Source of the DNA: Amphiscolops sp. MND2022
Lineage: Eukaryota
Length of the DNA: 64,000 nucleotides
NCBI GenBank assembly: GCA_964187785.1
Contig: OZ076409.1
Coordinates: 76,818,001-76,882,000 of the forward strand
Direction: 5' to 3'
A model generated the notes under the pieces. It made no database searches. It was not told the origin of the DNA and saw only the letters and a list, made by a program, of their open reading frames with translations. Both the position numbers and the translations under genes were made by a program. This document shows positions 1-64,000 of this stretch, in pieces (positions within the stretch are counted from its first letter, which is position 1; each line of letters opens with the position of its first letter).

Positions 1-1060
1 CGCTCCAGACAAAAGCGCCCCAATTGAATGCGTATCAGGATTTAATTGCCTTGATTTCATCTCACGAACTAATTAGGTGTCTTGGTTCAATGCTTGGTAT
101 TGAAATGTCGATTACGTAATGAAATTGTTGGAATCAAATGACTCATTTTATAAGTCACTTCACTCACTCCTCTTGAGACTGGATAGCTCAGTGGTCAAAA
201 CTTTAGTTGTTGACTATTAGTCATCGAGTTCGAAACCAACTACATGGAAAATTTTCATGAAAACGTCTCATTCAATCTGATGACACGGAAACATCCCCCC
301 GTTATCAGGTTCCGGGTTGGGGTGGGAGAGAAGAAATTTTAATTTTAAAACCCCCTCTTTTTGGTGACAAATTCTCAGAGCTGTAGCATGCACAGTATTA
401 GAGAAAACAGGATGTTTTGAAATTTTGGTCAATTTTTTTCAACAAGACACAGTTTTCAACTCTTCGGGTAAATTGAATTTCATTGTTTTATCATCTTCGG
501 CTGAACTTCCTGACTCGACGGTAAGAAATCGCTGAGCTGCCAAAATAACACTCTTGGGTTTTTCTTCCGTCAACACTGCTCGTGTTTTAAGTTCAGCACG
601 AAATAATTTCTCTTCTACTTTTTCGGGTTGTGGCTCATGGCAATGCTCACTCACACCTTTGATCTCGTTGCCAACGTAAATTCGGCCCCGGCAGTTTTTA
701 TTCAGACACCTCCATGACTCCGTTCCGTTATTGAGGTCCCTTGCTTTTCTGTATAACTACCCACAGTGGGTCATAATGTCTTAGTTTTTATTGTTTTTAA
801 GAGCGGTGACTTCCATTTGGCTGGTAGTAGCAATGAATTTCTTAACAGGTAAATCAGCTTGCCTTAGAAAAGCGTTTTCTGAATTAACAGGTGGACTGCT
901 TTTAAACACGTGGGAAATTGTCACCCTCGGTAATATCCGGCTACGCGTACGGCCAATTAATTATGTGCAGTTAATAGAAATTAGGTGTGAAATCATTACA
1001 ATTATTCGCATCTGGTTGGGGCGCTTTTGTCTGGGGCGCTTTTGTCTGGGGCGCTTGTGA
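1..1060. mobile_element. Probable MITE/foldback element with inverted 15-bp terminal units; left end probably outside the window
   Basis: AGACAAAAGCGCCCC (7-21) is the exact reverse complement of GGGGCGCTTTTGTCT, which is tandemly repeated about 2.6 times at 1018-1056. No TSD can be checked. Confidence 0.4.
175..240 (+). pseudogene. tRNA-like sequence (SINE head or tRNA pseudogene)
   Basis: Pol III A box TAGCTCAGTGG (184-194) and B box GAGTTCGAAACC (226-237) at tRNA-like spacing. No convincing cloverleaf or anticodon. Confidence 0.35.
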
Positions 1061-1632
1061 ATTGTTTCTCAATCGAAATGCGTTTCAGCTGGAACCAGAT
1101 TTCAAAAACTAAGTTTTTGAGGATTGGAGAAGCCTCTCTGAGTGGCAACAAGGGTGTTGTGCAAATCAATTCGGTACAGTCCGAGTTGGAGTCGAGAAAT
1201 CGTTTTCTGGTCTTCCTGTATTTCTGCTCAAACGTCCCCTTCCCCACAATTTGAATTCACCTTAGCAATTTTGTTGTCTTTGAAGCCATTTCGTTCACAT
1301 ACCGATATATAGCCACCGGATTAAAAGAATTCTTTCAACAAGCTTTGTAAACAATTCGAGCTTTCCGTAGTACCCATTGTCAGAATTCTTCCAATTTTGA
1401 AAGAAAAAATCATTGAAGTAAGTTTTCATTCGAAATGACAAATCGACAATTCACCAAAAATTGAAGTATCTAAACAAAACTATTACATACGCTGTTCAAA
1501 AATTCATTATCTGATTACCTAACATTTCAATTTCCAATCCACATCTTTCTCCTTTCGATACCATTTCACTTTTTTTTCTGGTCAGTTTCGCACGCATCTT
1601 GTGGTTGTAGTTGCATACTTTCAAAAACCTGC

Positions 1633-2460
1633 ATGAAACAGAACAATACTAAAATGTCTTGGAGAAAGTTGTATGCTTTATTAGTTCCCTCTCGAAAAAA
1701 ATTTCGGTACGAAACGTACCAAGTTGAGGAGGTATCGTTGTTGGGCAAAAACAAAAACGGCCTCTGTGTGTGTGACAACTGCTTGTCAAATGAGGAAACA
1801 ACCATACCTAAAGCGTCTTATAATTCAATGCTTCATATTTTTCTGAAACTATTTCAATGTATCAATGAACTTGTTCCCAATTTTGCGAGGGAAAATCTGA
1901 ATGACAACGTCAAACAAGCAGTTAGTGAATCCATGCCATCTCACGAGGATGCACTTATTGAAGCTCAAAATGTCGAACCTGAGCCTAAATTATACGAGTT
2001 TGTCATTACTGGGTTCCCTNNNNNNNNNNNNNNNNNNNNNNNNNNNNNNNNNNNNNNNNNNNNNNNNNNNNNNNNNNNNNNNNNNNNNNNNNNNNNNNNN
2101 NNNNNNNNNNNNNNNNNNNNNNNNNNNNNNNNNNNNNNNNNNNNNNNNNNNNNNNNNNNNNNNNNNNNNNNNNNNNNNNNNNNNNNNNNNNNNNNNNNNN
2201 NNNNNNNNNNNNNNNTCAACCAACTGGAAAACGGTTCGGACAGTGTAAACGAAAGTATTGAACACATTGATTTGCAGCCAAGTGGAAGTATCTCTTCTAT
2301 GAGGAGGCTAGGTAAAAAGCTGAACCTAACAACAAACGAAAGCAGAAGCTGTCGTCCTAAAATAATTACTTCTAATATTTCGCATTTCCTCACAACTGTC
2401 TTCGTCGTAGTCATTGCCTGTACTGGAAACCCACCGCAACCCACCGGTGACCACCGGTGA
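1633..2460 (+). pseudogene. Possible remnant of non-LTR (CR1/L2-like) ORF1 RRM region, interrupted by an assembly gap
   Basis: FVITGFP...SIEHI...MRRLGKK...SRSCRPKII resembles the VISGLPE...RLG...RPRPILV pattern of LINE ORF1 proteins. Continuity across the N-run is unverifiable. Confidence 0.3.
2020..2215. other. Assembly gap (196 N)
   Basis: Run of N bases. Confidence 1.
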
Positions 2461-2520
2461 CCACCGGTGGAAGACGTTCATAAGTTTCGATCCGTAATTC
2501 CACCGGTGGCCACCGGTGAA
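2441..2520. repeat. Cluster of palindromic CACCGGTG units
   Basis: CCACCGGTG(A/G) x3 in tandem at 2441-2470 and two more copies at 2501-2520. Confidence 0.8.
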
Positions 2521-3373
2521 ACTTTTTTTTGAAAAATTCGAATTCAAAATTATTAATTCAATTCTCGGCGCGTCAAATTTTGACGGTCATTCTTTTTTGG
2601 GTTTCATGCATGTTTTTACTGTTATATTGTTACTTGTTGATTTCTGAGGGTTACCTTAATGGCCCGGGTAGCATTGGTGAAGATCATTGTACCTTCAAAA
2701 CGTCTGTGTATTTCAAGAAACTTCTCACATCTAGTGAAAGAACTATATAAAAAGCAAACTTTAGCAAACCGCTTTGAATTGACCAATCAAGAAGGACACT
2801 CTCGCCTAGACGTTTGCATAAAGAACCGGAAACTCACGTTGGTCTATAGAAGGAAATAGGCCACATCATCGAAAGCTGTCAGAGAAGCAACAACTCAGGA
2901 ATAAACGGAATCAGAGGTGGCGCAGGATTGACAAACTGTCATTAAGTGTATACTCATCAACTGTTGGTGAATTTGCATCAACGTTTGTAAGCTACAAGTG
3001 CTCCTAAAAATTTGCACAACCAACAAATTTTCTGTTGTGTTTCTGACCGATTCGGTTGACTGATGAAACATAAAGTGCTGAAGTTTTCCTTGTTGCTAAA
3101 TATGAATTGATTTCCAGACTTGACCGTGATTTTTGCCATCATGGAGGGATCGTGATTTGCAGCACTGGCCTGACCAAATGACATTTTGTGGGTATGTTCA
3201 TTGAAATGGATAGTTTCTCTCTTTCCTGTGTCATTCTCTCATCCAATCTAACATTCCATCTTCTTATGTACAACCCTTCTATTGGTTCTCCCTATGAAAT
3301 TGATATCAAAACGTTTATCGAAAGCATAACACCTACAATAAATATTTTTATGAGTTCAGCCTAAGGAATGGCT

Positions 3374-4155
3374 CCCTAGTTAAAAAAAATGCTTATCTTG
3401 CGAGATTCTTACATTTTTATCTTTAAAGAAAATGCATTTTTCTTGAAGAAATCTTGCAGGAATCTTTCAAGATAAACATTTTTTCAATGATAATCTTGCA
3501 AGATATACATTTTCTCAAAGAATCTTGAAAGAATTGAATTTTCAAATCAAAAGTATTCATGGAATTAAGGGATCCGATTTATAAAGACAATCTCCATTAC
3601 AGCCAGAGTCTCACTTCTTAAACTGTGAAAGATCCAAAAATGCAAACTCTAGAAAAAATAAAACTCTAGAAGTGTGATTTTAGTAATGCGCCCTAAAAGC
3701 CTAATTTTGCAAAAAAAACCGACATTTGAAACTCAGTTTTGATGTAGTATATGGAAAAAAAATGACCCTCTATCATGTACACGATGGAGGCTTCGAAATT
3801 AGGCCGAACGAACCTAAATTGATGATAGGCGTACATTTTTTGGAAGAAAAAACGCAAAAACAAGAGAAAAATAATCTTTTTTCGACAATTGGTGAAGCTG
3901 TTGACTACGTTATCATAACTCATTCGTTGTCTTGCAAGATTTGCATGGTCTTGCAAGATTCTTGCAAGACTGGTATTCTAATTTATCATCTTGCAAGATT
4001 TGCATTATCAGATATTTGCAGCAAAATGTTTTTTTCAAGAATCTTGTAAGATATCTTGTAAGATTTGTATACAACTGAAAAATCTTGCAAGATAGCCATC
4101 CAAAGCAAGAAATTGGCAAGAATCTTTAAAGATTTGCATTTAACTTCACCCAGGG
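3374..4155. mobile_element. Non-autonomous DNA transposon (CCC...GGG termini, TCTTGCAAGA subterminal arrays)
   Basis: Imperfect TIRs CCCTAGTT..AAATGC / GCATTT..CCCAGGG, flanked on both sides by CT (2-bp TSD). Many TCTTGCAAGA palindromes near both ends. Related to 47106-47815. Confidence 0.7.
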
Positions 4156-4531
4156 CTATGATGACAATTTTGATGTGTTTATTTTAGGCGTTTGAAATTT
4201 CCCAGGAGTGAATTGAAATACCTACTCTTCTACTAATGGTTCACAGAATTCCTTCGCAGAATTAGTCGCCCAGCTAGGTTACCATAATTATATTGATATG
4301 GACACTCATAAAAGCGGCTCTATAGTTGATTTGGTTGTTTCTAATATTCCTTCGCTTTCTTTTCAAGTTTGATCATCATCGTCCGACTATTTTTCAGTGT
4401 GATTTCGAACTCAAATGTGGTAATCATAATTCAGCATTCTCCCGTGCTTCTTACAACAATTCATCTAATTTTACTCTCTACATAAAAATGGATTAACCAA
4501 TTTGGTCACAAATTACAGACTAATTAGCATT

Positions 4532-5561
4532 CCCAGTGTTCGAAGCCATGGTACCCTTGCTAAGATCCATGGCAAGTTCATTGCTAGCCTTGCTAAGATC
4601 TTGCCATGATCTTGGTAAGGATACCATGGCCATGCAAGATCGTGCAAAGGTTAACCATGATTAACCATGATATTGGCAAGGGTTCCATGGTACCATTAGC
4701 GAAACTTTTGGAAAATTCAGAGCTTTTATTTTCAAATTGTAACTAGTATCTAAAAATTTATTCGGACCAAAAAACAGACATGTATAGGGTTAAACAGAAA
4801 AACTGATACTCAAGACAAAAAAAGCAAAATATTGAGCAAGTTTTGGATAATTTTCGGCTCTTTTCTGTTTTCCCCCCCACCACCAATTTTTTTTGGAAAA
4901 CTATTGAAAATCGTATAACAAAAAGACTTAAATACAAACCCGAAAGCTTCAAATTTACATTCATTCTTAATGTGACAGTTTAGGATTCAGATACGAATTT
5001 TGTTCACACTTTTTCAGTATGTAGTCACGCACTTTTGATGAAGAAATCAACAGCTTCCTGTTTTGAGACATCAATAAGCACTCAATACGAACACAATTAT
5101 AGTCAAAAAGCGTGAACAATGTTTTGTTAAAGCAAAACACTATTTCAATGGACGTTAACTTCCCATTATGAAAGAAGGTTTTACTTTTAATTAGGCTAGA
5201 CTAAAGTTTTTAAGGAAATTTACTTCCAAAAATTTTGGTGGTGGGGGGGGAAAACAGAAAAGAGCCTAATTTTCAATTAAAAAACTATTTTCGATCGTTA
5301 AGTGTTTTTGCCCGAAGTTATTACAATGGCTAATTCAGAACTTGCAGACGACAAGGAATTTTTGCGAAAAGAATAAATTATGCACACTTAAACCAGCTTA
5401 CATGTCTAACCATGGTTATCTTGTCAAGATCTTGCCATGATCTTGACAAGCGTTCCATGTATCATGATTTGCCATGATCTTGACAAGGGTACCATGGTTA
5501 ACCATGATTTAGCAAGATTTATCATGATCATGGCAAGGGTTCCACGGCTTCGAACACTGGG
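4532..5561. mobile_element. Non-autonomous DNA transposon with 20-bp TIRs
   Basis: CCCAGTGTTCGAAGCCATGG versus CCACGGCTTCGAACACTGGG (19/20 complementary), TT on both flanks, and subterminal CCATGG/CAAGATCTTG arrays. Confidence 0.85.
4856..5267. repeat. Internal ~43-bp inverted repeat pair (possible nested MITE)
   Basis: GGCTCTTTTCTGTTTTCCCCCCCACCACCAATTTT..GGAA (~4856-4898) is near-complementary to TTCCAAAAATTTTGGTGGTGGGGGGGAAAACAGAAAAGAGCC (~5224-5267). Confidence 0.7.
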
Positions 5562-6801
5562 TTTAGCCTGCATTAATGCTCATATTAGAGAGGATCTTAT
5601 TTGACTACATATATCCCAAGACAAAGAATATAATCAAGCGCGGATTTATGAAAACCAGGAGCCATTTTAGGCAACTTATTGCCTACCTTCATTGTGTCTA
5701 TTCCACCAAAGACCAAAGCATATCCCGTGTTTCAATTAACTTTAGCACTGTGAAAGCTGCCGACTCTCTTCAACCTCACACTCCCCTGTATAAGGTGTTG
5801 AAAGTTGGGTTTCATTACGTTTTTTTCTCTCTTACCTCTTCATATCTATTTGATATTGTTCTTTTCCGCTTCTCATCATGAAATACAACCACGCGATTAT
5901 GAACCTCGTTGATTGGTGCCATTCAAACGGGCGCAAACTTCACCCGTTTGATGAATGCAAAATTTGAAGGTTTGGATAATCTGACCATGAACCTTTTACT
6001 CTTGACGTGAAAAGTTTGTCTTCTGTTGATCAGATTACTGATTTAGGATTGATAGTTTGTAACTACCTTGACTTGAATTTTCATGTGAACTACAACCTAC
6101 CAGATTTTTCAGTCAGTTGAGAAAGTGATTCAAATTCTCAAACGAAACACTCCCAGATCAACTTTCCCAGTGCGTAAAAAGCAGCTCCATCAAAACCTAA
6201 TCCTTTTGATTCTTTCATATGGTTCAAACGTTTGGTCTTCTTCTGTTACTGTTTTGCGGAAGTTAGTGAAATTCCAGCAGAAAATCTTGGCCTGAATTCG
6301 TTTTAACAGTGATTATGTTTCAGTCTTGAAACAGATGGATCTCCTACCAGTGTGCTTCCAGTTGATTAAAAGCCACATTTTGCTTCTCTGGAATTTGAAC
6401 AACAATACAGATGGATGTAGACCAAAAAAAAACTGAAATTACTTTGAGCAATGAACCTTCTTGATTTGGCCCTCGTGGTTTCTTAAAATTCCCTATAATA
6501 AAAACTTGGTTCGGATAAAGATGTCTTTGTCAGAGCGACACGCGCTGCAAACGGACTATTGAGGCTTCAAGTCCTGCATTCCAACCTGCCACTTGCAACT
6601 TTTAAGCACCTCCTTCTAGATTAATTTCGATTTAAATTAGTAGCCACATTTAATACTGATCATTCATTATGACACCCATTGTAGCTAGTATTTGAAAGCA
6701 TAATCGGAGAACACGTGGGGAACTCGTTGAAATTCCATGAATCAAATTACATGGTATCATATAATGTTTATGCTGTTTTCATATACGGAGTCGCGTCGAA
6801 C

Positions 6802-7515
6802 TGTAACGTCCGCCTCTGGCATGACAAAATTTCGATGAAAAATTCGAAATGTGCGACATCGCAATTCAGCAAAAAAGATGGCCGACCTAACAGGAGCGGA
6901 AAACTGAACAAAAAAAGAAGAGAGAGCACGCTGAAGAGAGCAAAAAAGGAAGGAACCAGAAAGCAGAACGACTATTGACATGAAGATTCGCACAGTGCCG
7001 AATGTGACGAGTACTACCCGGTGTTATGCCATCCCTCTGGGAGAGAATGCAAAACCGTTCCAGAATGGCATGACTGGATCCCCGAAAACCTACAAGCAGT
7101 AACTGTACTCCCCTTTGGGGCTCATCCCCCTTAATTTGTTGATTTGTAATGTATCTTGCTGTTTCGCTTATGCCTGACCTTCTAGATCAGCATTTCATAT
7201 CCTTAACTGTCAAAATGGTACTTTTTGGATAAACATTTTTGGACCTTGGAAGTATGTAGGAAGTCGTAGGAAGGCTTAGGATTATGTAGGAACGTTTTTA
7301 CAGGCTTGTGGGGCGTGTCCGGACTTTGAGAGTGCCGGCACGTCGCCTCGGAGCTCTAACTAGAGGAGCCTCCTTAGACGTTAGAAAAGTCCCCCATGGA
7401 GACCATTTTGGGAGAAAAGCCAGTGTCTAGGAGTGTAGTAAGACAACGGTCTCCTGTTTAAGCACCCTAGGCATTGTCCCACTTCCGGGATGTGCGCCGC
7501 TAGCCGGACGTTACA
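6802..7515. mobile_element. Putative solo LTR (~714 bp)
   Basis: TG...CA ends with a perfect 11-bp inverted repeat (TGTAACGTCCG / CGGACGTTACA) and higher GC than the flanks. Only a 3-bp flanking match (AAC). Confidence 0.55.
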
Positions 7516-10500
7516 AACTGTATGATTGTTTACAAGGTGAACCACATTCATCAATATAAAAAGGAAACAATAACACGTTCGATTGAAACAAGTGTTCCTG
7601 GAAAAAATTGAGTCTGATAAAAAAAACAACTTTTCGGGGAAATTCAAGCGTACGGAGAAACGTCATATCACTCGACAACTCATTAGAATCAAAACTTATC
7701 AAAAGATTTCGTTCCTATATCAGGAAAGGTTTTTTTCGGAAATCCAAATATGTTATTGAATGATAAGGGAATTGATCAGAAATTACAGTAATTACCAGTA
7801 CCTGGACATTATGGTAAATATCGGATCCTTGAATGCTTGTTTCATTATCGCACCTTGATCAAAAGGATTCCAGAGAAGCTTATCTAGATAAGCTTGAGTA
7901 GAACCCATAAAATGAGAACTGATTCGAAGTAAATGTTGGAATTTCTAATCGCTGCTGACTATGAAATGTTTCAGAACTGAATCTCGGGTAATTGTAATCT
8001 TTTGACAAACCTGACATTGATGCTGTTTCCAAAACTACATGATGAAGCATGATTTAACAATATTTGGTTCAAACACTGCAGAAGAAGCCCCAAAATACAG
8101 GGATCATCTGGCGTTTCCGTGTTACAGCTTGAGGGTACTCAAATATCTGTACTATACTATACTACTATATACACTGATTTATACAATTATAATAAACAAG
8201 CTGAGAGCGCTCAAGACGGGGCAACGATTAAGTCACAAAAAGCGGAAAACTGTACTTCAAACTACAAAATCTGAAAATTTTTTGAAGAACATCAAAAAAA
8301 CAAAGCGAGAATCTTTTAGCGAAATAAACAAATTTTCAAAAAAAAAATTTTGTATCTCCTTAAATCTAGGTTTGTAGATTTTTTGAAATTTTTTTACCAC
8401 TCCTACCGAATTGGAAAAAAGACGAAAAGCACCTATAATAGCGCCGACAAAAATGAAAGCTAAGAGTGCAACACGGGGGCGATTATTGTTGAAACTTTTT
8501 GGAAAGTAACAGAATTGTACATTGACATTATTTCAAGAATTTCATTTTTTTGTTTTTCTTGACATGAACTCTGAGCTCCTCGAAATATCACAATGAGACA
8601 TAAGTTGAACTTTTTTGCCAAAAAGTCACACCATTGATTTTATACAAAATGTCAATTTCTAACCGGCCTGTTTCGACTTAGTTTGAAAGTCACTGTGCGT
8701 TTGAACCTGGAGTAAAGTTCATCAACCGAGAATTATTGAACTAGTTGCAACTTTTAATTCTGTTTCTAAGATTCCTTTCTTGAAAAAAGATCCAAAATAT
8801 TTGAAATCTTGTAAATTCTTCTAACAGAAAAGTACTGACATTTCACACAATCTTGTCAATGCTTGTGGCAGTATCGGTTCATTTCTCATATATTACCATA
8901 AATTAGTGGAGGATATCTCTCTTCACTAATGAATACATCATTGATTGGCAATGTAATGAAAGCTGTATTTCCCTTGTAATTTTTTCCTGCTTATTAACAC
9001 GCTATTTTAAAACGCAGTAGCTGAAGAATACCGGTCAAATTTCCTCTCTCTATTTTCATAGGCTACAAATTTATCGGAGAATGAAAACAGAAAAGAAAAA
9101 TTCTGAAATTAACAGCGCATTATTTCCCAACTGCGGTAACCAAATGTTTCCCCTCTCGCTTTAATTATTACCGCAACCGCCTTCTTGCATCAACTGTGGT
9201 GTCGCTTTCTCCTGTCGGTTCTTTCAATTTGCCGCCGAAAGTAAGACTTCACACTTCCGCAAAAACAACCGGAAGTTGCATCAATTTCTAATTTGTGCAC
9301 TCAGCAGATTCCAAATAAGGGTAAATAAATTGCCCTTCCTAAGAAGTGAGAAAATGCTTTACGGTTCGTCAGTTCAATCAAAACTTCACCACCAGTTTCT
9401 TTTAATCTCGCTAATTTGCCTGACCTTTTACTCTAATCACTGCCATGCAGTCAGCAGAAATCTTCGATGGGGTAAGTGATTCTGTTCGAATTAAAAAGAA
9501 AAAAATGATCGAGTGATCTAAGGTTTTATATTTTATGAAAGATATCCATAACCCCCAGTAGAGTTTTCAATCTACAAATTGATACATAGGGGAAAACTTT
9601 GACGAGGGATATTTTCTTGAAATGTTTCCAAATACTTGAAAAGCTGAAATGAGAACTTTTTTGTTAACTTTTCTGGAGAATATGTCCCGAGAGGGTACCT
9701 TAATTTTAAACCTTAACAAACGCTAGATTCACTTTCGTGGTCTGAAAGCCTAATTTGAAATTCGATCTGACTGTTTTTACAAAACTTCAGTGATAGATGG
9801 CATCAAAAATTATTCTATTCCCATTTTAGGGGGATTTTTAGTGGAAAAACGTCGCAAAGTAAAAAAAAATGTTTCAATGTGTTTCTTTCCTAAACGTTGA
9901 CACCACTGGTCTGGAAAGGTAATTATTTTAGCGCTAATTTTAACAAAATACAGTGCACGTTTTGTTTGGCAACATAAATTCTGGTTGTCTATGAACTGAA
10001 ACTAGGCAAGATCAGTCCATTCAAACTGGTCAAACCATACGACAAAGATTGAGGGATGTTTTGGCGCTGTGAGATTTTCGATTAACAGCCGATGAGAATC
10101 TTCGAATAAAGTATGATTTAATTCATTCAAACGTGGATTCTTCAGTGTGAAGCTGAAGCTTGTCATCCGAGATTAAAAATTGTTTTCAAAGAATGATGAA
10201 TGGTGTCTTCAGTGGTACTATCAGAGTAGAAATCATAAAAGTGCTTTTTTGAAAACAGTAAACTTTTTTTATAAAAAAACCAAGATCACGGAGATGAAAG
10301 GGGTTGAATACTTAAGTGAACGAATGAACAGCGCAATTGCGCTGGAAGAGATCGCGTTTTTTCTGTTGTTTTTCCAATCCTTCGGCAGAAAGTTTTGCTC
10401 GCTAGGCCGATGAGTTCCGCTTTTGCACAAGCTAGTTACTGGGACAAACTTTTAAAACTTTAATTGAAAAGAATATTTAAAAAAATTTTGAGAAAATTCA

Positions 10501-11799
10501 AAAAATAGATAGTTTATAGACAACAATAATTTCTACCTCACTTCAGGTTAGCTCGTTGTTTGTTAACTGATTTCCAAAGTTGTACCATCGTTAAATCACT
10601 CGGAAAAAATTGCGCATGCATGAAGTGACGGCTTAGGTTGTCACAATCTAGGTTTCAAATTTCACAAAGCGAAAAAGCTTTAAAAACCCAAGATCAAGAT
10701 ATTGGCACAAATGCTTTCAACGTTCCGAAAACAATTTTAAAAGGCTTCGGATTGTCTTTTCCCCTCAAAATTACAATTCGGAAGTTCACTAATTGATTTT
10801 GTTGAGATGGAATATGACTGTGAGAAATGGAAGTTGTGGATGAAATGACTGTCCCCAATCGCACTCGACTATTTTTCTTGGAAATGTTGTATAACCTGAG
10901 ACTCTTTTAAATATATTGGATCTACTGCCTTGTCTTGTTTTGACAGAAAAAACTACACAACTTTGTTTGTATGAGCAATGCAATACATCTTCAAAATAGA
11001 CCAGAGGAGTTGCATTCATTAAAGTTATGATTGTCATCTGAAGTTCACCAGATTTCCCAAGCAAAACTTACCACCGTGTTCAAAAAAGTTCATAGCAAAT
11101 TAATATTTTGTCAGACACCTTGAGAAAATTCGTGGAGTTCACTGAAAGTCAATTTGGATCTTTTCGGTTAATCCCACAGTAAGCATGAAAATTTTTATTC
11201 CCCACAGTGTTATCGATGAGTTTCAGTTGCAGTTAGAGTTATATATTACTGCAATTTGATTGGTTGGTACTATTACTTCAATGATAATTTCATTTGACCG
11301 TTTAACTGGGATTAAATTGGTGGGGGGAATTACAGAAAAGATCCGTCAATTTTTTTTCAACTTTTCCTTAAGTTCAACCGCTCAGTGCAAAATATCGTTA
11401 AACTTACATAATACCTTTTACTTTTGAAAGTGTTGATAAGATCGTGTTTATTCTTGCTTCACACAAGCGTCTTGAAATTCTTGATAGGAATCTAGGTTAG
11501 AGTTTTATCAAGAGAACGAATAAGTTTCAATTTCAGAACGAACAAACAACAATTTCATTTAAAATGACTTTGCGATTATTCACACTACCAGCTATATTAT
11601 CCATCGTTGAAGTATTGGCTATATGGCAACAAAGTATTGAAGTTGAGAATATGATAGCTTGATTGGTAGCGCGAACAGCGGTGGCATAATAATTACGCTA
11701 ATCAAGCCGAAGTTTTTGATATTTTCGTTCGAATGAGTTTGCTCACTGGGTTGTCATATTTAACTGTTGTTCTGACTAGCTAACAGAGCATTGTTTTGG

Positions 11800-12185
11800 G
11801 CAGTCGTTTTATATCTTATTGGCTTAAATGTGGGTGCGATGAAGGTTTTTCGTCTTCAGAATCAGAGTTTTTTAGGTTTTGGGGCTCAGATGATTCTTTA
11901 TCGTTCGGAGCTAACAGTTTTAGCATTTCCTTTTGGTTTTTAGCTAGTATCTCAGTAACTAATTTTTAGTTTCTTAGCTATTAATTAGTTTTTTAGTCAG
12001 ATCAGACACTATCCCCTTTCTGAGTGATGTTTTGATTTCGTCAAGATTTTCGTGTTGGATCTCAGGAGATTTGCTGGAATCAGCAACTGGGTTTTTGACA
12101 GTAAAATTCTCAATTGCGGACGTCTCGACTTCACCAGAGGCTACTCACTTTACAGCTTTATTTTTCTGACTTTTGGTTGTCATTT
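11800..12185 (-). pseudogene. Decayed ORF start, possibly a retroelement gag-like N-terminus
   Basis: Minus strand reads MTTKSQKNKAVK*VASGEVETS...ENLDEIKTSLRKGIVSDLTKKL...LAKNQKEMLKLLAP, with stops and a frameshift. It is coiled-coil-like, and the family assignment is inference. Confidence 0.3.
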
Positions 12186-15048
12186 TTCATCAAAATTGGA
12201 GGTTTGCAATAATTTAAACTTGCCACGATTGTTTTGACTACGATGTACAAGCTATTCCTTCTTTTAACAAAATGGCTAACACAATAACTAGCTCAATATT
12301 TTGGAACCAACTTATGTACATATCTATATACCTTCCTAGCATCATTTGTTCCTCACCTAAAAATTCGTAGGTATCACAGAAAATTGGTTTGTTCAATTGA
12401 AAACCTTGCTGATTCATATCATTTCGGTCCGGTGTCTAAATTTCAGGTATGAAAATTCCTAGTTGCGGTAGCCATCATGTGCCACTATTGTTGAAATCTT
12501 CTCCATTCCTCTCAAAATGGCAGCATAATTGAAGTCCGCTTGAGTTTTTGACAATGAACGCACGCCAGACGTGAGCAATTACTCAATTCTCAACTATGAA
12601 AATTGGGAGAAAAAAATGAAGAGATGGCAAGCAAAAACGGCACCGTGACTGAAGCGGAAGGAAAAAAGTTCAAGAAAAAATACCAAAACATTAAAAGATA
12701 GAAAAATGATGCTAGGAGGGCTTTTTCTGCTCGTTAACCGATTCGTGTTAACATGAATGCATTCAAGTTAGCATGATTCGTATAAAATGGAAAAGTCATC
12801 ACAAAATAACGAAGCACTTCTTTGCTCGGGGATATGTTTATACAAAAATACAACAAGGGTTTCACGACCAGCATTTTGCTAAACTTTACAATCAAGTACA
12901 TCGATGAAACAACAACATTTCACATTTTCATCAAACTGAACTGCATTATAAACGTTAAACAACTCAAGATCCTAATATACTAGTTATTCATGATCATCAC
13001 TTGCTATTCATGATCATCAACTTTCAATCATCACTAGCTTCATCATTTCTTGTAAGTTTTCCTTCACATAAGAGGATAAAGTAACTTATTAGGGGAGCCA
13101 ACCTACAAATGCAACGTAGTGTCAACGTGTGTAATGAGATTAACTGTAGCTGACCAGAGGTTGATGGAGGGATTACGGCGAGATTAGAAATCGTTCAATT
13201 ATCTTAATAGAGACGTTACAGAAATCATTCTTATTAGCTTGAGCGCAAGTATGCTGTCCTAGCTACGTTGCTATTGGCTCGCAGATTTACCAATTCTAAG
13301 TATTTGTTTTGCAGTAAAACGCTTCCACTGCGTTGCAAATAGTTGCTTAGATTACATACTTAGATTACATATAAAACGAATCTATTGTACTGTTTTAAGA
13401 ACTTGTTTTATTAGTTGTTTCAGGTCGAATAGTTTCCCTTGGGATTACGGAATAAATGTTGTTTTCGTTTTCTTCTGAGTTGGAAGGACGAATGGAGACA
13501 TTTCTTTTACGCATTTGTGTTTTGTTACATTGTATAGGTTGTTATGGAATGTGCTCAAAAACTAGAACAAGAAATGTAGTAAATTGAAATCTGCATGAAT
13601 TGTCACACAGGAAGTTCATTAGAAGATTTCCCTAAGTGAAATATTATTTCACTTCAACTATTCGTCAACGATTTGTTGTCGTAAAATTCTGTTGTTGTGG
13701 CTTATTTGATTGTACTGAAAGTAAAGTTTTCTTATTTAGTAAATCTTAGGTTTTTCATGACCAAGTCCTGCCATCTCCCTGTGGATGCCGTGACAAAAGT
13801 ACATGCAGCAGTCGGAAGGGCTGTGACAATGATTTCTCTAAAAGTCCAACTAGCTTTCTCCGTTGACAATTTTTTGAATTTTTGATTCAATACATTTTAC
13901 CTCGATTTCCCCAATTTACACAAAGAGTTGAATTATTTGTAATTCAGAACACTTTACGTATGGGTCATTCGACTAGTGAAAAGATTTGAGAACTAAAAAT
14001 CTTGAAATCCATTGACAATTCGCCAGGCGTTAGCAATCAATCAAATACATTTACGTTAAGGACAATCAATTAACACAAATTAGTTACGGAAACGTGAATA
14101 ACTCACTGAGTATTTGTTTAAACGCTGCCACAAACGGTAATAATTATTAGACAGGTTTTTTTTCAAACAAATCAAAATCATTTACGTTTAACAGTGTATG
14201 AGTTAAGCTATCGTTGTATTTGCAATTTGTGACAGCCCTATATATGCTTGGCATATATTGTTTGGCAATTCTAATTGTCAAATTCGACGAATACAATAAC
14301 TAGTACCCGTAAATTGAAATTTTACATCAAATAATGCCAATTGTGTCAATTGTTGCAATGTCCCAGGGAATAGAAAATTAGAAATGAAAAGCAACGCGTT
14401 GTGATATCGAGTGTTTTCAACAAGAAACAACGGGTTGTGATTTCGAGTAAAACAATGGAATAAAAACAGATCTTGCTATCCAGCAAGGAGCAGTACTGGA
14501 ATGCTCAAACAATCGAAAAATCAAAATAGAATAACACGTTTCAAATTGATGTGTCATGTGTTTTTGTTTTTAAAAATTGTTTCAATTAATTGCAATTAAC
14601 GTAATAATTGTTTTTTCACAGGTAATTGATTGTTAAATGATTTTTTTTTCGTAAAAATTGCGTTAATTGATTGCTTAGCCCGGCCAGTCTCAAAACTAAA
14701 CTTTTGACATAAATTTTGAGAGAAGAGACTAGTCGTATCCTAGACAAGAAACAATTAACATGCTGCCTATCCCAAAAATTACAAGGCCTCGTAATTTTTT
14801 CATCCATGTACGCCAACAAGATATTTCAATCAGTTATTCAAACTCATTCCGTTTTATCCTGGTGTCTGTTATGTGGGATCTCAATTCCTCGGAATATCTC
14901 CATGCAAAGTTTGAATCGAAACTTTTTTGATTTAAAACAGGTTGTCCCTTTTGTCTGTCTTCCTGGTTTGCTTGGTTAAAATTAGTAATGTTCGAAAACT
15001 TCGTTCTGTTGAACCGATTGCTGTATGTTGGTTCGAGATAAAAAGAAT

Positions 15049-15203
15049 TTTCGTCGTCGGAAATTTCGTCGTCAGAAAATTTGTTGTCAAAATTTAGTCG
15101 TCGGAAGTTACTTCGTCGTCATAACGAACAGTTTGTTTTAATTGTTGTTAGTTCCAATCAAACGACGAATTTGCCACGACGAAACTTTTGACGACAAAAT
15201 TTC
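15049..15203. repeat. Small foldback element made of TTCGTCGTC-type units followed by inverted GACGACGAA-type units
   Basis: About five direct units at 15049-15120 and inverted units at 15160-15203. Confidence 0.65.
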
Positions 15204-17079
15204 AAGAGAGAAATATTCCGCTTACAAATAACGTAAAGCCTTCTGGTCACGTTTTCACAACATTGTGTCGGTTGATACCGTCGGTTTCTCTGGGCTCCTT
15301 GCTATGTTTTTTGTTCGTGATCGAAACCTTTGATGGCGTCCCGATAAAGGGTTGATCGCAGGTAAGACTGGACTTTGGAACACTGTAGATTACCCGATCG
15401 GAATCAAAACGTCTTCGAAATTGTTGCCCGGAGCCCTGTTGTTGTTGACGACAAGTTTACGTTGATAAAGTGGTCTGTGTTGTCCAATGTGGTTTGTTTT
15501 TGCTCACCGCGTTCATCGTGGGTTTTACTATTCGAATTGCACACCATTTTTCCTTGCTTCTTCTTTAAATGGTTTGGCTGGGAATTTCGAACTGTGGGAG
15601 GATTTTGGTGTTTGGCAAATGAAAGACTGATGTCGTATGCATGTGCATCTTGCATCGTTTCTACCTTCCCATCTATTTTGTTCAAAAAGTCTGCAAAATT
15701 TCCGTTCGAGACTTTCTCAATAGATCGTTTGTCTGCTTTGTTATAAAAGGAAAAAATCATTCTTGTTTCTGTAATTGCGTTAGTTTAAGACATTTGGGCT
15801 TTTTTGTTGTTTTTTGTCCCAGGTTTTGATCGACTGCGTTAACTTTTTTGATTGAATTACTTTGAATTACCTTCGTGTTATTCGTAACAGTTGTTCATTA
15901 CAATCTTTCCGGTTTTCTTCCTGGTAATCCTCTGATCGTTCTGATATTTCAATCAGGTTCAAGTTTCTTAACTTTTGTCAGGGTATTGTTTAACTGGTGC
16001 GTCGAAGTGAGATTTTTTTATCGCATCAAATATGCGCAGTTTTGTTTGTGAGCTTTATTTTCCCGGAGTATCAGTCGTAAGGTTTGAAGTTTAGTTTTCA
16101 AAGCTACCTTCGTTTTATTAGTAAAAACGGTTTCATTCACCATGTCAAATGGGAATGTTGAGTCTCGTTGATGGCTTTTCGGCGTCGTTTAGGAATCTGC
16201 CTGGATAAGAATGGTTGGAGGGTTTTGGAGTTTTTGCTCTTGCCAAGAATAGCTTCGAAGCCCTGTTTTACCGCGACCGTTGTTCCTATGTTTTTCTCAG
16301 GTAGAATAAAGCTGGGTTTCAGATTTTTCCTGCCTATTATTTTGAAGAGTCATTATTTTTATCGACCTGTTTGTGTTCCAATCTCATTTACCGTTGTTAT
16401 TGGGCAATTGTTCCGTTTTGTCCGACATATTTGTTGATTTTCCATGGTGTTCATTTTTTTAGCGCGTCCACTTCCTTGGTCGTCAATCGGTTTTATACCG
16501 CTTTCGTTTATTTTATGAGACTATAACACTTTCTGAAGACCGTGTATGTCTTAGACGGCGATTAATTAGCAGACTGAGTTACTGTGGCTGGTTCAGTTTG
16601 ATCTCATCTATACCTCATTCACAATTCGACTCTTTTTGGGAACCATAATTTATCATGTTGTGCAGTCGTCATTTTTTCAGAGCGTTCATTATCTAAATGT
16701 CTTTGAAAGGTGGTCGAAATACGCCGGAATGATGTCTGACAAAAAAGCAGATGCAAATCATAATTTAGGACCCATCTTTCTTGAGATTGAATTCAGAATT
16801 CACAGTTTTCATCGAAAATCAAATTTGATCACTTCTGTCTGTTTTTCTTGGACGAACTTAACGGAAAAGCGCGAAGATTTTATAAAGGTCTCTCTTATTG
16901 CGGACAAGACGGCTTCATCAATTGCACTGAAGAACTGTTACCGTAAACAGGCTCAAGGGTAATGATATCTCTAGCTTGTAAAATTTTTATTTTCCGCCCA
17001 CATTAATGGGGGAGGAAAATCATAATCTGTGTTGCGTTTTTTTTTTCAAATTCTGCTAAAACTCCACCTTATACTCCAC

Positions 17080-17137
17080 TTACTCAGCCTCCCTGCTCAG
17101 CCTCCCTACTCAGCCTCCCTACTCAGCCTCCCTACTG
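17080..17137 (+). repeat. 13-bp minisatellite (TACTCAGCCTCCC) x4
   Basis: Direct tandem copies are visible, followed by loose AAGATCTAAA repeats to ~17260. Confidence 0.85.
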
Positions 17138-18816
17138 AGAGGAAGGAAGAATATCTAAAGTAAAAATGGGAATAAGATCTAAAAGAATTAAGATCTAAAA
17201 TTTCAGGACCGGAATAATATCTAAAGGGAATAAAATCTAAAATCACTAAATTTTAGATCTTACCCTAGTTGAAACTGCAGGAACTTTTTACATGCTGCAG
17301 TCCTGCATGCAGGGTAATTTTTTTATAAAACCTAGAAAATTCAGCGAAGTTCAGTTGGTAAATCATGTACAATTACATCGCATTTTCCACTCCTGCAATT
17401 AAATTTGAAAATAAATTCCACTACATCACCGAGACGATCAGTTTGTATTCACACTTTGTTTTCTCAACTACTCGTCTGATGTGATCACCGCTTCTCAAAT
17501 AGCACGCTGAAGATGACGCTAATTCGCAGTTTATTACGCGACTGAAGTAATTTTGAATTAAGTTAGCGGTAAAATTGATAGCAACTTATTTGCTTTTAAA
17601 ATTATAGCTGCTGCTCAATGAAACCTGGAAAACTTCAATGCTTAAAATTGCCGCCAAAACTTTGATGAATCTTCCAAGCAGCTTGATAAAAGTTAAATAC
17701 AACAGGGAGATATTTTCGCATAAAAAATTCTGTAAGAGTTTTAGAAAATCATAATAAAAGTTACTGGCAACATTGAAGTACATGGAAAAAGTTTTAGCAG
17801 TTTCATCTAGGGTATACTTTAAATCCTATCCTCCCAAAATAGCTAGGGCTCAGTTGGTGAAGGCGAAGAGGGCGGAAAATATCGCGGTGTCTAGCGGTTG
17901 TCTTCTTTATAGTAAAATTTTTAAAAAAATTCAGCCATTTAATTTATTTTCCCCCTTAAGTACTTCGCGAGACCAAATGACTTCACGATTGCGACGTGTT
18001 TGCCAAAAGTTTTCGCATGTTGCATGTTTCAACGGACGTGCCTTCAAATATATTGAAGTTTTTAGGATCTGAAATCTTGATGAACAAGAGGTTCACAATC
18101 TTGAGTTAGTGGCAGTTTTGATGAATGTTGTTATATCGGAAAGTTTACAGCTTCTTTAGCTAGCTTTGTTTCTACTATAAGAGTGAACGAAGCTCTTTCG
18201 AAATCCTATCGGCGGACCACTGAGTTGGTTACTGTAGGTTTTGCTGTGGTAGTCAAAGGCAGCCGTTAAACCAAAATATGGAAAAAAACTCTTTTTAAAA
18301 AATATTTGAAAACCGAGATTCAATAGTTCAGTCTATATTCGCTCCGAACCACTGCTTAAACAACGGCTTGAAAATAAGCGATGCGTGAAGTTGTTTTCCC
18401 CTTATAACTACATGACAAACATTTACAATCAAATTAATTTCAGTCTGTTGTTTCATTAATTGTTGAAATTAATTGAACGTTTTACATGATGTTAAGGTTG
18501 CTAAAAACTTTATGATGACTTTCGATAATTCTTGCAAAAACTTTGATGCATAATAAAATTCCTGGTTGTTTTTGGCTTTTATTAAGTTACTTTAAAAATC
18601 CATCAAACGTTTTGATTTCAAACCATGAAAGTTTGCAGATTGTAAAATGTTGGACTAAGATATCATAAACGTATGATAAAATTTGTATACAGTGTCCGAA
18701 ACGCACTCCAAAACTAAAAACTGCTATTTCAGTACAATTTCAGTACTGCAGTTTCTTTTAGTCCACTATTTTTCAAAGTAGGAGTTTGATTTGTAAACAA
18801 ATCAATTAGACGAGCT

Positions 18817-18972
18817 GGTCTTCAGACTTGAAAGATCAACTCAGAAAAGTTCAATTTATGCACTCTGTAGTACGAAGCACGAATCATATAATATGCATAC
18901 TATGATTTGTGCTCCGTACTGCAAAGTGCATAAGTTGGAATTTTCTGAGTTGATCTTCTCAGTCTGAAGACC
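18817..18972. repeat. 156-bp imperfect palindrome (MITE-like)
   Basis: The ~72-bp arms starting GGTCTTCAGAC and ending GTCTGAAGACC differ at about 10 positions when compared by eye, with a short central loop. Confidence 0.85.
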
Positions 18973-19331
18973 CATGTGTCCATGATTGATACAATCTTGC
19001 TACGGTCCCACTAAGATATACGTTATAGTGACGTGAGAGTCAGTCTGGGCAGGTACTCAAAAAATGTAACCTGAATCCAGGCCTTCGGCATGTAAAAATC
19101 CAGCAGTTTCGACCAGGGCAAACGAGAACATTGTCATCTTCTGAGCAGACGCTCTCAAGAAATAAAGCACTTTTCTGAGTCCATCAAAGTAAATGAACCA
19201 TCTTAAGACCTCTTACTCATTACTACCCTTTCGCTGATTGTGAGAAAATATTCGCAAATTGATGTAATCACACTTACTTCGACAAGACAGTATTTTTTGA
19301 AACTTTTATTTTAAAATTCGGTTACTCAAGA

Positions 19332-19434
19332 ACATGCGGGAGAAAATAATTGTGTATTTTTTACATGGAGAGTTTATACTAATAATTAGCTTAAACTCTC
19401 CATGTAAAAAAATACATTTTTTCTCCCTCATGTT
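19332..19434. repeat. ~100-bp imperfect palindrome (MITE-like)
   Basis: TGTATTTTTTACATGGAGAGTTTA pairs with TAAACTCTCCATGTAAAAAAATACA, and the outer GGGAGAAAA pairs with TTTTCTCCC. Confidence 0.8.
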
Positions 19435-20419
19435 TATCGAGATCAATCTGCGTTTCAATGTTTTATTGCAAACAAACTAAAAAGCAGAATTCAAAGATTA
19501 AGAAGTTTCGATGGAACACATTGGGATGAATAAAAATTTCAGTTACCGAAAGTTAGCGAAAACGAAAGTTTTTGATCAGTAAAATGACTGACAATTGATA
19601 TTTCGATCTGTCAAAAGCGACATTCAAAACGAAACAATCAGCTTTCAAATTTTCAATAATTTCTATGAAGTCAAAATGAATTCATCTCAGTATGACTTAA
19701 TTTCGTCTTTCAGTGATATTTTATCGGCTTTCATTTCCTACAATGACTTTACCCAATTAAAATTAATCAAATGTCAGACTTTGTTAGTAGCTGAATGAAA
19801 TAGTTCAGCATCACGACAGGAATCCACTTCAAAAATGAAGGAAGTCGTGATGCCTTCTCATCCGTTAACTACTAAGATGAAAATGGTTTGCTCCCTATAT
19901 AATTTCAGAGCTCATGTCAATATTTGGCGTAATTTGTTGAGCATCAAATTTTCCAGTTCAACGAAAGAATCTTACTTTTTCATCCAAGAAGTTTTCATCT
20001 TTTAACCGAAACAACTCCTCAATCGTAATAGACAGTGTTGATAATTTGATTACAATAATTGATAGTTGGCACTTTGAAAATTTTTGTGCATCAGAAACAT
20101 TGTGGGAGAGTGCTGACGTTTTCTGAAATAGAAACGCTAAACTCAGATTCTAGGGATACTTTTCAGCATTTTAGCTCCTATGGCAACATCTTGCCATGTT
20201 CTTATTGTTCTATTTTACAGATATATTGACAAAGAGTAAAGATGGGATTAAACTAAAGTTTCTATTTCTAGCAACTGTTCTTTAGATATGAAAAACGTAC
20301 TAATGTAACTTCTAGTTATATGTTTCTTTTCAGTTTGTTGGTAAACAACACCTGGTCTTCTAGACAATGTATGAACGGAAACTCGGCAGAGGCCAGGAAC
20401 CGGAATGAACCGAATTTGA

Positions 20420-23400
20420 CATTCCCCACTCTGGGAATTTGAAACTGGATGATGGCCCCGGGGAAGACGTCCGATGGCTTCTGAAAAAAAGTGTTCCTTT
20501 GTGTCAATTTCACTTGGGACCTGTAATGAACACAATATTCATTAGACAATTAGGATTTCAGTCCCATATATTTGGTTTTTGGATGTTTCAACTGGATCTC
20601 CTTATTTTTGTTTCTTATATCTCACCTGATATCTCTCCGTCGGTATGTATTTGTATTGATCCTCCTCCGCATTGATCCGGATCGGCGCATATCTTCCGTC
20701 ATGTTGGGAAGTATAATAGACTTTTCTTCCGGTATTTTCCGGCATCTCTTCATCTTCACCATCGTCGTCATCCCCTGATTCGTCATCGTTCGGTTCTCGG
20801 TTGTGCAATAATAATTTTCAGATTGTTCGACTATACGTTTATCGTGGAAGATCTCGTCCCCATTGGCCATATTTTTCATACAACCCTCGTCGGCGGTGGC
20901 TGTTTTTCGAGTTTATTTTTCCGCTTGTGTTGATGGTTGCTTCCCGTCAAACTTTTTTCGGTCTGAACGAATGATCTCGAAATAATCTTCCGGTTTGGTT
21001 TTTTTCCTGTGACCATTCCGTTACTTTCGGTTCCACGGTTTGTGCTTTCTTTTGAATTTTCCTCTCTTACGATTTTTCGTTGTAGTTTTCCTCAACAAAG
21101 GTAGAAGGATATCCAACCGAACGTTTCTTCTTCAGAAACTTTGAACCTTTGGTTAAATGGTTTTTTCTCTCTTTTTTATCCTTGCCATTACTATGTGGTT
21201 ATCACGAACCACATAGATGGTTATTTGTGACCTGTTCGGTTCTGAAACAGACAAATCTCAACAATTAGGTAGTAGGTCGTTCGGCTTTTAACAGTGTTTG
21301 TCAATTCGGTTCTCGGTTTTCCACAGCGATGTAATTCAAATGGCGTTATCTTAACTTCCGTGTGTTTAGTAATTCGCATGACCCGTACCGCTTGATTTAC
21401 GCTTTCGGTTAGACTTATTCCGTCTTCCATGTTTGCTATCATTAAACATTTGAGCGTTTGTATTGCCCTCTCTACTACTCTGTCCCCCGTATGTATTGGG
21501 GGGTGCATAGTACTCTATCTCAGCATTTCGGTTTTTAGAGAATTCCCAGTTCTCTTATAAGAAAGTTACTTGATAGAAAATGTTTTACATCTTTAGGATC
21601 GGACGTTTCGCAAATATTCATTGTCGGCCATTTTTTTGCTAAGTCTTCCTCTCTTCCAATGCGTATTTGTTTTTTTCCGTGGTTTTTTAAATGTACTTTT
21701 CCGATAAAATTACTTTTGTTTTTCTCCACCGGGTTTAATTATCTACTCTAGTTTTGCGTGAAAAATTTTTTCGGTAATTGGTATTTATAGTTTTTACCTG
21801 ATGCAAAGCATGCTGTGCAATTTTTTACTCTCGATATATTTCTTCATTTCTGGCCACCAAAATATTTTTGCCTCGGATATCGTCTTGCTTATGTCGGAGT
21901 GATCAAAATGAAGGATGCCCAGCAGTCGTCTTCTAAGATCGATTGGGATAACAATCTGATCGTCGACAGAAACGAGGCCCCACCTGATAAAAGGTCTGTC
22001 AAAGACTGGCCGGTAAACATCCGGAATTATCTCTCCGTCTTCGCGTCGCATACACGTGCTCACGTTTGTTACTTCCGGGTCAACAATTGTTTACGAAATC
22101 AAGGTTTTCCGGTCCATTACAAAGTCCTACTCGGCTTCTTAAAGGTGGTCTTTGGTAATTTGCTTGTTGGCAGTGAGTTTTCCGACAATATAAATTAACT
22201 GGAAGTAATGCTCCTCCTCACCGTCCGTTTTGTATCCACAATCGCTAAGTTGTTGCTCGTATAAACACATAGCCTTCTTAGTTTTCTACTTTTGGCTGCT
22301 TCCTGTTCCATTCCTTCTTCTTCCGGCATTTTTTCAGCTTCTTCTTTGATTATAGGCTGATTGCCATCTCCCAGTCTATTTGCTAGCCTCATCAATTCCG
22401 CATCTACTTCGGTGATTTTGTTCTCTGCTCCTCTTGTTCGGACGTGATGGAGCAAAAACCGTCCGTTGTGATTGCGGGTCGTACCGGCGTTTTAGTGTTC
22501 CCGTTCGGGATAATGCGTTCCTCTGCGCAATGTATCTCCTCGTCTCTGGGCTGTTGTCTGACATCCTAATAAAATCAATATCTCGTGGTAGATGAGGTAG
22601 ATTCCCCCAATGATGAAAACTTTGTCGGTCCGTTTTTATATGGTTGTTCTTTTTGGAAGATCGACTGAATATCGGACTGCCCAGATGTAGTTGTTTCGGT
22701 TTGTTGAATTCGGTTCAGAATGTTCTTGTTCTCGAATGCTCTTTTCAGTTGTGATTGGTGTGTCATGAACAACCATAATGAACAACCATTCTTAGCTTTT
22801 TCAAAGTTTTCGGAATCATTCTTATTCATCTAGGTTGTATTTTCATCGAATTCTGATAAGTCGGGGAACAGTGCTCCGTTTTTCCAGTTCATTCAAACTT
22901 CATACGTTAAAGTCTTCATTACGTATTCTTCATGCATGTTTTCTAGCATGGCTCCCCCTACTGGAATTCTACTGAAGCAACTGGAAGAATTTCAAATTAC
23001 TGCGTCAATACGCTGTATTGAAATTTAGTAACGAGCTAGGAGGTAAAACCATCTTGGCAGTTTCACGCGATAAACGTTCTTCCCGTGAAGGTATATGCGG
23101 AATTTTTGTAAAACTCACACTACCTCTTATAAATCTAATCCATCGAACATTGGTAACCTATTTGCAATATAAGGTATGGCCCCGAGTTCAATTCATTTGT
23201 GTTCGCCGTTGGCTTTAATTTTAGTATTGCTTCCAATTGTTCTTCATTCGCTTCTATTACGTTCAGGTGAATTTTGTGTCCCAACCAATTTGTTTGATTC
23301 ATGAAAACTGTGATGTCTTTTACCAGCTTGGTATCCTTTTCTTGTTCGTAAAGAACGTCGAGGAGTTTCTTTTGAACTTATGTCGTCTAGCCAGCCGGTC

Positions 23401-24140
23401 GCCGAGTGTTCGGTCAAGTTTTTTTTGAATTGTTTTCGGTATATCGGCAAGTCCTAGAGTCATTTTTGAATCTATAAAAGCTGTTGTATTTCCCTCCATT
23501 TCATGCAAATACGCATTGTCGGCTTGTTTCCTCGGATAGTTTGATTTGTCCGTATGAGTAATCCCGATCAATTTTTCAAATGAGTGATTGTGTTGTTTGG
23601 TTCCGCAATGGATAAAGAGTTTATGTTCTTCATCTTTTCTGATTGGCTGCTCTGGACCAATCATTCTTCCAATTGTCACAATGAATGTTTTCATCCAGTC
23701 CATTCCGAGTGATGGCGCTGTATCAAGTCTTACGGTAATTAGTATTTCATCTCTGTTGGATATTTTCGTATTCCACATTTGCCGGTGTTTCCCCCGAAAC
23801 TTTACTTCATTTTCTTCATGTCATGATATCTCTTTGTTGTTGACAAACTGAAATACTTTCATCAATGTATATTGTTGATCGGACGGTAAACTGCGGGCAG
23901 AACTCAAATCAAGAACAGTGCTCCTAATGTGATTTGTCTATAAGCCGACAATCAAATTAGGTCACCGACAGACACCAGAAGCGGGAGATTTTGGTTTGAA
24001 ATTAGTAGCAAGAATTTCGCAGTGTCAATTTCATTAGAAGTGTGAGAAGGAGAATATTCATGACAGTAGGAAGGACCTCAGGCACACAGAAGTTTCCGAC
24101 ATAAATCCAGGGGTGAACCGAAGTCACGGGCCAGCGCCAA
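20420..24140 (-). mobile_element. pol: Heavily decayed Ty3/Gypsy LTR retrotransposon
   Basis: Fragments lie in PR-RT-IN order on the minus strand: protease/RT pieces (23320-23778), WLDDI (23244-23450), integrase zinc-finger IVIP..LRRRLL..LH..H...FWWPEM (21794-22063) and integrase core VERAIQTLK...TPFELH (21221-21508). A PPT-like GAGTGGGGAA precedes TGTCAAATT near 20430, and a PBS-like TGGCGCTGG lies near 24138. Many stops, frameshifts and deletions. Confidence 0.8.
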
Positions 24141-25544
24141 AAGTATAACCAGACACAATTTAAGAATACGGAAGAAAATTTAGCGGAAACGGGCTCAAGA
24201 AACGGAGTGAGATCAACAAAAATATTTAGATATCAAACAATGCTCAGAATCCCTCCGTTAAAAAGGATTTAACCTCAGACACAGAGAAATACCAAACAAA
24301 ATTTATTCCGTAACCAACAGTCGATCCCGCTCAGCGCGGCGAAGGCGTTTTTTTGTTTATTTTTTTGGGTCTGCTATTCTGAACAAGAGCAGGAAGTTTT
24401 TTTTACCATAGTTAAAGATCAAAGTGAGGAACCTGAAGTCTAGTTCAAGGAATCGGTGAAGCAATGAGTTTTGTTTCAAAAGGTTCCAGTTGCGAGCTTT
24501 TCTTTAGGAAATCAAGTCTTTCAAAATGTGAACTGTAAATACAGTGTTTGAAAACTATCAGGCACACCTTGTCTTTTACAGTAAACTACAGCTTTCATTC
24601 GATAACGGAAGGTAGTGAGGACGTTTTGTATGTGCTGCGCGGTTAATGGATTTTCTCCTTTACTAGGGTGTTTAACCAAAGAGTTGTTGGCTACGTCGTG
24701 CCAAACAAAAAGGTCACGTTTGCTTTTAAAATAGTTTTATACTGAAGTAGATACTGAACTGTTTATCTCTTGTTTACTGCGCTAGGATTGCAGCTAAGTC
24801 CGGGAAAAGTAAACACTAAGATGCGAGCGTATGAAACCGAAATTTTTTTTCGGAGGGGATTTTAAGAAAAAGTGAACTTTAAAGGAAAACTGACCGAACC
24901 GACCTAAGTTCTTTTGTCCTCTGAGGCTGATTTACTTTACACACTAATTATAATAAGTTTGAACAATTTAAGCACCGAGTGAGTTCATGAGACTTTTAAA
25001 TTTCGAATGTCTTAAACGAATTTTTTCACAAGTTTTTCAAACTTTCCTAAATTTGGTTTGGGTGTATCTTCGGAGCTGGGGTGACTTTCGGGGTAGAATG
25101 GTTGAGGTGAATTGTTTCATTTTTGGGGAAGGTCGTTGGGGTTCAAGCTCCCCATCGATGACGGCCAGACAATGTTCTACACCAACCACAAGAAGGTTGA
25201 CTAGACAAGAATACCGGGTCGAGGCACCAAAATGTTTCAACTTCGTCTGTCTTAATCGAATTGGGTAGGTGAATGGCTTTTTAAAACTAAGTCTGAAATC
25301 TGATTCAGGGTATTTCGACAAAACAATAATATCCGAGTTCTCAGTGAATACACAAGACGATTTCTATGTAACTTGCTTTGAAACGGCATCATCAGCAAAT
25401 AGTACATGTCAAAACAAGAGAACTGCACACTGTTGTGTAATGTTTACAAATAAGTAAATTAATTAGATGACATACTTTCAGAGGACAAAGGAAAAGATTA
25501 CGTAAGAAACGAGACGCAAAAACGAACAATTAGTTCACCCGGAA

Positions 25545-25617
25545 TGAGCCCCCCGTGGGGATCGAACCACTTCGGTATGGTGGGCAGGCACCGATCATAC
25601 CACTAAGCCATAGCGGT
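25545..25617 (-). pseudogene. tRNA-derived SINE head or tRNA pseudogene
   Basis: Minus-strand A box TGGCTTAGTGG (25600-25610) and B box GGTTCGATCCCC (25557-25568). The anticodon arm is not intact. Confidence 0.5.
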
Positions 25618-28600
25618 ATGACATTGAAGCTTTTTGACGAGTACACAATTCGATACACTGCACACGTTTTTATTTTGGCCGCTTCCGATTTTCGACAAAC
25701 ATTGGTTGTGAACAGTTACTTTCGTAAAATGTCCAATTTCAATATTCTTCAGCTCAATTGAATATTTTCACACATACCATATTCTTAATGAAAAAACTAG
25801 TTAAACTGCTAATTTCAGCCTTTATGAACGAAATGAAAACCATTCATTGCTTTGTGAAAAAAGTATGTCAATGCATAGTCAATGCATATGTCAACTTCAA
25901 ATTGGCTTTGGTACACAATTTCTAAAACTGCCAGTCACCATTGGTTGGGATGCTTATGACTAGGAATTTGGAACTGTGTAATTTGGGCGCTTTTGTTTGG
26001 TGCGTTTTTGTTTCATGCCTGTAACTTTTTAAGCATCTTTTTGGCCAACTTGAACCATTTTTTAATTCTGCAAAAATTTGTCCATGTCATTTTCTCGCAC
26101 ATTTTGTTTGAGATTGTTTGGGCACAAAGAGATTTTTTAATAGGAAAGTATCTTCTAAATTCAAGGGGATTCTTTTTTGGTTGGAATAGGAAAATTTCTT
26201 GAAAAAAGTTCCAAAGTGCCGAAGAAAACTACTGCTTTCAAATAAAGTGAAAATTCAAGAATCCGACCCTTTTAAACACATTGGTCCTCTTTAGTGCTAA
26301 TATGAAGAAGCCCGACGAAAAAAGACAATAATAGTAGCGTTTTTTTACTACTAAAAAGACTACTAACTACGACTAAAAAGTCATTGGTTGGGACCACATG
26401 AAACTGATGATAGTTTAGCTATTAATAACTACTCAGCTCTCAATTGGTAATTCTGCAAAATTTTAAGACTTTATTAGTAACATCAGTCACGGTTACACCA
26501 ATTATTTTCCCAAAAAAGCTCATTTGTCTCGTTCTACATTCGTTCGGCGTAATTGACGTTTTTGGAGACTATTTAACCAGTTATGGAAAGCCTTGTGTAG
26601 TAATTAACCTCTGTATTCAACCTATTGATTTTCTCTGGTGTAAAAAAAACAACAAACTTTTAAAAATACTCTTCAATAATTGTATGTGTATCAACATAAA
26701 GATTTTTTGGGCAGTTCAATAAAACTGAAACCGGTGAAATTATAGATAACACGCCATGGAGGGTAAAAAATGAAAAAGGGAATTTTAAAAAAAGTTTGCA
26801 ATTGTTCACTTTACTTTTTTAATTCAATATCTTTTTGAAGCAAATATACCCCCATAGGCGCGTTTATATTTGTTGTAAAGATGATACCATTGTTTATGTT
26901 TTCCAATATATTGTTTGTCAGTTGATATTGCTCAATAAAGTACGGTTTGAGTCTAATTATTTTCAAAACAGAATAAAATAATTGATTTACTTACTATAAT
27001 TATCTTTCCTCGAAAAAAGTTATCTCTTCTTGTCAGACGTTCTGGCTACAGTTCTTACAACTTACATTTTTTGCATTTTACAAAATTATATTTCATTTTA
27101 GAGCTGAAGACATATTTTATCTGGAAGTTGATTCTAAAAAACTTACTACTTTGGAATATTTAATTTCTGTTTTTTCGGGAATCCTCATTCTCTGAAGCCC
27201 CCTTCTAAAATTCAAACAAAAATATGATACCAACCCATGAGAAGCAAAACTATTTTTTTTCCAAAAGTCGAGCTTGCTTTTATATGTCACAGTCTAGTAA
27301 AGATGTAATTGTTACAACAAGAACGTGCATAAAGAATAACAAACCGGAAACGACATAAGTCGGGCCTCGCCTGAGGCCGGGAAATTCGTGTGAGGCGGCA
27401 TGGCACTGCAATATTTTTCATTTTCTTTGGAAAATTTCTACGTTGAGATTGGGCAGTTCATTAGAAAAGCCGAAAAGATCAAACATCCAAAAATTCTTCT
27501 GAAATAGGTATTTTTGAGCACCAAAAAGTATCTAATAAGATCTTTCAGAACAGACAACTGAAATTTTCATATTTTGTCGCATACTGGATCTGATTCTCTC
27601 CCAATTAGAGAAAAACTTCAAATACAGATTTTTTGACACTTTTTGTTCCCTTTTTGGACAATAATTTTCGGTTTGTCTCAGTACACCATGAGTCAATTTT
27701 TAAAATGGCCCCGGAGTCTTGCCGGGGTGACATTACAGTGTAACCCATCGGTGACCACTGTGTGTTCTATCGCAACCCCCGCTGGCGACTAAGGTGCCAA
27801 TGACACATTTTGCGGTGGTCATGGGGGGTGGAGGAGGTGCAGCCCGTGAGATAGTAACGGAAATTCAACGTTTTGTACAAAATATACCTCCCGCCCATCA
27901 CCGCTAGTACTTTATTAGCTTTGACTGAGCTATATTTGCTCTGCGGCACTGTCTACATTGTTGCATCAAGATACGGGGTGCCTCTAAGTGTCCTCAAACT
28001 CATAACAGAACGATGAGGGTTTAACATTTCCAGTGTGGATTTCAGCCTAAAAACGTAGCTTTGAATCCAAAATATTAGATTCAAAGTTTTTCAACTACCT
28101 AACCATGGATCTATGATGCGAAAAGAATCCAAAATTGAATAATGAATAACACCAAGATGGACAAAATTCTAATGTTGCAAAATTTTGATGAAATCTTCAA
28201 AAAATTGTTGTCAGGTTAATGCTGTGCTATCGCCCGGTCTTCATGGCTTTGGTTCGGCGTAGATATTGGTCGCGATAGAAGTGGCAAATCTTCCAAAACT
28301 ATAGTTTTAGATTTTACATGTGAATTTCTCTTTTTTGAAACTTTCTTTTTGAGTTTTTTCTTAGGTGGGTTTTATAATATCTCCGGAGCTGTTTTTATGT
28401 TTTTTTCCGCGATTATGCAGAGGTTACGTAAAGACACCTGTATTAGATTAGACTTTTCGTTCGAGCTCCTACTTCGTTTTCTCAAAGATACAAGGAGATT
28501 GCAGTGCCACATATCTATCAAACCAAAATCAGCTTGTTAAAAATTAATTAAAGCTGAAAAGACATTTTTGTTTTTTTTTCTCAATCAGAACCCTCTCTAA

Positions 28601-28952
28601 AACCTAATTTGCCCTGGGAAATTGGGGTAACGAAGGGATGGCCGCTTTTTGCAGTACAGGGTATATTGGATGAGTACATAGGATGGCGGCCATTGTGTAA
28701 GAGTACATTTTTAAAGTTTCCTAAGGTGGAAATTTCGATCGAAAACAGAAAAAAAGCTGCAATTTTATGATGTAATAATAATTAAATTCAGTCATGAGAT
28801 TTCGAAAACCCATTGAGCTTTCGCTTTTCACCCTTTAATACTTTTCCAGACCTTTCAGCACATCTTTTTTTTCGCATTTGAGTTGCCGGGAGTTACTCGT
28901 TTTTTTGAGAGTTGGCGGCTGTTTGAATTAAGGTGGAGATGATTATTTTCAG

Positions 28953-29211
28953 AAGTGGTGAACATGTTTCAGGTATGCGTGTCAGCACTAAAAGAGACGG
29001 AAGTGACGTAGCAGACCCTCTGTCCTCACTCGATTCCGACACACCGTCAGCACAGAGCAACTCTGCTCCTGCCGATCGCGTCAAGGCTGTTATATTGAGG
29101 AATCAATCAGTTAAAAAGCAACCCAAGCACTCATTCGCTCACTTTGACCACCTCAGTCCCTTTTTTCACGATGGAAACAGCCCCCTCAATAGCAGGCATG
29201 ATGAAAATTGA
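28953..29211 (+). CDS. Possible host-gene coding exon (Ser/Asp-rich)
   Basis: Acceptor TATTTTCAG at 28952, an open frame SGEHVSGMRVSTKRDGSDVADPLSSLDSDTPS..., and GC above background. The 3' boundary is uncertain. Confidence 0.3.
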
Positions 29212-29606
29212 AGTGAAAAGGATTTCACTTGAACAATTCATACTTTTTATAAGTTGTAGAGCATTCATTGTAAAGGAGCAGGTAAAGTTCATTAGTCAAC
29301 TAGAATGGACGAAAAATGCTATTATAGTGAGTTCTTTCTTTCGAAACAGATTATAGGAATAATTGTCAAAAATTTCAATGTTACATTAATTAGTATAATA
29401 TTTTGTTAATTGGTGTTCCGATTTATTTTAACGTTTTAGGATTCTAATTTTTCATGGAAACATTTTTGGCTTCTATAGTTCTGTATAAAAGCGGGCATCT
29501 TTGCGAGTCGAATTGTCTAAGACAAATGGTATTGCCCAACTTGTACAAATACTATTGCATGAGTTACGATATGCTACGCTTGTTATCGAACATGCCTTCT
29601 AATTAG

Positions 29607-29899
29607 AGACCCCTCGGAAGCCAAAAACCTCTCTTACCCTTCCTCCATTTCTTCGTCTAGGTCCCTTACCCACCCCAATCATGCCTTGAAGCAACAGCAC
29701 CAGTTGCGACACACCAGTGGTGACGTCATTGGCCAGCCTCTTCAGGGACAGCAGCTACCGTACCTCTCCAGCCCAGGCTCAGTGGATCACAACACCAACA
29801 CCCTTGTTGCTCCTATTCCCGACCCCCCACAGCACTTTGCCTCCTCCTCCTCTGCCGCTACCGCCTCCGGATTCACCGCCCCCACGGTACTAAATTACG
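29607..29899 (+). CDS. Probable internal coding exon of a host gene (S/P/Q-rich low-complexity segment)
   Basis: Acceptor TTCTAATTAG (29606) and strong donor G|GTAAGT (29899/29900). The frame is open throughout (DPSEAKNLSYPSS...LKQQHQLRHTSG...APTVLNY) and forms a GC-rich island in AT-rich DNA. Confidence 0.55.
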
Positions 29900-31079
29900 G
29901 TAAGTGTGATCAAAATAGTTGATCCTTAAAATGATTGATTCGTGACAAACAGGTTATAGTTTTGACATGAAAAAGGACAAAGCGGCAGTATTCAACATCA
30001 TAACGAAGTCGTTCTTCCCCCACGTTTTGAAAACTAAATTTTTACTTATCAATTTGAACGAAAATTTTTTTATTTAATGCTAATAAACTCTTAACTTACT
30101 CTGTTTCATGGACATCACTTTATACAATCACATATTAGTTCTTCCAGGTGATTTTACGCGTGGGAGAAGAAATGATAAAAAAATCGAAAGGGGTTTTACC
30201 TTTAAAAAAATTTGCCGATGGATCTTCGACGATTGAGAAAGCTTCTCATTAGCGTCCGGGAGTTTTCTAAGTCCTGGAGCATTCACCAAACACGTGGGAA
30301 GCTGCTAGTCGTCTGCAACTTTCGAGTTCTGTGGAAATTGATCTCGTTAAAAGCTGAAAACAGAGAGTATTTATTGGCCAAGAAAATACAGTTTGGTAGA
30401 TTCTATATCAATCTTAACAGCACACAGAGCGAAATCAAAACAGATTTTCTCCGTTTCTGAAAACCTATTGATTTTCTTCAGAAAATCTTGGTCTCAACAA
30501 TAACGAGACACCCGATCTAGTTTGAAAACGAGACGCAAAAACGCGAAATCCAGACAACGTTTCCGGGGTGATGAGTTTTCATCAATTTTTCCTTTCATGT
30601 CATCTGTACTGATTTTGAGTACCTGCAGGTTTTTCGCATGCCCAACTGCAACGATACAATGGAAAATTCGCCAAATGTAGCAGACATATCCTTCATCGGG
30701 TAGCCGAGTGGCTCCCCGGGTTGACCCTCCATGGATAACTTAGTAAGATCTTGCAAAGATATTGCCAAGAATTGCAAGATGTCATGGTAGGATTTTATCC
30801 AGGCAGGCATGTTTCTATGAAAAATTTTACTAAGAAGCCCACGATGGCATAAAAAATTGCTACGAACTGCTTGATATCGAGAAAAAAAGCAGCATCAGAA
30901 AAACATCATTTAAAAGTTATTGATAAATGAACGAGAACTCACTCAGAAATAGAATTGCTGGATGATCTTCACAACCACTATAAAAACATGAAAATCCACT
31001 GATTTAATTTTGAAAATCACTAAAACAGTATCTAACACCACCGGAATAACATCTAGCAAACCGGGAACAGCGTAAGTTG

Positions 31080-31500
31080 GCGCCAAGACTCAAAAATAGC
31101 AAAAGTACTTCAAAGTGTGAAGGATGTTTTTACAGTACCCGAAAAACCCAAAAGTTGGACCGAATTGGCGCGCCGGGCCCGTTAACGCGGATCCCTGGCG
31201 CGCTAAAAGGGGACACGTTGGGATTTTTCAACATTTCTATCGCAAAACATCAAAAAATTGAAGGGGGACCCTTCGAAGTCATTAAAAAATTTTTCTCTCA
31301 CAATGCCGAAAAAACTTAAAGGTGGGACCCTTTAGTCTCGCTCGGTATTGTATGTTAGCGGAAAAAAGGAAATACCTTTTTAGTTCAGTTCTCTAGGCCA
31401 AATGGTTCAACTTGACACCAATAAAGGTTTGTAGAACAATTTTAGTCAGTTCGTGTGGATTGAAAAAAAGTCGCGTTTCATTTCATGAAGCGCCGACTAA
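31080..31500 (+). repeat. Dispersed repeat family copy (inverted homolog at ~46300-46780)
   Basis: TTCAGTTCTCTAGGCCAAATGGTTCAACTTGACAC and GGGACCCTTTAGTCTCGCTCGGTATTGTATGTTAGCGGAAAAA match reverse complements at ~46378-46480. Confidence 0.75.
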
Positions 31501-31519
31501 AAATTACAGAATTTATCTG

Positions 31520-31800
31520 AAAATCACTGGAATGAAATCAAAAAGCACTGGAAAGTTATCTAAAACCACTGAATTAAGAATATCCAAAATCACTGCAACA
31601 GGACCTGAAAGCACTGGAAAAACATCTACAACCACTGGATTAAGGACTAAAACCTCTGGAATAAGATCCAAATTTCCCCAGAGATTTCGAGATTTATCCA
31701 ATTTCATCCTGAAACTTCTGAAATGATCCAAAATACTGATACGTCGGTTCTCATTTCCTTGTAATAAGATCTGAAACCACTGGAATAAGGTCTAAATTTC
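31520..31800 (+). repeat. Degenerate ~20-bp minisatellite (AA(C/T/G)CACTGGA cores)
   Basis: CACTGGA cores recur about every 20 bp. Confidence 0.7.
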
Positions 31801-32114
31801 CCCAGTACGACGATCTTTCCTTCGATCTTATTCCGGAGATTTTGATTTATTGCAAGAAATCAGTGTCTACACTGAAAAAGGGTGTAACGACCCGGCAATA
31901 GAATTATCATACGAATATGACTATTTTTAGAACACTTGATCGAAATTTTGAAATCTTGGAGTTTTTTCTATCTCAGTGAGATTCGATTTCGATCTTGGGA
32001 TAATGATACATCTTGGTACGATCTCAGCAATAATCTTGTTATGGGATCCATGGTTACCGAGATGTAGTAAGAGTTTGGCAAGATCTTGTCATGGCAGCCA
32101 AGATGCTATGCTAG

Positions 32115-32814
32115 TATAGCGGACAGTAAACAGGAAATGAATTTTTTAATACATGTGAGACTTCATACACGTTACATATACACATCTATATATTGAAAAA
32201 TATTAACAGCGTTGCTTAATATACATTGTAACAATTGTTGTGCACATTTTACTTTTTTTAAAATATTTTACAAACAATTATCCAGGCAGTTCCAGGCAGT
32301 GTGCATTTTAAAAAGCCTTGTGGTCGTTTCTAAAAATTTAGCTGCCTTGTAGTAATAAATATTTTGTTGAGTCTGATTCAGCTTCCCAATTGTTCAGCCG
32401 CCCCCTTATTTCAGCTGCCCCTTATTTAAAGCTGCTCTTATTATTTTATGCGCCCAATTCAGCTGCTCCTTTATTAACATTCATCAAAAGCCCCACTCTT
32501 ACCCAGTGCAGGATTAATTATTTATTCGTTTCTTGCACCTGCAGAAGTATCTTCAGAAACCGAAAACTATCACAGCCATAACATCATTCATCAAGCCAAA
32601 TGTAAGTTGCTGTTTGTTACTTAATAATTTTGGTCAGTAAATATCGTTCTTTAAAATTGAGTTTTCATATTCTTATAGACTTTTTTTCTTGTCCTTTTTT
32701 TTAGAAATATCCACTAGTCATTTTTAAAAACAAAATATATCCATTTACCCCAACAATCGCCCTGCGCATCGAAAGTTGAAACGAATTCAAATCTAGTAAA
32801 AAGCGATTGTTGAA
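32115..32814 (+). repeat. 5' LTR of element 1 (700 bp)
   Basis: Matches 44175-44874 with two substitutions seen (32721/44781 and 32812/44872). Contains a TCCAGGCAGT tandem, CAGCTG-CCCTTATT repeats (~32395-32475) and a TATTTAAA TATA-like box near 32424. Confidence 0.95.
32600..32607 (+). promoter_or_regulatory. Candidate major splice donor AT|GTAAGT in the LTR of element 1
   Basis: Consensus GTAAGT at 32602-32607, preceded by AT and downstream of the TATA-like box. Compatible with three AG|G acceptors (see findings). Confidence 0.65.
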
Positions 32815-32815
32815 A

Positions 32816-32833
32816 TGGTGACAAGGGTGGGAT
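32816..32833 (+). promoter_or_regulatory. Primer-binding site of element 1 (Leu-type tRNA-like)
   Basis: TGGTGACAAGGGTGGGAT lies 1 nt after the LTR. TGG-T plus a GTGGG-AT T-arm complement fits a Leu-type (class II) tRNA 3' end. The exact isoacceptor is not determined. Confidence 0.8.
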
Positions 32834-33222
32834 ATTTGTAAAAAGAGAAGTTTTTTTACAAAAAAAAAATTTTAAAGTAACTTAGAACCCCCATCAAAAC
32901 ATTCTTAGTCCTAGACCCGATCCAAAAATTTTTTTTTGAAATGTGCCATTTCCTGGTTCGCCAGTGTTGCCCATAAGATTCCCAATCCGGACATGGTCCG
33001 TGCCTAGTTTTCCAGCTCAATGCTGTGTCTTTCCGCTTCGGCGTGTCTCAGGCTTTAAAATGGCACATTTGACCCAATGCCCTTAAGTTTTAAGAAGTTA
33101 CACGGTAAGTGCTTGTCATAAAACAAACAGTAGCCAATTTTTTGTAACATTTCTATCAAAATAGTTCCGTTTTCTTTTTGATAACCTAAATTCTAATAAC
33201 CGCCGCGAGTTTTTTTGTTGAT

Positions 33223-33492
33223 ATGCCTTGTGCTCACAATACGCATTCTCACCTACCGTTGTACGTTTTTCCCCAACGACCGCTTCGACCATCAAGTCCT
33301 CCGCCCTCTTACAGCGAAACACGTGAAAGACCGATATTCACGCCCTGTTTTTTTAGTTTTCTACTCTTGATCCTCCGTTTTGCGCTTCTCTTGACCGTTT
33401 TAGCCCTTTGTGCGATGTCGTACGAAATCAACAAGATAAATATAACTTGTAAAGCACTTCAAACCCAAAGAGTGGACTATACGTCTCTGTAG
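33223..33492 (+). CDS. ORF A: 89-aa single-pass membrane protein with PPSY motif, in the leader of element 1
   Basis: ATG start, PSSPPPSY motif, hydrophobic FFSFLLLILRFALLLTVLALCAM helix, and an NIT sequon downstream of the helix. Confidence 0.45.
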   Translation: MPCAHNTHSHLPLYVFPQRPLRPSSPPPSYSETRERPIFTPCFFSFLLLILRFALLLTVLALCAMSYEINKINITCKALQTQRVDYTSL

Positions 33493-33502
33493 GAGCGGCC
33501 TA

Positions 33503-33901
33503 ATGTATACTTTTAGCATACCTGTTTCCGTTTTGTCAAACACACCGCCTCAAAACTTCGTTATTCCTTGCTACTTCTGCCAAGTGAAACTTTTCAAAAT
33601 TCCATTATCGCATCAACCAGAACGTCGTTTTACGGCACATGAACTGTCGATTCATTTGCGTCTTGAGGCTATCCACAATTGGCAACATCGAAACGTTTGT
33701 TCAACTTTCCCGTATGGTCGTGTTGATAACAATGCAAGTGTAAAAGCTTCCTGTGCGTCCTTTTTCCCTCAATTATCCAATATTTGGGCTTCTCATATTC
33801 AATTTCTAGCAATACACGTAACGAATCCATTCTTTTTGGTCTATCCCGACTGCAAACCACCTAGTCTCAATTTTGGTCCGCTGCGAATGGATCGCATGTG
33901 A
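33503..33901 (+). CDS. ORF B: 132-aa Cys/His-rich protein upstream of gag
   Basis: ATG start, CYFC...HELSIH...HNWQH...C, and an in-phase splice acceptor TCTCTGTAG|G at 33492/33493. Confidence 0.5.
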   Translation: MYTFSIPVSVLSNTPPQNFVIPCYFCQVKLFKIPLSHQPERRFTAHELSIHLRLEAIHNWQHRNVCSTFPYGRVDNNASVKASCASFFPQLSNIWASHIQFLAIHVTNPFFLVYPDCKPPSLNFGPLRMDRM

Positions 33902-33942
33902 AACGTTCTAGACCTAACGTAGACTTTAAGCGTTCAAATACA

Positions 33943-35163
33943 ATGAGCACTCAACCAAGCACCCCCACAACGGCCACCTCGACAGCGGTAACCAATACCA
34001 CTACAACCCCAGTTACTAGTGGTGGTGCAAGTAGCTCCCAAGCACCAGCACAAGCACCTACCGTGGGTTCTACAACTCCTAACACTAGTACAACCCCAAC
34101 AGCTTCCTTTTTCACTCTGCCTGGCGGTAGACAAAACCCAACAAGTGTTCCATACATAGCCCCGCTTCCGTCATGTCTGATGCCAGAGTCTTTCACAGGA
34201 AAAGGTGATTTCGAAGATTACCTGCAACAATTTAACACAGCAGCACTTCTCTCAGGCTGGTATTCGAACGCACACGATAACAGACCACATTATTTTGCGT
34301 TGCGATTGAGAGAAAATGCTTTGCATTTCTACACTACGTTGTCTCCATCACAACAAACTAACTTCGATATGCTCGTTGACGCGTTCCGCCAGAATTACAC
34401 AACTAATGGCGATATTCTGAAAGCAAGATTGAAAGCCGCGAAGCAGCAACCCAACCAAGATATTTCATCTTTCCTATGTGACGTTCGGACGCTGGCGCGT
34501 CGTGCATATCGGGATCATCCTGCTATGATTGATCCGGTAGTTCTGACGTGCTTCATTGAAGGGTTAAGCGACAAAACGCTTCGATGGGAGCTCCGAAAAG
34601 CCAAGCTAGCCACAGCGGATGATGCTTTGTCCTTGGCTATGGAGCTGAATTCGTTCCTGGAGATTGAGAACGGAAACCCCCAAGCCGCTCAAACAGTTAA
34701 CCGAGTTAGTACTTCTTCTGAAGCGGAGCCATCAGCGTCCAAAATTATGGCTGATTTTGTTCGATCATTACAAACTGAACTTCAGTCGTCAACGTATCGG
34801 TCCAATAATGATTTCCATCAACGAGGAGACACAAAATCATCAAACAGAAATGATCACTCGAGATCGCAGAGTAATGATTCCAATCGGAGTGGCCAGTCAG
34901 TACGATTTCAGTCGTCACAAGGACGCGAACGACCAAATAACGCAGGCAGATCTGACAAAACACAAAAACAACAGTATCGCCAAGATTCCCCCCATCCCAA
35001 GAAACAAGGCAACAATAACAACACGCAAAACAATCGGAAGCCGTGCGAGCGTTGCACACGCAAAAATCATACAACGAAGGAGTGCAAAGCTTGTTTCAAT
35101 TGTTTGAGAGTCGGTCATTTCCAGAATGAATGCAAGGCTCCCAAAAGGGAACATTTAAACTAG
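33943..35163 (+). CDS. gag: Gag of element 1 (capsid plus two CCHC zinc knuckles)
   Basis: ATG at 33943 in ACAATGA context, capsid motif PESFTGKGDFEDYLQQF...GW, and knuckles CERCTRKNHTTKEC and CFNCLRVGHFQNEC. Confidence 0.95.
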   Translation: MSTQPSTPTTATSTAVTNTTTTPVTSGGASSSQAPAQAPTVGSTTPNTSTTPTASFFTLPGGRQNPTSVPYIAPLPSCLMPESFTGKGDFEDYLQQFNTAALLSGWYSNAHDNRPHYFALRLRENALHFYTTLSPSQQTNFDMLVDAFRQNYTTNGDILKARLKAAKQQPNQDISSFLCDVRTLARRAYRDHPAMIDPVVLTCFIEGLSDKTLRWELRKAKLATADDALSLAMELNSFLEIENGNPQAAQTVNRVSTSSEAEPSASKIMADFVRSLQTELQSSTYRSNNDFHQRGDTKSSNRNDHSRSQSNDSNRSGQSVRFQSSQGRERPNNAGRSDKTQKQQYRQDSPHPKKQGNNNNTQNNRKPCERCTRKNHTTKECKACFNCLRVGHFQNECKAPKREHLN

Positions 35164-38100
35164 AAATGTCTACCCTAGCGGGTCACAGCGCAGACAAGAC
35201 CACAAACCGAGGCCCACAAATTCAGACTCTTAACTCTGTGGTGGATCACAGAAGTGTATTCGTCCAATTATCCATTTTTAATACGGTGATTGAGGCTGTG
35301 TGTGATAGTGGAGCAAGTGTGTCTTGCCTGAGTTCTGATGCATTTGGGAAATTGAAGAACGGGAAGAATTTAGAGCTAAAACCGTCAGACACGAAGCTTG
35401 TAGCAGCCAACAAACAACCTATAGTAACATGCGGCATTGTGCAACTACCTTTGCAAATCGGTCCGAGACATTACGAACATTCGTTTCACGTTCTGGAGCA
35501 AGCAGAAGCTGACTGTCTACTCGGCTTAGACTTCCTCAAAACTCATAAATGCGACCCGTTGTTTTCCCAAGATATTCTGCGTCTGGATGAAAAGACGACA
35601 GTCCCCCTGTATCATCGTCAGCTCACAGATGCTAAGACAACTGTGTTCAGGGTGGTGGTGTCCGAGACAGTTTCGGTACCACCACGACATACAATGATTG
35701 TGCCAGCGCACATCAAGGATTGGAAACGCCCATTGAATGAGGGTGTAGCAATTTTCGAGCCGCACGAACGGTTCGATGGCTCAAAAGAAGCAGTGGCACC
35801 AAGTATTTTGTTCAACTTTGCTGAGGAAAACATCCCGGTGACGATCGAAAATTCTGGAGAAGAGCCACTGATCTTGTATGAGAAAACAACTTTGGGTACT
35901 TCAGAAGCAATCCCTGATTTACCCATACAAAACGTTGTAACCGAAACAAAAAGCTTGAAGTCTAAAATAGACGAAAAGGACGAATCGTACGATTTGAAAA
36001 ATGTAGTGGATGGAGTTGATCCGGAAATTCCATTCAAAATAAAACAGAAATTCGCAGAACTTGTTTACGAATTCGAAGATGTGTTTTCGCAAAACCAATG
36101 GGACATTGGTCGTTGCGAAGCTACAACACACAAAATAAACGTATACCCCGGATCAAAGCCGATTAAAATTCCGAATCGCAGAATGCCCCTCCACTATAAA
36201 CAGGATCTCCAAGAGAAATTAGACGCGTTCCTGGACAAGAAGTTAATAGCTCCTTGTCACAGCCCTTACAGTGCACCCGCCATGCTAGTCCCGAAGAAAA
36301 ACGGAAAACTCCGCCTCGTCATTGACTACAGACAATTGAATAGTCAAACAATCAAGTCTTGTTGGCCAATCCCTTCGATTGAAGAAATTTTTGACACTCT
36401 AGATGGAAGTTCAGTCTTTTCCACTATAGACATGAGTTGGGGATTTTATCAGCTGCCCTTAGACGAATCAAGTCAAGATTATACTGCTTTCAGCACACCT
36501 TTTGGTTCCTTCAAATGGCTTGTAATGCCGATGGGACTCACAAACAGTCCACCGACGTTCCAAAATTTAATGGAAATCGTTTTGGCGAAACTTATCTGGA
36601 AAACAACAGTCCCCTACCTTGATGATTGTATCATCTTTGCCGCTTCCCCGGAGGAACACTTAGAACGAGTCAGGGAACTTCTAGGCAGATTTAGACAAGC
36701 CAACTTGAAAATAAACCCCCTAAAATGCGAGTTTTTCCGCACCAAAGTCCACTTCTTGGGCCATGTCATCAGCAAAGAAGGCCTTCAAGTTGATCCCACA
36801 AAAATTGCAGCCGTTAAAGAGTTTCCGGTCCCAATTAACCAGACCCAGGTGAAGTCATTCTTGGGCCTTTGTTCCTACTATAGACGTTACATCAAAAACT
36901 TCGCTGAAATCGCTCGTCCCTTGCATAAAGCGAGTGAAACCAACTCGCCTTTTAAGTGGACAACTGAGGCAGAGCAAGCGTTTGAAGATCTAAAAGCACG
37001 ACTCCTCACAACACCAATTTTAGCCTTTCCAACAATGGAAGATCCTTTCATCCTCTACACGGATGCCAGCCAACTAGCAATGGGAGCCGTTCTAGCCCAA
37101 GTACAAAATGGCCAGGAACGTGCTATTTGCTATGCATCAAAGGCATTCTCCAAATCCCAATCAAAGTACTCAGCGACGAAACGAGAACTTCTCGCAATGG
37201 TCCATTTCACTCGGTACTTCCGACATTACCTACTCGGTAGAAAATTCAAAATTGTCACAGACCACAGTGCACTTCGCTGGTTACACAATTTCAAGGACCC
37301 CGACGGTCTCATTGCACGTTGGATTGAAAAACTAGCAGCTTTTGATTACGAAGTGCAACATAGACCAGGCAAATCCATCGGACATGCCGACAGTCTGTCC
37401 AGAATACCAACTGAATCCGTCCAATTAACGCAAGAATGCCGAACAGGAGTCCCAGGTGCAACAAAGACGAAGAATTGCAACAATGACGAGGAATGGCCCA
37501 ACGCACAATCTAACTACAGTATTCACCTATTGCCTAGAGATACAGCATCAATACCACTCCAAGCTATCATTGAACTCAAGGAAAAAGCTAATAATCACAG
37601 CAAAGTTAAAACCGGCGAACTTCTCGAACACGAGCAACCACAAGAAAAGCCTCTACAAGAAGAACTAGTCATTACAGAAACAGGCATTGTCAAGTATCGC
37701 GAGGTGAAGGGCGATTTGTTCAGTTCTTCGGAGTCCCTAGCTCACTGTATCTCAGCTGATTTTAAAATGAGTTCTGGAATAGCCCGATCATTCAAAAGGA
37801 AGTTCCCAGCACAGTATCCAGAGGACTTATCAAAGCAAACTGTGCCACTTTGGGTACAACCATTACCTGGTGACGGCCGTTTCCTGTATCACTTGCTGAC
37901 TAAGGAACGTTACTACCAAAAGCCAACATATACTTCACTTCGAGCTTCTCTGGAACACATGCGTAGCCATGCTGAAACGAACGATGTCCTAAAGATTAGT
38001 ATGCCTCAAATAGGCTGTGGAAATGATAAACTTGACTGGGATTTGGTTCGCAGACTCATCCGAGAAGTCTTTGACGGATCCAATGTATGTATAACTATTT

Positions 38101-40070
38101 ATTTGCCTCCATCAATTTCACTTGAGAGCGAAGGCCCACCCGTAGAAACCGCTAAAGATAATGAACCAGTGCATGCGGACATTGATGTCCGCAATGCTCA
38201 AGATGAGGACGAGGCCCTGAAAATCGTAAAAGAATGGGTTCGCAGGGGTCGTGTGCCGCGGAATAACGACCTACAAGGAAGTCCCGAGTTAGCATGGAAG
38301 CTGTACAATCAATTCCACAGTTTATATCTGGCCAATGACGTCCTTTGTCGACGGTATGAACCAGTTGGAAGTGAACTTCCGTACCTACAGCAAATTGTTC
38401 CCCGTACCTTGGTAGAACATATCCTAACAAACTTGCACTCTTCCGCTACCAGTGGACATCTAGGTTTAGCCAAGGTGATGGAGAAAGTTCGACAGCGTTT
38501 TTGGTGGCCTGGTTTCAAAGAGGATATCAAGCTTTTCATAAAACGTTGTTCCGAATGTCAGCGACGCTCGGATCCTCCCAAAACACATCGTCATTCCCTT
38601 GTAGAGTGGAAAGCTAGTTATCCCTTTCACCACATTGGAATCGATTTCATGGGCCCATTGCCGGCCTCGAATGGAAACAAAGTAATTCTGTTGATCGGGG
38701 ATCATTTCACAAAATGGTATGAAGCAATTCCCTTGCCAGATCAGCAAGCTACAACAACGGCTACCGCTCTTATCGAACATTGGATCTGTCGATTTGGTTG
38801 CCCCTACAGCATACATAGTGATCAAGGACGTAATTTTGAGTCCAAGTTGTTCCAGACGCTCATGACAAGCCTTCACATTGACAAAACAAGAACAACTGCT
38901 TTTAGGCCCCAGTCTAATGCAGTGATCGAGCGAATGAATCGAACAATCCAGAACATGCTAGCAAAATGCGTAAACGCTGAACAAAGTAACTGGTCCCAAC
39001 AGTTACCCTACGTAATGATGGCCTACCGGTCATCTGTACATGAATCAACCGGATATTCGCCTCAATTTCTTGTTCATGGGCGAGAAATTTCCTTGCCAAT
39101 CGATTTGATGCACCCTGCACCTGAAGCCGAAAAACCAATGTCGCCTACGGATTTTGTATACAATCGAAAATTGGCCTTCCAAAGAGCTTTCGAACTAGTG
39201 CGAGCCAACATTAATAAAAACCAAAAACGTCGCAACGCCATTTACAACGAGAAGATCCATGGTCCTACCTACGAACAGGGACAGAAAGTGTTGCTCCACA
39301 CACCAGTGGTCCCAGTTGGCCAAACAACCAAGTTCCACAACCCATGGCGTGGTCCATATGTGATACTTGACTGTTTCAATGAGGTCACATACAAGATAAG
39401 AGAATTGTCTACGTCCAAAGAGCTGATCGTTCACTACGATAGGTTGAAACCTTTTTGCGAAAAACCAGCTACTTCAAATGTGCCTACTCGAAATACTAGC
39501 TTAACCCAGCCCACAAAACCAGTTCACTCCAATGTCCCAACACGGAATAACGACTTGAACACCACACCACCTGAAACCTCGCATCGATGCTGCATGCATT
39601 TTCAACAGCCACCACTGCAGCCTATGAATCTCCACAGCCCTGCTCACCTAAACCACCAGACTACTCCAACGCCACAATCAACTAGCCACAATGCTCAGTC
39701 ACCGACCCAAACCCGAACTCCCGCTTTCCTCTCCGGTAATCAGCATTCCCAATCTTTTCAATCTCCTGGCGTTCAGACGATGGCCACTCCCGCAACTCCT
39801 TCAGTCGACAACCCTAGTTATCGTCAAGCACCAGCATCCCATTCACCTTTGTCAAACGAATCCCGAAACATCGTTGAAAACGCTGCTGTTCAGTTTCGAG
39901 ATATGATAAACAGACCATACAATCTCCGCGCAAGTACACGCACACAGCGATTGGCGGAACCCCTGTGTAATTCCTCAATACCTTCTGAACTAACCGATTT
40001 CAACTCGCCGCCACTGCACAGCATGCCACATTCCACCAAACGTTCCAAAAACTATACAAAAAGGAAATAA
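35130..40070 (+). CDS. pol: Pol of element 1: protease, RT, RNase H, macrodomain, integrase with GPY/F, S/P/T-rich tail
   Basis: CDSGASVS (protease), YLDD (RT), YTDAS (RNase H), HSSATSGH...CSEC plus IDF/SDQG/IER (integrase), and PWRGPY. No stops over 1646 codons. Confidence 0.97.
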   Translation: MQGSQKGTFKLEMSTLAGHSADKTTNRGPQIQTLNSVVDHRSVFVQLSIFNTVIEAVCDSGASVSCLSSDAFGKLKNGKNLELKPSDTKLVAANKQPIVTCGIVQLPLQIGPRHYEHSFHVLEQAEADCLLGLDFLKTHKCDPLFSQDILRLDEKTTVPLYHRQLTDAKTTVFRVVVSETVSVPPRHTMIVPAHIKDWKRPLNEGVAIFEPHERFDGSKEAVAPSILFNFAEENIPVTIENSGEEPLILYEKTTLGTSEAIPDLPIQNVVTETKSLKSKIDEKDESYDLKNVVDGVDPEIPFKIKQKFAELVYEFEDVFSQNQWDIGRCEATTHKINVYPGSKPIKIPNRRMPLHYKQDLQEKLDAFLDKKLIAPCHSPYSAPAMLVPKKNGKLRLVIDYRQLNSQTIKSCWPIPSIEEIFDTLDGSSVFSTIDMSWGFYQLPLDESSQDYTAFSTPFGSFKWLVMPMGLTNSPPTFQNLMEIVLAKLIWKTTVPYLDDCIIFAASPEEHLERVRELLGRFRQANLKINPLKCEFFRTKVHFLGHVISKEGLQVDPTKIAAVKEFPVPINQTQVKSFLGLCSYYRRYIKNFAEIARPLHKASETNSPFKWTTEAEQAFEDLKARLLTTPILAFPTMEDPFILYTDASQLAMGAVLAQVQNGQERAICYASKAFSKSQSKYSATKRELLAMVHFTRYFRHYLLGRKFKIVTDHSALRWLHNFKDPDGLIARWIEKLAAFDYEVQHRPGKSIGHADSLSRIPTESVQLTQECRTGVPGATKTKNCNNDEEWPNAQSNYSIHLLPRDTASIPLQAIIELKEKANNHSKVKTGELLEHEQPQEKPLQEELVITETGIVKYREVKGDLFSSSESLAHCISADFKMSSGIARSFKRKFPAQYPEDLSKQTVPLWVQPLPGDGRFLYHLLTKERYYQKPTYTSLRASLEHMRSHAETNDVLKISMPQIGCGNDKLDWDLVRRLIREVFDGSNVCITIYLPPSISLESEGPPVETAKDNEPVHADIDVRNAQDEDEALKIVKEWVRRGRVPRNNDLQGSPELAWKLYNQFHSLYLANDVLCRRYEPVGSELPYLQQIVPRTLVEHILTNLHSSATSGHLGLAKVMEKVRQRFWWPGFKEDIKLFIKRCSECQRRSDPPKTHRHSLVEWKASYPFHHIGIDFMGPLPASNGNKVILLIGDHFTKWYEAIPLPDQQATTTATALIEHWICRFGCPYSIHSDQGRNFESKLFQTLMTSLHIDKTRTTAFRPQSNAVIERMNRTIQNMLAKCVNAEQSNWSQQLPYVMMAYRSSVHESTGYSPQFLVHGREISLPIDLMHPAPEAEKPMSPTDFVYNRKLAFQRAFELVRANINKNQKRRNAIYNEKIHGPTYEQGQKVLLHTPVVPVGQTTKFHNPWRGPYVILDCFNEVTYKIRELSTSKELIVHYDRLKPFCEKPATSNVPTRNTSLTQPTKPVHSNVPTRNNDLNTTPPETSHRCCMHFQQPPLQPMNLHSPAHLNHQTTPTPQSTSHNAQSPTQTRTPAFLSGNQHSQSFQSPGVQTMATPATPSVDNPSYRQAPASHSPLSNESRNIVENAAVQFRDMINRPYNLRASTRTQRLAEPLCNSSIPSELTDFNSPPLHSMPHSTKRSKNYTKRK
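35154..35160 (+). promoter_or_regulatory. -1 ribosomal frameshift heptamer U_UUA_AAC (gag to pol), element 1
   Basis: CAT TTA AAC TAG ends gag, and pol is in the -1 frame. Confidence 0.85.
37689..38103 (+). other. TARG1/OARD1-type macrodomain within Pol of element 1
   Basis: VKGDLF..SLAHCISADFKMSSGIA..FKRKF...YHLLTKERYYQKPTY..LRASLE.M..H......ISMPQIGCGNDKLDW..V..LIREVF follows the TARG1 sequence motif by motif. Confidence 0.92.
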
Positions 40071-40150
40071 CTTCAAATAGTTGCATTTTATTTCTCTCTC
40101 CAGGTCATTTCCCATCACCAATGGCCTAACAAGGCTCCTCTGTTTTTCAG

Positions 40151-42497
40151 GATTTCCTACTTTCCAAACTCTCAACATTTCTCGTTTCTCTTTCTGTTCG
40201 TCCGTTGGTCGGTCCTGATCTTTGCGGATGTGCAGTTCACAACACACCTCAACGATGACCTGGAAAAACCCGTATTCAAGAAAGGTGCAGCGTTTGTGTT
40301 CAAATACCAAGCTGTTACCTCGGAGAGCGAAAGCAAAGTCCGCGTGTTCTCTCCCTTCCCCAAGATGCCTCTAATCAACATTACCAATGCCATTAACATG
40401 ATCAATGCCTTCCAGACAGCCCCTCGAAGCATCGGAGGTATGTACATCAATACAAACTGCAAGTTTACAGACGTTAATGACACCTATGACCTCCTCCTGC
40501 AACAACTTGTGACAAGAGTCAATTTCCTGCAAACAGAGTTGGCTGCAGCTCAACAAGAGGAAGACACTCTTCTGGAAGTTGTGAATTCTTTCATTCCACC
40601 AGCTGTTAGACAATCTGATGACATCGCACGACCACGTCGAGCAATTGCCGCTATTGCTGCAATCGCAGCAGGTGCCGGAATGGTCTTGGGTGAACCAATC
40701 AAAGACGCCGCTTGTAGTGCGCTTTCTATATTTAACCTCTGTCACACCAATGAAGATCTGAGTCGCGACGTGGAACGCATAATGAGCACACAGCAAGAAA
40801 TTGTTGATACACTGCAGCGTGTTCAAACTCGAAACGACAAGAATTTCTTCCTTCTAGGAAACGAGATTAAACAGACCCAGGAAAGTGTCCAGAAACTAAA
40901 AGAAAGTGTCGGTCTCCGCTTCCAACAAATGGAGTTTTACCTAGTTAATGCTACTCGCTACTTGGCTGCGACTAGCCTTGAGTGTGACAGAGTGATTATT
41001 CGTCACCTTAGCCTTCAGCAATTCTTGCGAAATTACGTCTATCAGCTAGGGACACTTTACACTCATCTCAAGTCGTACCGTGCAGCGTTTTACGCTTACC
41101 GCATTTCGCTCTACTCCACCATTTCCTCGTTAGCTAGTGGCTACATCACACCTCAGTTTCTTCTGCCTCAACAAGTGGCGCAAATTGTCAAAGACTTAGC
41201 AGATGACGAAGTAAAGCGGGGCACCAAACTGTCCCCAGCTATTCGACCTGGTTTTGAGGCAATATACTATGAGATACAATTAGTACTCGAAGTAACTTTG
41301 ATACCACGTGGTATATCTGTCATTCTTGGGATCCCAATGAATTCAAAGTCGTCGACGTTTGACATTTACCATGCCACGCCTCTGTATCAGCCCAACAATG
41401 ACCAGAAGACTGCGTCGCTCTTCAATTTTGCGAACCCTTTTTTGGCCGTATCTACTGACAATAGTAGATTTGCAGAACTCGGTGCTAATACGCTGCAGCA
41501 ATGTTCGGGTAACAATCGTATCAAATTATGTAGAAAAGGCTTCTCGACAACAACCGATGAAACTCTTCTTTGCTTAGGATCCTTGTTCTATAACTACGAT
41601 GTTCCCGCCTTACGCAATTGCGAAGTCCGCGCAGTACTTTTACCCGACGCTCCTCAGGCTTTTTATTTGGCGGATGGAATGTACCACGTCATATCGCGGT
41701 CTCCCACTCTCAAATTCAAAAACGATAGCCAAATTGACGGCCTTTCTATCTCTACTATCACCTGTCAGGCGTGTGTCATACGCCCTAGCTGTTCGAGTAC
41801 ACTGTCTTTCAACCAGGGTGAACTGGTTCTTCACCCTGACATGGATTTTTGTGAGACCCGACCGGAGCCTTTTCTTGCGTCGATTGAGCTGACACCGTCT
41901 TTGAATCAAGTCTTCGCGCATGTACCCGCCATTGGTAGCGCCGAATTTCAGGCATATTCTACTAGTGAAGCTCGTCAGTCAGTTCTTGGCAGTCTACGAA
42001 TGGAACTAGCCGAACTACCTGACGTCCAACACATGTCGCCGGAAACTCTAGATCAACTGACAGAGCCAATCGCTAAGTATTATTCTTCGATCTCGCCGGC
42101 CACATCAGCAGCTTTACAGTCATATTTACCCACCCGTACTGCTTTTTTACTTTCGTCATTGTCCATTACAATGTCTATTTTAACATTTTCTATAAGTTTT
42201 ACTTTGTTTAGACGTCGTTGGCAGCGTCTTTTTACCAATCCTCAACGCTTTTTCCGGGCTACTTCCGGTAGATTCATTAATATAGTCGAATCAATTACCG
42301 CGGAGTATGATTTGACCAATTCTCCATTTTTGTATTTGACGGACGCTGAATTCCGCGCACTGATTTTGCTGGCTCGCGAAACCATTCGTCAAGCTGAACC
42401 GAAACCATCTAATTACACTGCACCCAACGCCCCTACACTTCCACCACGTGTTTATCTTATTATTAGTGCGCCTACTTATGAGTCTACTTCGACATGA
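40151..42497 (+). CDS. env: Env (class I fusion-protein architecture) of element 1; start probably created by splicing
   Basis: Signal-like FSFLFLFVRWSVLIFA, furin site RPRR (40629-40640) followed by fusion-peptide-like AIAAIAAIAAGAGMVLG, a heptad repeat, a Cys-rich ectodomain, and TM AFLLSSLSITMSILTFSISFTLF followed by RRRW. Confidence 0.9.
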
Positions 42498-42559
42498 TTT
42501 AATTGCTTAGCACATTTCTGTCTCACTGTCAATTTCAGCTTCTTTATCAACTACTTAGG

Positions 42560-42955
42560 ATTTCCCTTCCTAGATGCTTTCCTACGCAGCTAGTGCCTGT
42601 TCTACACGTTTCCGTGTTACTTACGTTCCTCTAGGTTGCCTTTCCTTCCTAGTTGCTTTACTACGCAGCTAGTGCCTGTTCTACACGTTTCCGTGTTACT
42701 TACGTTCCTCTAGGTTGCCTTTCCTTCCTAGTTGCTTTACTACGCAGCTAGTGCCTGTTTTACACGTTTCCGTGTTCCGTTACTTTCCCTTAGGTTGTCT
42801 TTTCCTTCCTAGTTGCTTCACTACGCAACTAGCGCCTGTATTGATACACGTTTCCGTGGTGAATCTCTTTTCGCTAAGCTGTCTTTTTCTCCTAGTTGCT
42901 TCGCTACGCAACTAGTGCCTCACAACACACGTTTCCGTGTCCGCAATTAAGTTTT
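42560..42955 (+). repeat. Tandem array of five ~79-83 bp units between env and the J-domain ORF
   Basis: CTACGCA(G/A)CTAG cores at 42582, 42661, 42740, 42821 and 42904. Confidence 0.92.
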
Positions 42956-42988
42956 TTCCTAATTGTTTAAACAATTAGTGTCTAGCAG

Positions 42989-44134
42989 ATGCGTTTCCGC
43001 ATCCTAAGTAGGATTTTCGTACAAAGTGTAATCGGTGCAATCAGTTTTTTTTGTTGTTTCAGGTTCCAGTTTCCAGCAGCTCCAGTTCCAGCGCCCTTCC
43101 TCCTCAGCAGCGGCCGCGTGCAGCCTCTGGCAGAGGGATATGTAGTCCGCTTGTTGGACAAAGACGATTATCGTATCAAGAGAATAAACCCCGCTACACA
43201 AACTGTTGTGCTACAAAAAATTAATTCAAGTAATCGTTGCTTTGCTCGACCAGCTACGGAAATCTGGCTTCCTCCTCCAAGCAGTAACAGCCTGAGCGTG
43301 GAAGTGGACTGCCCTCCCCCTCCAGCAATCTGTGATTGCTCGCCAGTACCCCCTAAATTAATAGTGGACACCTGCGATGTAGCAGTGGATGCGTCCCTCG
43401 ACGCTGACGACAGCATGGAACTCTTAGTATCAGAGTTTTCTTCGGTTGGCGAACTCAATAAGGGTTTTGAAGAAGCCCGTGCAGCAGCTAATAAGGCTCG
43501 CATCGAGTGTGAGCATACGTTCGACCTCCTTTGCGAGGAAATGACTCTTCGGAAGGCAAAGGAAAAGGAAATTCATGAAGCAAAAATCGAGCTCGCTGGT
43601 TTACAAACCAACATTGCTTCTCAAGTCGTCGCCCTCGCCGAAAAAGACAGTGAAATAGCCGCCCTGAAGAAGCGCCTCAGTGCCCTCAGCGACGAAAACA
43701 GCTCTTTGCTGCAACACAGTCTCCAGCAAAGCGAAGAACTCTCTAACCTTAAACTAGCCGCCAACAGGGTTTCAGATGCCCATCTAACCACTGACATGCT
43801 AATCTATCAACTTTCCACATATACTCCTGAACTCGATTTCGCAGATGAGAACATATTCTTTGATATACTTGGCCTGCCACCCACAGCCGATGTCGAAAAG
43901 ATCAATCGTCATGCTAGACATCTTTTAAGACTCGTACACCCCGACAAGAACCCTTCCATCCCAGCCGAAGTGTCCCAACTGGTCCCCTGCCTTAAGGAAG
44001 CGAAAAACGTCCTCACGGATCCCCGGCTCAACAAAGTATACCGGTGTTGCGGTATGACAGGTGTTCGCCGGGCCCGTCGTAAATTACGGACCTGCATGGA
44101 TTGTGACTCCCACATGTCGGACTGGTTCGAGTAA
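42989..44134 (+). CDS. Accessory ORF of element 1: coiled coil plus C-terminal J-domain (DnaJ/Hsp40-type, HPD intact)
   Basis: NIFFDILGLPPTADVEKINRHARHLLRLVHPDKNP...LKEAKNVLTDP (~43850-44053, HPD at 43937-43945) and a heptad-rich region at aa ~155-255. The stop lies 28 bp before the PPT. Confidence 0.88.
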   Translation: MRFRILSRIFVQSVIGAISFFCCFRFQFPAAPVPAPFLLSSGRVQPLAEGYVVRLLDKDDYRIKRINPATQTVVLQKINSSNRCFARPATEIWLPPPSSNSLSVEVDCPPPPAICDCSPVPPKLIVDTCDVAVDASLDADDSMELLVSEFSSVGELNKGFEEARAAANKARIECEHTFDLLCEEMTLRKAKEKEIHEAKIELAGLQTNIASQVVALAEKDSEIAALKKRLSALSDENSSLLQHSLQQSEELSNLKLAANRVSDAHLTTDMLIYQLSTYTPELDFADENIFFDILGLPPTADVEKINRHARHLLRLVHPDKNPSIPAEVSQLVPCLKEAKNVLTDPRLNKVYRCCGMTGVRRARRKLRTCMDCDSHMSDWFE

Positions 44135-44162
44135 TTTGGCTGGCGGGGACGCAGCCTTTCAC

Positions 44163-44174
44163 GGGGGAGGGTAG
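44163..44174 (+). promoter_or_regulatory. Polypurine tract of element 1
   Basis: GGGGGAGGGTAG immediately precedes the 3' LTR. Confidence 0.85.
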
Positions 44175-44874
44175 TATAGCGGACAGTAAACAGGAAATGA
44201 ATTTTTTAATACATGTGAGACTTCATACACGTTACATATACACATCTATATATTGAAAAATATTAACAGCGTTGCTTAATATACATTGTAACAATTGTTG
44301 TGCACATTTTACTTTTTTTAAAATATTTTACAAACAATTATCCAGGCAGTTCCAGGCAGTGTGCATTTTAAAAAGCCTTGTGGTCGTTTCTAAAAATTTA
44401 GCTGCCTTGTAGTAATAAATATTTTGTTGAGTCTGATTCAGCTTCCCAATTGTTCAGCCGCCCCCTTATTTCAGCTGCCCCTTATTTAAAGCTGCTCTTA
44501 TTATTTTATGCGCCCAATTCAGCTGCTCCTTTATTAACATTCATCAAAAGCCCCACTCTTACCCAGTGCAGGATTAATTATTTATTCGTTTCTTGCACCT
44601 GCAGAAGTATCTTCAGAAACCGAAAACTATCACAGCCATAACATCATTCATCAAGCCAAATGTAAGTTGCTGTTTGTTACTTAATAATTTTGGTCAGTAA
44701 ATATCGTTCTTTAAAATTGAGTTTTCATATTCTTATAGACTTTTTTTCTTGTCCTTTTTTTTAGAAATATCCACTAGTCACTTTTAAAAACAAAATATAT
44801 CCATTTACCCCAACAATCGCCCTGCGCATCGAAAGTTGAAACGAATTCAAATCTAGTAAAAAGCGATTGTTAAA
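44175..44874 (+). repeat. 3' LTR of element 1
   Basis: About 99.7% identical to the 5' LTR and followed by the CTAG TSD. Confidence 0.95.
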
Positions 44875-46299
44875 CTAGCAAGAGGGTCAACACGGGTCGT
44901 TTTTTTCTGAGCTGAAACCCGTTTCTAAATCGCCTTCTTTCGGTCGTCTTGCACTTTTTACCTCGAGAATAATGACATCACTTGTGCCGAGGCAGTGTTT
45001 TCGCCCAACATGTTTGGTAAAAGCTTGGCTTCGTGTTGAGCCACGTCCACTTCGATATCGTTCTCTCGCAGTTTCCTCTGTATTTAATTGCTTTTGGCGT
45101 GACTATATCTTATATTCTTTTTTTTTTAACGCAAGAATCGTGATTCGTTGAAAATTTCCCACCTGCCGTTTGAAAACCCCAACTGGCCCAGTTTTACTAT
45201 GTCTCATCATCGAGCCACTAGCGAGGCAGTAACCGGTGGTTTATAGAATCTTTCGATGGTATCTTTGGTGCGAGCTTCCGTCTTGATTGGACAATTTTTT
45301 TTTGCATTGCCCGCTTGATTATTAGTGAATTGGCGTGCTCGTTGTGGGGCTTTGTTTTTGTGTTCAGCTTTAGTTTATTATTTGATTGCACCGGTTCAGC
45401 TCCCGTAATACGCTGTTATTGGTTGTTCAAATTAGATTCTGCCACATTAGCATTGCGCGTTAACCCTAACTGACCCGGGAGTTTTTGCAAATTTTCAAAA
45501 AAAAAATTGATTAAAAATTCAAATCTTCAATATTCCCACAACTACGCGTGCCAGAGAAACGAACTATAACGCGTTTGAAAGGTCTGGTATTGGGCTTTCA
45601 TTTTGATTAGATGAGCCCCTTTGTGCGGGGGCTTATAGTAACAACAGAATATTATTGGGATTTATTGCGTAAGAACTTGTTGTGCAAGTGTATGGGGTTA
45701 GTTTTTACTATGGGTCAAGATTTTTTTGAGAAAACTGGATTTCGCCAAAAAGAGAAATTTAGAAACAAATAACCAATTTTTGTGCAAAAAACTCATTTTT
45801 CCCAGTTTTGGAGACATATTCACTTTTCCTAATGCTTGTGCCAATCAAATCAACCAAGGAATTGTTGAGAAAAAAGCTGTGCTAGAGAATATGGGCTACT
45901 GGCAGAACGGATTAGAAATTGAAAAAAAAGGTATGTTGCCATAAAGTAACACTGGGTTGATTGGAACTAGGTTTCAATTTTTTACAGCAGTAAATTGTGT
46001 TGACCAATTTTCATTGTCCTAGATATCGTTCGATTGCGTTCCGGTTATTGGCTTCCGGGTCATTAATTAATTTAAGCAAAGGTGTCTTGCAGCAATTTGT
46101 TTGATACTCTTTTCAGGCAGTTTATTTAATGAAGTGTTTTAAACATTGTCTTTTTTGCTGTGCCTTATACGAACGTACGTGCAAAGCCTATCCGTTTTTC
46201 AGCAGTTGTCCGGGTTTTCCTGCCAAACTGTGGCCTTTAGGTTTTTTGACTGGCGTCCGTCGTAAACATTTTCAGTCGGCGCTTCATGAAGTGAAACGC

Positions 46300-46780
46300 G
46301 ACTATTATAGTGACTCTTTTTTTTCTATCCACACGAACTGATCAAAATAGTTCTTAAAAGTTCTATAGAATATTATGGTGTCAAATTGCACCATTTGGCC
46401 TAGCGAACTGGACCAAAATGGTTTTACCTGTTTTTCCGCGTAACATACCATATCGGGCGAGACCAAAGAGTCCCCCCTTTCATTTTTTTTCGGCACTGCG
46501 AGACATTTTTTTTTCGGAATTTTTTTTCGAATTTTTTTTCCTCAAAGGGTCCCCCCTGCATTTTTCGATGTTTTGCGACAGAATGGATGTTGGAAAATCC
46601 CAAAGGGTTCCTCCTTTCAGTTTTTTTTCGGCATTGTTAGATTTTTTGCCGAAAATAAAAAAAAATTTCAATTTTTTCATGTTTTGCGACAGAATGGATG
46701 TTGAAAAACCTCAAAGGGTCCCCCCTTTCAGTTTTTTGGCATTTTGAGACGTTAGCGCGCCACTCGGTCCATTTTTTAGT
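46300..46780 (-). repeat. Dispersed repeat copy, inverted relative to 31080-31500, with internal duplication
   Basis: Homologous to 31080-31500. TGTTTTGCGACAGAATGGATGTTG occurs twice (~46569, ~46680), and AAAGGGTCCCCC is repeated. Confidence 0.75.
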
Positions 46781-47105
46781 ATGTAATTTTTTCAAAAAAA
46801 AATTTTCGAAAAGTTTTTGATTTTCGACTACTGTAAAAGAATACTTGACACTTGGAAGTCTTTTTGCTATTTTTGAGCCTTGGATATGGGCCGGTCCCGG
46901 CTTGTTAATAACCTACTGTGAGAAAGACACAGTATTACCATTATCAACTTCTTGATTTGTTCAAATCCTTGTGTGTCTACTTCGTGATAACCCAATTTGT
47001 TTTCTTCGTTGAAGTTTTCTGATTTTGTGACAGTCTGTAACCAACGTGTTCTACAACTTCCGTCATGGTTTTCATCAGTTCTGCTTTGTATTCACGTTTC
47101 ACCTC

Positions 47106-47815
47106 CCCTGGTTGAGAATAAATGCATACCTTGCAATGATCTTGCAAGATCCTTGCAAAAAACACTAATCACGAGATTTCGAAAGCAAATTTTTTTCTTG
47201 CAAGATCTTACAAGGAAATGTTTCCCTTGCAAGATTCTTGACTAAAATGTACTTCTTATTGAGAAATTTTGTTAACGTAGTTGTGATTTGAGTATAATGT
47301 CAAAAACATTAATAACTATTATTCCAAAAGGGCAATTTAACAAATTGATATATAGTTTCAGTCAATAAGCTACGCACTGCCTAACTTTAGAACATTAACC
47401 GGTACATAACACTATTGATCTGAAAAAAATTTCAAAATACTTTGAAACTGTATTTTAAATGTTCTGTCACTGAAATGTCTCATTACTATTTTAATAACCA
47501 CTAGGATCACACATTTAGAGATATTTTCTAGAGTTTGCATCTTTTTGGTAGTTGAATCCTCCAGTAAGTAAACGCAGTTTGTGACAGCAGTCTGATGGTC
47601 ACGATGCAGTAGTCAACTTGTAGTCATAAACAATGAATATAAAAAATGAAAAATTTTATGTCAAGAACCTTTCACGAAATTTTCCTCCTTGAAAGAAACT
47701 TGCAAGGAAATTTTTTTCCTTGCAAGATGTCTTGCAGAAAAATGCAATAACTTGCAAGATCTTGCAAGAAAATCTTGCAAGATCCTTGCAAGGAATGCAT
47801 TTTTTCCAACCAGGG
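47106..47815. mobile_element. Non-autonomous CCC...GGG DNA transposon (710 bp)
   Basis: TIRs CCCTGGTTG..AAATGCAT / ATGCATTT..CAACCAGGG, TC on both flanks, and TCTTGCAAGA arrays. Confidence 0.85.
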
Positions 47816-49182
47816 TCTTTATTCCAAATTTGTCGTCCAGCTATTCAGAAGGTTTACTTTCTGATGTTGAGTTTTTCTCCTGGAACAGAGTTGGTATGCC
47901 TTTATGGCTGTAAATGCCTTCTAAAAAATTACGGAAGTTGTGAGTTCTACTCTTGTGACAGCGAATATGTTTATGTTCTTTGCACATTCTATTTAGGAAC
48001 TTTCACATTCCATTTTTATCATTTTTCAGATTCCACGGATTTCAACGGATCATTTTTTTCGCAGTAGTTATTGTTTTAGTTGACGAGACAAACTTCGGTC
48101 GCAATGCCCGGATTTGGTCAAAATGGTTTTCTTTTTCCTACAAATTTTTTCCTTTAGAAATGAGTTCATTCTAATTTTTTTCAGCAATCTGATTGTTTGG
48201 ACTTTTTCTGGATATGTTATTTCAAGTCTTGGTTTTCGGATTCGTTTTTGAATCGAACTTTATTTGCTTAACGTTATCACTCCTCGCAAACCATAGCTTT
48301 TTTACCCAGAGGATTGGTGTCTTTCGCTGTTATTGGTAATTCCACTTATTCCACTTGGAGTTATTCTTTTCGTTGCAACATTCCTTCTTCCGGTAGACAT
48401 TTCTGCCCAAAATGTAGCTTTCGCAGCTGAAGGATCAATATATGTTTCTGATATGGAATATGGGAAGAAATGAAAACAATGAAAACGAAAACCAGTTGAA
48501 AACAACATGATATCGCTTCTGTACATTGTCTGTTGTTCAACTCTTGTGAAACTAGCTTTAATTTCAATGTAGTACACCCGGGTTTACAGGCTGTGGCTTT
48601 TCATTTATGATTCATGAGTTTGCCATGCCGAGAATTATTCCATCATGGCAAGGTGTCCATGGTTCATGGATGAAAAGCCATGATGGCATGGATGATCATA
48701 GATGAAAGCGCATAAAGTTAACCATAAACAGTCCTAAACCTTCGATTTTTTTTGCATTCGTGATGTCCTTATATTCAACAAAAATAGAGAATTGACAATG
48801 AACTGAATTAAGTAATTCCATGTCTGAAAAAGCCGATATGTCGGTTGTACCAAACTTTTTAAAAAATATATAATCAAAACGTTATGAATCTGGTTCAGCA
48901 AGTTGACTTTAAAACACCTTTTCAACGTTTCACAGATTTTTTTATTTCTGTAGAAAAGTTCTACAGGCATGAAAATTAGGACGCATTGTATTCCTTTTCT
49001 CCGCGCGCGTCGCGGCAGCGGCATTGTATTATTTAGTCACAAAGCGTAGCACAGTACTTGCATAAAGCACGTGACGAATACCGAGCATAAAAGTTGAACA
49101 ATATATGAATACAATCACAGCATACTCACAGAGGACGACTTAAAATTAATAAAAGGAACATACTAACGATCGGCAACGTATA

Positions 49183-50034
49183 CTATTTTTCCTTCAATCC
49201 CCTAACCGCCATACAATGATATTCCCCTCGCGACTCCAGATATCTACAAGCTAAATAGATACTCCCGTGTGTAGGTCCTTTATGACAGCCGCGGTACACA
49301 ATCCACTCGCGTGACTGCTCGAAGTATTCGTAGATCGTGACTCCAAGCTCGCGAGCGATGACGCGTGTGTCGGTCCGTGAGATGAAGTATGTGTCCCCAG
49401 GACCGTCGGTGGGAAGTTCGTCCGCGTATTCATCGTACATGTAAGCAAAGCGGCCCTTTCTAATCTTCCGCACCCAGTCCTGAATGGCCACCGCAGCTTT
49501 GATACTCCCGGTCAAAATAACGCTTAAAGTAGTGCAGACACAATTATGAGGACTCGGGCAATTAACTAATTTCGGTCTAAATTTTGAAGCATCAATTTCC
49601 TCGTGATTGCTCGTTTTAAAATGCTTCACCCATTTGATGCCGATCTTTCTGCATAAAAATTTTCTCTTCTTTTTGGAACAATGAACCATAGGACCACTCC
49701 GTCGAACGGCGATACGGGAGTCAGCGCAAAAGGAACAATTAGCTACAATGTCTGCACATGCAAGTCTCAAATAAGGAACGATAAAAATATCACGGGCACG
49801 AAGGTAAAGATCATTTGCAGGGGGGTGGCTCTCTCTTTCATGTAAACTCCGTAAGTGATCCTCGATCTCATCAGAGAGTAAAATGCGGCGGCCCCCACAA
49901 AATAATCGCCCGTCAATAAATTGGCACTGCTTAGCTTTCCGTCTGAGGGATCTTCGGTCATTCAGGGAAAATGTAGGCGGGAAAGTTTTTGAAGTAAAAT
50001 ACAAAACGAACGCCAAGAAGAGTTCTTTATCCAT
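49183..50034 (-). CDS. Antisense ORF inside the LTR: integrase/GIN1-type HHCC zinc finger fused to an OTU-like cysteine-protease domain
   Basis: 283 aa from ATG at 50034. N-half DRRSLRRKAKQCQFIDGRLF..RRILL..E....L..LH....H...CSFC. C-half LCRKIGI...PHNCVCTTLSVILTGS...IARELGVTIY..Y....W..Y...IYL...HCMAV. Confidence 0.65.
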   Translation of the reverse strand: MDKELFLAFVLYFTSKTFPPTFSLNDRRSLRRKAKQCQFIDGRLFCGGRRILLSDEIEDHLRSLHERESHPPANDLYLRARDIFIVPYLRLACADIVANCSFCADSRIAVRRSGPMVHCSKKKRKFLCRKIGIKWVKHFKTSNHEEIDASKFRPKLVNCPSPHNCVCTTLSVILTGSIKAAVAIQDWVRKIRKGRFAYMYDEYADELPTDGPGDTYFISRTDTRVIARELGVTIYEYFEQSREWIVYRGCHKGPTHGSIYLACRYLESRGEYHCMAVRGLKEK

Positions 50035-50046
50035 GATGCAAGTTTT

Positions 50047-50228
50047 CACGTGAAATAGATATCAATTGTTTGTTGTAAGGTGAATGGAATAAACTGACTG
50101 CGTACGCACGTGAGTTGCGCACTATGCTAGCGCTCGCTACGGAAAGGCCGCTACAACGCTGCGGGGGGGATTATTACGTCATCAATACAGGGAACCTGCT
50201 CCGCTAGCCGCAGCAACTTGTGACGTCA
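50047..50228. promoter_or_regulatory. CRE/E-box cluster upstream of the antisense ORF
   Basis: CACGTG (50047-50052, 50107-50112), TTACGTCA (50174-50181) and TGACGTCA (50221-50228). Confidence 0.4.
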
Positions 50229-50272
50229 CAGCAGAGGGAAAATAGGACATCAGATTTTAGTATTTTTGGGAC

Positions 50273-50612
50273 CTGACCACTTTTTTCCTCGCTAGCCCTT
50301 TTACCTTAAAAATGGTCGGATTTAGATGAAATTTGGCACGAATATAATAGAGGTCATGTGCAAACTACATGCAAAATTTCAGCTTGCTACGATTACCGCA
50401 ACCCTAGTTTTTTCAACTCGGAAGTGGGCTATGTCAAAAAGGTTCTCTGCAACCCGACCACTTTTTTCCGCGCTAGCACTCTTACCTGAAAACTTGTCCG
50501 ATTTGGATCAAAATTTGCACAATTATACTACTGATCAATGACTACCTACATGCAAAAATCCAGATTGCTAAAACCACTCCGAACCCCCGTTTTCGAACCC
50601 GGAAGTGGGTGA
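50273..50612 (+). repeat. Diverged ~181-bp tandem duplication within the LTR of element 2
   Basis: Units start GACCACTTTTTTCC.CGCTAGC (~50273, ~50454) and both end near GGAAGTGGG. Confidence 0.75.
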
Positions 50613-52377
50613 ATTGACAACAACCGGAAGTTCTAGAAATAACCCTTAAACCAAGTTCCAGGGCGCACCATTATCGCCCAAACGGAATGTAAACGTCTCT
50701 CAACTAAGTATGGGTCATTTCTAAATAGTTTTTTGGTCGTTTGACCCTAAATAAGCTCAAACTATCGAAAATCCGGATACCCTAAAACCCAAAACTAAAA
50801 AAAAATCATCCAAACTTGGTTAATTCAACAAGGGGGGCATCATGAAGCTTATTTTTACCACCCTATTAGTTGTTGGGGCATTGGAAATGTCCGGGGAGAT
50901 CCAAATTGATCCTGGAAACGGGAATCGGTATATTCGAGATTCGAGAAAATAACCCTAACCCTAAATTTGGAAATGACCCATATGGCCGTTGCAAATAGTG
51001 GTGTTGTATATCGATCGAAACGGCGTCGTGTCACGAGGCCAATTAAAGTGCCCATTTTTCAAATTTCAACCAATTTGAACCATTTCGCCTTTTCTAGGGT
51101 TTTTCATGAGAAAATCGGGTTCTACATATATTGAGACTAGTGATCGGATTTTTTTTCAAACTTCGAATGACCTAAAATAGCATGATGCTTATATCAGCGC
51201 GACTACGAAATTCTCCAAGCAGCGTTACGCGAAACCTCATTAATTATGCAGAGCGCATTACGCTCCGCCAGCTGCAGATAGAGTATTAGCAAAGCAAGTC
51301 CCTTTTCAGTGCGGCGAATGCTCTTTCAAGTGGAACACTTTTGTTTATTGCAATTATATAGCCTCGAGGAACAATTTATCTATTGCTTCTGTATTGAGCA
51401 TATTTAATGACGTTGAGCTATTGAACAACGGCGGGAAGCTGACAGCTTTATTGAAATAATAGACTGCGAGGCGCCGAGGCGACTCTGCCAGCTGCACTAA
51501 TGAGGCCGCGTGTGTTCTTTACTGTTCCACTTGAAAGCGCAAGCGTTAAGATGAAAAATAGATTAAATACGATAACAAACATAATATCTAATAAAGCCGA
51601 GCAGTTCATGCTGATCCAGATAAGCGAAAACCGAAGAAAATAATACAAATTTTGCAGAGGAGGAAAAACAAAAAAAAACCGACGCCCCCGGACGCAATAA
51701 AATAAATAAAACGAAACCGGCTCGTCGGAAACGAAAGAGGAGAGGAGAGACAGACCGTGTAGAGAATAGTTGTGTGCTCAGAGAAGAGAAAATAGTGAAA
51801 AAAAGAAAAACATTGAGAATCCGGGCCCCTCATACAGAAAATAACACATACATTTTTTGCCTGATTGTCTAATTAGTGAGCTGAGAAACACGTTGAACCC
51901 AACCCCATTCAATTAACGTTGTTTGTATTGATTACCCGGTGCCGCTCGTACGTACCTGTATCTATTTGGAAGCATTTTGTGTTTGTGTGTTCGAGTAGTT
52001 TCTTTCCATATTTCTCACCCGTATCTATTTGAAGCACTATTGTTATTCGTGGGTGCACTGTGTTTAAATATAAAGAAACCCCGCTTATTTGAAGTCTTGT
52101 TTGCTGAATATTCCCGCTATTCAGGGAAAAGTAGTGTTTTCTTTCGCTTTTCGAAAAGAATAATTGATTGTTGTGTGGCGTTCTTTTGCCAAACAAGAGC
52201 CGAGGCCCTGATAGAGACAGGTCAAACTCAGAAAAAAGGGAAAAACTGATTGAACGTTGAATAACTGGAACCTTTTCTGCCCGTTGCGGCCTGCTACTTT
52301 TCGGTATAAAAAACTCTTGTGGAACACCTAGCTCTCGATTCGCCTCGTCGAGAGTGTCGCGACTCAAATAGGTGTTG

Positions 52378-52659
52378 ATGGTCGGTCGCAGTCACAAAAA
52401 AAAGAGCCGGGCCGACAACTTTTCTACAGTGGCGCTCCTGGGTGGGCCACCAACGCAGCAGCAACCAGTTATTAGCGTCATTATTTCTCAACTTTCCGAG
52501 ATAGTTTGTGAGCTTGTTATACTTGTTTTGTTAGTTACTTTTCTGATAACGATTACGATTGCTTTTACCGCCTGGAACAGTGTTAGAGATTCCATTGAAT
52601 TCCCGTTTAGATCATTCAATTCTACCCTAGTTTACCCGAGTTTTGGATTTATCCATTGA
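52378..52659 (+). CDS. Leader uORF of element 2: 93-aa basic N-terminus plus single hydrophobic helix
   Basis: ATG at 52378, HKKKSR, IVCELVILVLLVTFLITITIAFTAW, and an NST sequon. It spans the LTR end and the PBS. Confidence 0.35.
   Translation: MVGRSHKKKSRADNFSTVALLGGPPTQQQPVISVIISQLSEIVCELVILVLLVTFLITITIAFTAWNSVRDSIEFPFRSFNSTLVYPSFGFIH
52430..52447 (+). promoter_or_regulatory. Primer-binding site of element 2 (primer tRNA not assignable)
   Basis: TGGCGCTCCTGGGTGGGC lies 1 nt after the LTR-terminal CA. Confidence 0.7.
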
Positions 52660-52878
52660 AATTGGATCCCGAAGACGTCTATTTTGAATTTGCATTTCCT
52701 TGCTTGGGAATTGTTTATTGCCCGTTAACGATTGGATCAGCCATCATTCTTTTGTGGTTTGCTTACTTGAGATTTGTTATCTGGCTCATTCTTGAACTGC
52801 CTTACGACCGGGAGACAATTGCTTTCGTTATCGACGTTATTGGTCCAGAGTTAGCAGACAGCTGAGCAGAGCAACGAG

Positions 52879-54219
52879 ATGTCACTCGATCAACGCACCC
52901 CGAAGTCGGTGTGGGACGACGAGTCTGACCACGAGCAGTCCGGAAGTCAAAGTCATGGCCTCCTGCAAGAAGCATCCTCGAGACAAAATCAATCTGGCAG
53001 CAATGCGAGCAGCCCGTCGAAGGATGCTGAGCTGGAGCAACTACGCAGTCAAGTGAAGGACCTTTCCGTTGCTATGGAAGGTTTGCAGAAAGGAAAGCGG
53101 AGGCTAAATTTCGCTACTAGATCGTCCGGTGTGAGTCCAAGTCAGCGCCCACCGACTGCAGAACGAGAACCCCAAGTGCTGCTGGCCTTGCATCCTGAAC
53201 GATTCCCCTCAAAGGACTACCCCAGCTGGCGAATGTGGCAGCAGCACTTCCGCAGCGTGTGTCGCGCCAACGGTTGGAGTGATGCGAAAAGCCTGCAGGT
53301 CCTAGCAGCTAGTTTGAGTGGCTGGGCTACTGATGAATTCCACTCTGCACCTGAGAGATGCCAGAATGATCTCGCTGAGATGTTGCAATTTCTGAAAGGC
53401 CGCTTGTCACCTTATCGGAATGAACGCACCTCACGGGGCGAGTTCAAAAACTTGTATCAAGGGGCCGAGGAGACATTGAGCGAATTCGCCCGCAAGATTC
53501 GGAATGTGGGGAATCGCGCTTATCCCGAGGTGCCAGTGAACCAAAGAGATCAGTTTCTACGCGAGCAGTTCATTGAAGGCTTGTACGACATGGACGTACA
53601 AGTAGAGTTGTTGAAGGAACCCGAACAGGACTTTTTGGAGACCTTGACACGTGCCCAACAGCTTGACTCAATCCGCCGAACCGCGCGAAACAACCCAAGA
53701 CGCCGAACGCGAGGTCACGTTCGGTTCGTCGCAGGAGACGAAACCCAAGAAGAGAGCTGCCACCGACTGCCAGAGAAAAGCAATGCCGTTGCTAGATCCC
53801 CGACACCCCCTGGTGGGAAGAGCCTGGCCTCTGAGGTTCCCATTGGTGAGATCTTGGCGGCAATTCAGACGACGCTTGAGTTGCAGCATAAGCCAACTAC
53901 TTACAACCAGTCGCTGATGGAGAAAACCAACACGAGGCTGGACAGGCTGACCGAGCACACCGTGAATAACAACGAAAAACTGACTTCAGCGATCGAAACT
54001 CTAACCGATGCTATCAAGACGCTGACAACCCAGTCGACGAAGCAACTATACGATCCAAACAAAGATCGCGGGAGATACGGATGGAAAGGAAATGACGTGT
54101 CCCCAGCGCGAGACCGCCCTCCACTTAATATGGCGACAGTCGATTGTTATCAATGCCACCAAAAGGGACATTTTGCTCGGGACTGTCCCAATCAGCAGCA
54201 GAGTGGTCATTTAAACTAG
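52879..54219 (+). CDS. gag: Gag of element 2 (capsid plus one CCHC knuckle)
   Basis: W..HF..VCRANGW...L...L.G.A...F capsid pattern, QGAEETLSEFARKIR, EQFIEGL, CYQCHQKGHFARDC, ending HLN*. Confidence 0.95.
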   Translation: MSLDQRTPKSVWDDESDHEQSGSQSHGLLQEASSRQNQSGSNASSPSKDAELEQLRSQVKDLSVAMEGLQKGKRRLNFATRSSGVSPSQRPPTAEREPQVLLALHPERFPSKDYPSWRMWQQHFRSVCRANGWSDAKSLQVLAASLSGWATDEFHSAPERCQNDLAEMLQFLKGRLSPYRNERTSRGEFKNLYQGAEETLSEFARKIRNVGNRAYPEVPVNQRDQFLREQFIEGLYDMDVQVELLKEPEQDFLETLTRAQQLDSIRRTARNNPRRRTRGHVRFVAGDETQEESCHRLPEKSNAVARSPTPPGGKSLASEVPIGEILAAIQTTLELQHKPTTYNQSLMEKTNTRLDRLTEHTVNNNEKLTSAIETLTDAIKTLTTQSTKQLYDPNKDRGRYGWKGNDVSPARDRPPLNMATVDCYQCHQKGHFARDCPNQQQSGHLN

Positions 54220-57200
54220 TCAGGGCTGAGCAAAGCTCGGGGGTGCCAACCTCAGCCCAGCAAAAATCAGATTGCAATCCAACCCCTGCGACAACCAGCA
54301 CCCAGCCCCCATGCAGCGATTTCCCCAATGCCACCCCGACAATCCTGTCAAAGCAGAGCGGCAGACCAATTGTGTTCGAAAAAGCTGCTGCTCCTGAACG
54401 CGAAGAAATCGAACAGCGGTTGTGCACCCAGATTGAGGTGAAAATTCCTCAAGGGCCCAGTTTGTGGGTGCCACTGATGGTCGAGAACGAAAAGAAATGG
54501 TCCCTCATTGACACAGGTGCCAGCTCGAACTTGTTGTGCAAGAAATTACAAGAACAAGTAGGGGGCACCCTTGAGCCCTACGGTGGAGTCGTCGTCGATC
54601 CAAAAGGCGAACCCTTACCCATCATTGGAGTCACCCGAGTACGACTGAATGTGGCAGGTCTGGTGACAACTGAGAAGTTCTTAGTCATGGATGGTCTCAA
54701 CCCCGACGTTACTGTTGGACTGCGGTTCCTGCTGGAGAAAGGCTGTCAACTAGACTGGCAGCACTGCTGTCTCTGGCTAGAAGGCGGTAAACGAAGGGCA
54801 CCCATGACAGTAGCAGGCCCCCTAATGCCAAATGACCCGGACCCGATCCTGACACTTTACGCCACGTCCAACCCAACGTCCCCGACGGTGAAATACCAAC
54901 CAAACCAGCCCCAGTCAGCTTCCCCCGAGCCGGTGCTCGGCACAACTGAAGCTGGAAATGAGAACCCATCCTGCATCGAGGGAACACCAGTTTCAGTTGG
55001 CAATCCGCCTCAAGATGCAGAAGACTTCCGAGGCAGTTTCATTAGTGAAACAGGGTTCCGGAAGCAAAGGGAGATACCCTGGTCAGATGTCAGGGACGGA
55101 AAGGTCAGATTCCGAGGCAGAGCCAAAAGCGTCGTTTCTGCGAGGCGATGGGCATCCACCGTACGGTCTGTATCACCGAAAGGGACCCAGCGACGATCCT
55201 CGATTCCTCTTTGTTTCCGATTGCCTGAGACTTTCGAGAGCTCGTCCACTGCAGACATGGAAGCCCAACAGACGCAACTGGCAGCAGACGTGGAGACAAT
55301 TTTGCAATTGACTGCCCCTGATGCGGACGAAAGTATGAGGCAGCGTCTCAGGCCTCTGATCGAAGAGTTTCGCGATGTATTCGCCCTGACTGACGAGGAG
55401 CTGGGCTCAACGAATCTAACAACCCACCGCATCGACACTGGAGATGCACTGCCCATCAAACGACCCCCTCATCGAATGGCTCCCGGCAAAATTCCAGAAA
55501 TGAAGGCGGAGGTTCAAGACATGCTGAAGCGGGGAATCATCAGACCCTCTAAAAGCCCTTACAGTTCGCCCATCGTGATTGTGAAGAAGAAAGATGGAGC
55601 CAACCGATTCTGCGTCGATTACAGAAAACTCAACGAGATCACGCGGAAGGATGCTTTTCCAATACCGCGGATTGAACAGACACTCGACGCTTTGGAAGGT
55701 TCCAGCTTTTTCTCCACTCTGGATTTAGCCTCAGGCTATTGGCAGGTCCCAGTAGCGACAGAAGACATCCCAAAAACAGCTTTCGTCACCCCAGATGGCG
55801 GTCTGTACGAGTATGTGAGGATGCCCTTTGGGTTGTGCAATGCTCCAGCTACATTCCAACGCCTGATGAACGAAATCTACGGCGACGCATTGTACAAATT
55901 CGTGATAGTGTTCCTTGACGATGTTTTGGTGTACAGCAAAACAGAAGACAGTCACTTCGAACAGTTGCGGGAAACCTTCACAAGGTTGCGGAAAGCTAAT
56001 CTGAAACTGAAACCCAAGAAGTGCAACCTCTTCCAGAGAAAAGTGGGCTACCTCGGGCATGTCATTGATCAAGCTGGCTCACGACCGGACCCTGGGAAAC
56101 TGGACGCACTGCGAACGTGGCCCCAGCCTAATACAGTCACTGGTGTCCGGTCGTTCCTCGGGTTTTGCAGTTATTACCGCAAATTCATCAAGGGATTCGC
56201 AGAAATCGCTAGACCCCTGCACGAACTGACGAGGAAGGGATTGAAATTCACGTGGCTGCCAGAACACACCGCGGCCTTCAATGAGCTGAAAGATCGCCTT
56301 TTAAAGGAACCCACACTCAATTTTCCTGACTTCAACCAGCCCTTTGTCATTGACACAGACGCAAGCGACAACAACCTTGGCGCAGTGCTGTCCAATGTGG
56401 TAAATGGAGAAGAGCGCCCCTTGGCATACATAAGTAGGGTTCTCTCAAAAACAGAAACCATGTATTCCACCACAAAACGCGAAGCCTTGGCCGTAGTACA
56501 GGCACTGAAGTGGTTCAGATCATACATCCTTGGCCTCAAAGTGATCATACGCACGGACCACGCCAGCCTCAGATGGATGTTCCGTCAGAACGCAGACGGG
56601 ATGACTTTCAGAATGGTCCAGAAGCTCCAAGAGTATGATTACACGATTGTACACAGGCCAGGAGCGAAACATGGGAACGCAGACGGACTGTCCCGACGCG
56701 AAGACCCGAAGGAGAATTGGAAAGAAGGCGAGCTTGAAGCCCTTTTGGGTCACTGTCCCGAGCCGACGACATACGAAGAAGCCCTGGAGGAAGTTCGCGA
56801 CTTCCTCAAAGTGGTCAAGGAGCTGCAGGATGCCCGATCACTTGACTCACCCCATGAGCCCCCCGAAGAACCCGACAGCGGAGCATGCAGAACAATTCAA
56901 GCTTCGAGTTTCAAAGTCGACCCAGTCATGGAATTGGACGACTGGTTCTACGATTCCGGTCGGTCGATGGTGCAATGTGTCACAGCGGACTTTCGGCTGA
57001 TCACAGTTCATCCAAGTGACCCTGTTCACGATCCCTTCCTAGAAACCCTAATCCAAGGACTGAAGCGTCAACCCATGCCTGGGGACACACTGGCTGTACG
57101 TGACATGGAATCGCCCCGCTGGCGGTTCTACATGATCACCAAGAAGTTTGCCTGGGAGAAAACCAGTTTTCGAACTCTGCGGGAGTGCCTCTCCCAGCTA

Positions 57201-59456
57201 CAGCGATTGATGGAGGAAAATCACGTTTACAAAGTGAGCATGCAGAGAATTGGTAGCCAGCCCCCCGACTTCCTAAACTGGTGGCAAACCCGTGGGCTCA
57301 TCTCGGAAGTGTTTACCGGTAGCCCTATGCTGGTCTGGGTGCACTATGGCGGTCCCGAAGGTAACGATACCACGGAACTGTGCAGTGCCAGCCAAGAGGT
57401 GCCCACACCCACTATGACCGGAAATTCAACCCTTGGTACAGAAAGCCACGAACAGGCGCCTCCAACTGCCGACACAATTAGTTGGGTCCGCGTTCCCTGT
57501 GATGTGCGAAGCGCCCAAAGAGACGACCCCCATATCGGCATCATTTTCAAGATGATCACTCTGGAGCATGATGATGCTGACCTCGTGGACCTCGGAGAAG
57601 TCCCGTTCACGAAAGCTGAAGCAATTGGATACGGGGATGAAGTGGTTACCCTTTGGGGGCAATGGCCACAACTTACCATCCGCAAAGGGATTCTGTACCG
57701 ATACTGGCAAGAATCTTCAGACGCTGAAAAAGTGTTTCAACTGGTGCTGCCCCTCGTGCACCAGAAAGATGTTCTTGACCAATTGCATGACTCTCCCGTT
57801 AGTGGGGGTCACTTTGCTGTCGAAAAGACCCTCAACAGGATCCGACAACGGTTCTGGTGGCCGCAAATGCGTCAACACGTGGAGAAGAAGGTGGAACTTT
57901 GTATTCCGTGCGCCGCGAGACGCACCGCAGGAAAGCGACGAACTGCTGAGCTACAACCTATGCAAGTGGGGACGAGGTTCAACACAGTTGCTGCTGACAT
58001 CTTGGGTCCCGTGACCAAAGGGGGAAAAACGAAATGCAAATACGTTCTGGCAATGACAGACCTCTTCACAAAATACGTCGTGGCTGTACCTCTGAAGGAC
58101 CTAGACGCTAAAGAGGTAGCCAACAGTCTAGTGGAGAACTGGGTCCTACGATTTGGCGTGCCCGACGTCTTACACACTGACCAAGGCACAAACTTCAACA
58201 GTGACCTGATGAAGGAGGTTTGCAGTCTTCTCCAAATCGACAAAAGTTGGACAACTGCATATCACCCTGAGGGAAACGGTCAAGTGGAGAGGTTCAACAG
58301 AGTGATTGCCGATACCATCTCGAAATACTGTGCGGAAAACCCAAGAACATGGGACGAATTTCTGCCCTATGTGACTTTTGTCTACAACACCACGGTCCAC
58401 AAGACGACGAGAGCAACCCCTTTCAGTCCGATATATGGACAGGAAAGCCAGTACCCGATTGATTTGTTTTATCCCAAGCCAATAGACTACGAATACAAGG
58501 AGGGGGCTGATTTTGCTGCTCAACTTCACGAGACGTTCCGCGAAGTCCAAGCTAACGCTAGGCAAGTTTTGGGAAGCACGCAGCGCAGGCGGAAAGACCT
58601 CTATCACAAAAAAGTGTATGGAGAACCCTACAAGGAGGGGGACAAAGTGTGGCTGTTCTCCCCTCACAAAGCTAAATCGAGGAAGTTCTTCCTTCCCTGG
58701 GAGGGACCGTATGTGGTAGGAGAACGACTGAATGAGGTAATCTACAAGGTCTGGAAGGAGTCTAAGCAACTGAAGTGGTTCACCGTCCACTTCAACCGAC
58801 TCAAACCCTACAAGTGCGCCCAACCGGAACTACGACAGTTCAGCAGACCCCGGCCTCATGCCGAGGAAGTTGCTTTCGACTACCGTCTTTGGGGGGACTC
58901 ACTCCTAGAGCTAGACACGCCTTCACCATCGCCCCCCACCAGAAAAACGAATGCTGCTCCGCCAGTTCCCAAGGAAGGACAACCAACGGAGCCAGAGGGG
59001 TTGGAGTTGACCATCAGTGTACCGGACATTGACAACGAACAACCCCCACCAATCTTCACTCCTTCGACCCCCGTCCCTGGTAGCGCCCTGCCCCCTTACA
59101 CTTTCATAGACGACCCTTCCCCCCCACTGCATGCAATAGTTGCAGATAGCCATCAAGCTGACGAAAATCCTGGGGAGCATGGATCAGCGACACCGCTAGT
59201 GCTTGAACAAACAAAACCACAACATCAAGCGGAGCAGAGCAGGTGCTCACTGCATGAGTCACCACCGCAAACGCAAGGAAGCGAGGAGCGCGACGACGAA
59301 CGACACGGGAATGTCCCAAGTCAAGGGACAAAGGCGAGCGACCGAGAGCTCGGAGAGAACGGAGCTGGCGAGGAGGAGAGTCAGCGTGTGGATCCAGTGA
59401 TGAGCCGGCCGAAGCGAATGCGCTTTCGTCCGGTACGCTATGGGATCGACGACTAG
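54144..59456 (+). CDS. pol: Pol of element 2: protease, long spacer, RT, RNase H, degenerate macrodomain, integrase with GPY/F, acidic Pro-rich tail
   Basis: LIDTGAS, FLDD, DTDAS, HDSPVSGGH...CIPC, ADILGP/TDQG/VER, and PWEGPY. Uninterrupted over 1770 codons. Confidence 0.97.
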   Translation: MLSMPPKGTFCSGLSQSAAEWSFKLVRAEQSSGVPTSAQQKSDCNPTPATTSTQPPCSDFPNATPTILSKQSGRPIVFEKAAAPEREEIEQRLCTQIEVKIPQGPSLWVPLMVENEKKWSLIDTGASSNLLCKKLQEQVGGTLEPYGGVVVDPKGEPLPIIGVTRVRLNVAGLVTTEKFLVMDGLNPDVTVGLRFLLEKGCQLDWQHCCLWLEGGKRRAPMTVAGPLMPNDPDPILTLYATSNPTSPTVKYQPNQPQSASPEPVLGTTEAGNENPSCIEGTPVSVGNPPQDAEDFRGSFISETGFRKQREIPWSDVRDGKVRFRGRAKSVVSARRWASTVRSVSPKGTQRRSSIPLCFRLPETFESSSTADMEAQQTQLAADVETILQLTAPDADESMRQRLRPLIEEFRDVFALTDEELGSTNLTTHRIDTGDALPIKRPPHRMAPGKIPEMKAEVQDMLKRGIIRPSKSPYSSPIVIVKKKDGANRFCVDYRKLNEITRKDAFPIPRIEQTLDALEGSSFFSTLDLASGYWQVPVATEDIPKTAFVTPDGGLYEYVRMPFGLCNAPATFQRLMNEIYGDALYKFVIVFLDDVLVYSKTEDSHFEQLRETFTRLRKANLKLKPKKCNLFQRKVGYLGHVIDQAGSRPDPGKLDALRTWPQPNTVTGVRSFLGFCSYYRKFIKGFAEIARPLHELTRKGLKFTWLPEHTAAFNELKDRLLKEPTLNFPDFNQPFVIDTDASDNNLGAVLSNVVNGEERPLAYISRVLSKTETMYSTTKREALAVVQALKWFRSYILGLKVIIRTDHASLRWMFRQNADGMTFRMVQKLQEYDYTIVHRPGAKHGNADGLSRREDPKENWKEGELEALLGHCPEPTTYEEALEEVRDFLKVVKELQDARSLDSPHEPPEEPDSGACRTIQASSFKVDPVMELDDWFYDSGRSMVQCVTADFRLITVHPSDPVHDPFLETLIQGLKRQPMPGDTLAVRDMESPRWRFYMITKKFAWEKTSFRTLRECLSQLQRLMEENHVYKVSMQRIGSQPPDFLNWWQTRGLISEVFTGSPMLVWVHYGGPEGNDTTELCSASQEVPTPTMTGNSTLGTESHEQAPPTADTISWVRVPCDVRSAQRDDPHIGIIFKMITLEHDDADLVDLGEVPFTKAEAIGYGDEVVTLWGQWPQLTIRKGILYRYWQESSDAEKVFQLVLPLVHQKDVLDQLHDSPVSGGHFAVEKTLNRIRQRFWWPQMRQHVEKKVELCIPCAARRTAGKRRTAELQPMQVGTRFNTVAADILGPVTKGGKTKCKYVLAMTDLFTKYVVAVPLKDLDAKEVANSLVENWVLRFGVPDVLHTDQGTNFNSDLMKEVCSLLQIDKSWTTAYHPEGNGQVERFNRVIADTISKYCAENPRTWDEFLPYVTFVYNTTVHKTTRATPFSPIYGQESQYPIDLFYPKPIDYEYKEGADFAAQLHETFREVQANARQVLGSTQRRRKDLYHKKVYGEPYKEGDKVWLFSPHKAKSRKFFLPWEGPYVVGERLNEVIYKVWKESKQLKWFTVHFNRLKPYKCAQPELRQFSRPRPHAEEVAFDYRLWGDSLLELDTPSPSPPTRKTNAAPPVPKEGQPTEPEGLELTISVPDIDNEQPPPIFTPSTPVPGSALPPYTFIDDPSPPLHAIVADSHQADENPGEHGSATPLVLEQTKPQHQAEQSRCSLHESPPQTQGSEERDDERHGNVPSQGTKASDRELGENGAGEEESQRVDPVMSRPKRMRFRPVRYGIDD
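54210..54216 (+). promoter_or_regulatory. -1 frameshift heptamer U_UUA_AAC, element 2
   Basis: CAT TTA AAC TAG, with pol in the -1 frame. Confidence 0.85.
56925..57345 (+). other. Divergent TARG1-like macrodomain within Pol of element 2
   Basis: SMVQCVTADF...PGDTLAVRD....RFYMITKKFAWEKTSFRTLRECLSQLQ..M....VYKVSMQRIG....DFLNW...GLISEVF, at the same RH-IN position as in element 1. Confidence 0.7.
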
Positions 59457-59706
59457 GAGTGGAAAACCACTCCGACCTCGACTGTAGTCTGCTTGCAGGA
59501 GGCAGACGACAAAGAGGAAGCAAATCCTGCGGCACGAGTGTCCCACCGTGCCACGCTTTCTCCTGCGTTCCGCTGAGCACGGAAAACGAGAACTACCGAA
59601 ACAGTCCTTCGCCTGCTTAGCTGAACAATGAAGAAAGCATCGCCATCAGTTGCCTTGTTTCACGAATAGCTTCTCCACTGCCATTAAACCTGCTACCACT
59701 CGTGCG

Positions 59707-62025
59707 ATGCAGTTGATCGTCCTATGTTGCTGCCTTTCCTTCCTTTGGCATCCCATCGTCAACGAAGACCTGGAAGACTGGGATGTTCATGACTTATCTT
59801 TTAAACAATCTGAACGCATGGCTTCCACCTTCTCCAACAGCACCCACTCAGTGTCTGGAGCCGCTTTCACCCCCGAAGGCACAGTGATCCTGACAACGTC
59901 CATGAAGGCAACCTGGGTGTACGTGCCATTTCCAGAAGTGCCAGCATTGAGTGGGGACTTCGTCAAAGCCATGGTGAAGAAATTCGACTCCGCCATCTCT
60001 GGTACCTTTGGCGCACCCGATCGAGTCTGTAAGGACACGGGGACTTTGGGAGAGACTTTCCCGCTCTTCTATGGACGAGCCCTGGGCGAACTCTGGCGGA
60101 GCCTCAACAGGTTCTCAGCGGATCTGGATGCCATTCGACGAAGTGCTACAGTTTTTGTCAACAACACTGGCCACACTGAGCTGTCAAGAGCAAGGCGAGT
60201 GGTGCCTCACCTGGTAGCAGCCGCAACAGCCACGATTTTTGAACCCGTTCTACGGAAAGTGGGATGTGCTGTTTTGTCCCCAATTGGTTTCTGCAGCGAC
60301 CCCAGGGCACAAAGAATTGAAACCCTGTACGCCCAACTGCGCCATCTCGAGGGCCGAGTCCGCCAACTGGAGGAGGGTGCATGGCTGACCCATGTCGTGG
60401 AACCCCCGAGGGACGCAGAACGATGGGTTGAACCCGTGCTCTCCCTGAATCGCTCCATCAATGAGGGAAAGTTGTTGACCCTCGTTCCTTGCATGGAGGA
60501 CCTTGTGAAAAGGATGGACCGTTACCTCATTTGTGCACCCAACCACAAAACGAGTGAGTTTGAGATGAGTGCCCTCCACTTGGGACTCTATGACAACATA
60601 ACATCCACGATCGGCGCCATGGCTACGGAGATTGACCAGAGAAGAGTAGCGCTTCAAAGTTTTGGATCCTTGCTTCACGATGCCCTGGGATCCCTGGTTC
60701 ATGGGTTTCTGCCAACCACATTAATTCCCCCAGACGCGCTGGTGCAAATTCTGCGTCAGATCCCAAGAGGAACCCTGGTTGAGGCCATTCCGCGGAATCA
60801 ACTATCCGCCTACTACAGTTTCGAGATAGTACGGGAAACGTACATTTCGAATAGTGGTCTGCACATTCTGCTGGAAATTCCGCTGCACGCATCAACGGGC
60901 ATGCATTCGGTCATGAGAGCAACACCTTTGCCGCAACCAATACCGGGGGGTCGAGGTACCGCCACCCAATACAAATTACGGAAAAACTTCTTACTTCTGT
61001 CGTGGGATCGCACCAACTTTGCAGAGGTCAGTGAGGAAAAACTGTTGGACCATTGTCAAGGCACTGGCCGGCTGAAGTTATGCAAGAAGCCCTTCGCCGC
61101 TACTGTCTCTCAACGGACTACTTGCTTGACTGGACTCTACTTCAACTTGGTGTCAGTTGTCTTGAAACTATGCGACCAAGAGGTAATCCCCCTGCCTCAG
61201 CAACCGCAGGCAGAATACTTGTACGACTCAACGTACCTGCTCACTTCGGCGGATGGAAATTTCCTGATGCAAAACTTCACGGAAGGAAGGAAAACCCAGA
61301 AAATGAACGGATGCCAGAGTTGTTTGGTGAAACCGTCATGTAACGGGCGAATCCAACTGCCTAGCGGTGGGCTTGTGTTGCGACCCGACCCCGAGACGTG
61401 CCGGAACGACGCTGAAGGAACGGTCAACATTCTGCCTGCCCCACAGCTGCGTGCCATTTTCGGAGCCTTGGCAGAGATCGCCCAAGAAGTGCCTTACTCC
61501 CTGGTGAGTGACCTGCAGGGTGAGATCCTGGACCACGTCCGCCTCAACCTTGCCCAGCTGAACGACGCCGATCTCACTGATGCTGCCATTGGAAGTGTGG
61601 TCGAGCCATTCATCGACCAAGTGCGGTTGGCCCATGGTGTCGGTATGAAGTGGCTCATTCGGCGAGTAGTCCTTCCAGCAGTTTCGGGAGTCTGCGCTCT
61701 GACCCTGACCGCGGGATGCCTCTACCTGAGTCGACAACCAATCCGTCACGCCCTGCAGCGCGGGGTGAGGTCAGTGCGCCGGAGGAACGAGAGACGAATC
61801 ATCCGGCAGAAGCGACAACAACTGCAGGACGAAGCTCGCGCCGATGCGGAAGCGGTGCCTCGAATACACATGGGGGTGCGCCAAATTGCAGCGGAGAGTG
61901 AACGACCAGCGACAAATGAGGCGACAATGGCAGAGCTCCATGACCCAACACACACATCGGTGAAGGTACCCCGAAGAAAGGGTGGAGAGCAGGGCGAGAG
62001 ATGCAGAGCAGACGAGAAGCCGTGA
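59707..62025 (+). CDS. env: Env of element 2, homologous to Env of element 1
   Basis: ATG at 59707 with signal MQLIVLCCCLSFLWHP, furin RARR (60187-60198) followed by VVPHLVAAATATIF, the same Cys pattern as Env 1, and TM VVLPAVSGVCALTLTAGCLYL. Confidence 0.9.
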   Translation: MQLIVLCCCLSFLWHPIVNEDLEDWDVHDLSFKQSERMASTFSNSTHSVSGAAFTPEGTVILTTSMKATWVYVPFPEVPALSGDFVKAMVKKFDSAISGTFGAPDRVCKDTGTLGETFPLFYGRALGELWRSLNRFSADLDAIRRSATVFVNNTGHTELSRARRVVPHLVAAATATIFEPVLRKVGCAVLSPIGFCSDPRAQRIETLYAQLRHLEGRVRQLEEGAWLTHVVEPPRDAERWVEPVLSLNRSINEGKLLTLVPCMEDLVKRMDRYLICAPNHKTSEFEMSALHLGLYDNITSTIGAMATEIDQRRVALQSFGSLLHDALGSLVHGFLPTTLIPPDALVQILRQIPRGTLVEAIPRNQLSAYYSFEIVRETYISNSGLHILLEIPLHASTGMHSVMRATPLPQPIPGGRGTATQYKLRKNFLLLSWDRTNFAEVSEEKLLDHCQGTGRLKLCKKPFAATVSQRTTCLTGLYFNLVSVVLKLCDQEVIPLPQQPQAEYLYDSTYLLTSADGNFLMQNFTEGRKTQKMNGCQSCLVKPSCNGRIQLPSGGLVLRPDPETCRNDAEGTVNILPAPQLRAIFGALAEIAQEVPYSLVSDLQGEILDHVRLNLAQLNDADLTDAAIGSVVEPFIDQVRLAHGVGMKWLIRRVVLPAVSGVCALTLTAGCLYLSRQPIRHALQRGVRSVRRRNERRIIRQKRQQLQDEARADAEAVPRIHMGVRQIAAESERPATNEATMAELHDPTHTSVKVPRRKGGEQGERCRADEKP

Positions 62026-62590
62026 CCCGCAACTGGAGATATGGTGGCCGTTAGTAAGCCTGCCAATCTTCAACAACTTTTTTTTTTACAAAACTCTTTG
62101 CATGTTAATTACGAAACTCTTTGCATGTTAACCCTTGTAGAACCCCCCTTCTGCCTCACTATTGCTTTCAAACATATTGATTTCCAGGAAAAAGAAACTG
62201 ATGGACCATTTTTTTTTTAAAAAAAAAAATACATATACGTATATGAATATTCAAAAACCTCGCACTTTCGAAATCGCCGGCGAATTTTTCTTGATATCCG
62301 AAAAAAATTTGTGCATCATATTTTTTTTCTTGTCTATTTCTTTTATTGTTTTTTTTTTAAAAAAAACAGTCCAGGCAAAAATTTCAATGCCTGCACAACA
62401 AGTATGACTCATACGAACTCAAGATATATTGGATATTGGACACGTGATTGTAAACGAACAAAACGGCGAGCTTGAATTCTTAATGAGCGAGATGGAAGCT
62501 AACTGAGAGCATTTTAGTATACTTGAAGCGGAATGCATTTCTGGCTAATCCCCCGACGTTTACTTGTATACGCAGCTGCAGCTGCAAATT

Positions 62591-62711
62591 CACGTCACGC
62601 GTGAGTGCGATGACTCATGCTGTTTAACGAACTGTCGCTCGCACTACTCGTAATCACCGCGCTCTCCGGCCATAAATATTTTCTCCGCAACCGTAATCCG
62701 TCGCTTTCATT
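62591..62711 (+). promoter_or_regulatory. Candidate internal promoter for the post-env ORF
   Basis: CACGTCA (62591), AP-1 TGACTCA (62611-62617), CATAAATA (62671-62678) and Inr-like TCATT (62707-62711). Confidence 0.4.
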
Positions 62712-62783
62712 CCAGTCAAAATTTTGTTTCTATTTTTTTCTCAAACATCTTCGCCTCCGATAAATAAAGAAGAAAAAACTACA

Positions 62784-63344
62784 ATGTCCACCGCTCAGAA
62801 CAACCGCCCAGCTATCCAATCAATCCTCCCTCTCGATATCCTGCCCTGCACCGTCAAACTGGGTGATAACTGGATCCGGATCCACGAGTTCGCAGCGCCA
62901 ACAAGCGACGCCGACGCTGAGGCGTACATACTAATGGACAAGTGGGAAAATGGACGGTGGAAATCAGACCCTCAAACTTTGAGCATCCACGATGAATTCT
63001 TATGGGAATTAGCAGCTCTGCTGTTGGAGGTCAGCCTCCGGAAAGGCGACCGGGTGCGGATGTGTTTGGCCTTTGTCCAGTTTCTGACACAGCCCAGCGT
63101 GCCAGCGAACGACGACCATCCGGAGTCCGCGGGCAACCTCCCACAGTTTGGGCTAACAAGCTCAGTAGGGAGGGCGCTGATGGGTGCGAACAACCAGCAG
63201 GATCAAGCACGCAGCGCATGGATGCGGGAGTGGCTCGCACTGTTAGCCCCGCGCAATGAGGAGCCGCAGCCGCCACCCTATGCCGCAGAGCCGGGCGAAA
63301 ACGAAACTGTGGTGACAAGGAACCCGGACCCGCCATCCCGCTAA
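62784..63344 (+). CDS. Accessory ORF of element 2 (186 aa; possible PC4-like ssDNA-binding fold; C-terminal PPPY)
   Basis: ACAATG start, GC-rich open frame between AT-rich flanks, and VKLGDNWIRIHEF...YILMDKWENGRWKS...LSI..EFLWELAALL. The fold call is inference. Confidence 0.65.
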   Translation: MSTAQNNRPAIQSILPLDILPCTVKLGDNWIRIHEFAAPTSDADAEAYILMDKWENGRWKSDPQTLSIHDEFLWELAALLLEVSLRKGDRVRMCLAFVQFLTQPSVPANDDHPESAGNLPQFGLTSSVGRALMGANNQQDQARSAWMREWLALLAPRNEEPQPPPYAAEPGENETVVTRNPDPPSR

Positions 63345-63683
63345 GTCTTCCGGGTTTTTGTTGAGTTATTTTTTTTGGTTTTTTTTTGTTATACAAAACT
63401 GTTGTCCATCAGTTTTTTGTTACCCTTACCCTGTGGCTAAAACCACCTTGCGTGGCTCGAAACGCAGTGTGACACGGCTTCCTGGAATAGATACCACTGT
63501 GATTGTTGATGTTCTACTATTAACATTTTTTTTGGAAATCTTCTATTGTTTTGTTTTCATACGCAATCTCAACCCCAACCTCAGTCTTTGAGTCCTATGA
63601 CCTGCCCCTACCCCCCAATCTCAGCTCACCCATTTTGATAGGATGTCGATACCTCTGAAACTATCCAGGAGTATAGTTAGTCT

Positions 63684-63695
63684 GGAAGGGAGGAA
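63684..63695 (+). promoter_or_regulatory. Polypurine tract of element 2
   Basis: GGAAGGGAGGAA immediately precedes TGTAGAAAAG. Confidence 0.85.
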
Positions 63696-64000
63696 TGTAG
63701 AAAAGTTCTACAGGCATGAAAATTAGGACGCATTGTATTCCTTTTCTCCGCGCGCGTCGCGGCAGCGGCATTGTATTATTTAGTCACAAAGCGTAGCACA
63801 GTACTTGCATAAAGCACGTGACGAATACCGAGCATAAAAGTTGAACAATATATGAATACAATCACAGCATACTCACAGAGGACGACTCAAAATTAATAAA
63901 AGGAACATACTAACGATCGGCAACGTATACTATTTTTCCTTCAATCCCCTAACCGCCATACAATGATATTCCCCTCGCGACTCCAGATATCTACAAGCTA
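63696..64000 (+). repeat. 3' LTR of element 2 (first 305 bp; truncated by window end)
   Basis: Matches 48949-49253 (offset 14747) with one substitution seen, and includes the last 71 bp of the antisense ORF. Confidence 0.95.

Follow-up and report, generated by a model that had tools for sequence, protein, structure and literature searches.

Start codons probably built by splicing from a donor inside the LTR for env and a J-domain gene in an errantivirus-like element of Amphiscolops sp.

In RSV and HIV one splice donor is joined to several acceptors, and whole start codons are kept. In gypsy and the springer subclade the env start is itself made by splicing, from an AT at the donor and a G at the acceptor, a mechanism that the initial annotation of the present locus had named for Drosophila gypsy and that is indeed documented in the open text of the relevant papers (PMC2585583; PMC12992720; bioRxiv 10.1101/2023.08.03.551782). 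As far as such text goes, the gypsy donor lies in the gag region, the Springer donor is GTAAGT, 43 nt downstream of the LTR (PMC13097621), and in both cases the donor serves env only. Foamy viruses carry their major donor within the LTR, in both LTRs, and make several spliced mRNAs; they are Retroviridae with a second promoter in env and, in the text of that source, with no split start codon (PMC3694450). Env-carrying Ty3/gypsy elements of non-insect animals have been surveyed as 'ancient errantiviruses', such elements being known across animals (PMC13524379), and LTR elements of bdelloid rotifers combine a paramyxovirus-F-like env with captured ORFs for an esterase, an exonuclease or a dUTPase (PMC5408684). 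The accessory ORFs of MDG1 are described as unspliced (PMC11952523).

The element analysed here lies in a window of 64,000 nt, the whole stretch of DNA examined, and occupies about 32115-44875. Its layout is as follows (a slash in any motif below marks the splice junction).

32115 to 32815, + strand: 5' LTR, 701 bp; probable bounds, beside a probable CTAG target duplication from which the exact termini are taken
32816 to 32833, + strand: primer-binding-site-like sequence with TGG at its start
33503 to 33901, + strand: ORF B, 132 aa from its own ATG; conserved, without a Pfam family
33943 to 35163, + strand: gag, with Retrotrans_gag and a zinc knuckle
35130 to 40070, + strand: pol, in the -1 frame; protease, RT, RNase H, Macro-like insert, integrase
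40152 to 42497, + strand: env, F-type; signal-like stretch, furin-like site, fusion-peptide-like and C-terminal hydrophobic segments
42547 to 42940, + strand: five tandem repeats of about 79 nt each, with hairpins; TAG/G sites out of phase
43064 to 44134, + strand: accessory J-domain ORF; SH3/KOW-like barrel, long coiled coil, J domain with HPD
44163 to 44174, + strand: polypurine tract
44175 to 44875, + strand: 3' LTR, with the same donor present at 44662

The two LTRs are 99.7% identical, with one mismatch and one indel between them, and the element is intact and a recent insertion; its termini, as placed by the duplication, are not TG..CA. The full reading frames run from 33446 to 33901 for ORF B, from 40071 to 42497 for env and from 42986 to 44134 for the J-domain ORF, and the Macro-like insert in pol is a below cut-off match. 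By gene content and landmarks we would class the element as an env-carrying Ty3/gypsy type, an errantivirus in the wide sense, since it has an LTR pair, primer site, polypurine tract and target duplication, with gag followed by protease-RT-RNase H-integrase and an F-type third ORF. Neither further copies of its LTR, ORF B or J-domain ORF nor any tRNA gene was found in the 64,000-nt window, Rfam gave no match in 31000-64000, and no covariation was found in the hairpins of the roughly 79-nt repeats. A second element in the same window starts its ORFs at native ATGs.

With the 'ancient errantiviruses' this element shares the gag-pol-env order, the F-type env, the LTRs, the primer site and recent copies, whereas ORF B before gag and the J-domain ORF after env are additions relative to the surveyed elements as the text presents them (PMC13524379). 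It has an F-like env and extra ORFs in common with the rotifer elements (PMC5408684), and a donor inside the LTR, present in both LTRs, in common with foamy viruses (PMC3694450). The likeness to gypsy and springer lies in an AT/GT donor and an in-phase AG/G before an env that lacks its own ATG; unlike theirs, however, the donor stands within the LTR, ahead of the primer site, and a non-env gene, that of the J protein, has the same acceptor phase. The element would work like springer, yet the position of its donor at 32602, inside the LTR at 32115-32815, sets it apart from the springer subclade. The main text of PMC13524379 does not contain 'splic', 'DnaJ' or 'J domain', the supplements of the eLife survey that were searched for the family motif gave no match, and in the open text of PMC5408684 'DnaJ' has 0 occurrences and a splice-built start was not found. 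In the open-access literature searched we found neither a split start shared by several genes, nor a J-domain gene in an LTR element, nor one intra-LTR donor serving env and an accessory gene. What we describe is probably a variation on the known split-AUG mechanism, extended from env alone to at least two genes.

Our analysis of the sequence suggests that env and the J-domain gene are probably initiated at an ATG built by splicing from the LTR donor. The sites that bear on this are the following.

32153 to 32160, + strand: second AT donor, GTGAGA (site 32155), 5/6, near the LTR start and probably upstream of the transcription start
32600 to 32607, + strand: donor AT/GTAAGT inside the 5' LTR, 6/6 match
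32680 to 32705, + strand: competing acceptor TAG/A with T-rich tract; top score; 103-nt intron, or poly(A) downstream element
33103 to 33110, + strand: second perfect donor, CG/GTAAGT; its phase-2 frame is closed by a stop
33473 to 33493, + strand: acceptor TAG/G for ORF B; weak, rank 53 of 329
40084 to 40104, + strand: strong CAG/G acceptor, out of phase for AT/G and in phase 0 for env
40126 to 40151, + strand: acceptor CAG/G for env, with tract and CTAAC branch-point-like motif; rank 24
43043 to 43063, + strand: acceptor CAG/G for the J-domain ORF, with T-rich tract; rank 7

The initial annotation had paired the donor with three AG/G acceptors in phase and had read AUG-UAA at the donor in unspliced RNA, and all of these coordinates and phases are borne out: AT/GTAAGTTG is located at 32601/32602, the unspliced RNA reads ATG-TAA at 32600, and at 33493, 40151 and 43063 the G is the third codon base in the frames of ORF B, env and J, where a split ATG opens 136, 782 and 357 codons respectively. 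Only 2 of the 578 GT sites of the element are perfect 6/6 GTAAGT donors, 32602 and 33105. When all donors of at least 5/6 are paired with the ORF-start acceptors, 33105 supplies no start to 40151 or 43063 and is in frame only to gag and to weaker sites from 43077 on, with ATG 33077 upstream; of the two perfect donors, 32602 alone gives a start codon to 40151 and 43063. TATTAA at 32472 together with CCAGT at 32503 would place the transcription start upstream of 32602, as would AATAAA at 32354, the only such motif and itself upstream of the donor.

How surprising are these coincidences of phase? The initial annotation put the chance of three in-phase sites at 1 in 27, a figure that ignored the out-of-phase sites and was counted post hoc, since 40 of the 329 YAG sites in the element are YAG/G. 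At a threshold of 10 (chosen low enough to include 33493, which falls out at 11), an in-phase site occurs in 5.9% of 120-nt windows, or in 2.8-9.2% for thresholds 12 to 8, and a qualifying site is found at 3/5 ORFs of this element vs 0/4 of the second element; the binomial P for such in-phase sites is about 0.002, again a post hoc estimate. Thirteen YAG/G sites have at least 11/16 pyrimidines and no close upstream AG, and among these only 40151 and 43063 open more than 80 codons. The ranking of acceptors rests on a simple ad hoc pyrimidine score over the 329 YAG sites, by which 32705 and 40104 outscore the proposed acceptors. Joined to the LTR donor, 32705 would read AT/A, and although 40104 outscores 40151, an AT/G built there opens just 38 codons. 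The CTAAC motif lies 25 nt 5' of 40151, and the J-domain ORF has a second in-phase AG/G at 43012.

Acceptor-side support appears strong for J, good for env and weak for ORF B. For J we examined 159 proteins, an initial 12 plus 147 others from the best 150 of 479; with a profile that left out the junction, 67 of the 159 matched at the N-terminal core. Leaving out 19 whose match missed the core start and 10 that begin downstream of the zone, 38 remain: 25 with [FY]R, 2 with [CSL]R, 7 whose first Met falls in the zone and 4 with neither. The dipeptide thus stands 9-20 aa before the core in 25/34 relatives that extend at least 14 residues, as against a shuffle null with mean 5.3, SD 2.0 and a maximum of 14 in 5000, a comparison that overstates independence because the relatives have common ancestry (by core identity the 25 fall into 13 clusters at the 70% level and 4 at the 50% level). 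Its placement is at about the junction column, where it corresponds to the translation of an in-phase TT(T/A)CAG/G. Gene calls in the protein collections seem to come from a finder of prokaryotic type, one that continues into introns and accepts GTG as a start, so that an in-phase TTTCAG/G or TTACAG/G would appear as Phe-Arg or Tyr-Arg. A few [FY]R matches may miss the junction, as in P0174, and P0217 is ambiguous.

Further traces of the junction are seen in the same family. In 4/7 of the relatives with a first Met in the zone (P0011, P0158, P0247, P0195), this Met aligns with the Arg of a close relative, the position expected for an AT/G made by splicing; alternatively, a single-base change could have turned AGG into a Met codon in decayed copies, one that gene callers would preferentially take as a start. 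Other frames of the acceptor DNA, read as F-Q-V or F/V-S/T-G, are visible in 4/9 further relatives against a shuffle mean of 0.36 for this narrow pattern, which was picked after viewing, whereas the broad third-frame pattern is at chance level (4 vs 3.6). A partial counter-signal comes from the phase-0 pattern [FYVL]Q, present in 9/34 where the null gives 3.8; most of this excess we attribute to an F-Q within the J protein right after the junction. The profile search of genome contigs with the J alignment found no DNA of J relatives.

The protein itself is predicted to be a J-domain protein with a four-helix J fold and HPD. It has a Pfam DnaJ match (E 3.7e-10), and its predicted structure (pLDDT 85.6), comprising an SH3/KOW-like barrel, a long coiled coil and the J domain, gives a J-domain fold match with Z 10.1 and rmsd 2.5 over 74 residues. 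HPD is found in 8/12 close relatives, the rest being two that end before the domain, one frameshifted there and one with HRD. The barrel begins about 7-10 residues past the junction, and a start at the next native Met would delete it.

For env, the initial annotation had noted that no ATG lies upstream of the signal-like stretch, and this is so: the hydrophobic stretch starts nine residues after the junction (about codons 36-54 of the frame), and the first native in-frame ATG, at 40365, is only codon 99. An anchor could be placed in 48 of the 120 listed env relatives, out of 127 found, and 5 extend far enough upstream; [FY]R stands 42-51 aa before the anchor in 5/5 of these and at 44 in the present copy, in a zone set after viewing and with 3/5 of the relatives from one subfamily. 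P0031 shows the env footprint by eye. In 20/48 anchored relatives the first Met lies 29-43 aa before the anchor, nearer the signal, and some env subfamilies may therefore initiate at a native codon, like the second element. The near-signal first Met of these 20 may be an ATG or a GTG/TTG call. No DNA of env relatives was found by the profile search of genome contigs with the env alignment. The protein resembles F-type fusogens: the top clusters are Baculo_F/Fusion_gly at 0.94-0.95 with a recognition value of 1447, under the tool's 2300 mark, Baculo_F is found in 4/25 aligned env members and not for the window protein itself, and 'fusion protein' matches are weak (E 0.02).

Does the scheme extend to ORF B, as the initial annotation proposed with its three-way switch? 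The env and J parts of that proposal are supported, given the phase-2 acceptor footprint across divergent relatives (the protein-level form of the conservation check on AG/G that it had suggested) and a sole fitting perfect donor in 32602; for ORF B a split start is not supported as a requirement. A full switch, in which ORF B too starts mainly at the splice-built ATG and which overlaps the two-way scheme, has some weight as a possibility but is not what we expect. The site 33493 is in phase, no other in-phase YAG/G qualifies at the start of ORF B, and ribosomes are unlikely to scan as far as 33503 on unspliced RNA through a 1.3-kb leader rich in ATGs. However, 33493 stands 53rd among 329 sites, lacks a branch-point-like motif and drops out at threshold 11, and ORF B seems not to require a split ATG, since 7/7 relatives begin at the native Met, whose ATG at 33503 lies 10 nt past the acceptor, and none reaches further upstream. 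A splice from the same donor into 33493 may still shorten the leader or add four residues only. ORF B is a conserved coding frame (47-95% identity among relatives); no Pfam family and no structure-atlas match was found for it, and its model has pLDDT 38. Two-way use is likely, three-way use less so. We are rather doubtful of the most ambitious version, in which a single LTR AT donor would be a universal start cassette for ORF B, env and J, with acceptor choice selecting the protein and the unspliced RNA both self-silenced through AUG-UAA and guarded at its 5' poly(A) signal.

The [FY]R footprint marks a phase-2 acceptor, not the donor that feeds it. The acceptors might then be real and fed by a coding upstream exon, as a ZAM- or Idefix-like short peptide or a Gag fusion, with no split ATG, an arrangement that we consider unlikely here. 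Both forms are described for fly iERVs in the open text of PMC12992720 and bioRxiv 10.1101/2023.08.03.551782, and several 5/6 donors of this element would yield in-frame peptide or Gag fusions (33261 or 34896 to 40151 or 43063; 34063 to 40104); the perfect 33105, with ATG 33077, pairs in frame with 43077 and later sites. Yet the donors that reach 40151 or 43063 in frame are only 5/6 matches and the perfect 33105 starts neither, fusion to 317 residues of Gag would leave the env signal buried, and four J relatives start with Met at the junction column.

Less probable still is that no splicing is needed, Phe-Arg being a feature of a hydrophobic N-terminus and translation beginning at ATGs further upstream, at near-cognate codons or by internal entry. 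At 42989 an in-frame ATG does lie upstream of J, where the stretch is hydrophobic, and is common to P0002 without being more widely shared; moreover, many env relatives have their first Met near the signal. But upstream lengths vary from a few to more than 300 aa without a common start, the env of this copy has no ATG upstream after the pol stop, and the acceptor DNA is visible in other frames of out-of-frame copies. The residues preceding Arg (F 38, C 22, S 16, with A and G together only 5/157) fit T-rich codons, unlike a membrane anchor.

Least probable of all is that the LTR GTAAGT acts mainly as a U1 site guarding the 5' poly(A) signal, as foamy viruses employ their LTR donor (PMC3694450, in its open text), or removes a 103-nt intron at 32602-32704, its AT being chance: the nearest acceptor, 32705, is also the top-scoring one, and the variant signals AATAAT at 32623 and AGTAAA at 32636 and a T-rich tract do lie after the donor, but env would be left without a start and the putative intron is kept in both LTRs. 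A U1 guard role would be compatible with the split-ATG scheme.

In the two-gene scheme that we favour, one RNA would be transcribed from the 5' LTR and, unspliced, would serve as genome and gag-pol message, its LTR AUG being shut immediately by UAA. Splicing from 32602 would give a short first exon ending in AU, to which the acceptor would add G; joining to 40151 would produce the env mRNA and joining to 43063 the J-protein mRNA, with initiation at the junction in each case. The same splice would discard the primer-binding site and the leader, which holds 14 ATGs between 32815 and 33896, and the subgenomic RNAs would thus presumably be translated well while remaining unprimed for reverse transcription.

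For the non-insect env-carrying gypsy elements, expression of env and extra genes is a subject that the text of PMC13524379 does not cover, and this element offers exact, testable junctions. More generally, a split start codon would be a reusable module, which suggests that a retrotransposon can add genes that have no start codon of their own; the gene added here is of the Hsp70 co-chaperone type, a parallel to the complex retroviruses. Annotation based on ORFs would clip such env and accessory genes, and the Phe/Tyr-Arg footprint in mis-called N-termini provides a cheap way of finding acceptors without DNA. Finally, host exons too could acquire new start codons from an LTR donor that ends in AT.

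Element 1, the env-carrying Ty3/gypsy LTR element, is listed here with its surroundings and with element 2, a second gypsy element that carries env.

Features of the two elements and their flanks (window coordinates)
31083-31469 and 46318-46883: inverted repeats (81-86%), either side of element 1, at a distance
32111-32115 and 44875-44879: LTR ends of element 1, with non-canonical termini
33503-33901: ORF B, upstream of gag, element 1
35130-35163: gag-pol overlap of element 1, -1 frame
~37700-38100: Macro-like domain of element 1, after RNase H and ahead of integrase (Pfam E 0.005, short of the cut-off)
42547-42940: five tandem repeats of ~79 nt in element 1, after env and before the J ORF
43064-44134: J ORF, accessory DnaJ-domain ORF of element 1
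48949-64000: element 2, its 3' LTR running past the window end
62784-63344: extra ORF of element 2

The target duplication of element 1 is probably CTAG, in the middle of a palindromic target site of 8 bp. The flanking inverted repeats suggest that the element landed inside a different repeat or between its copies.

ORF B is kept, with a C-Y-x-C motif, by 7 relatives; a Pfam search and a predicted model (pLDDT 38) gave no family or fold. Within the gag-pol overlap an A-rich/TTTAAAC stretch, likely a frameshift site, precedes the gag stop, and element 2 has one too, together with an insert alignable with the Macro-like one at the same pol position. The LTR of element 2 (3480 bp, TG..CA termini) contains an antisense ORF of 292 codons; AT|GTAAGC is present at 49441, and the env of element 2, 28% identical to that of element 1, has a native ATG.

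Each ~79-nt repeat holds two hairpins, for which covariation was sought and not found, and four of the five carry TAG|G sites that are out of phase. The repeats could possibly serve as an export, packaging or splice-control element.

Literature searches of open-access papers found no LTR element with a J-domain gene. The J protein comprises an SH3/KOW-like barrel, a ~108-residue coiled coil, an HPD-bearing J domain and a Cys-rich tail; its relatives number dozens and are divergent, and the protein is conserved.

What the first reader, a model, noticed from the sequence alone, without database searches (positions are those of the whole stretch)
32115..64000. Two complex env-bearing Gypsy retroviruses carrying host-modification accessory modules (macrodomain, J-domain, OTU-like)
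Standard Metaviridae carry gag-pol with or without env. These two related but distinct elements add ADP-ribose-eraser, Hsp70 co-chaperone, putative deubiquitinase-like, PPxY-bearing and small membrane ORFs. The same module types are used by unrelated viruses against host defences (coronavirus macrodomains, nairovirus OTU, polyomavirus J-domain). This suggests a lineage of invertebrate endogenous retrovirus-like elements with a complex accessory gene set. I cannot confirm novelty without a search.
Basis: partly seen in the sequence, partly recalled or inferred. Interest (0 to 1): 0.9.

Follow-up and report, generated by a model that had tools for sequence, protein, structure and literature searches.

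The report
Gypsy retroelements carrying macrodomain, J-domain genes
Two young, intact envelope-bearing Ty3/gypsy retroelements sit side by side; one lineage carries an ADP-ribose-removing macrodomain inside its polymerase, an Hsp70 co-chaperone (J-domain) gene and two small conserved genes, a gene set I found described nowhere, while the claimed OTU-like gene is not supported.

Summary
The window holds two full LTR elements on the + strand. E1 runs 32112-44874. E2 starts at 48949 and runs past the window end; its LTRs are 3.48 kb. Both have gag, pol (PR-RT-RH-IN, in the -1 frame after a TTTAAAC heptamer) and a class-I, F-type env-like ORF.

**Confirmed**
- E1 pol has a TARG1/OARD1-type macrodomain in frame between RNase H and integrase (PDB E 7e-34). 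Both catalytic-dyad positions are kept.
- E2 has a diverged copy at the same place that lacks the glycine loops.
- E1 has a 3' ORF with an HPD J-domain.
- E1 has a small PPxY-plus-transmembrane ORF and a CxxC..H..H ORF upstream of gag.
- The whole E1 order recurs in diverged relatives from two ENA assemblies, with dN/dS of 0.08-0.43.

**Not supported**
- The OTU-like module. The only candidate is an antisense ORF inside E2's LTR, with no OTU signal.

Env-bearing gypsy elements are already catalogued, so this is a new variant of a known kind. The functions (reversal of host ADP-ribosylation, Hsp70 recruitment, NEDD4/ESCRT recruitment) are inferred, not shown. The host is an unidentified metazoan.

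The parts
32112..32815 (+). E1 5' LTR (704 nt). CTAG at 32111-32114 is repeated at 44875-44878, a possible 4-bp target duplication with an ambiguous boundary.
32816..32833 (+). E1 primer-binding site candidate (starts TGG directly after the LTR). The tRNA was not identified.
33223..33492 (+). E1 ORF89: a small protein with invariant LPLY and PPPxY motifs followed by one hydrophobic helix. Conserved in L007, L002 (89 aa) and L003 (83 aa).
33503..33901 (+). E1 ORF132: conserved accessory ORF with an invariant PC[YF]FCQ...H...H pattern (possible zinc knuckle). No Pfam or PDB match.
   Evidence: dN/dS 0.20 against L007
33898..35163 (+). E1 gag (421 aa; Retrotrans_gag plus CCHC knuckle). Ends CAT TTA AAC TAG, i.e. 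the slippery heptamer TTTAAAC directly before the stop.
35130..40070 (+). E1 pol (1646 aa, -1 frame relative to gag). PR 35253-35552, RT 36288-36770, RNase H 36957-37343, macrodomain 37692-38102, IN 38397-39452, then an unassigned 200-aa tail.
37692..38102 (+). E1 TARG1/OARD1-type (ALC1-like class) macrodomain, in frame inside pol between RNase H and integrase.
   Evidence: PDB 2eee/4j5q E 7e-34; dyad positions invariant; relatives
40230..42497 (+). E1 env-like ORF (755 aa from the first start-like codon). The frame is open from the pol stop at 40071 and encodes a signal-peptide-like stretch with no ATG of its own. Has an RPRR cleavage motif followed by an Ala/Gly-rich fusion-peptide-like stretch, and a C-terminal membrane anchor.
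42565..42920 (.). 79-nt tandem array (4.4 copies) between env and the J-domain ORF.
42989..44134 (+). E1 J-domain ORF (381 aa): conserved N-terminal domain, coiled coil, J-domain with HPD (43856-44041), and a CCG...C..C tail.
44172..44874 (+). E1 3' LTR (703 nt), preceded by the purine tract GGGGGAGGG at 44163-44171.
48949..52428 (+). E2 5' LTR (3,480 nt; TG..CA ends; ATTTC duplication at 48944-48948). Contains a 181-nt tandem repeat (50271-50609) and the antisense ORF.
49183..50049 (-). Antisense ORF (283-288 aa) inside E2's LTR. It has a weak Integrase_H2C2-like N-terminus, no OTU signal, and truncated homologues elsewhere.
52430..52446 (+). E2 primer-binding site candidate (TGGCGC...).
52879..54219 (+). 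E2 gag (446 aa, CCHC knuckle). Ends with the same TTTAAAC heptamer directly before its stop codon.
54144..59456 (+). E2 pol (up to 1770 aa, -1 frame). PR-like 54459-54746, RT 55581-56066, RNase H 56253-56636, macro-like 56946-57344, IN 57756-58808.
56946..57344 (+). E2 diverged macrodomain homologue at the same pol position. The Lys and Asp dyad positions are kept, the first Gly-rich loop is deleted and the second is changed.
59650..62025 (+). E2 env-like ORF (772 aa from the ATG at 59707): signal peptide, RARR motif, C-terminal anchor.
62724..63344 (+). E2 3' ORF (186 aa from the ATG at 62784) with PPPY near the C-terminus. No homologue apart from a 99% sister copy.
63696..64000 (+). Start of E2's 3' LTR, cut by the window end (continues to window-equivalent 67172). 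Preceded by the purine tract GGAAGGGAGGAA.

Best explanation
**What is shown.** The region holds two recently inserted, coding-intact endogenous Ty3/gypsy (Metaviridae) elements of one broad lineage. They carry a class-I, F-type envelope gene, the kind recently called 'ancient errantiviruses'.

Gag-Pol is presumably made by -1 frameshifting at a TTTAAAC heptamer that sits directly before the gag stop. The heptamer and the frame relation are shown; the frameshifting itself is inferred.

The E1 lineage has a fixed extended gene order: ORF89 (PPxY plus membrane helix), ORF132 (CxxC..H..H), gag, pol with PR-RT-RH-macrodomain-IN, env, then a J-domain ORF.

**What is inferred.**
- The macrodomain is a captured animal TARG1/OARD1-type ADP-ribosylhydrolase. 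As part of Pol it would be packaged with the reverse-transcription and integration machinery. There it would remove mono-ADP-ribose that host PARP-type enzymes put on element proteins or nucleic-acid ends.
- The J-domain protein would recruit host Hsp70 through its HPD motif for assembly, uncoating or trafficking.
- ORF89 would recruit NEDD4-type ligases or ESCRT at membranes through PPxY.
- E2 keeps only a ligand-loop-less macro remnant and has a different 3' ORF.
For: **Anatomy**
- LTRs, primer-binding sites, purine tracts and target duplications.
- Domain order.
- TTTAAAC before the gag stop in 6 of 7 elements, with pol in the -1 frame.

**Env**
- E1 and E2 Env are homologous (E 4e-44).
- Both have an RxRR motif followed by a hydrophobic Ala/Gly-rich stretch and a C-terminal anchor.
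- Env of the relatives matches Pfam Baculo_F at E 3.6e-5 and 1.2e-3.
- A profile of five Envs hits PDB 'fusion protein' 9w4c/9w4d at E 5e-4.

**Macrodomain**
- E 7e-34 to human OARD1 structures over about 135 residues.
- The Lys84 and Asp125 equivalents are invariant in five elements (numbering and PMC7050489).
- It is in frame in pol in at least five diverged lineages.
- It is a monophyletic group in 93% of 30 bootstrap replicates.
- E1 against L002: dN 0.30 with dS saturated.

**J-domain ORF**
- Pfam DnaJ 40 bits against a cut-off of 27.8.
- HPD kept in 8 of 9 homologues that are 34-92% identical.
- dN/dS 0.08 for the J-domain and 0.08 for the N-terminal domain, against L007.

**ORF89 and ORF132**
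- Open and alignable in three or four lineages, with invariant motifs.

**Multi-copy and young**
- LTR pairs are 99.2-99.9% identical.
- Clusters at 90% identity hold 25-60 members for E1 gag and pol, and 923 for a related pol.
- An intact E2 sister copy lies at another locus.
Against: - No expression, protein or activity data exist for any ORF.
- The host species is unknown.
- Both structure predictions failed (pLDDT 35-36), so the Env class rests on weak sequence matches below Pfam's cut-off.
- dS is saturated between lineages, and the only usable close pair for the macrodomain has very few changes (dN/dS 0.43).
- The E1 env frame has no ATG before its signal-peptide-like stretch, so how Env is translated is open.
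- E1's target duplication is ambiguous.
- All close relatives come from only two ENA assemblies. No relative of the J-domain ORF was found in JGI metagenomes or IMG/VR.
- TARG1-type enzymes also act on nucleic-acid ends, so the substrate is open, and so is whether the role is counter-defence or housekeeping.
Confidence: 0.72

Rival explanations
1. The extra ORFs and the macrodomain are passenger sequences: pieces of host genes transduced by chance and carried along without serving the element.
For: LTR elements do pick up host fragments. The macrodomain is about 50% identical to an animal cellular protein. E2's copy has lost its ligand loops. E2's LTR ORF looks like such a decaying passenger.
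Against: The same order of six genes is kept in lineages whose pol is only 55-65% identical. The catalytic dyad, HPD and PPxY are invariant or nearly so. dN/dS is 0.08-0.43, comparable to gag, pol and env. The macrodomain (61% identity) is better conserved than the linker before it (44%) and the pol tail (40%).
Confidence: 0.08
2. The macrodomain serves the element's own replication chemistry rather than countering a host defence. For example, it could process ADP-ribosylated or 2'/3'-modified nucleic-acid ends, bind PARP1-modified chromatin to guide integration, or act merely as an ADP-ribose reader that tethers integrase.
For: It sits directly upstream of the integrase zinc-binding domain. 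In other gypsy lineages it is fused after integrase instead (P0145, P0221, P0250), which links it to integrase. TARG1 acts on nucleic-acid termini and interacts with PARP1 (PMC7050489). E2 keeps the domain without its glycine loops, which could fit a non-enzymatic role.
Against: The catalytic Lys and Asp are kept in every lineage, which argues for hydrolysis rather than reading alone. No data discriminate between substrates.
Confidence: 0.22
3. The antisense ORF in E2's LTR (49183-50049) is a real OTU-like deubiquitinase.
For: The ORF is open (283-288 aa) in both LTRs of E2 and in both LTRs of the sister copy L008. It contains Cys- and His-containing stretches.
Against: No Pfam OTU match even at E up to 10. 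No PDB match by sequence or by profile. The model has pLDDT 36. Homologues at 47-87% identity are truncated at different points. The only weak match is to an integrase zinc-binding domain (E 9e-4, below the cut-off).
Confidence: 0.04
4. The arrangement is an assembly chimera or a set of nested, unrelated insertions rather than single elements.
For: The source is a metagenome-style long-read assembly (contig names).
Against: The macrodomain is in frame within one uninterrupted pol ORF. The same order is found on at least six independent contigs from two assemblies. Each element is bounded by matching LTRs.
Confidence: 0.02

Closest known systems
Env-carrying Ty3/gypsy elements of metazoans ('ancient errantiviruses') with F-type Env (Chary & Hayashi, eLife 2026, PMC13524379)
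   Same: The gag-pol-env order; multi-copy, near-identical, intact copies; an Env related to the baculovirus/paramyxovirus F type, with a furin-type site and a fusion peptide; a non-insect metazoan host.
   Different: That paper describes the RNase H to integrase 'bridge' as RNase H plus mini or pseudo RNase H domains. Its text does not mention a macrodomain, DnaJ or accessory genes. Here the bridge holds a TARG1-type macrodomain and there are three further conserved ORFs.
Human TARG1/OARD1 (C6orf130), ALC1-like class macrodomain hydrolase (PDB 2EEE, 4J5Q)
   Same: About 50% identity over the whole 135-residue domain. Both glycine-rich loops and the Lys84/Asp125 dyad positions are kept in E1.
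   Different: TARG1 is a free-standing cellular protein of about 150 aa. Here the domain is fused in frame inside a retroelement Pol. E2's copy lacks the loops.
Teleost epsilon-like endogenous retroviruses with additional macro-domain or CNPase ORFs (Basta et al. 2009, cited in PMC4977317)
   Same: A reverse-transcribing LTR element that has captured a cellular macro domain.
   Different: Those are Retroviridae of vertebrates, and the review describes them as additional open reading frames. Here the element is Metaviridae and the domain lies inside Pol. I could not read the original paper, so the macro class there is unknown to me.
Macrodomains of positive-strand RNA viruses (coronavirus nsp3 Mac1, alphavirus nsP3, hepatitis E virus); from general knowledge
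   Same: A virus-encoded ADP-ribosylhydrolase embedded in the replicase polyprotein. There it is thought to reverse antiviral PARP modification.
   Different: Those are MacroD-type. This one is of the ALC1/TARG1 type, which uses a Lys-Asp dyad. There is no sequence relationship beyond the fold, and no functional data here.
Viral J-domain proteins (polyomavirus T antigens) and cellular Hsp40s; from general knowledge
   Same: A J-domain with an HPD motif, the part that stimulates the Hsp70 ATPase.
   Different: Here the J-domain is C-terminal, preceded by a lineage-specific N-terminal domain and a coiled coil, and followed by a Cys motif. Full-length homologues were found only in relatives of this element.
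Bdelloid rotifer LTR retrotransposons with captured additional ORFs (Rodriguez, Kenefick & Arkhipova 2017, PMC5408684)
   Same: Ty3/gypsy-like elements that carry extra ORFs beyond gag, pol and env.
   Different: That paper's text contains no macro, DnaJ, OTU or ADP-ribose terms, so the gene set is different.
Membrane-anchored PPxY adaptors (cellular NDFIP proteins, herpesvirus LMP2A) and retroviral PPxY late domains; from general knowledge
   Same: ORF89 has an invariant PPPxY motif just before a single membrane helix.
   Different: No sequence homology was detected. In retroviruses the late domain is normally part of Gag, not a separate small protein.

Membership tests
Ty3/gypsy (Metaviridae) LTR retroelement | Direct LTRs flanking an internal region, with a primer-binding site after the 5' LTR and a purine tract before the 3' LTR | tested here: met
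Ty3/gypsy (Metaviridae) LTR retroelement | Pol domain order PR-RT-RNase H-IN (integrase after RT) | tested here: met
   Pfam hits in that order in both elements
Ty3/gypsy (Metaviridae) LTR retroelement | Gag with capsid-like domain and CCHC zinc knuckle | tested here: met
   E1: Retrotrans_gag above the cut-off, CCHC just below it. E2: CCHC above the cut-off
Ty3/gypsy (Metaviridae) LTR retroelement | Short target-site duplication | tested here: met
   E2: 5-bp ATTTC. E1: only an ambiguous CTAG
Ty3/gypsy (Metaviridae) LTR retroelement | Placement in an RT/IN phylogeny with reference clades (GyDB, Repbase) | not testable with these tools
   No reference set could be fetched
Env-carrying gypsy with F-type (class I) Env | Third large ORF after pol with signal peptide, internal furin-type site followed by a fusion peptide, and a C-terminal anchor | tested here: met
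   E1's signal-peptide-like stretch lacks its own ATG
Env-carrying gypsy with F-type (class I) Env | Detectable homology to baculovirus/paramyxovirus F | tested here: inconclusive
   Baculo_F at 23.0 bits against a cut-off of 24.1 in the L002 Env, and E 1.2e-3 in L003; none in E1 or E2 themselves. PDB profile hit to 'fusion protein' 9w4c at E 5e-4
Env-carrying gypsy with F-type (class I) Env | Predicted F-like fold | tested here: inconclusive
   The two-sequence AlphaFold model has pLDDT 35. The deeper alignment was not accepted by the tool
ALC1-like/TARG1 macrodomain hydrolase | Sequence homology over the whole macrodomain | tested here: met
   E1: E 7e-34. E2: E 8e-6, partial
ALC1-like/TARG1 macrodomain hydrolase | Catalytic Lys84 / Asp125 dyad | tested here: met
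   Both columns are invariant in E1, L002, L003, L004 and E2. Mapping and PMC7050489
ALC1-like/TARG1 macrodomain hydrolase | Glycine-rich ADP-ribose-binding loops | tested here: met
   Met in E1, L002, L003 and L004. Not met in E2, where the first loop is deleted and the second is altered
ALC1-like/TARG1 macrodomain hydrolase | ADP-ribosylhydrolase activity | not testable with these tools
   No biochemical data
J-domain protein (Hsp40 co-chaperone) | J-domain above the Pfam gathering score | tested here: met
   40.0 bits against 27.8. L002 homologue 30.8 bits
J-domain protein (Hsp40 co-chaperone) | HPD tripeptide between helices II and III | tested here: met
   Present in E1 and in 8 of 9 aligned homologues
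J-domain protein (Hsp40 co-chaperone) | Stimulation of the Hsp70 ATPase | not testable with these tools
   No biochemical data
OTU deubiquitinase | Match to OTU or related papain-like family models | tested here: not met
   No such hit at E up to 10 for the LTR antisense ORF or the small ORFs, nor at E up to 1 for the pol spacers and tails
OTU deubiquitinase | Similarity to solved OTU structures, or an OTU-like fold | tested here: not met
   No PDB match by sequence or by profile. The model is too poor for a fold search
PPxY late-domain / NEDD4-recruiting motif | PPxY motif conserved across relatives | tested here: met
   Invariant PPPxY in ORF89 of four lineages. E2's ORF186 has PPPY, seen only in one 99% copy
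PPxY late-domain / NEDD4-recruiting motif | Binding to WW-domain ligases | not testable with these tools
   No interaction data

The most novel reading that the evidence does not exclude
This would be a lineage of 'complex metaviruses': env-bearing Ty3/gypsy elements of an invertebrate that have assembled a retrovirus-like accessory gene set. Its centre is a Pol-embedded TARG1-type ADP-ribosylhydrolase that reverses host ADP-ribosylation of the reverse-transcription or integration complex or of its nucleic acids. TARG1-type macrodomains are fused to gypsy Pol at three or more different positions in different lineages (12 of the 150 best representative clusters). That recurrence would point to ADP-ribosylation as a widespread, so far unrecognised restriction mechanism against retroelements in animals.
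Probability: 0.3. Interest if true: 0.85.

Novelty: new variant of a known kind. Interest (0 to 1): 0.66.

Why it matters
Env-bearing gypsy elements are now known to be ancient and widespread, but they are described as simple gag-pol-env units. This lineage keeps four extra functional modules under selection. One of them is an ADP-ribose eraser built into the polymerase, the same strategy RNA viruses use against antiviral PARPs.

If the inferred roles hold, retroelements and host ADP-ribosylation, Hsp70 and NEDD4/ESCRT systems are in direct conflict in invertebrates. Accessory-gene complexity would then not be a speciality of vertebrate retroviruses.

The repeated, positionally different macrodomain-Pol fusions give a concrete handle for comparative genomics: look for co-distribution with host PARP repertoires.

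Tried and rejected
- **OTU-like module.** I searched the LTR antisense ORF, all small ORFs, the PR-RT spacers and the pol tails against Pfam at permissive thresholds, and against PDB by sequence and by profile. I also modelled the ORF. Nothing pointed to OTU.
- **Structure route for Env.** I did not send those rows by any other route. The permitted two-sequence alignment gave pLDDT 35. I ran no fold search, because both models were too poor to be meaningful.
- **Host identification.**
  - No tRNA or Rfam hit in the window or loci.
  - No Pfam hit in ORFs outside the elements.
  - No source names for any relative.
  - No paper cites the ENA accessions.
- **tRNA used by the primer-binding sites.** Not determined.
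- **ORF132 as the N-terminal part of Gag.** Rejected: no similarity to the longer L003 Gag, and L003 has its own separate homologue.
- **E2's 3' ORF as a diverged J-domain ORF.** Rejected: no similarity.
- **dN/dS between lineages.** dS is saturated, so only dN is informative. My first dN/dS run used too low an alignment threshold and is void.
- **E2 against its sister copy.** Too similar (98.7%) to say anything about selection.
- **J-domain ORF relatives.** None in JGI metagenomes or IMG/VR.
- **N-terminal domain of the J-domain ORF, and ORF132.** No PDB relatives by profile.
- **Basta et al. 2009.** The paper could not be read.

Full report
**1. What is in the window**

ORF listing and base composition show two G+C-richer blocks at about 33.5-44.1 kb and 52.9-63.3 kb. 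Each has a run of long + strand ORFs.

- **E1.** Direct-repeat analysis gives LTRs at 32112-32815 and 44172-44874, 704/703 nt and 99.7% identical.
- **E2.** A second pair starts at 48949 and 63696, and the second copy is cut by the window end.
- **Source contig.** The window comes from ENA assembly ERZ25074608, contig ctg185293 (471,551 bp).
- **E2 LTRs in full.** With the downstream DNA of that contig (L006), E2's LTRs turn out to be 3,480 nt long. The 5' LTR is 48949-52428 and the 3' LTR is 63696 to window-equivalent 67172. They are 99.2% identical, with TG..CA ends and a 5-bp target duplication ATTTC. The finding's end coordinate therefore truncates E2, which is about 18.2 kb.
- **E1 target duplication.** It is ambiguous. 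CTAG occurs at 32111-32114 and again right after the 3' LTR. The same pattern is seen in two relatives.
- **Other landmarks.** Primer-binding-site-like TGG... sequences follow both 5' LTRs and purine tracts precede both 3' LTRs.
- **Breaks.** I counted no breaks in the main genes of either window element. All are single open frames.

**2. Core genes**

Pfam gives the following.
- Gag: capsid-like domain and/or CCHC knuckle.
- Pol: PR, RT, RNase H, then integrase (zinc-binding, core and C-terminal domains). This is the Ty3/gypsy order.

In both elements pol lies in the -1 frame relative to gag, and gag ends ...CAT TTA AAC TAG. The classical slippery heptamer TTTAAAC therefore sits directly before the gag stop in E1, E2 and four of five relatives. 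Frameshifting itself is inferred.

E1 and E2 are related but distant: pol is 33% identical over 1,219 residues, and env 24% identical with E 4e-44.

**3. Env**

- Both third ORFs (755 and 791 codons) have an RxRR motif followed by an Ala/Gly-rich hydrophobic stretch, long helical regions, a Cys-rich beta region and a C-terminal anchor.
- Neither window Env matches a Pfam family.
- The Envs of the relatives L002 and L003 match Baculo_F, at 23.0 bits (just under the cut-off of 24.1) and at E 1.2e-3.
- A profile of five Envs hits PDB 'fusion protein' entries 9w4c/9w4d at E 5e-4.
- Together with the literature (section 9), this makes an F-type class-I Env the best reading, but the evidence is weak.
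- In E1 and its sister copy L001 the env frame is the same as the pol frame and stays open from the pol stop codon onward. It encodes a signal-peptide-like stretch with no ATG. L002, L003 and E2 have an ATG plus a signal peptide. How E1 Env is initiated is open: a spliced leader, a non-AUG start or something else.

**4. Macrodomain**

- The about 350 residues between RNase H and integrase in E1 pol match human OARD1/TARG1 structures (2eee, 4j5q) at E 7e-34 over about 135 residues, at about 50% identity. Pfam's generic Macro model sees it only weakly, at E 0.005.
- I mapped the published catalytic dyad (Lys84 with Asp/Glu125; PMC7050489) through the tool's alignment. Both positions are invariant in E1, L002, L003, L004 and E2.
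- E1 and the three relatives also keep both glycine-rich loops.
- E2 has a homologous domain at the same pol position (E 4e-14 to E1; E 8e-6 to OARD1). Its first loop is deleted and its second is changed, so I infer that ligand binding is probably impaired.
- A word-indexed search limited to pol-length proteins found four clusters with this macrodomain, all from two ENA assemblies.
- A full HMMER search of 1.84 billion representative proteins found 3,912 homologues, mostly short cellular OARD1-like proteins. Among the best 150, twelve carry retroelement context:

| Arrangement | Clusters |
|---|---|
| RNase H then macro | four fragments |
| macro then integrase | four fragments |
| integrase then macro, at the C-terminus | P0145, P0221, P0250 |
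| protease plus macro | P0114 |

- In a neighbour-joining tree, the macrodomains of E1, L002, L003 and L004 form one clade with five pol-flagged fragments (four of the RH-macro or macro-IN type, plus the PR-macro P0114) and four short unflagged hits. It is found in 93% of 30 bootstrap replicates. The integrase-macro forms fall elsewhere with poor support. This suggests one old capture in this lineage and probably others elsewhere.

**5. J-domain ORF (E1 only)**

- ORF 42989-44134 matches Pfam DnaJ above the cut-off (40 bits against 27.8) and many solved J-domains, and it has the HPD motif.
- Homologues form 11 clusters, all from ENA, at 38-99% identity.
- Nine aligned sequences share an N-terminal domain, a coiled coil, the J-domain (HPD in 8 of 9) and a CCG...C..C tail.
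- No relatives were found in JGI metagenomes or IMG/VR.
- The N-terminal domain has no PDB relative.
- E2's 3' ORF (186 aa from its ATG, with a PPPY motif) is unrelated and has no known relative except a 99% sister copy.

**6. Small upstream ORFs (E1 lineage)**

- ORF89 (33223-33492) has invariant LPLY and PPPxY motifs followed by one hydrophobic helix. It is open in L007, L002 (89 aa) and L003 (83 aa), at 94%, 46% and 32% identity.
- ORF132 (33503-33901) has an invariant PC[YF]FCQ...H...H pattern. It is present in L001, L007, L002 (52% identical) and L003 (28% identical). It has no Pfam or PDB match.
- E2's small hydrophobic ORFs between the LTR and gag are seen only in the near-identical sister copy and remain unsupported.

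**7. Relatives, copy number and selection**

- The full order (ORF89, ORF132, gag, pol with macrodomain, env, J-domain ORF) recurs in L002 (same assembly) and L003 (assembly ERZ26859043). Their pol is 65% and 55% identical to E1's. Their LTR pairs are 99.9% identical.
L007 has gag in two and pol in three. L004 has pol in three and env in two.
- Clusters at 90% identity hold 60 (E1 pol), 25 (E1 gag), 8 (J-domain ORF) and 923 (L004-type pol) members.
- E2 has an intact sister copy at another locus, 98.7% identical.
- dN/dS (Nei-Gojobori) for E1 against L007, single-piece rows only:

| Region | dN/dS |
|---|---|
| ORF132 | 0.20 |
| PR-RT-RH | 0.20 |
| macrodomain | 0.43 (very few changes) |
| integrase | 0.27 |
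| env | 0.10 |
| J-ORF N-terminal domain | 0.08 |
| J-ORF coiled coil | 0.21 |
| J-domain | 0.08 |

- Between E1 and L002, dS is saturated. dN is 0.30 for the macrodomain, 0.16 for RT, 0.70 for the pol tail and 0.71 for the linker before the macrodomain.
- So the accessory modules are constrained about as much as the core genes.

**8. The OTU-like claim**

The only plausible candidate is an antisense ORF of 283-288 aa at 49183-50049. It lies inside E2's LTR and so occurs in both LTRs.
- It has a weak integrase zinc-binding-like N-terminus (E 9e-4, below the cut-off).
- It has no OTU or other protease match at E up to 10.
- It has no PDB match by sequence or by profile.
- Its model has pLDDT 36.
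- Its few homologues (47-87% identical) are truncated at different points.
- The pol spacers and tails have no hidden domain either.

The claim is not supported.

**9. Comparison with what is known**

- Chary & Hayashi (eLife 2026, PMC13524379) catalogued intact, multi-copy env-carrying Ty3/gypsy elements across metazoan phyla, with F-type or gB-type Env. They describe the RNase H-integrase bridge as RNase H plus mini or pseudo RNase H domains. Their text has no mention of macro, DnaJ, OTU or accessory genes.
- Macro-domain ORFs are reported in teleost epsilon-like ERVs (Basta et al. 2009, as cited in PMC4977317). I could not read the original.
- Rotifer LTR elements with extra ORFs do not include these domains.
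- Full-text searches combining macrodomain or J-domain with LTR-retrotransposon terms found nothing relevant.
- Within the limits of this library, the backbone is known and the accessory set appears undescribed. Repbase and Dfam could not be checked.

**10. Mechanism**

Shown: the sequences, domain homologies, motif conservation, gene order, copy number and constraint.

Inferred:
- The macrodomain acts as a hydrolase carried in Pol.
- Its substrate is host-added ADP-ribose on element proteins or nucleic-acid ends.
- The J-domain protein recruits Hsp70.
- ORF89 recruits NEDD4/ESCRT.
- Env and the 3' ORF are expressed through splicing.

An alternative is that the macrodomain serves integration or nucleic-acid-end chemistry rather than counter-defence. 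Its repeated fusion next to integrase fits this.

Noticed in passing
window 48949-52428 (and the 3' copy from 63696): E2's LTRs are unusually long (3,480 nt). They carry an open antisense ORF of 283-288 aa (49183-50049) and a 181-nt tandem duplication (50271-50609). The ORF is open in all four LTR copies seen, but homologues elsewhere are truncated.
   Followed up: yes
window 42565-42920: A 79-nt tandem array (4.4 copies, 86% matches) fills most of the gap between E1 env and the J-domain ORF. It could be a regulatory or RNA element for expression of the 3' ORF.
   Followed up: no
window 40071-40229; L001 14939-15097: In E1 and its sister copy the env frame is the same as the pol frame and stays open from the pol stop codon. 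It encodes a signal-peptide-like stretch with no ATG. L002, L003 and E2 have an ATG.
   Followed up: partly
window 35149-35163 and 54205-54219; gag ends in L001, L002, L004, L008: The heptamer TTTAAAC sits directly before the gag stop codon in six of seven elements, with pol in the -1 frame. L003 has GGAAAAC instead.
   Followed up: yes
proteins P0145, P0221, P0250, P0114 (one search hits): Other Ty3/gypsy Pol proteins in public data carry a TARG1-type macrodomain at other positions: after integrase at the C-terminus, or next to protease. These are probably separate captures.
   Followed up: partly
L003 17233-17604: The L003 relative has one more ORF (123 aa, no Pfam match) between env and its J-domain ORF.
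   Followed up: no
L008 1-2200: A BEL/Pao retrotransposon (Pao_retrotransp, rve, DUF5641) lies next to the E2 sister copy, which fits a metazoan host.
   Followed up: no
window 46560-46737 and 44875-48948: The 4-kb spacer between E1 and E2 is AT-rich and has no Pfam-matching ORF. It contains a 67-nt direct repeat (two copies, 90% identical).
   Followed up: no
window 20001-24000: A strongly T-rich stretch on the + strand (AT skew about -0.23). The ORFs there have no Pfam match.
   Followed up: no
window 2020-2215: A run of 196 N (gap or mask). It was left as it is.
   Followed up: no
window 32111-32114 / 44875-44878; L002 and L003 LTR ends: In E1, L002 and L003 the four bases that follow the 3' LTR (CTAG, GTAG, GTAT) are the same as the four bases at the 5' boundary, part of which also matches the start of the 3' LTR. 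The exact LTR start and the target duplication therefore cannot be separated.
   Followed up: partly

Follow-up and report, generated by a model that had tools for sequence, protein, structure and literature searches.

A TARG1-type macrodomain between RNase H and integrase of an LTR retroelement, with intact and decayed counterparts in other retroelements

Introduction

Why should the polyprotein of a retroelement carry, between its RNase H and its integrase, a domain that resembles an enzyme for removing ADP-ribose? The question is raised by a stretch of 64,000 nucleotides from Amphiscolops sp. MND2022 (contig OZ076409.1; hereafter the window, all features lying on the + strand unless stated), for which a preliminary description had proposed an apparently active hydrolase of the TARG1 subtype at this place. 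The nearest known system is human TARG1 (OARD1, C6orf130; ALC1-like macrodomain class), from which the present copy differs by its residence in a retroelement polyprotein. Viral Mac1/X domains of coronaviruses and alphaviruses, as generally described, are likewise polyprotein-borne ADP-ribose hydrolases and are used against host PARPs. TARG1-like domains are on record for many viruses (PMC4245714), and macrodomains have been noted in fish epsilon-like endogenous retroviruses (Basta et al. 2009, as cited in PMC4977317), which are also LTR retroelements, theirs being additional ORFs in Retroviridae. The literature searched, which took in few subscription papers and lay outside the Repbase reports, gave no description of a TARG1-type domain in a Ty3/gypsy Pol. 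One aphid Pol (P0236) has a Macro domain by automatic annotation, so such a domain in Pol is not wholly unseen.

A recently mobile Ty3/gypsy element

The domain belongs to a recently mobile, virus-like LTR retroelement at approximately 32112-44871 of the window (hereafter referred to as E1). Its 5' LTR (32112..32811, 700 nt, with ends uncertain by about 3 nt) and 3' LTR (44172..44871, with a polypurine tract just upstream) differ by 1 mismatch over 700 nt, lack both the TG start and the CA end, and are accompanied by a CTAG 4-mer at 32111-32114 and 44875-44878 that may be the target duplication. A putative tRNA primer-binding site beginning TGG (32816..32833) lies directly after the 5' LTR. 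LTRs, gag, a pol ordered PR-RT-RH-IN, primer-binding site and polypurine tract are all present, as expected for Ty3/gypsy (Metaviridae), and since E1 Pol clusters at 90% identity in a group of 60 sequences, the family is multicopy and young. On either side, at 31083-31469 and 46318-46883, lie long inverted repeats that are 80-86% complementary, which suggests that the target of the E1 insertion was an older foldback element or DNA transposon.

The gag ORF (33865..35163, first ATG at 33943) encodes a Retrotrans_gag domain (E 1e-7) and a zinc knuckle by Pfam, and is overlapped by the pol ORF (35130..40070, 1646 aa, assigned by Pfam) in the -1 frame. A T TTA AAC heptamer at 35154-35160, ahead of the gag stop, is of a type from which we infer that a -1 frameshift makes the Gag-Pol product. 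The order of domains in Pol is protease, RT, RNase H, macrodomain, a pre-integrase 'mini' region and integrase, with the DSGA, YLDD, TDAS, HHCC and D-D-E motifs all intact. RNase H (37035..37400, aa 636-757; PF17917, E 6e-34) is followed by a linker (37407..37688) whose length differs among 7 related families, then by the TARG1-class macrodomain (37689..38102, aa 854-991), a conserved region (38190..38396, 39-77% identity over the 7 families) that is probably the 'mini' domain of Ty3/gypsy bridges, a name taken from the bridge description of PMC13524379, and finally the zinc finger and catalytic core of the integrase (38397..39089; PF17921, E 3e-21, and PF00665, E 8e-10). The Pfam assignments thus bear out the in-frame placement between RNase H and integrase that had been claimed for the domain.

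Downstream of pol is an env-like ORF (40071..42497) with no Pfam match, which may be F-type; its Atlas features point to Fusion_gly/Baculo_F clusters at 0.94, a lead only given the low recognition score. An F- or gB-type fusogen at this place would make E1 an errantivirus in the broad sense of an env-bearing Ty3/gypsy element. It is 24% identical to the env-like ORF of a second element in the window, and a profile of these two sequences matched only irrelevant repeats when compared with the PDB. A further, fourth ORF (42986..44134) is coiled-coil-like in its middle and carries at its C-terminus a DnaJ domain (PF00226, E 4e-10), the HPD of which is kept in 8 of 8 cluster members. Such a J-domain accessory gene between env and the 3' LTR is unusual for an LTR element; between env and this ORF, a repeat of 79-83 nt occurs five times (42547-42940).

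Subtype and active site of the macrodomain

The E1 domain is predicted to have a macro fold of the minimal type, with TARG1 and DarG nearest in the fold comparison, and it matches the TARG1 pattern TKx(30,35)Px[IL]GxGxD published together with the roles of H32, C33, S35, T83, K84, the GxG loop and D125 (PMC6397177, in its account of the active site). The structure comparison called for in the preliminary description returned macrodomains as best matches, and the assignment to the TARG1 subtype is confirmed on both fold and pattern. With residue roles as given in the relevant parts of PMC6397177 and PMC8501950, alignment to human TARG1 places H32, C33, S35, T83, K84, G123 and D125 opposite H872, C873, S875, T924, K925, G964 and D966, all identical, so that the four distal-ribose contacts (the first four pairs) are all present; G883 is a further residue of the site. 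The Lys and Asp for which catalysis had been claimed are indeed the equivalents of K84 and D125, with K925 encoded at 37902 and D966 at 38025 of the window.

It is also important to consider the departures from the human enzyme. The diphosphate loop, canonically GxGLD, keeps GxG and Asp and has N965 in place of Leu124, a position that is Leu in 132 of 148 close relatives and Asn in none of them. This Asn had been missed in the earlier survey of residues, which was right about the Lys and Asp, as had the decayed copy described below. Since N965 is common to all 7 of the E1 family members that cover the site (of 15 listed), it is not a private lesion. Relative to human TARG1, E1 also has Ser-Ser for Gly41-Ala42 and a Pro-rich segment instead of the Gly-Gly turn and the helix that follows it. 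The TARG1 basic triad K50/R86/R126 corresponds to R890/R927/K967, and in the E1 clade the R890 and R927 positions are basic in 16 of 17 members. The basic patch is a soft sign, because just 6 of the 17 have a basic residue at the K967 (R126) position, and of 14 non-retroelement fusions just 1 has one at the K50 position.

The DarG antitoxin macrodomain is 22% identical to the E1 domain, and according to PMC9411070 it is missing the dyad Asp. An identity as DarG is ruled out by the NCBIfam DarG profile, which scores 45.6 bits against a cut-off of 250, and by the lack of a DarT-type transferase (toxin partner) among the E1 ORFs scanned with Pfam. The best viral fold matches of the domain model come from arthropod-associated RNA viruses.

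Conservation within the E1 clade

At the protein level, we compared E1 with one member from each of the 7 related families. Macrodomain identity is 54-61%, lying between linkers that share 5-23% (RNase H side) and 3-14% (integrase side); identity is 64-86% for RNase H and, over the 6 of 7 families that cover it, 74-82% for the integrase core. Within the domain, 11 of 15 ligand-site positions are invariant vs. 26 of the 123 others (Fisher p 9e-5, overstated since the rows are related). All six key residues are kept by 15 of 17 clade members, and one family member has the catalytic Asp replaced by Asn. Conservation of this kind points to selection for function, and on these sequence grounds we consider it quite likely that the E1 domain is enzymatically active.

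A decayed copy in a neighboring element

The second element (E2, 48949 to beyond 64000) is a full-length-looking LTR element with gag, pol (54129-59456) and an env-like ORF, and its LTRs show 1 mismatch in the 305 nt compared. Between RNase H and integrase, as in E1, it carries a TARG1-like domain (56898..57350) that matches human TARG1 at E 2e-6 and is 29% identical to the E1 domain. The Lys is the sole key residue kept with confidence; the His, the Gly-Ile-Ala loop and the GxG loop are lost. In the RT/RNase H tree the E2 RT is far from that of E1, and an exact look-up of E2 Pol with 8 start choices gave no match. The heptamer at the end of gag is common to both elements, though their RTs are distant.

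Distribution across retroelements

A scan of 1.84 billion representatives gave 3650 matches at E<=0.001, and a profile search of long proteins gave 151 matches at E<=1e-10 among 4260 candidates, of which 120 are listed and 117 are new. In 104 of the 117 new matches listed the domain lies after RNase H or before integrase, a position favored in these counts because the profile query included RNase H and integrase fragments. The context described for E1 is accordingly not special to it, contrary to what had been supposed: the same subtype recurs in the same place. For the remaining new matches listed, the domain lies at the end of a Gag-protease ORF (5/117), before RT (4/117), after the RNase H of an integrase-first element with a SCAN domain (1/117), or outside an LTR Pol (3/117, one of them a non-LTR element), and in two further matches (P0056 and P0109) it comes after integrase. 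The macrodomain is thus found in at least four positions of retroelement polyproteins, which fits an enzyme that needs only to be delivered. Both Lys and Asp are kept in 110 of the 117 new matches listed, and all six key residues in 64.

Named hosts among the matches listed are aphids, a ladybird, a firefly and a sawfly, and several aphid gene models with the domain also encode a baculovirus F-type env. The matches listed include no named element from Drosophila, moths or mosquitoes, and an Atlas search with a decayed bridge gave no usable match. To judge from the sequences, a TARG1-type domain, intact or decayed, appears to occupy the spot that separates RNase H from integrase in many insect elements. 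Among 74 distant insect-type Pols the six key residues are intact in 11 and the Lys is kept in 64; the decayed insect class, like E2, keeps the fold and often the Lys and has lost both ligand loops. The single E1 locus is less special than first thought, and the wider pattern is larger.

The RT/RNase H tree comprises 85 rows; it omits 8 near-duplicates as well as every row without either domain. In it, E1 groups with 7 relatives in one clade (100/100) and the named insect matches fall in a separate clade of 68 rows (100/100), and this separation rules out E1 as a member of the insect errantivirus clade. The Gag-protease-macrodomain form nests inside the E1 macrodomain clade (100/100), and the forms with the domain before RT and after integrase share one RT clade (100/99), from which it follows that the domain has moved. 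The topology test does not reject a single origin for all 24 retroelement domains (p-AU 0.095), with 137 columns that resolve little; a grouping of E1 with the insect domains is rejected (p-AU 0.0007), but in a comparison that left out the nested rows and hence is not a fair test.

Some arrangements are worth recording in their own right. In the P0273 cluster (25 members) Gag, protease and an intact TARG1-like domain share one 829-aa ORF with no RT. Two or three macrodomains stand in tandem in the RNase H-integrase bridge of P0344, P0397, P0254, P0246, P0278, P0388, P0391 and P0400, often one intact and one decayed.

The pseudo-RNase H of insect errantiviruses

Chary and Hayashi (PMC13524379) interpret the bridge domain found in insect errantiviruses as an RNase H that has been duplicated, and describe five core strands of which the second and third are swapped relative to RNase H; in their main text the words 'macro' and 'ADP' are absent. 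This 'pseudo-RNase H' is present in almost all insect errantiviruses, a group that includes Drosophila gypsy, ZAM and Idefix. The strand order of a macrodomain core would give just such a swap.

Compared by published description only, the 'pseudo-RNase H' and the TARG1-like bridge share the position between RNase H and integrase, the occurrence of tandem copies (A-D-D rows of the table in PMC13524379) and aphid and ladybird hosts; E1 itself, unlike the published elements, lies outside the insect clade. A profile of 131 RNase H domains, which is a narrow one, scores at most 4.0 bits on the 74 bridges vs. a shuffled maximum of 8.7, and both bridge models have macrodomains as best predicted fold matches with no RNase H among the 50 listed; on these two results an RNase H is an unlikely reading of the bridge. 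With a profile of 14 domains from non-retroelement Pfam fusions, 69 of the 74 bridges beat the controls. No matching protein text was found in the EMBO J iERV supplements searched. The 'pseudo-RNase H' of insect errantiviruses is very probably a TARG1 macrodomain that has decayed, rather than a second RNase H. If so, well-studied Drosophila elements carry a macrodomain-derived module, and the published parallel with vertebrate retroviruses and their duplicated RNase H calls for revision.

Proposed function and alternatives

For E1, the reading that we favor, at somewhat better than even chances, is that of an active eraser which is delivered with Pol into the particle and clears host-added ADP-ribose from the RNA, cDNA or proteins of the element. 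Made within Gag-Pol via the -1 frameshift, the domain would be packaged with RT and integrase; protease would probably cut just after RNase H and leave the domain on the integrase N-terminus. A hydrophobic-N-x-hydrophobic motif, which we take to be a protease-site-like pattern, is found no more than 14 aa from the RNase H end in 8 of 11 clade members, and none of the 11 has it after the macrodomain; this placement suggests that the macrodomain remains on integrase. The insect set gives no signal for such a motif (19 vs. 17 of 53). Attachment to integrase is not required, since other forms of the domain sit far from it. In catalysis, K925 would attack the distal ribose and D966 would resolve the adduct, removing ADP-ribose placed by host PARPs on RNA, cDNA or proteins of the element.

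The likeliest substrate would be nucleic-acid-linked ADP-ribose, which would block RT or integrase. DarT-type thymidine modification, among the substrates named at the outset, is weakly placed, as the sections of PMC8501950 on thymidine ADP-ribose know of no animal writer. Better documented as TARG1 substrates in animals are guanine- and uracil-linked ADP-ribose on RNA and the PARP1-made ADP-ribose of DNA. A preprint on human PARP10/15 (bioRxiv 10.64898/2026.03.31.715305) reports that TARG1, not ARH3, MACROD2 or PARG, removes base-linked ADP-ribose from RNA, that this hydrolysis uses K84, D125 and the basic patch, and that K50/R86/R126 are needed for RNA binding and uracil-ADP-ribose hydrolysis; PARP1-made ADP-ribose at nicks and single-stranded DNA is removed by TARG1 as well, as summarized in PMC11102865. 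These DNA and RNA-base substrates, together with the predicted fold matches in arthropod-associated RNA viruses, would fit an invertebrate pressure directed at foreign nucleic acid. The literature searched documents no host PARP that acts on elements of this kind.

The same PARP1-made substrate could concern an eraser with a housekeeping task, which from its place on integrase would clear ADP-ribose at the gapped integration site or nearby chromatin for host repair. The likely integrase fusion of the E1 clade agrees with this, but the domain is away from integrase, at the end of a Gag-protease ORF or before RT, in 9 of the 117 matches listed, and the Gag-protease-macrodomain form, nested as it is in the E1 clade, matches the TARG1 pattern in 11 of 12 full copies; we regard this task as unlikely for E1. 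Position also bears on whether the fold is a scaffold, that is, a structural or nucleic-acid-binding extension of integrase in which catalysis is incidental. In the insect set a median of 13 aa separates the end of the domain from the zinc finger, and E2 and the decayed insect class have kept the fold after losing both loops, so that for decayed copies a structural extension is our best guess. In the E1 clade, by contrast, the domain has a variable linker on each side and lies 89-101 aa away from the zinc finger, and the ligand site is its most conserved part, which makes a scaffold rather improbable there.

The slot after integrase that P0056 and P0109 use is that of the chromodomain in chromoviruses (PMC12440569, as to domain order), and the E1 domain might by analogy read ADP-ribose and direct integration to chromatin that bears it, much as chromodomains do with methylated histones. 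We give this little credence, as the Lys/Asp dyad is unnecessary for reading, yet is kept almost throughout the matches listed, and decayed copies lose the binding loops and not the dyad alone. Retroelements do pick up host sequence, and a neutral passenger captured recently from a host would need no function whatsoever; selective conservation over families whose linkers have diverged beyond alignment largely refutes this, the GC content of the domain (0.44) resembles that of RT and integrase (0.43-0.46), and the domain recurs widely among retroelements, leaving the passenger hardly credible. The active eraser delivered with Pol remains our preferred reading for E1, with the qualification that not every lineage needs the catalysis, because the domain is kept though decayed in E2 and in most of the distant insect-type Pols.

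Taken jointly, the claims that TARG1-type erasers are recurrent and overlooked in animal LTR retroelements, that the 'pseudo-RNase H' is a decayed TARG1 domain, and that intact copies counter an undescribed ADP-ribosylating defense of invertebrates on retroelement RNA or cDNA are put forward tentatively, at somewhat less than even chances for the whole. If active, the domain points to an undescribed host pressure in which RNA, cDNA or proteins of retroelements are ADP-ribosylated. For a small soluble enzyme such as this, the substrate preference would name the modification, and the series from intact to decayed copies amounts to a natural experiment on the conditions under which the activity is required.

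Additional observations

TARG1-like domains also occur outside retroelements in fusions with NADAR, DNA ligase 3/BRCT, PNK3P and uracil-DNA glycosylase (P0045, P0047, P0050, P0076, P0083, P0093 and P0140), partners that form a nucleic-acid repair context. The E2 LTR starts TGTA, and a further E2 ORF at 62697-63344 has no Pfam match. At the 5' end of E2, an antisense ORF of 292 aa (49183-50061, - strand) overlaps the region matching the 3' LTR and has a weak match to an integrase zinc finger (E 9e-4). Elsewhere in the window, a run of N (an assembly gap of 196 nt) occupies 2020-2215.

Follow-up and report, generated by a model that had tools for sequence, protein, structure and literature searches.

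The window analysed here, the whole 64,000-nt stretch of DNA, contains at positions 32115-44874 a young gag-pol-env Ty3/gypsy element whose fourth gene, ORF4, is a 381-codon ORF (42989-44134). The two LTRs of this element were identical at 698/700 positions (2 substitutions between the 5′ and 3′ LTR), and the Ty3/gypsy hallmarks were all present: LTRs, primer-binding site, polypurine tract, target duplication and the protease-RT-RNase H-integrase order. The features are as follows (a slash marks a splice boundary):

32111..32114 (+), 5′ target-site duplication CTAG; 4-bp duplications were found at other copies too
32115..32814 (+), 5′ LTR, 700 bp, with 2 substitutions relative to the 3′ LTR
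32600..32607 (+), predicted splice donor AT/GTAAGT within the LTR, exon ending AT, from motif conservation
32816..32832 (+), primer-binding site, starting TGG
33943..35163 (+), gag, with a Retrotrans_gag match and a zinc knuckle under the cut-off
35130..40070 (+), pol, protease-RT-RNase H-(macro-like insert)-integrase, in another frame and overlapping the end of gag
40151..42497 (+), env exon, starting after a predicted acceptor AG/G at 40150/40151
42565..43003 (+), candidate array of small RNA hairpins between env and ORF4, with 4.4 copies of a 79-nt repeat
43041..43063 (+), pyrimidine tract and predicted ORF4 splice acceptor TTTCAG/G
43063..44134 (+), ORF4 coding exon, 357 codons including the predicted splice-made Met
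43091..43279 (+), predicted SH3-like (KOW/Tudor-type) beta barrel, a common fold matched at a best Z of 7.1
43403..43771 (+), long helix, likely coiled coil, of family-dependent length
43856..44041 (+), J-domain, with HPD at 43937-43945
44045..44104 (+), Cys tail (C/H)C-G ... CxxC, a possible zinc site in which alignment A2 has three invariant Cys
44163..44171 (+), polypurine tract, 28 nt 3′ of the ORF4 stop
44175..44874 (+), 3′ LTR, followed by the duplication CTAG at 44875-44878

By sequence, the env ORF encodes a signal-peptide-like stretch, a basic cleavage site followed by a hydrophobic peptide, and a C-terminal hydrophobic helix; its only Pfam match was a weak one to torovirus spike (E 0.011). 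Pol and env share a frame in the window's family, and stop read-through from pol into env was considered and rejected because this frame relation is not conserved in other families. Pol residues ~850-990 (window ~37680-38100) form a macro-domain-like insert between RNase H and integrase, which matched Pfam Macro under the cut-off (E 0.0051); PF01661 is precomputed on the relatives P0176 and P0180. LTRs of the clade start with TATA or TGT and finish with TTAAA or TTATA instead of TG...CA, and the primer-binding site of the clade comes in two versions, each present in several families. A GGACGC motif between the ORF4 stop and the polypurine tract (window 44141-44171) is shared with L079, a remnant in the host genome (G000:C3) from a very distant family.

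A second gag-pol-env element, of another clade, occupies window positions 48949-64000, and its pol contains a seemingly similar macro-like stretch. This element also has a fourth ORF (62784-63344, 186 aa, own ATG), unrelated to ORF4 and without a Pfam match; it is a distant relative of fourth ORFs in two further env families (L099:9511-10431 and L107:9480-10328; 22% over 104 aa, E 7e-6). Judged by these sequences, a second, undescribed accessory family appears to occupy the same position behind env. In or just behind the 5′ LTR of the second element lies a 283-aa antisense ORF (49183-50034, minus strand) with a weak integrase zinc-binding (H2C2) match (E 0.00088, below the cut-off).

The original prediction, made from the DNA sequence, gave ORF4 a possible small beta-barrel N-terminus, a ~100-aa coiled coil, a C-terminal J-domain with an intact HPD and a final CxxC, placed it 28 nt from the polypurine tract, and proposed a Pfam DnaJ search. 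This layout held up. ORF4 residues 290-351 scored 40 bits with Pfam DnaJ, for which the cut-off is 27.8 (E 4.3e-10), with HPD at residues 317-319 and CxxC (CMDC) at residues 369-372, and the stop lies exactly 28 nt before 44163-44171. Among 11 other family members scanned, 6 scored above the DnaJ cut-off and the remaining 5 matched beneath it. When a profile of ten homologues was searched against solved structures, J-domains ranked first (DNAJB8, DNAJC5; E ~1e-7). The AlphaFold2 model of ORF4 (13-sequence input, mean pLDDT 80.9, pTM 0.34; mutual domain orientations not informative) comprised a beta domain (pLDDT 85-91), a low-confidence Pro-rich linker, a single helix of 123 residues (ORF 139-261) that is likely a coiled coil, and a four-helix J-domain with HPD between helices II and III. 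The fold of the J-domain model matched as well: the top Foldseek PDB rows were J-domains (e.g. 5NRO_B, rmsd 1.8 over 66 columns), with no row at E ≤ 0.001, and in BFVD viral DnaJ proteins came first, including giant-virus and baculovirus ones.

Modelled alone, the N-terminal domain was predicted to be an SH3-like barrel that resembled Spt5/NusG KOW and Tudor domains alike, and chromo domains too, at Z ≤7.1, a level classed as common by the tool. The fold gives no function. The barrel gave no Pfam family match below E 0.03 in 9 members and no usable match in the ESM Atlas; its net charge, 0 to +4, is only mildly basic. ESM Atlas matches of whole ORF4 to bacterial hypothetical proteins (0.77-0.78) were rejected, as was HTLV-1 capsid, which came up in a PDB sequence search with the barrel profile (E 0.14), because the capsid domain is helical and the ORF4 barrel is all-beta. 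DnaJ was the only Pfam-passing domain of ORF4. The protein has no class A/B G/F region or C-terminal domains, and its J-domain is C-terminal and followed by a 30-residue Cys tail, which are class C features. Behind helix IV comes a motif similar to the 'YD..G' extension of class A/B proteins or DNAJC5. An Arg-rich tail was present in families A and B only and was not conserved in families D and E. Alignment with seven host J-domain pieces allowed no J-domain donor to be named.

The ORF start at 42989 on which the original prediction was based fared less well. This ATG is in frame in only 4/11 copies of family A, the window's family, because the length of a T-run varies; it sits in a hairpin stem (42988-43003), upstream of a predicted splice acceptor that is conserved across families, and most copies contain no ATG near the frame start. 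The ATG at 42989 is probably not the start of ORF4, and the first 25 codons of the ORF are likely intronic. Use of this ATG with its hydrophobic N-terminus as a signal peptide was rejected, as the acceptor is downstream and the frame is not kept. Conservation of ORF4 begins at a T-rich tract ending in AG and followed by GT (boundary 43062/43063). An AG/GT acceptor in the same phase was present in 27/28 loci where it was locatable (of the 31 loci surveyed, 3 were not located and one was rearranged), and also in one further family. Within the LTRs, the donor motif ATGT[AT]AGT occurred once per LTR, 195-243 nt before the LTR end, in 6/6 LTRs tested from 5 families; the chance of such a motif is 2-6% per LTR, and the LTRs otherwise look unrelated between families. 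The motif was not found in an older H-family LTR. Joining the donor AT to the acceptor G would form an ATG in frame with ORF4.

The env acceptors showed a related pattern (n = 22). In 12 a G comes next and no ATG precedes the signal-like stretch, in 6 an A comes next and env brings its own ATG within a few codons, and the remaining 4 show both. This covariation of acceptor base and ATG is hard to explain without a splice. The env start of gypsy is made by splicing. From the conserved signals we infer, and consider very probable, that a single LTR donor ending in AT would be spliced to the acceptor of env or to that of ORF4, with G as the first base after both, and that the shortest RNA would encode ORF4. 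The predicted product, which leaves off the intronic codons, has 357 residues and neither signal peptide nor membrane helix.

A search of the host genome (G000, 1.07 billion bases, probably of an animal) returned at least 139 ORF4 matches, from 100% down to 27% identity; some loci are split into pieces in this count. Thirty ORF4 loci, picked to span the identity range, were examined. Upstream of ORF4 and on the same strand, 28/30 had env homology and 26/30 also the clade's pol; an LTR pair was present at 22/30. With the window included, a single open frame of >300 codons spanned the ORF4 region in 27/31 loci. The position of ORF4 behind env is fixed in at least six families, among which ORF4 identity ranges from 29 to 100%. 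The lowest identities to the window element were ~50-55% for pol, 53-58% for env and 29-34% for ORF4; ORF4 thus diverges much faster than gag, pol or env (~30% vs 50-60%). A reverse search with env yielded ten loci of the clade (env ≥42%) without a listed ORF4 match nearby, and in 8/8 of these that were examined a decayed ORF4 lay behind env. A further distant family, known from a remnant, had the same order of env end, spacer, acceptor, ORF4 and polypurine tract.

In RT and integrase trees (1 and 3 of 20 rows removed because of stops or short cover; RT tree built by a quick method; midpoint root serving for drawing only), ORF4-bearing elements formed one fully supported group against the other sampled env-bearing elements. 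The env-bearing elements outside this clade, namely six families and the second element of the window, have an unrelated fourth ORF or none. The ORF4 tree recovered the same families and the same D+E pairing as the RT tree, with weak deeper branches.

Outside the host-genome search, we found 11 ORF4 relatives in a 90% library and 146 in a 50% library (E ≤1e-10). Some of these are the host's own copies. The best G000 matches of P0011, P0009 and P0077 were only 50%, 47% and 65% identical, respectively, and some ORF4 relatives, these three among them, therefore likely come from genomes other than G000. A metagenome contig, L119, carries a 46% identical ORF4 relative with the same acceptor (AG/G). 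Among the best 150 library hits, the barrel was present in 67, and 6 lacked a match to the barrel as well as one of 25 residues beyond the J-domain. The library hits included no recognisable cellular protein that has the complete ORF4 architecture, nor, among the best 150, any combination of barrel, coiled coil and C-terminal J-domain outside the ORF4 family. Pol relatives in the library were 65-100% identical at the closest, and named ones ≤47%. P0160, an ORF4 relative, and P0171, an 83%-identical pol relative, each have a longest listed contig of 12,273 bases, about one element length, and are perhaps parts of the same element in another genome. Two loci from a scan of viral contigs matched in little beyond the J-domain region, had no gag, pol or env, and were not accepted as relatives.

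We examined selection on ORF4 by comparing natural copies (Nei-Gojobori). In four informative pairs, dN/dS came to 0.16 and 0.17 (family A) and to 0.18 and 0.12 (family E). The ratio was low across barrel, linker, coil and J-domain (J-domain 0.14, 0.17 and 0.31 where estimable), and every informative domain ratio was <0.6, which gives no indication of positive selection. In two very close pairs the ratio was 0.81 and 0.29, from 14 changes each, as expected of post-insertion decay, and two further pairs with a frameshifted copy were uninformative. Between families, ORF4 dS is saturated, yet the frame stays open. HPD was kept in 22/25 copies with varied codons, the exceptions being one QPD, one HLN and one truncated copy. 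ORF4 is under purifying selection. This bears on the idea that ORF4 is a neutral capture of a host J-domain fragment, for which we found no support. With dN/dS of 0.12-0.18, open frames at most loci, a fixed position in at least six families and conserved splice signals, we regard this idea as refuted and its probability as close to nil. The original prediction of a J-domain gene dedicated to a Gypsy-type element is borne out by this conservation and selection, and the survey of related elements that it had proposed found ORF4 in sister copies and across the families, rather than as a one-off.

Comparison of the window element with locus L020 (a copy in G000:C6) revealed an abrupt change along ORF4. 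The barrel had 0 synonymous changes, whereas the J-domain was saturated (37/48 synonymous sites; window 43856-44134), and the two elements have different LTR starts. This indicates that recombination has exchanged the 3′ J/tail module among sub-lineages. Tandem env-ORF4 or J-domain pieces (2-3 copies) were present at the decayed loci L049-L050, L089 and G000:C12:47298629-47302981.

The host genome encodes cytosolic EEVD-type Hsp70s and a BiP; its cytosolic Hsc70 maps to the region G000:C3:51834170-51835987. Removal of the intronic codons leaves ORF4 without a signal or membrane segment, so it would meet Hsc70 rather than BiP. When ORF4 residues 280-381 were modelled together with host Hsc70, ATP and Mg, the complex scored 0.61 compared to 0.06 for the best control, on a scale whose mark was reached by 51/78 solved and 2/108 mismatched pairs. 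Contacts agreed ≥88% between runs, and the partner pLDDT was ≥73. HPD and helices II/III touched the interdomain linker, subdomain IIA and the substrate-binding domain of Hsc70, which is the canonical site. The score may reflect memory of solved J-domain/Hsp70 pairs such as 5NRO, and it speaks for compatibility only. On the strength of the model, ORF4 likely recruits host Hsp70.

Several contact positions of ORF4 depart from those of the seven host J-domains. In most families the Y25 position is A/V/I, and the F47 position is V/I followed by a conserved Pro in helix III; Y25 and F47 are named Hsp70 contacts (PMC13012618). Helix II has 1-4 basic residues in ORF4 families compared to 2-5 in the seven host J-domains, and the K26 equivalent is basic in most ORF4 families. 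The lost Y25/F47 equivalents, the Pro in helix III, the weak helix II charge in most families and the five members scoring under the Pfam cut-off would fit a J-domain that serves as a decoy or tether, binding Hsp70 with little stimulation, or one re-purposed as a scaffold for the Cys tail. We consider this improbable, since HPD is retained despite saturated synonymous divergence, the model docks canonically, and the residues that contact DnaK are not all conserved among functional J proteins (PMC13254874). A real, HPD-dependent Hsp70 co-chaperone action of ORF4 seems to us probable.

The 565-nt spacer between env and ORF4, with its 79-nt repeat, folds well below shuffled sequences (z -5.0). 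The array of the window comprises five hairpins with a G-UNYC-C loop and four 24-nt hairpins of a second type. The hairpin common to spacers of different families has a stem of ≥5 pairs with a G-C pair closing a UNYC loop. In one copy per family from 8 families, we counted 18 such hairpins in 3,208 nt of spacer compared to 2 in 75,234 nt elsewhere, a motif that was defined after viewing these spacers. Loci that were not used for motif definition also have the hairpin before ORF4, namely 5/8 extra env loci and L119, which carries two. Families B, F and G have no UNYC hairpin (3/8); B shares the second, longer hairpin type with A. Seven loci of another env clade contained 2 scattered matches in 112 kb.

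Among 37 distinct near-perfect hairpins, stem positions 2-5 each occurred with several pair types, both sides having changed. Single stem mismatches were G-U on the plus strand in 9 cases, on the minus strand in 1 case and other in 11. The 9:1 wobble bias and the covarying stems favour reading the hairpins as plus-strand RNA structure; the alternative that they are minus-strand GNRA loops is disfavoured by the loop variants and by the same bias. An Rfam search of the element gave one match only, far under the gathering score. Genomic and env RNA would keep the array, and splicing would remove it from ORF4 RNA. Its connection to ORF4 is one of position only, and it could be a packaging, splicing or host-export signal independent of ORF4.

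A precedent for an accessory protein of this kind is CERV of the C. elegans Ty3/gypsy element Cer1, an oligomeric, Cys-rich protein made from spliced mRNA and needed for genomic RNA export (PMC10309623). Both CERV and HIV Rev resemble ORF4 as accessory, oligomerising proteins from a spliced subgenomic RNA, all of which is predicted for ORF4, and in these systems, as by prediction in the ORF4 element, the unspliced transcripts contain structured RNA (PMC10309623). The Cys-rich motif of CERV is comparable to the ORF4 Cys tail. CERV is set apart by its description, with G and M domains and no J-domain, and an export function has been shown for CERV, whereas for ORF4 it is one that we infer only (PMC10309623).

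In the explanation we favour, the long helix would oligomerise ORF4, and the SH3-like barrel, the Cys tail or both would choose the target. ORF4 would bind the hairpin array directly or via a host factor, as with the Rev-response element, and would use Hsc70 to remodel the RNP, allowing unspliced RNA to avoid splicing and to be exported or packaged. We prefer the element's own RNP as the client because the element, with its strong donor and two acceptors, nevertheless needs to export unspliced RNA, because the regulator would come from the shortest RNA while the array marks the other RNAs, and because CERV offers a precedent. The whole chain, in which ORF4 is a Rev/CERV-like, Hsc70-using regulator of the intron-retaining RNP, is a plausible proposal that we would put somewhat below an even chance.

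The original prediction had suggested that ORF4 might recruit Hsp70 for capsid assembly or uncoating, or interfere with small-RNA loading. The predicted splice-made start and the hairpin array in the predicted intron somewhat favour a regulator acting on the element's own RNA over these uses. If ORF4 were instead a co-chaperone for the element's own proteins, Hsc70 would assemble or uncoat Gag capsids, in an auxilin-like manner, or mature Pol, and the hairpins would be an unrelated cis signal. The same J-domain, selection and model evidence would serve this explanation, the long coiled coil could display a pair of J-domains on a lattice, and J-domains of RNA viruses have been proposed to help polyprotein folding or virion assembly (10.1101/2022.02.15.480533). 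We nevertheless believe it rather unlikely: the other env-bearing elements of G000, in six families and the window's second element, transpose without ORF4, ORF4 diverges much faster than the proteins it would serve, and the predicted separate spliced RNA would uncouple its amount from that of Gag.

The fast divergence of ORF4, typical of conflict genes, also suits a different role, that of a host antagonist like polyomavirus T antigen or phage Rki (PMC13254874), in which the barrel would pick a host complex acting in silencing, small-RNA loading, transcription or heat-shock control and Hsc70 would dismantle it. The look-alikes of the barrel include Tudor, chromo and Spt5/NusG KOW domains, and the swapping of the 3′ J/tail module between sub-lineages would fit such a role as well. 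However, neither a sign of positive selection on ORF4 nor a conserved set of aromatic residues forming a methyl-reader-type cage in the barrel was found (only Y and F are invariant), and the barrel fold match is at the common level. We judge host antagonism to be unlikely. Returning to the own-RNA regulator, its fullest version is a 'complex' errantivirus with a chaperone-based Rev, in which the LTR exon would give two-thirds of the start codon to both env and the J-domain regulator, the regulator would bind the array, and Hsc70 would remodel the RNP; we offer this version tentatively, as about one chance in three or slightly better.

ORF4 can be set beside several known systems. J-domains of polyomavirus T antigen and phage Rki have been shown to co-opt host Hsp70 (PMC13254874, PMC3486835), and J-domains occur within polyproteins of 11 RNA-virus families (10.1101/2022.02.15.480533). 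These proteins, together with those of giant viruses and baculoviruses, belong to virus-like agents with a J-domain, none of them a retroelement; ORF4 differs in being a stand-alone gene whose C-terminal J-domain follows an SH3-like barrel and a coiled coil. Among the extra ORFs known in Ty3/gypsy elements are the GDSL and DEDDy ORF3s of rotifers (PMC5408684) and sORF1/sORF2 of MDG1 (PMC11952523), which are, like ORF4, captured or novel accessory ORFs of gypsy-type elements. These ORFs replace env or precede gag, whereas ORF4 is added behind an intact env. These two papers report no chaperone domain, and DnaJ and chaperone have 0 occurrences in PMC5408684.

The 'ancient errantiviruses' of metazoans share with the ORF4 element the gag-pol-env order, LTRs, multiple copies and recent activity (PMC13524379). 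The text of that survey contains no mention of DnaJ, J-domain, ORF4 or splicing, and its 7 supplements none of DnaJ, J-domain or ORF4. Springer, a Drosophila errantivirus, resembles the ORF4 element in making env from a spliced RNA with a GTAAGT donor near the 5′ end. The Springer donor is 43 nt downstream of the LTR, whereas that of the ORF4 element is inside the LTR, has two predicted acceptors and would supply the AT of the start codon (PMC13097621). In a large survey of J-proteins (PMC10410713), 'retro' and 'transpos' are absent from the main text. Searches of the open literature turned up no J-domain gene in any retrovirus or LTR element. ORF4 is a real, selected and apparently undescribed accessory gene.

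ORF4 has been kept through the deep divergence of the whole clade, which suggests that the predicted control of Hsp70 is a real advantage to these elements, and it provides a direct handle on how retroelements co-opt the chaperone network. An invertebrate-type gypsy element would here have the anatomy of a complex retrovirus, with predicted alternative splicing, a regulatory gene and a structured cis element. If the proposal is true, a chaperone-based Rev would be a novel means by which a retroelement controls splicing or export, and ORF4 would be the first retroelement-encoded Hsp70 co-chaperone.
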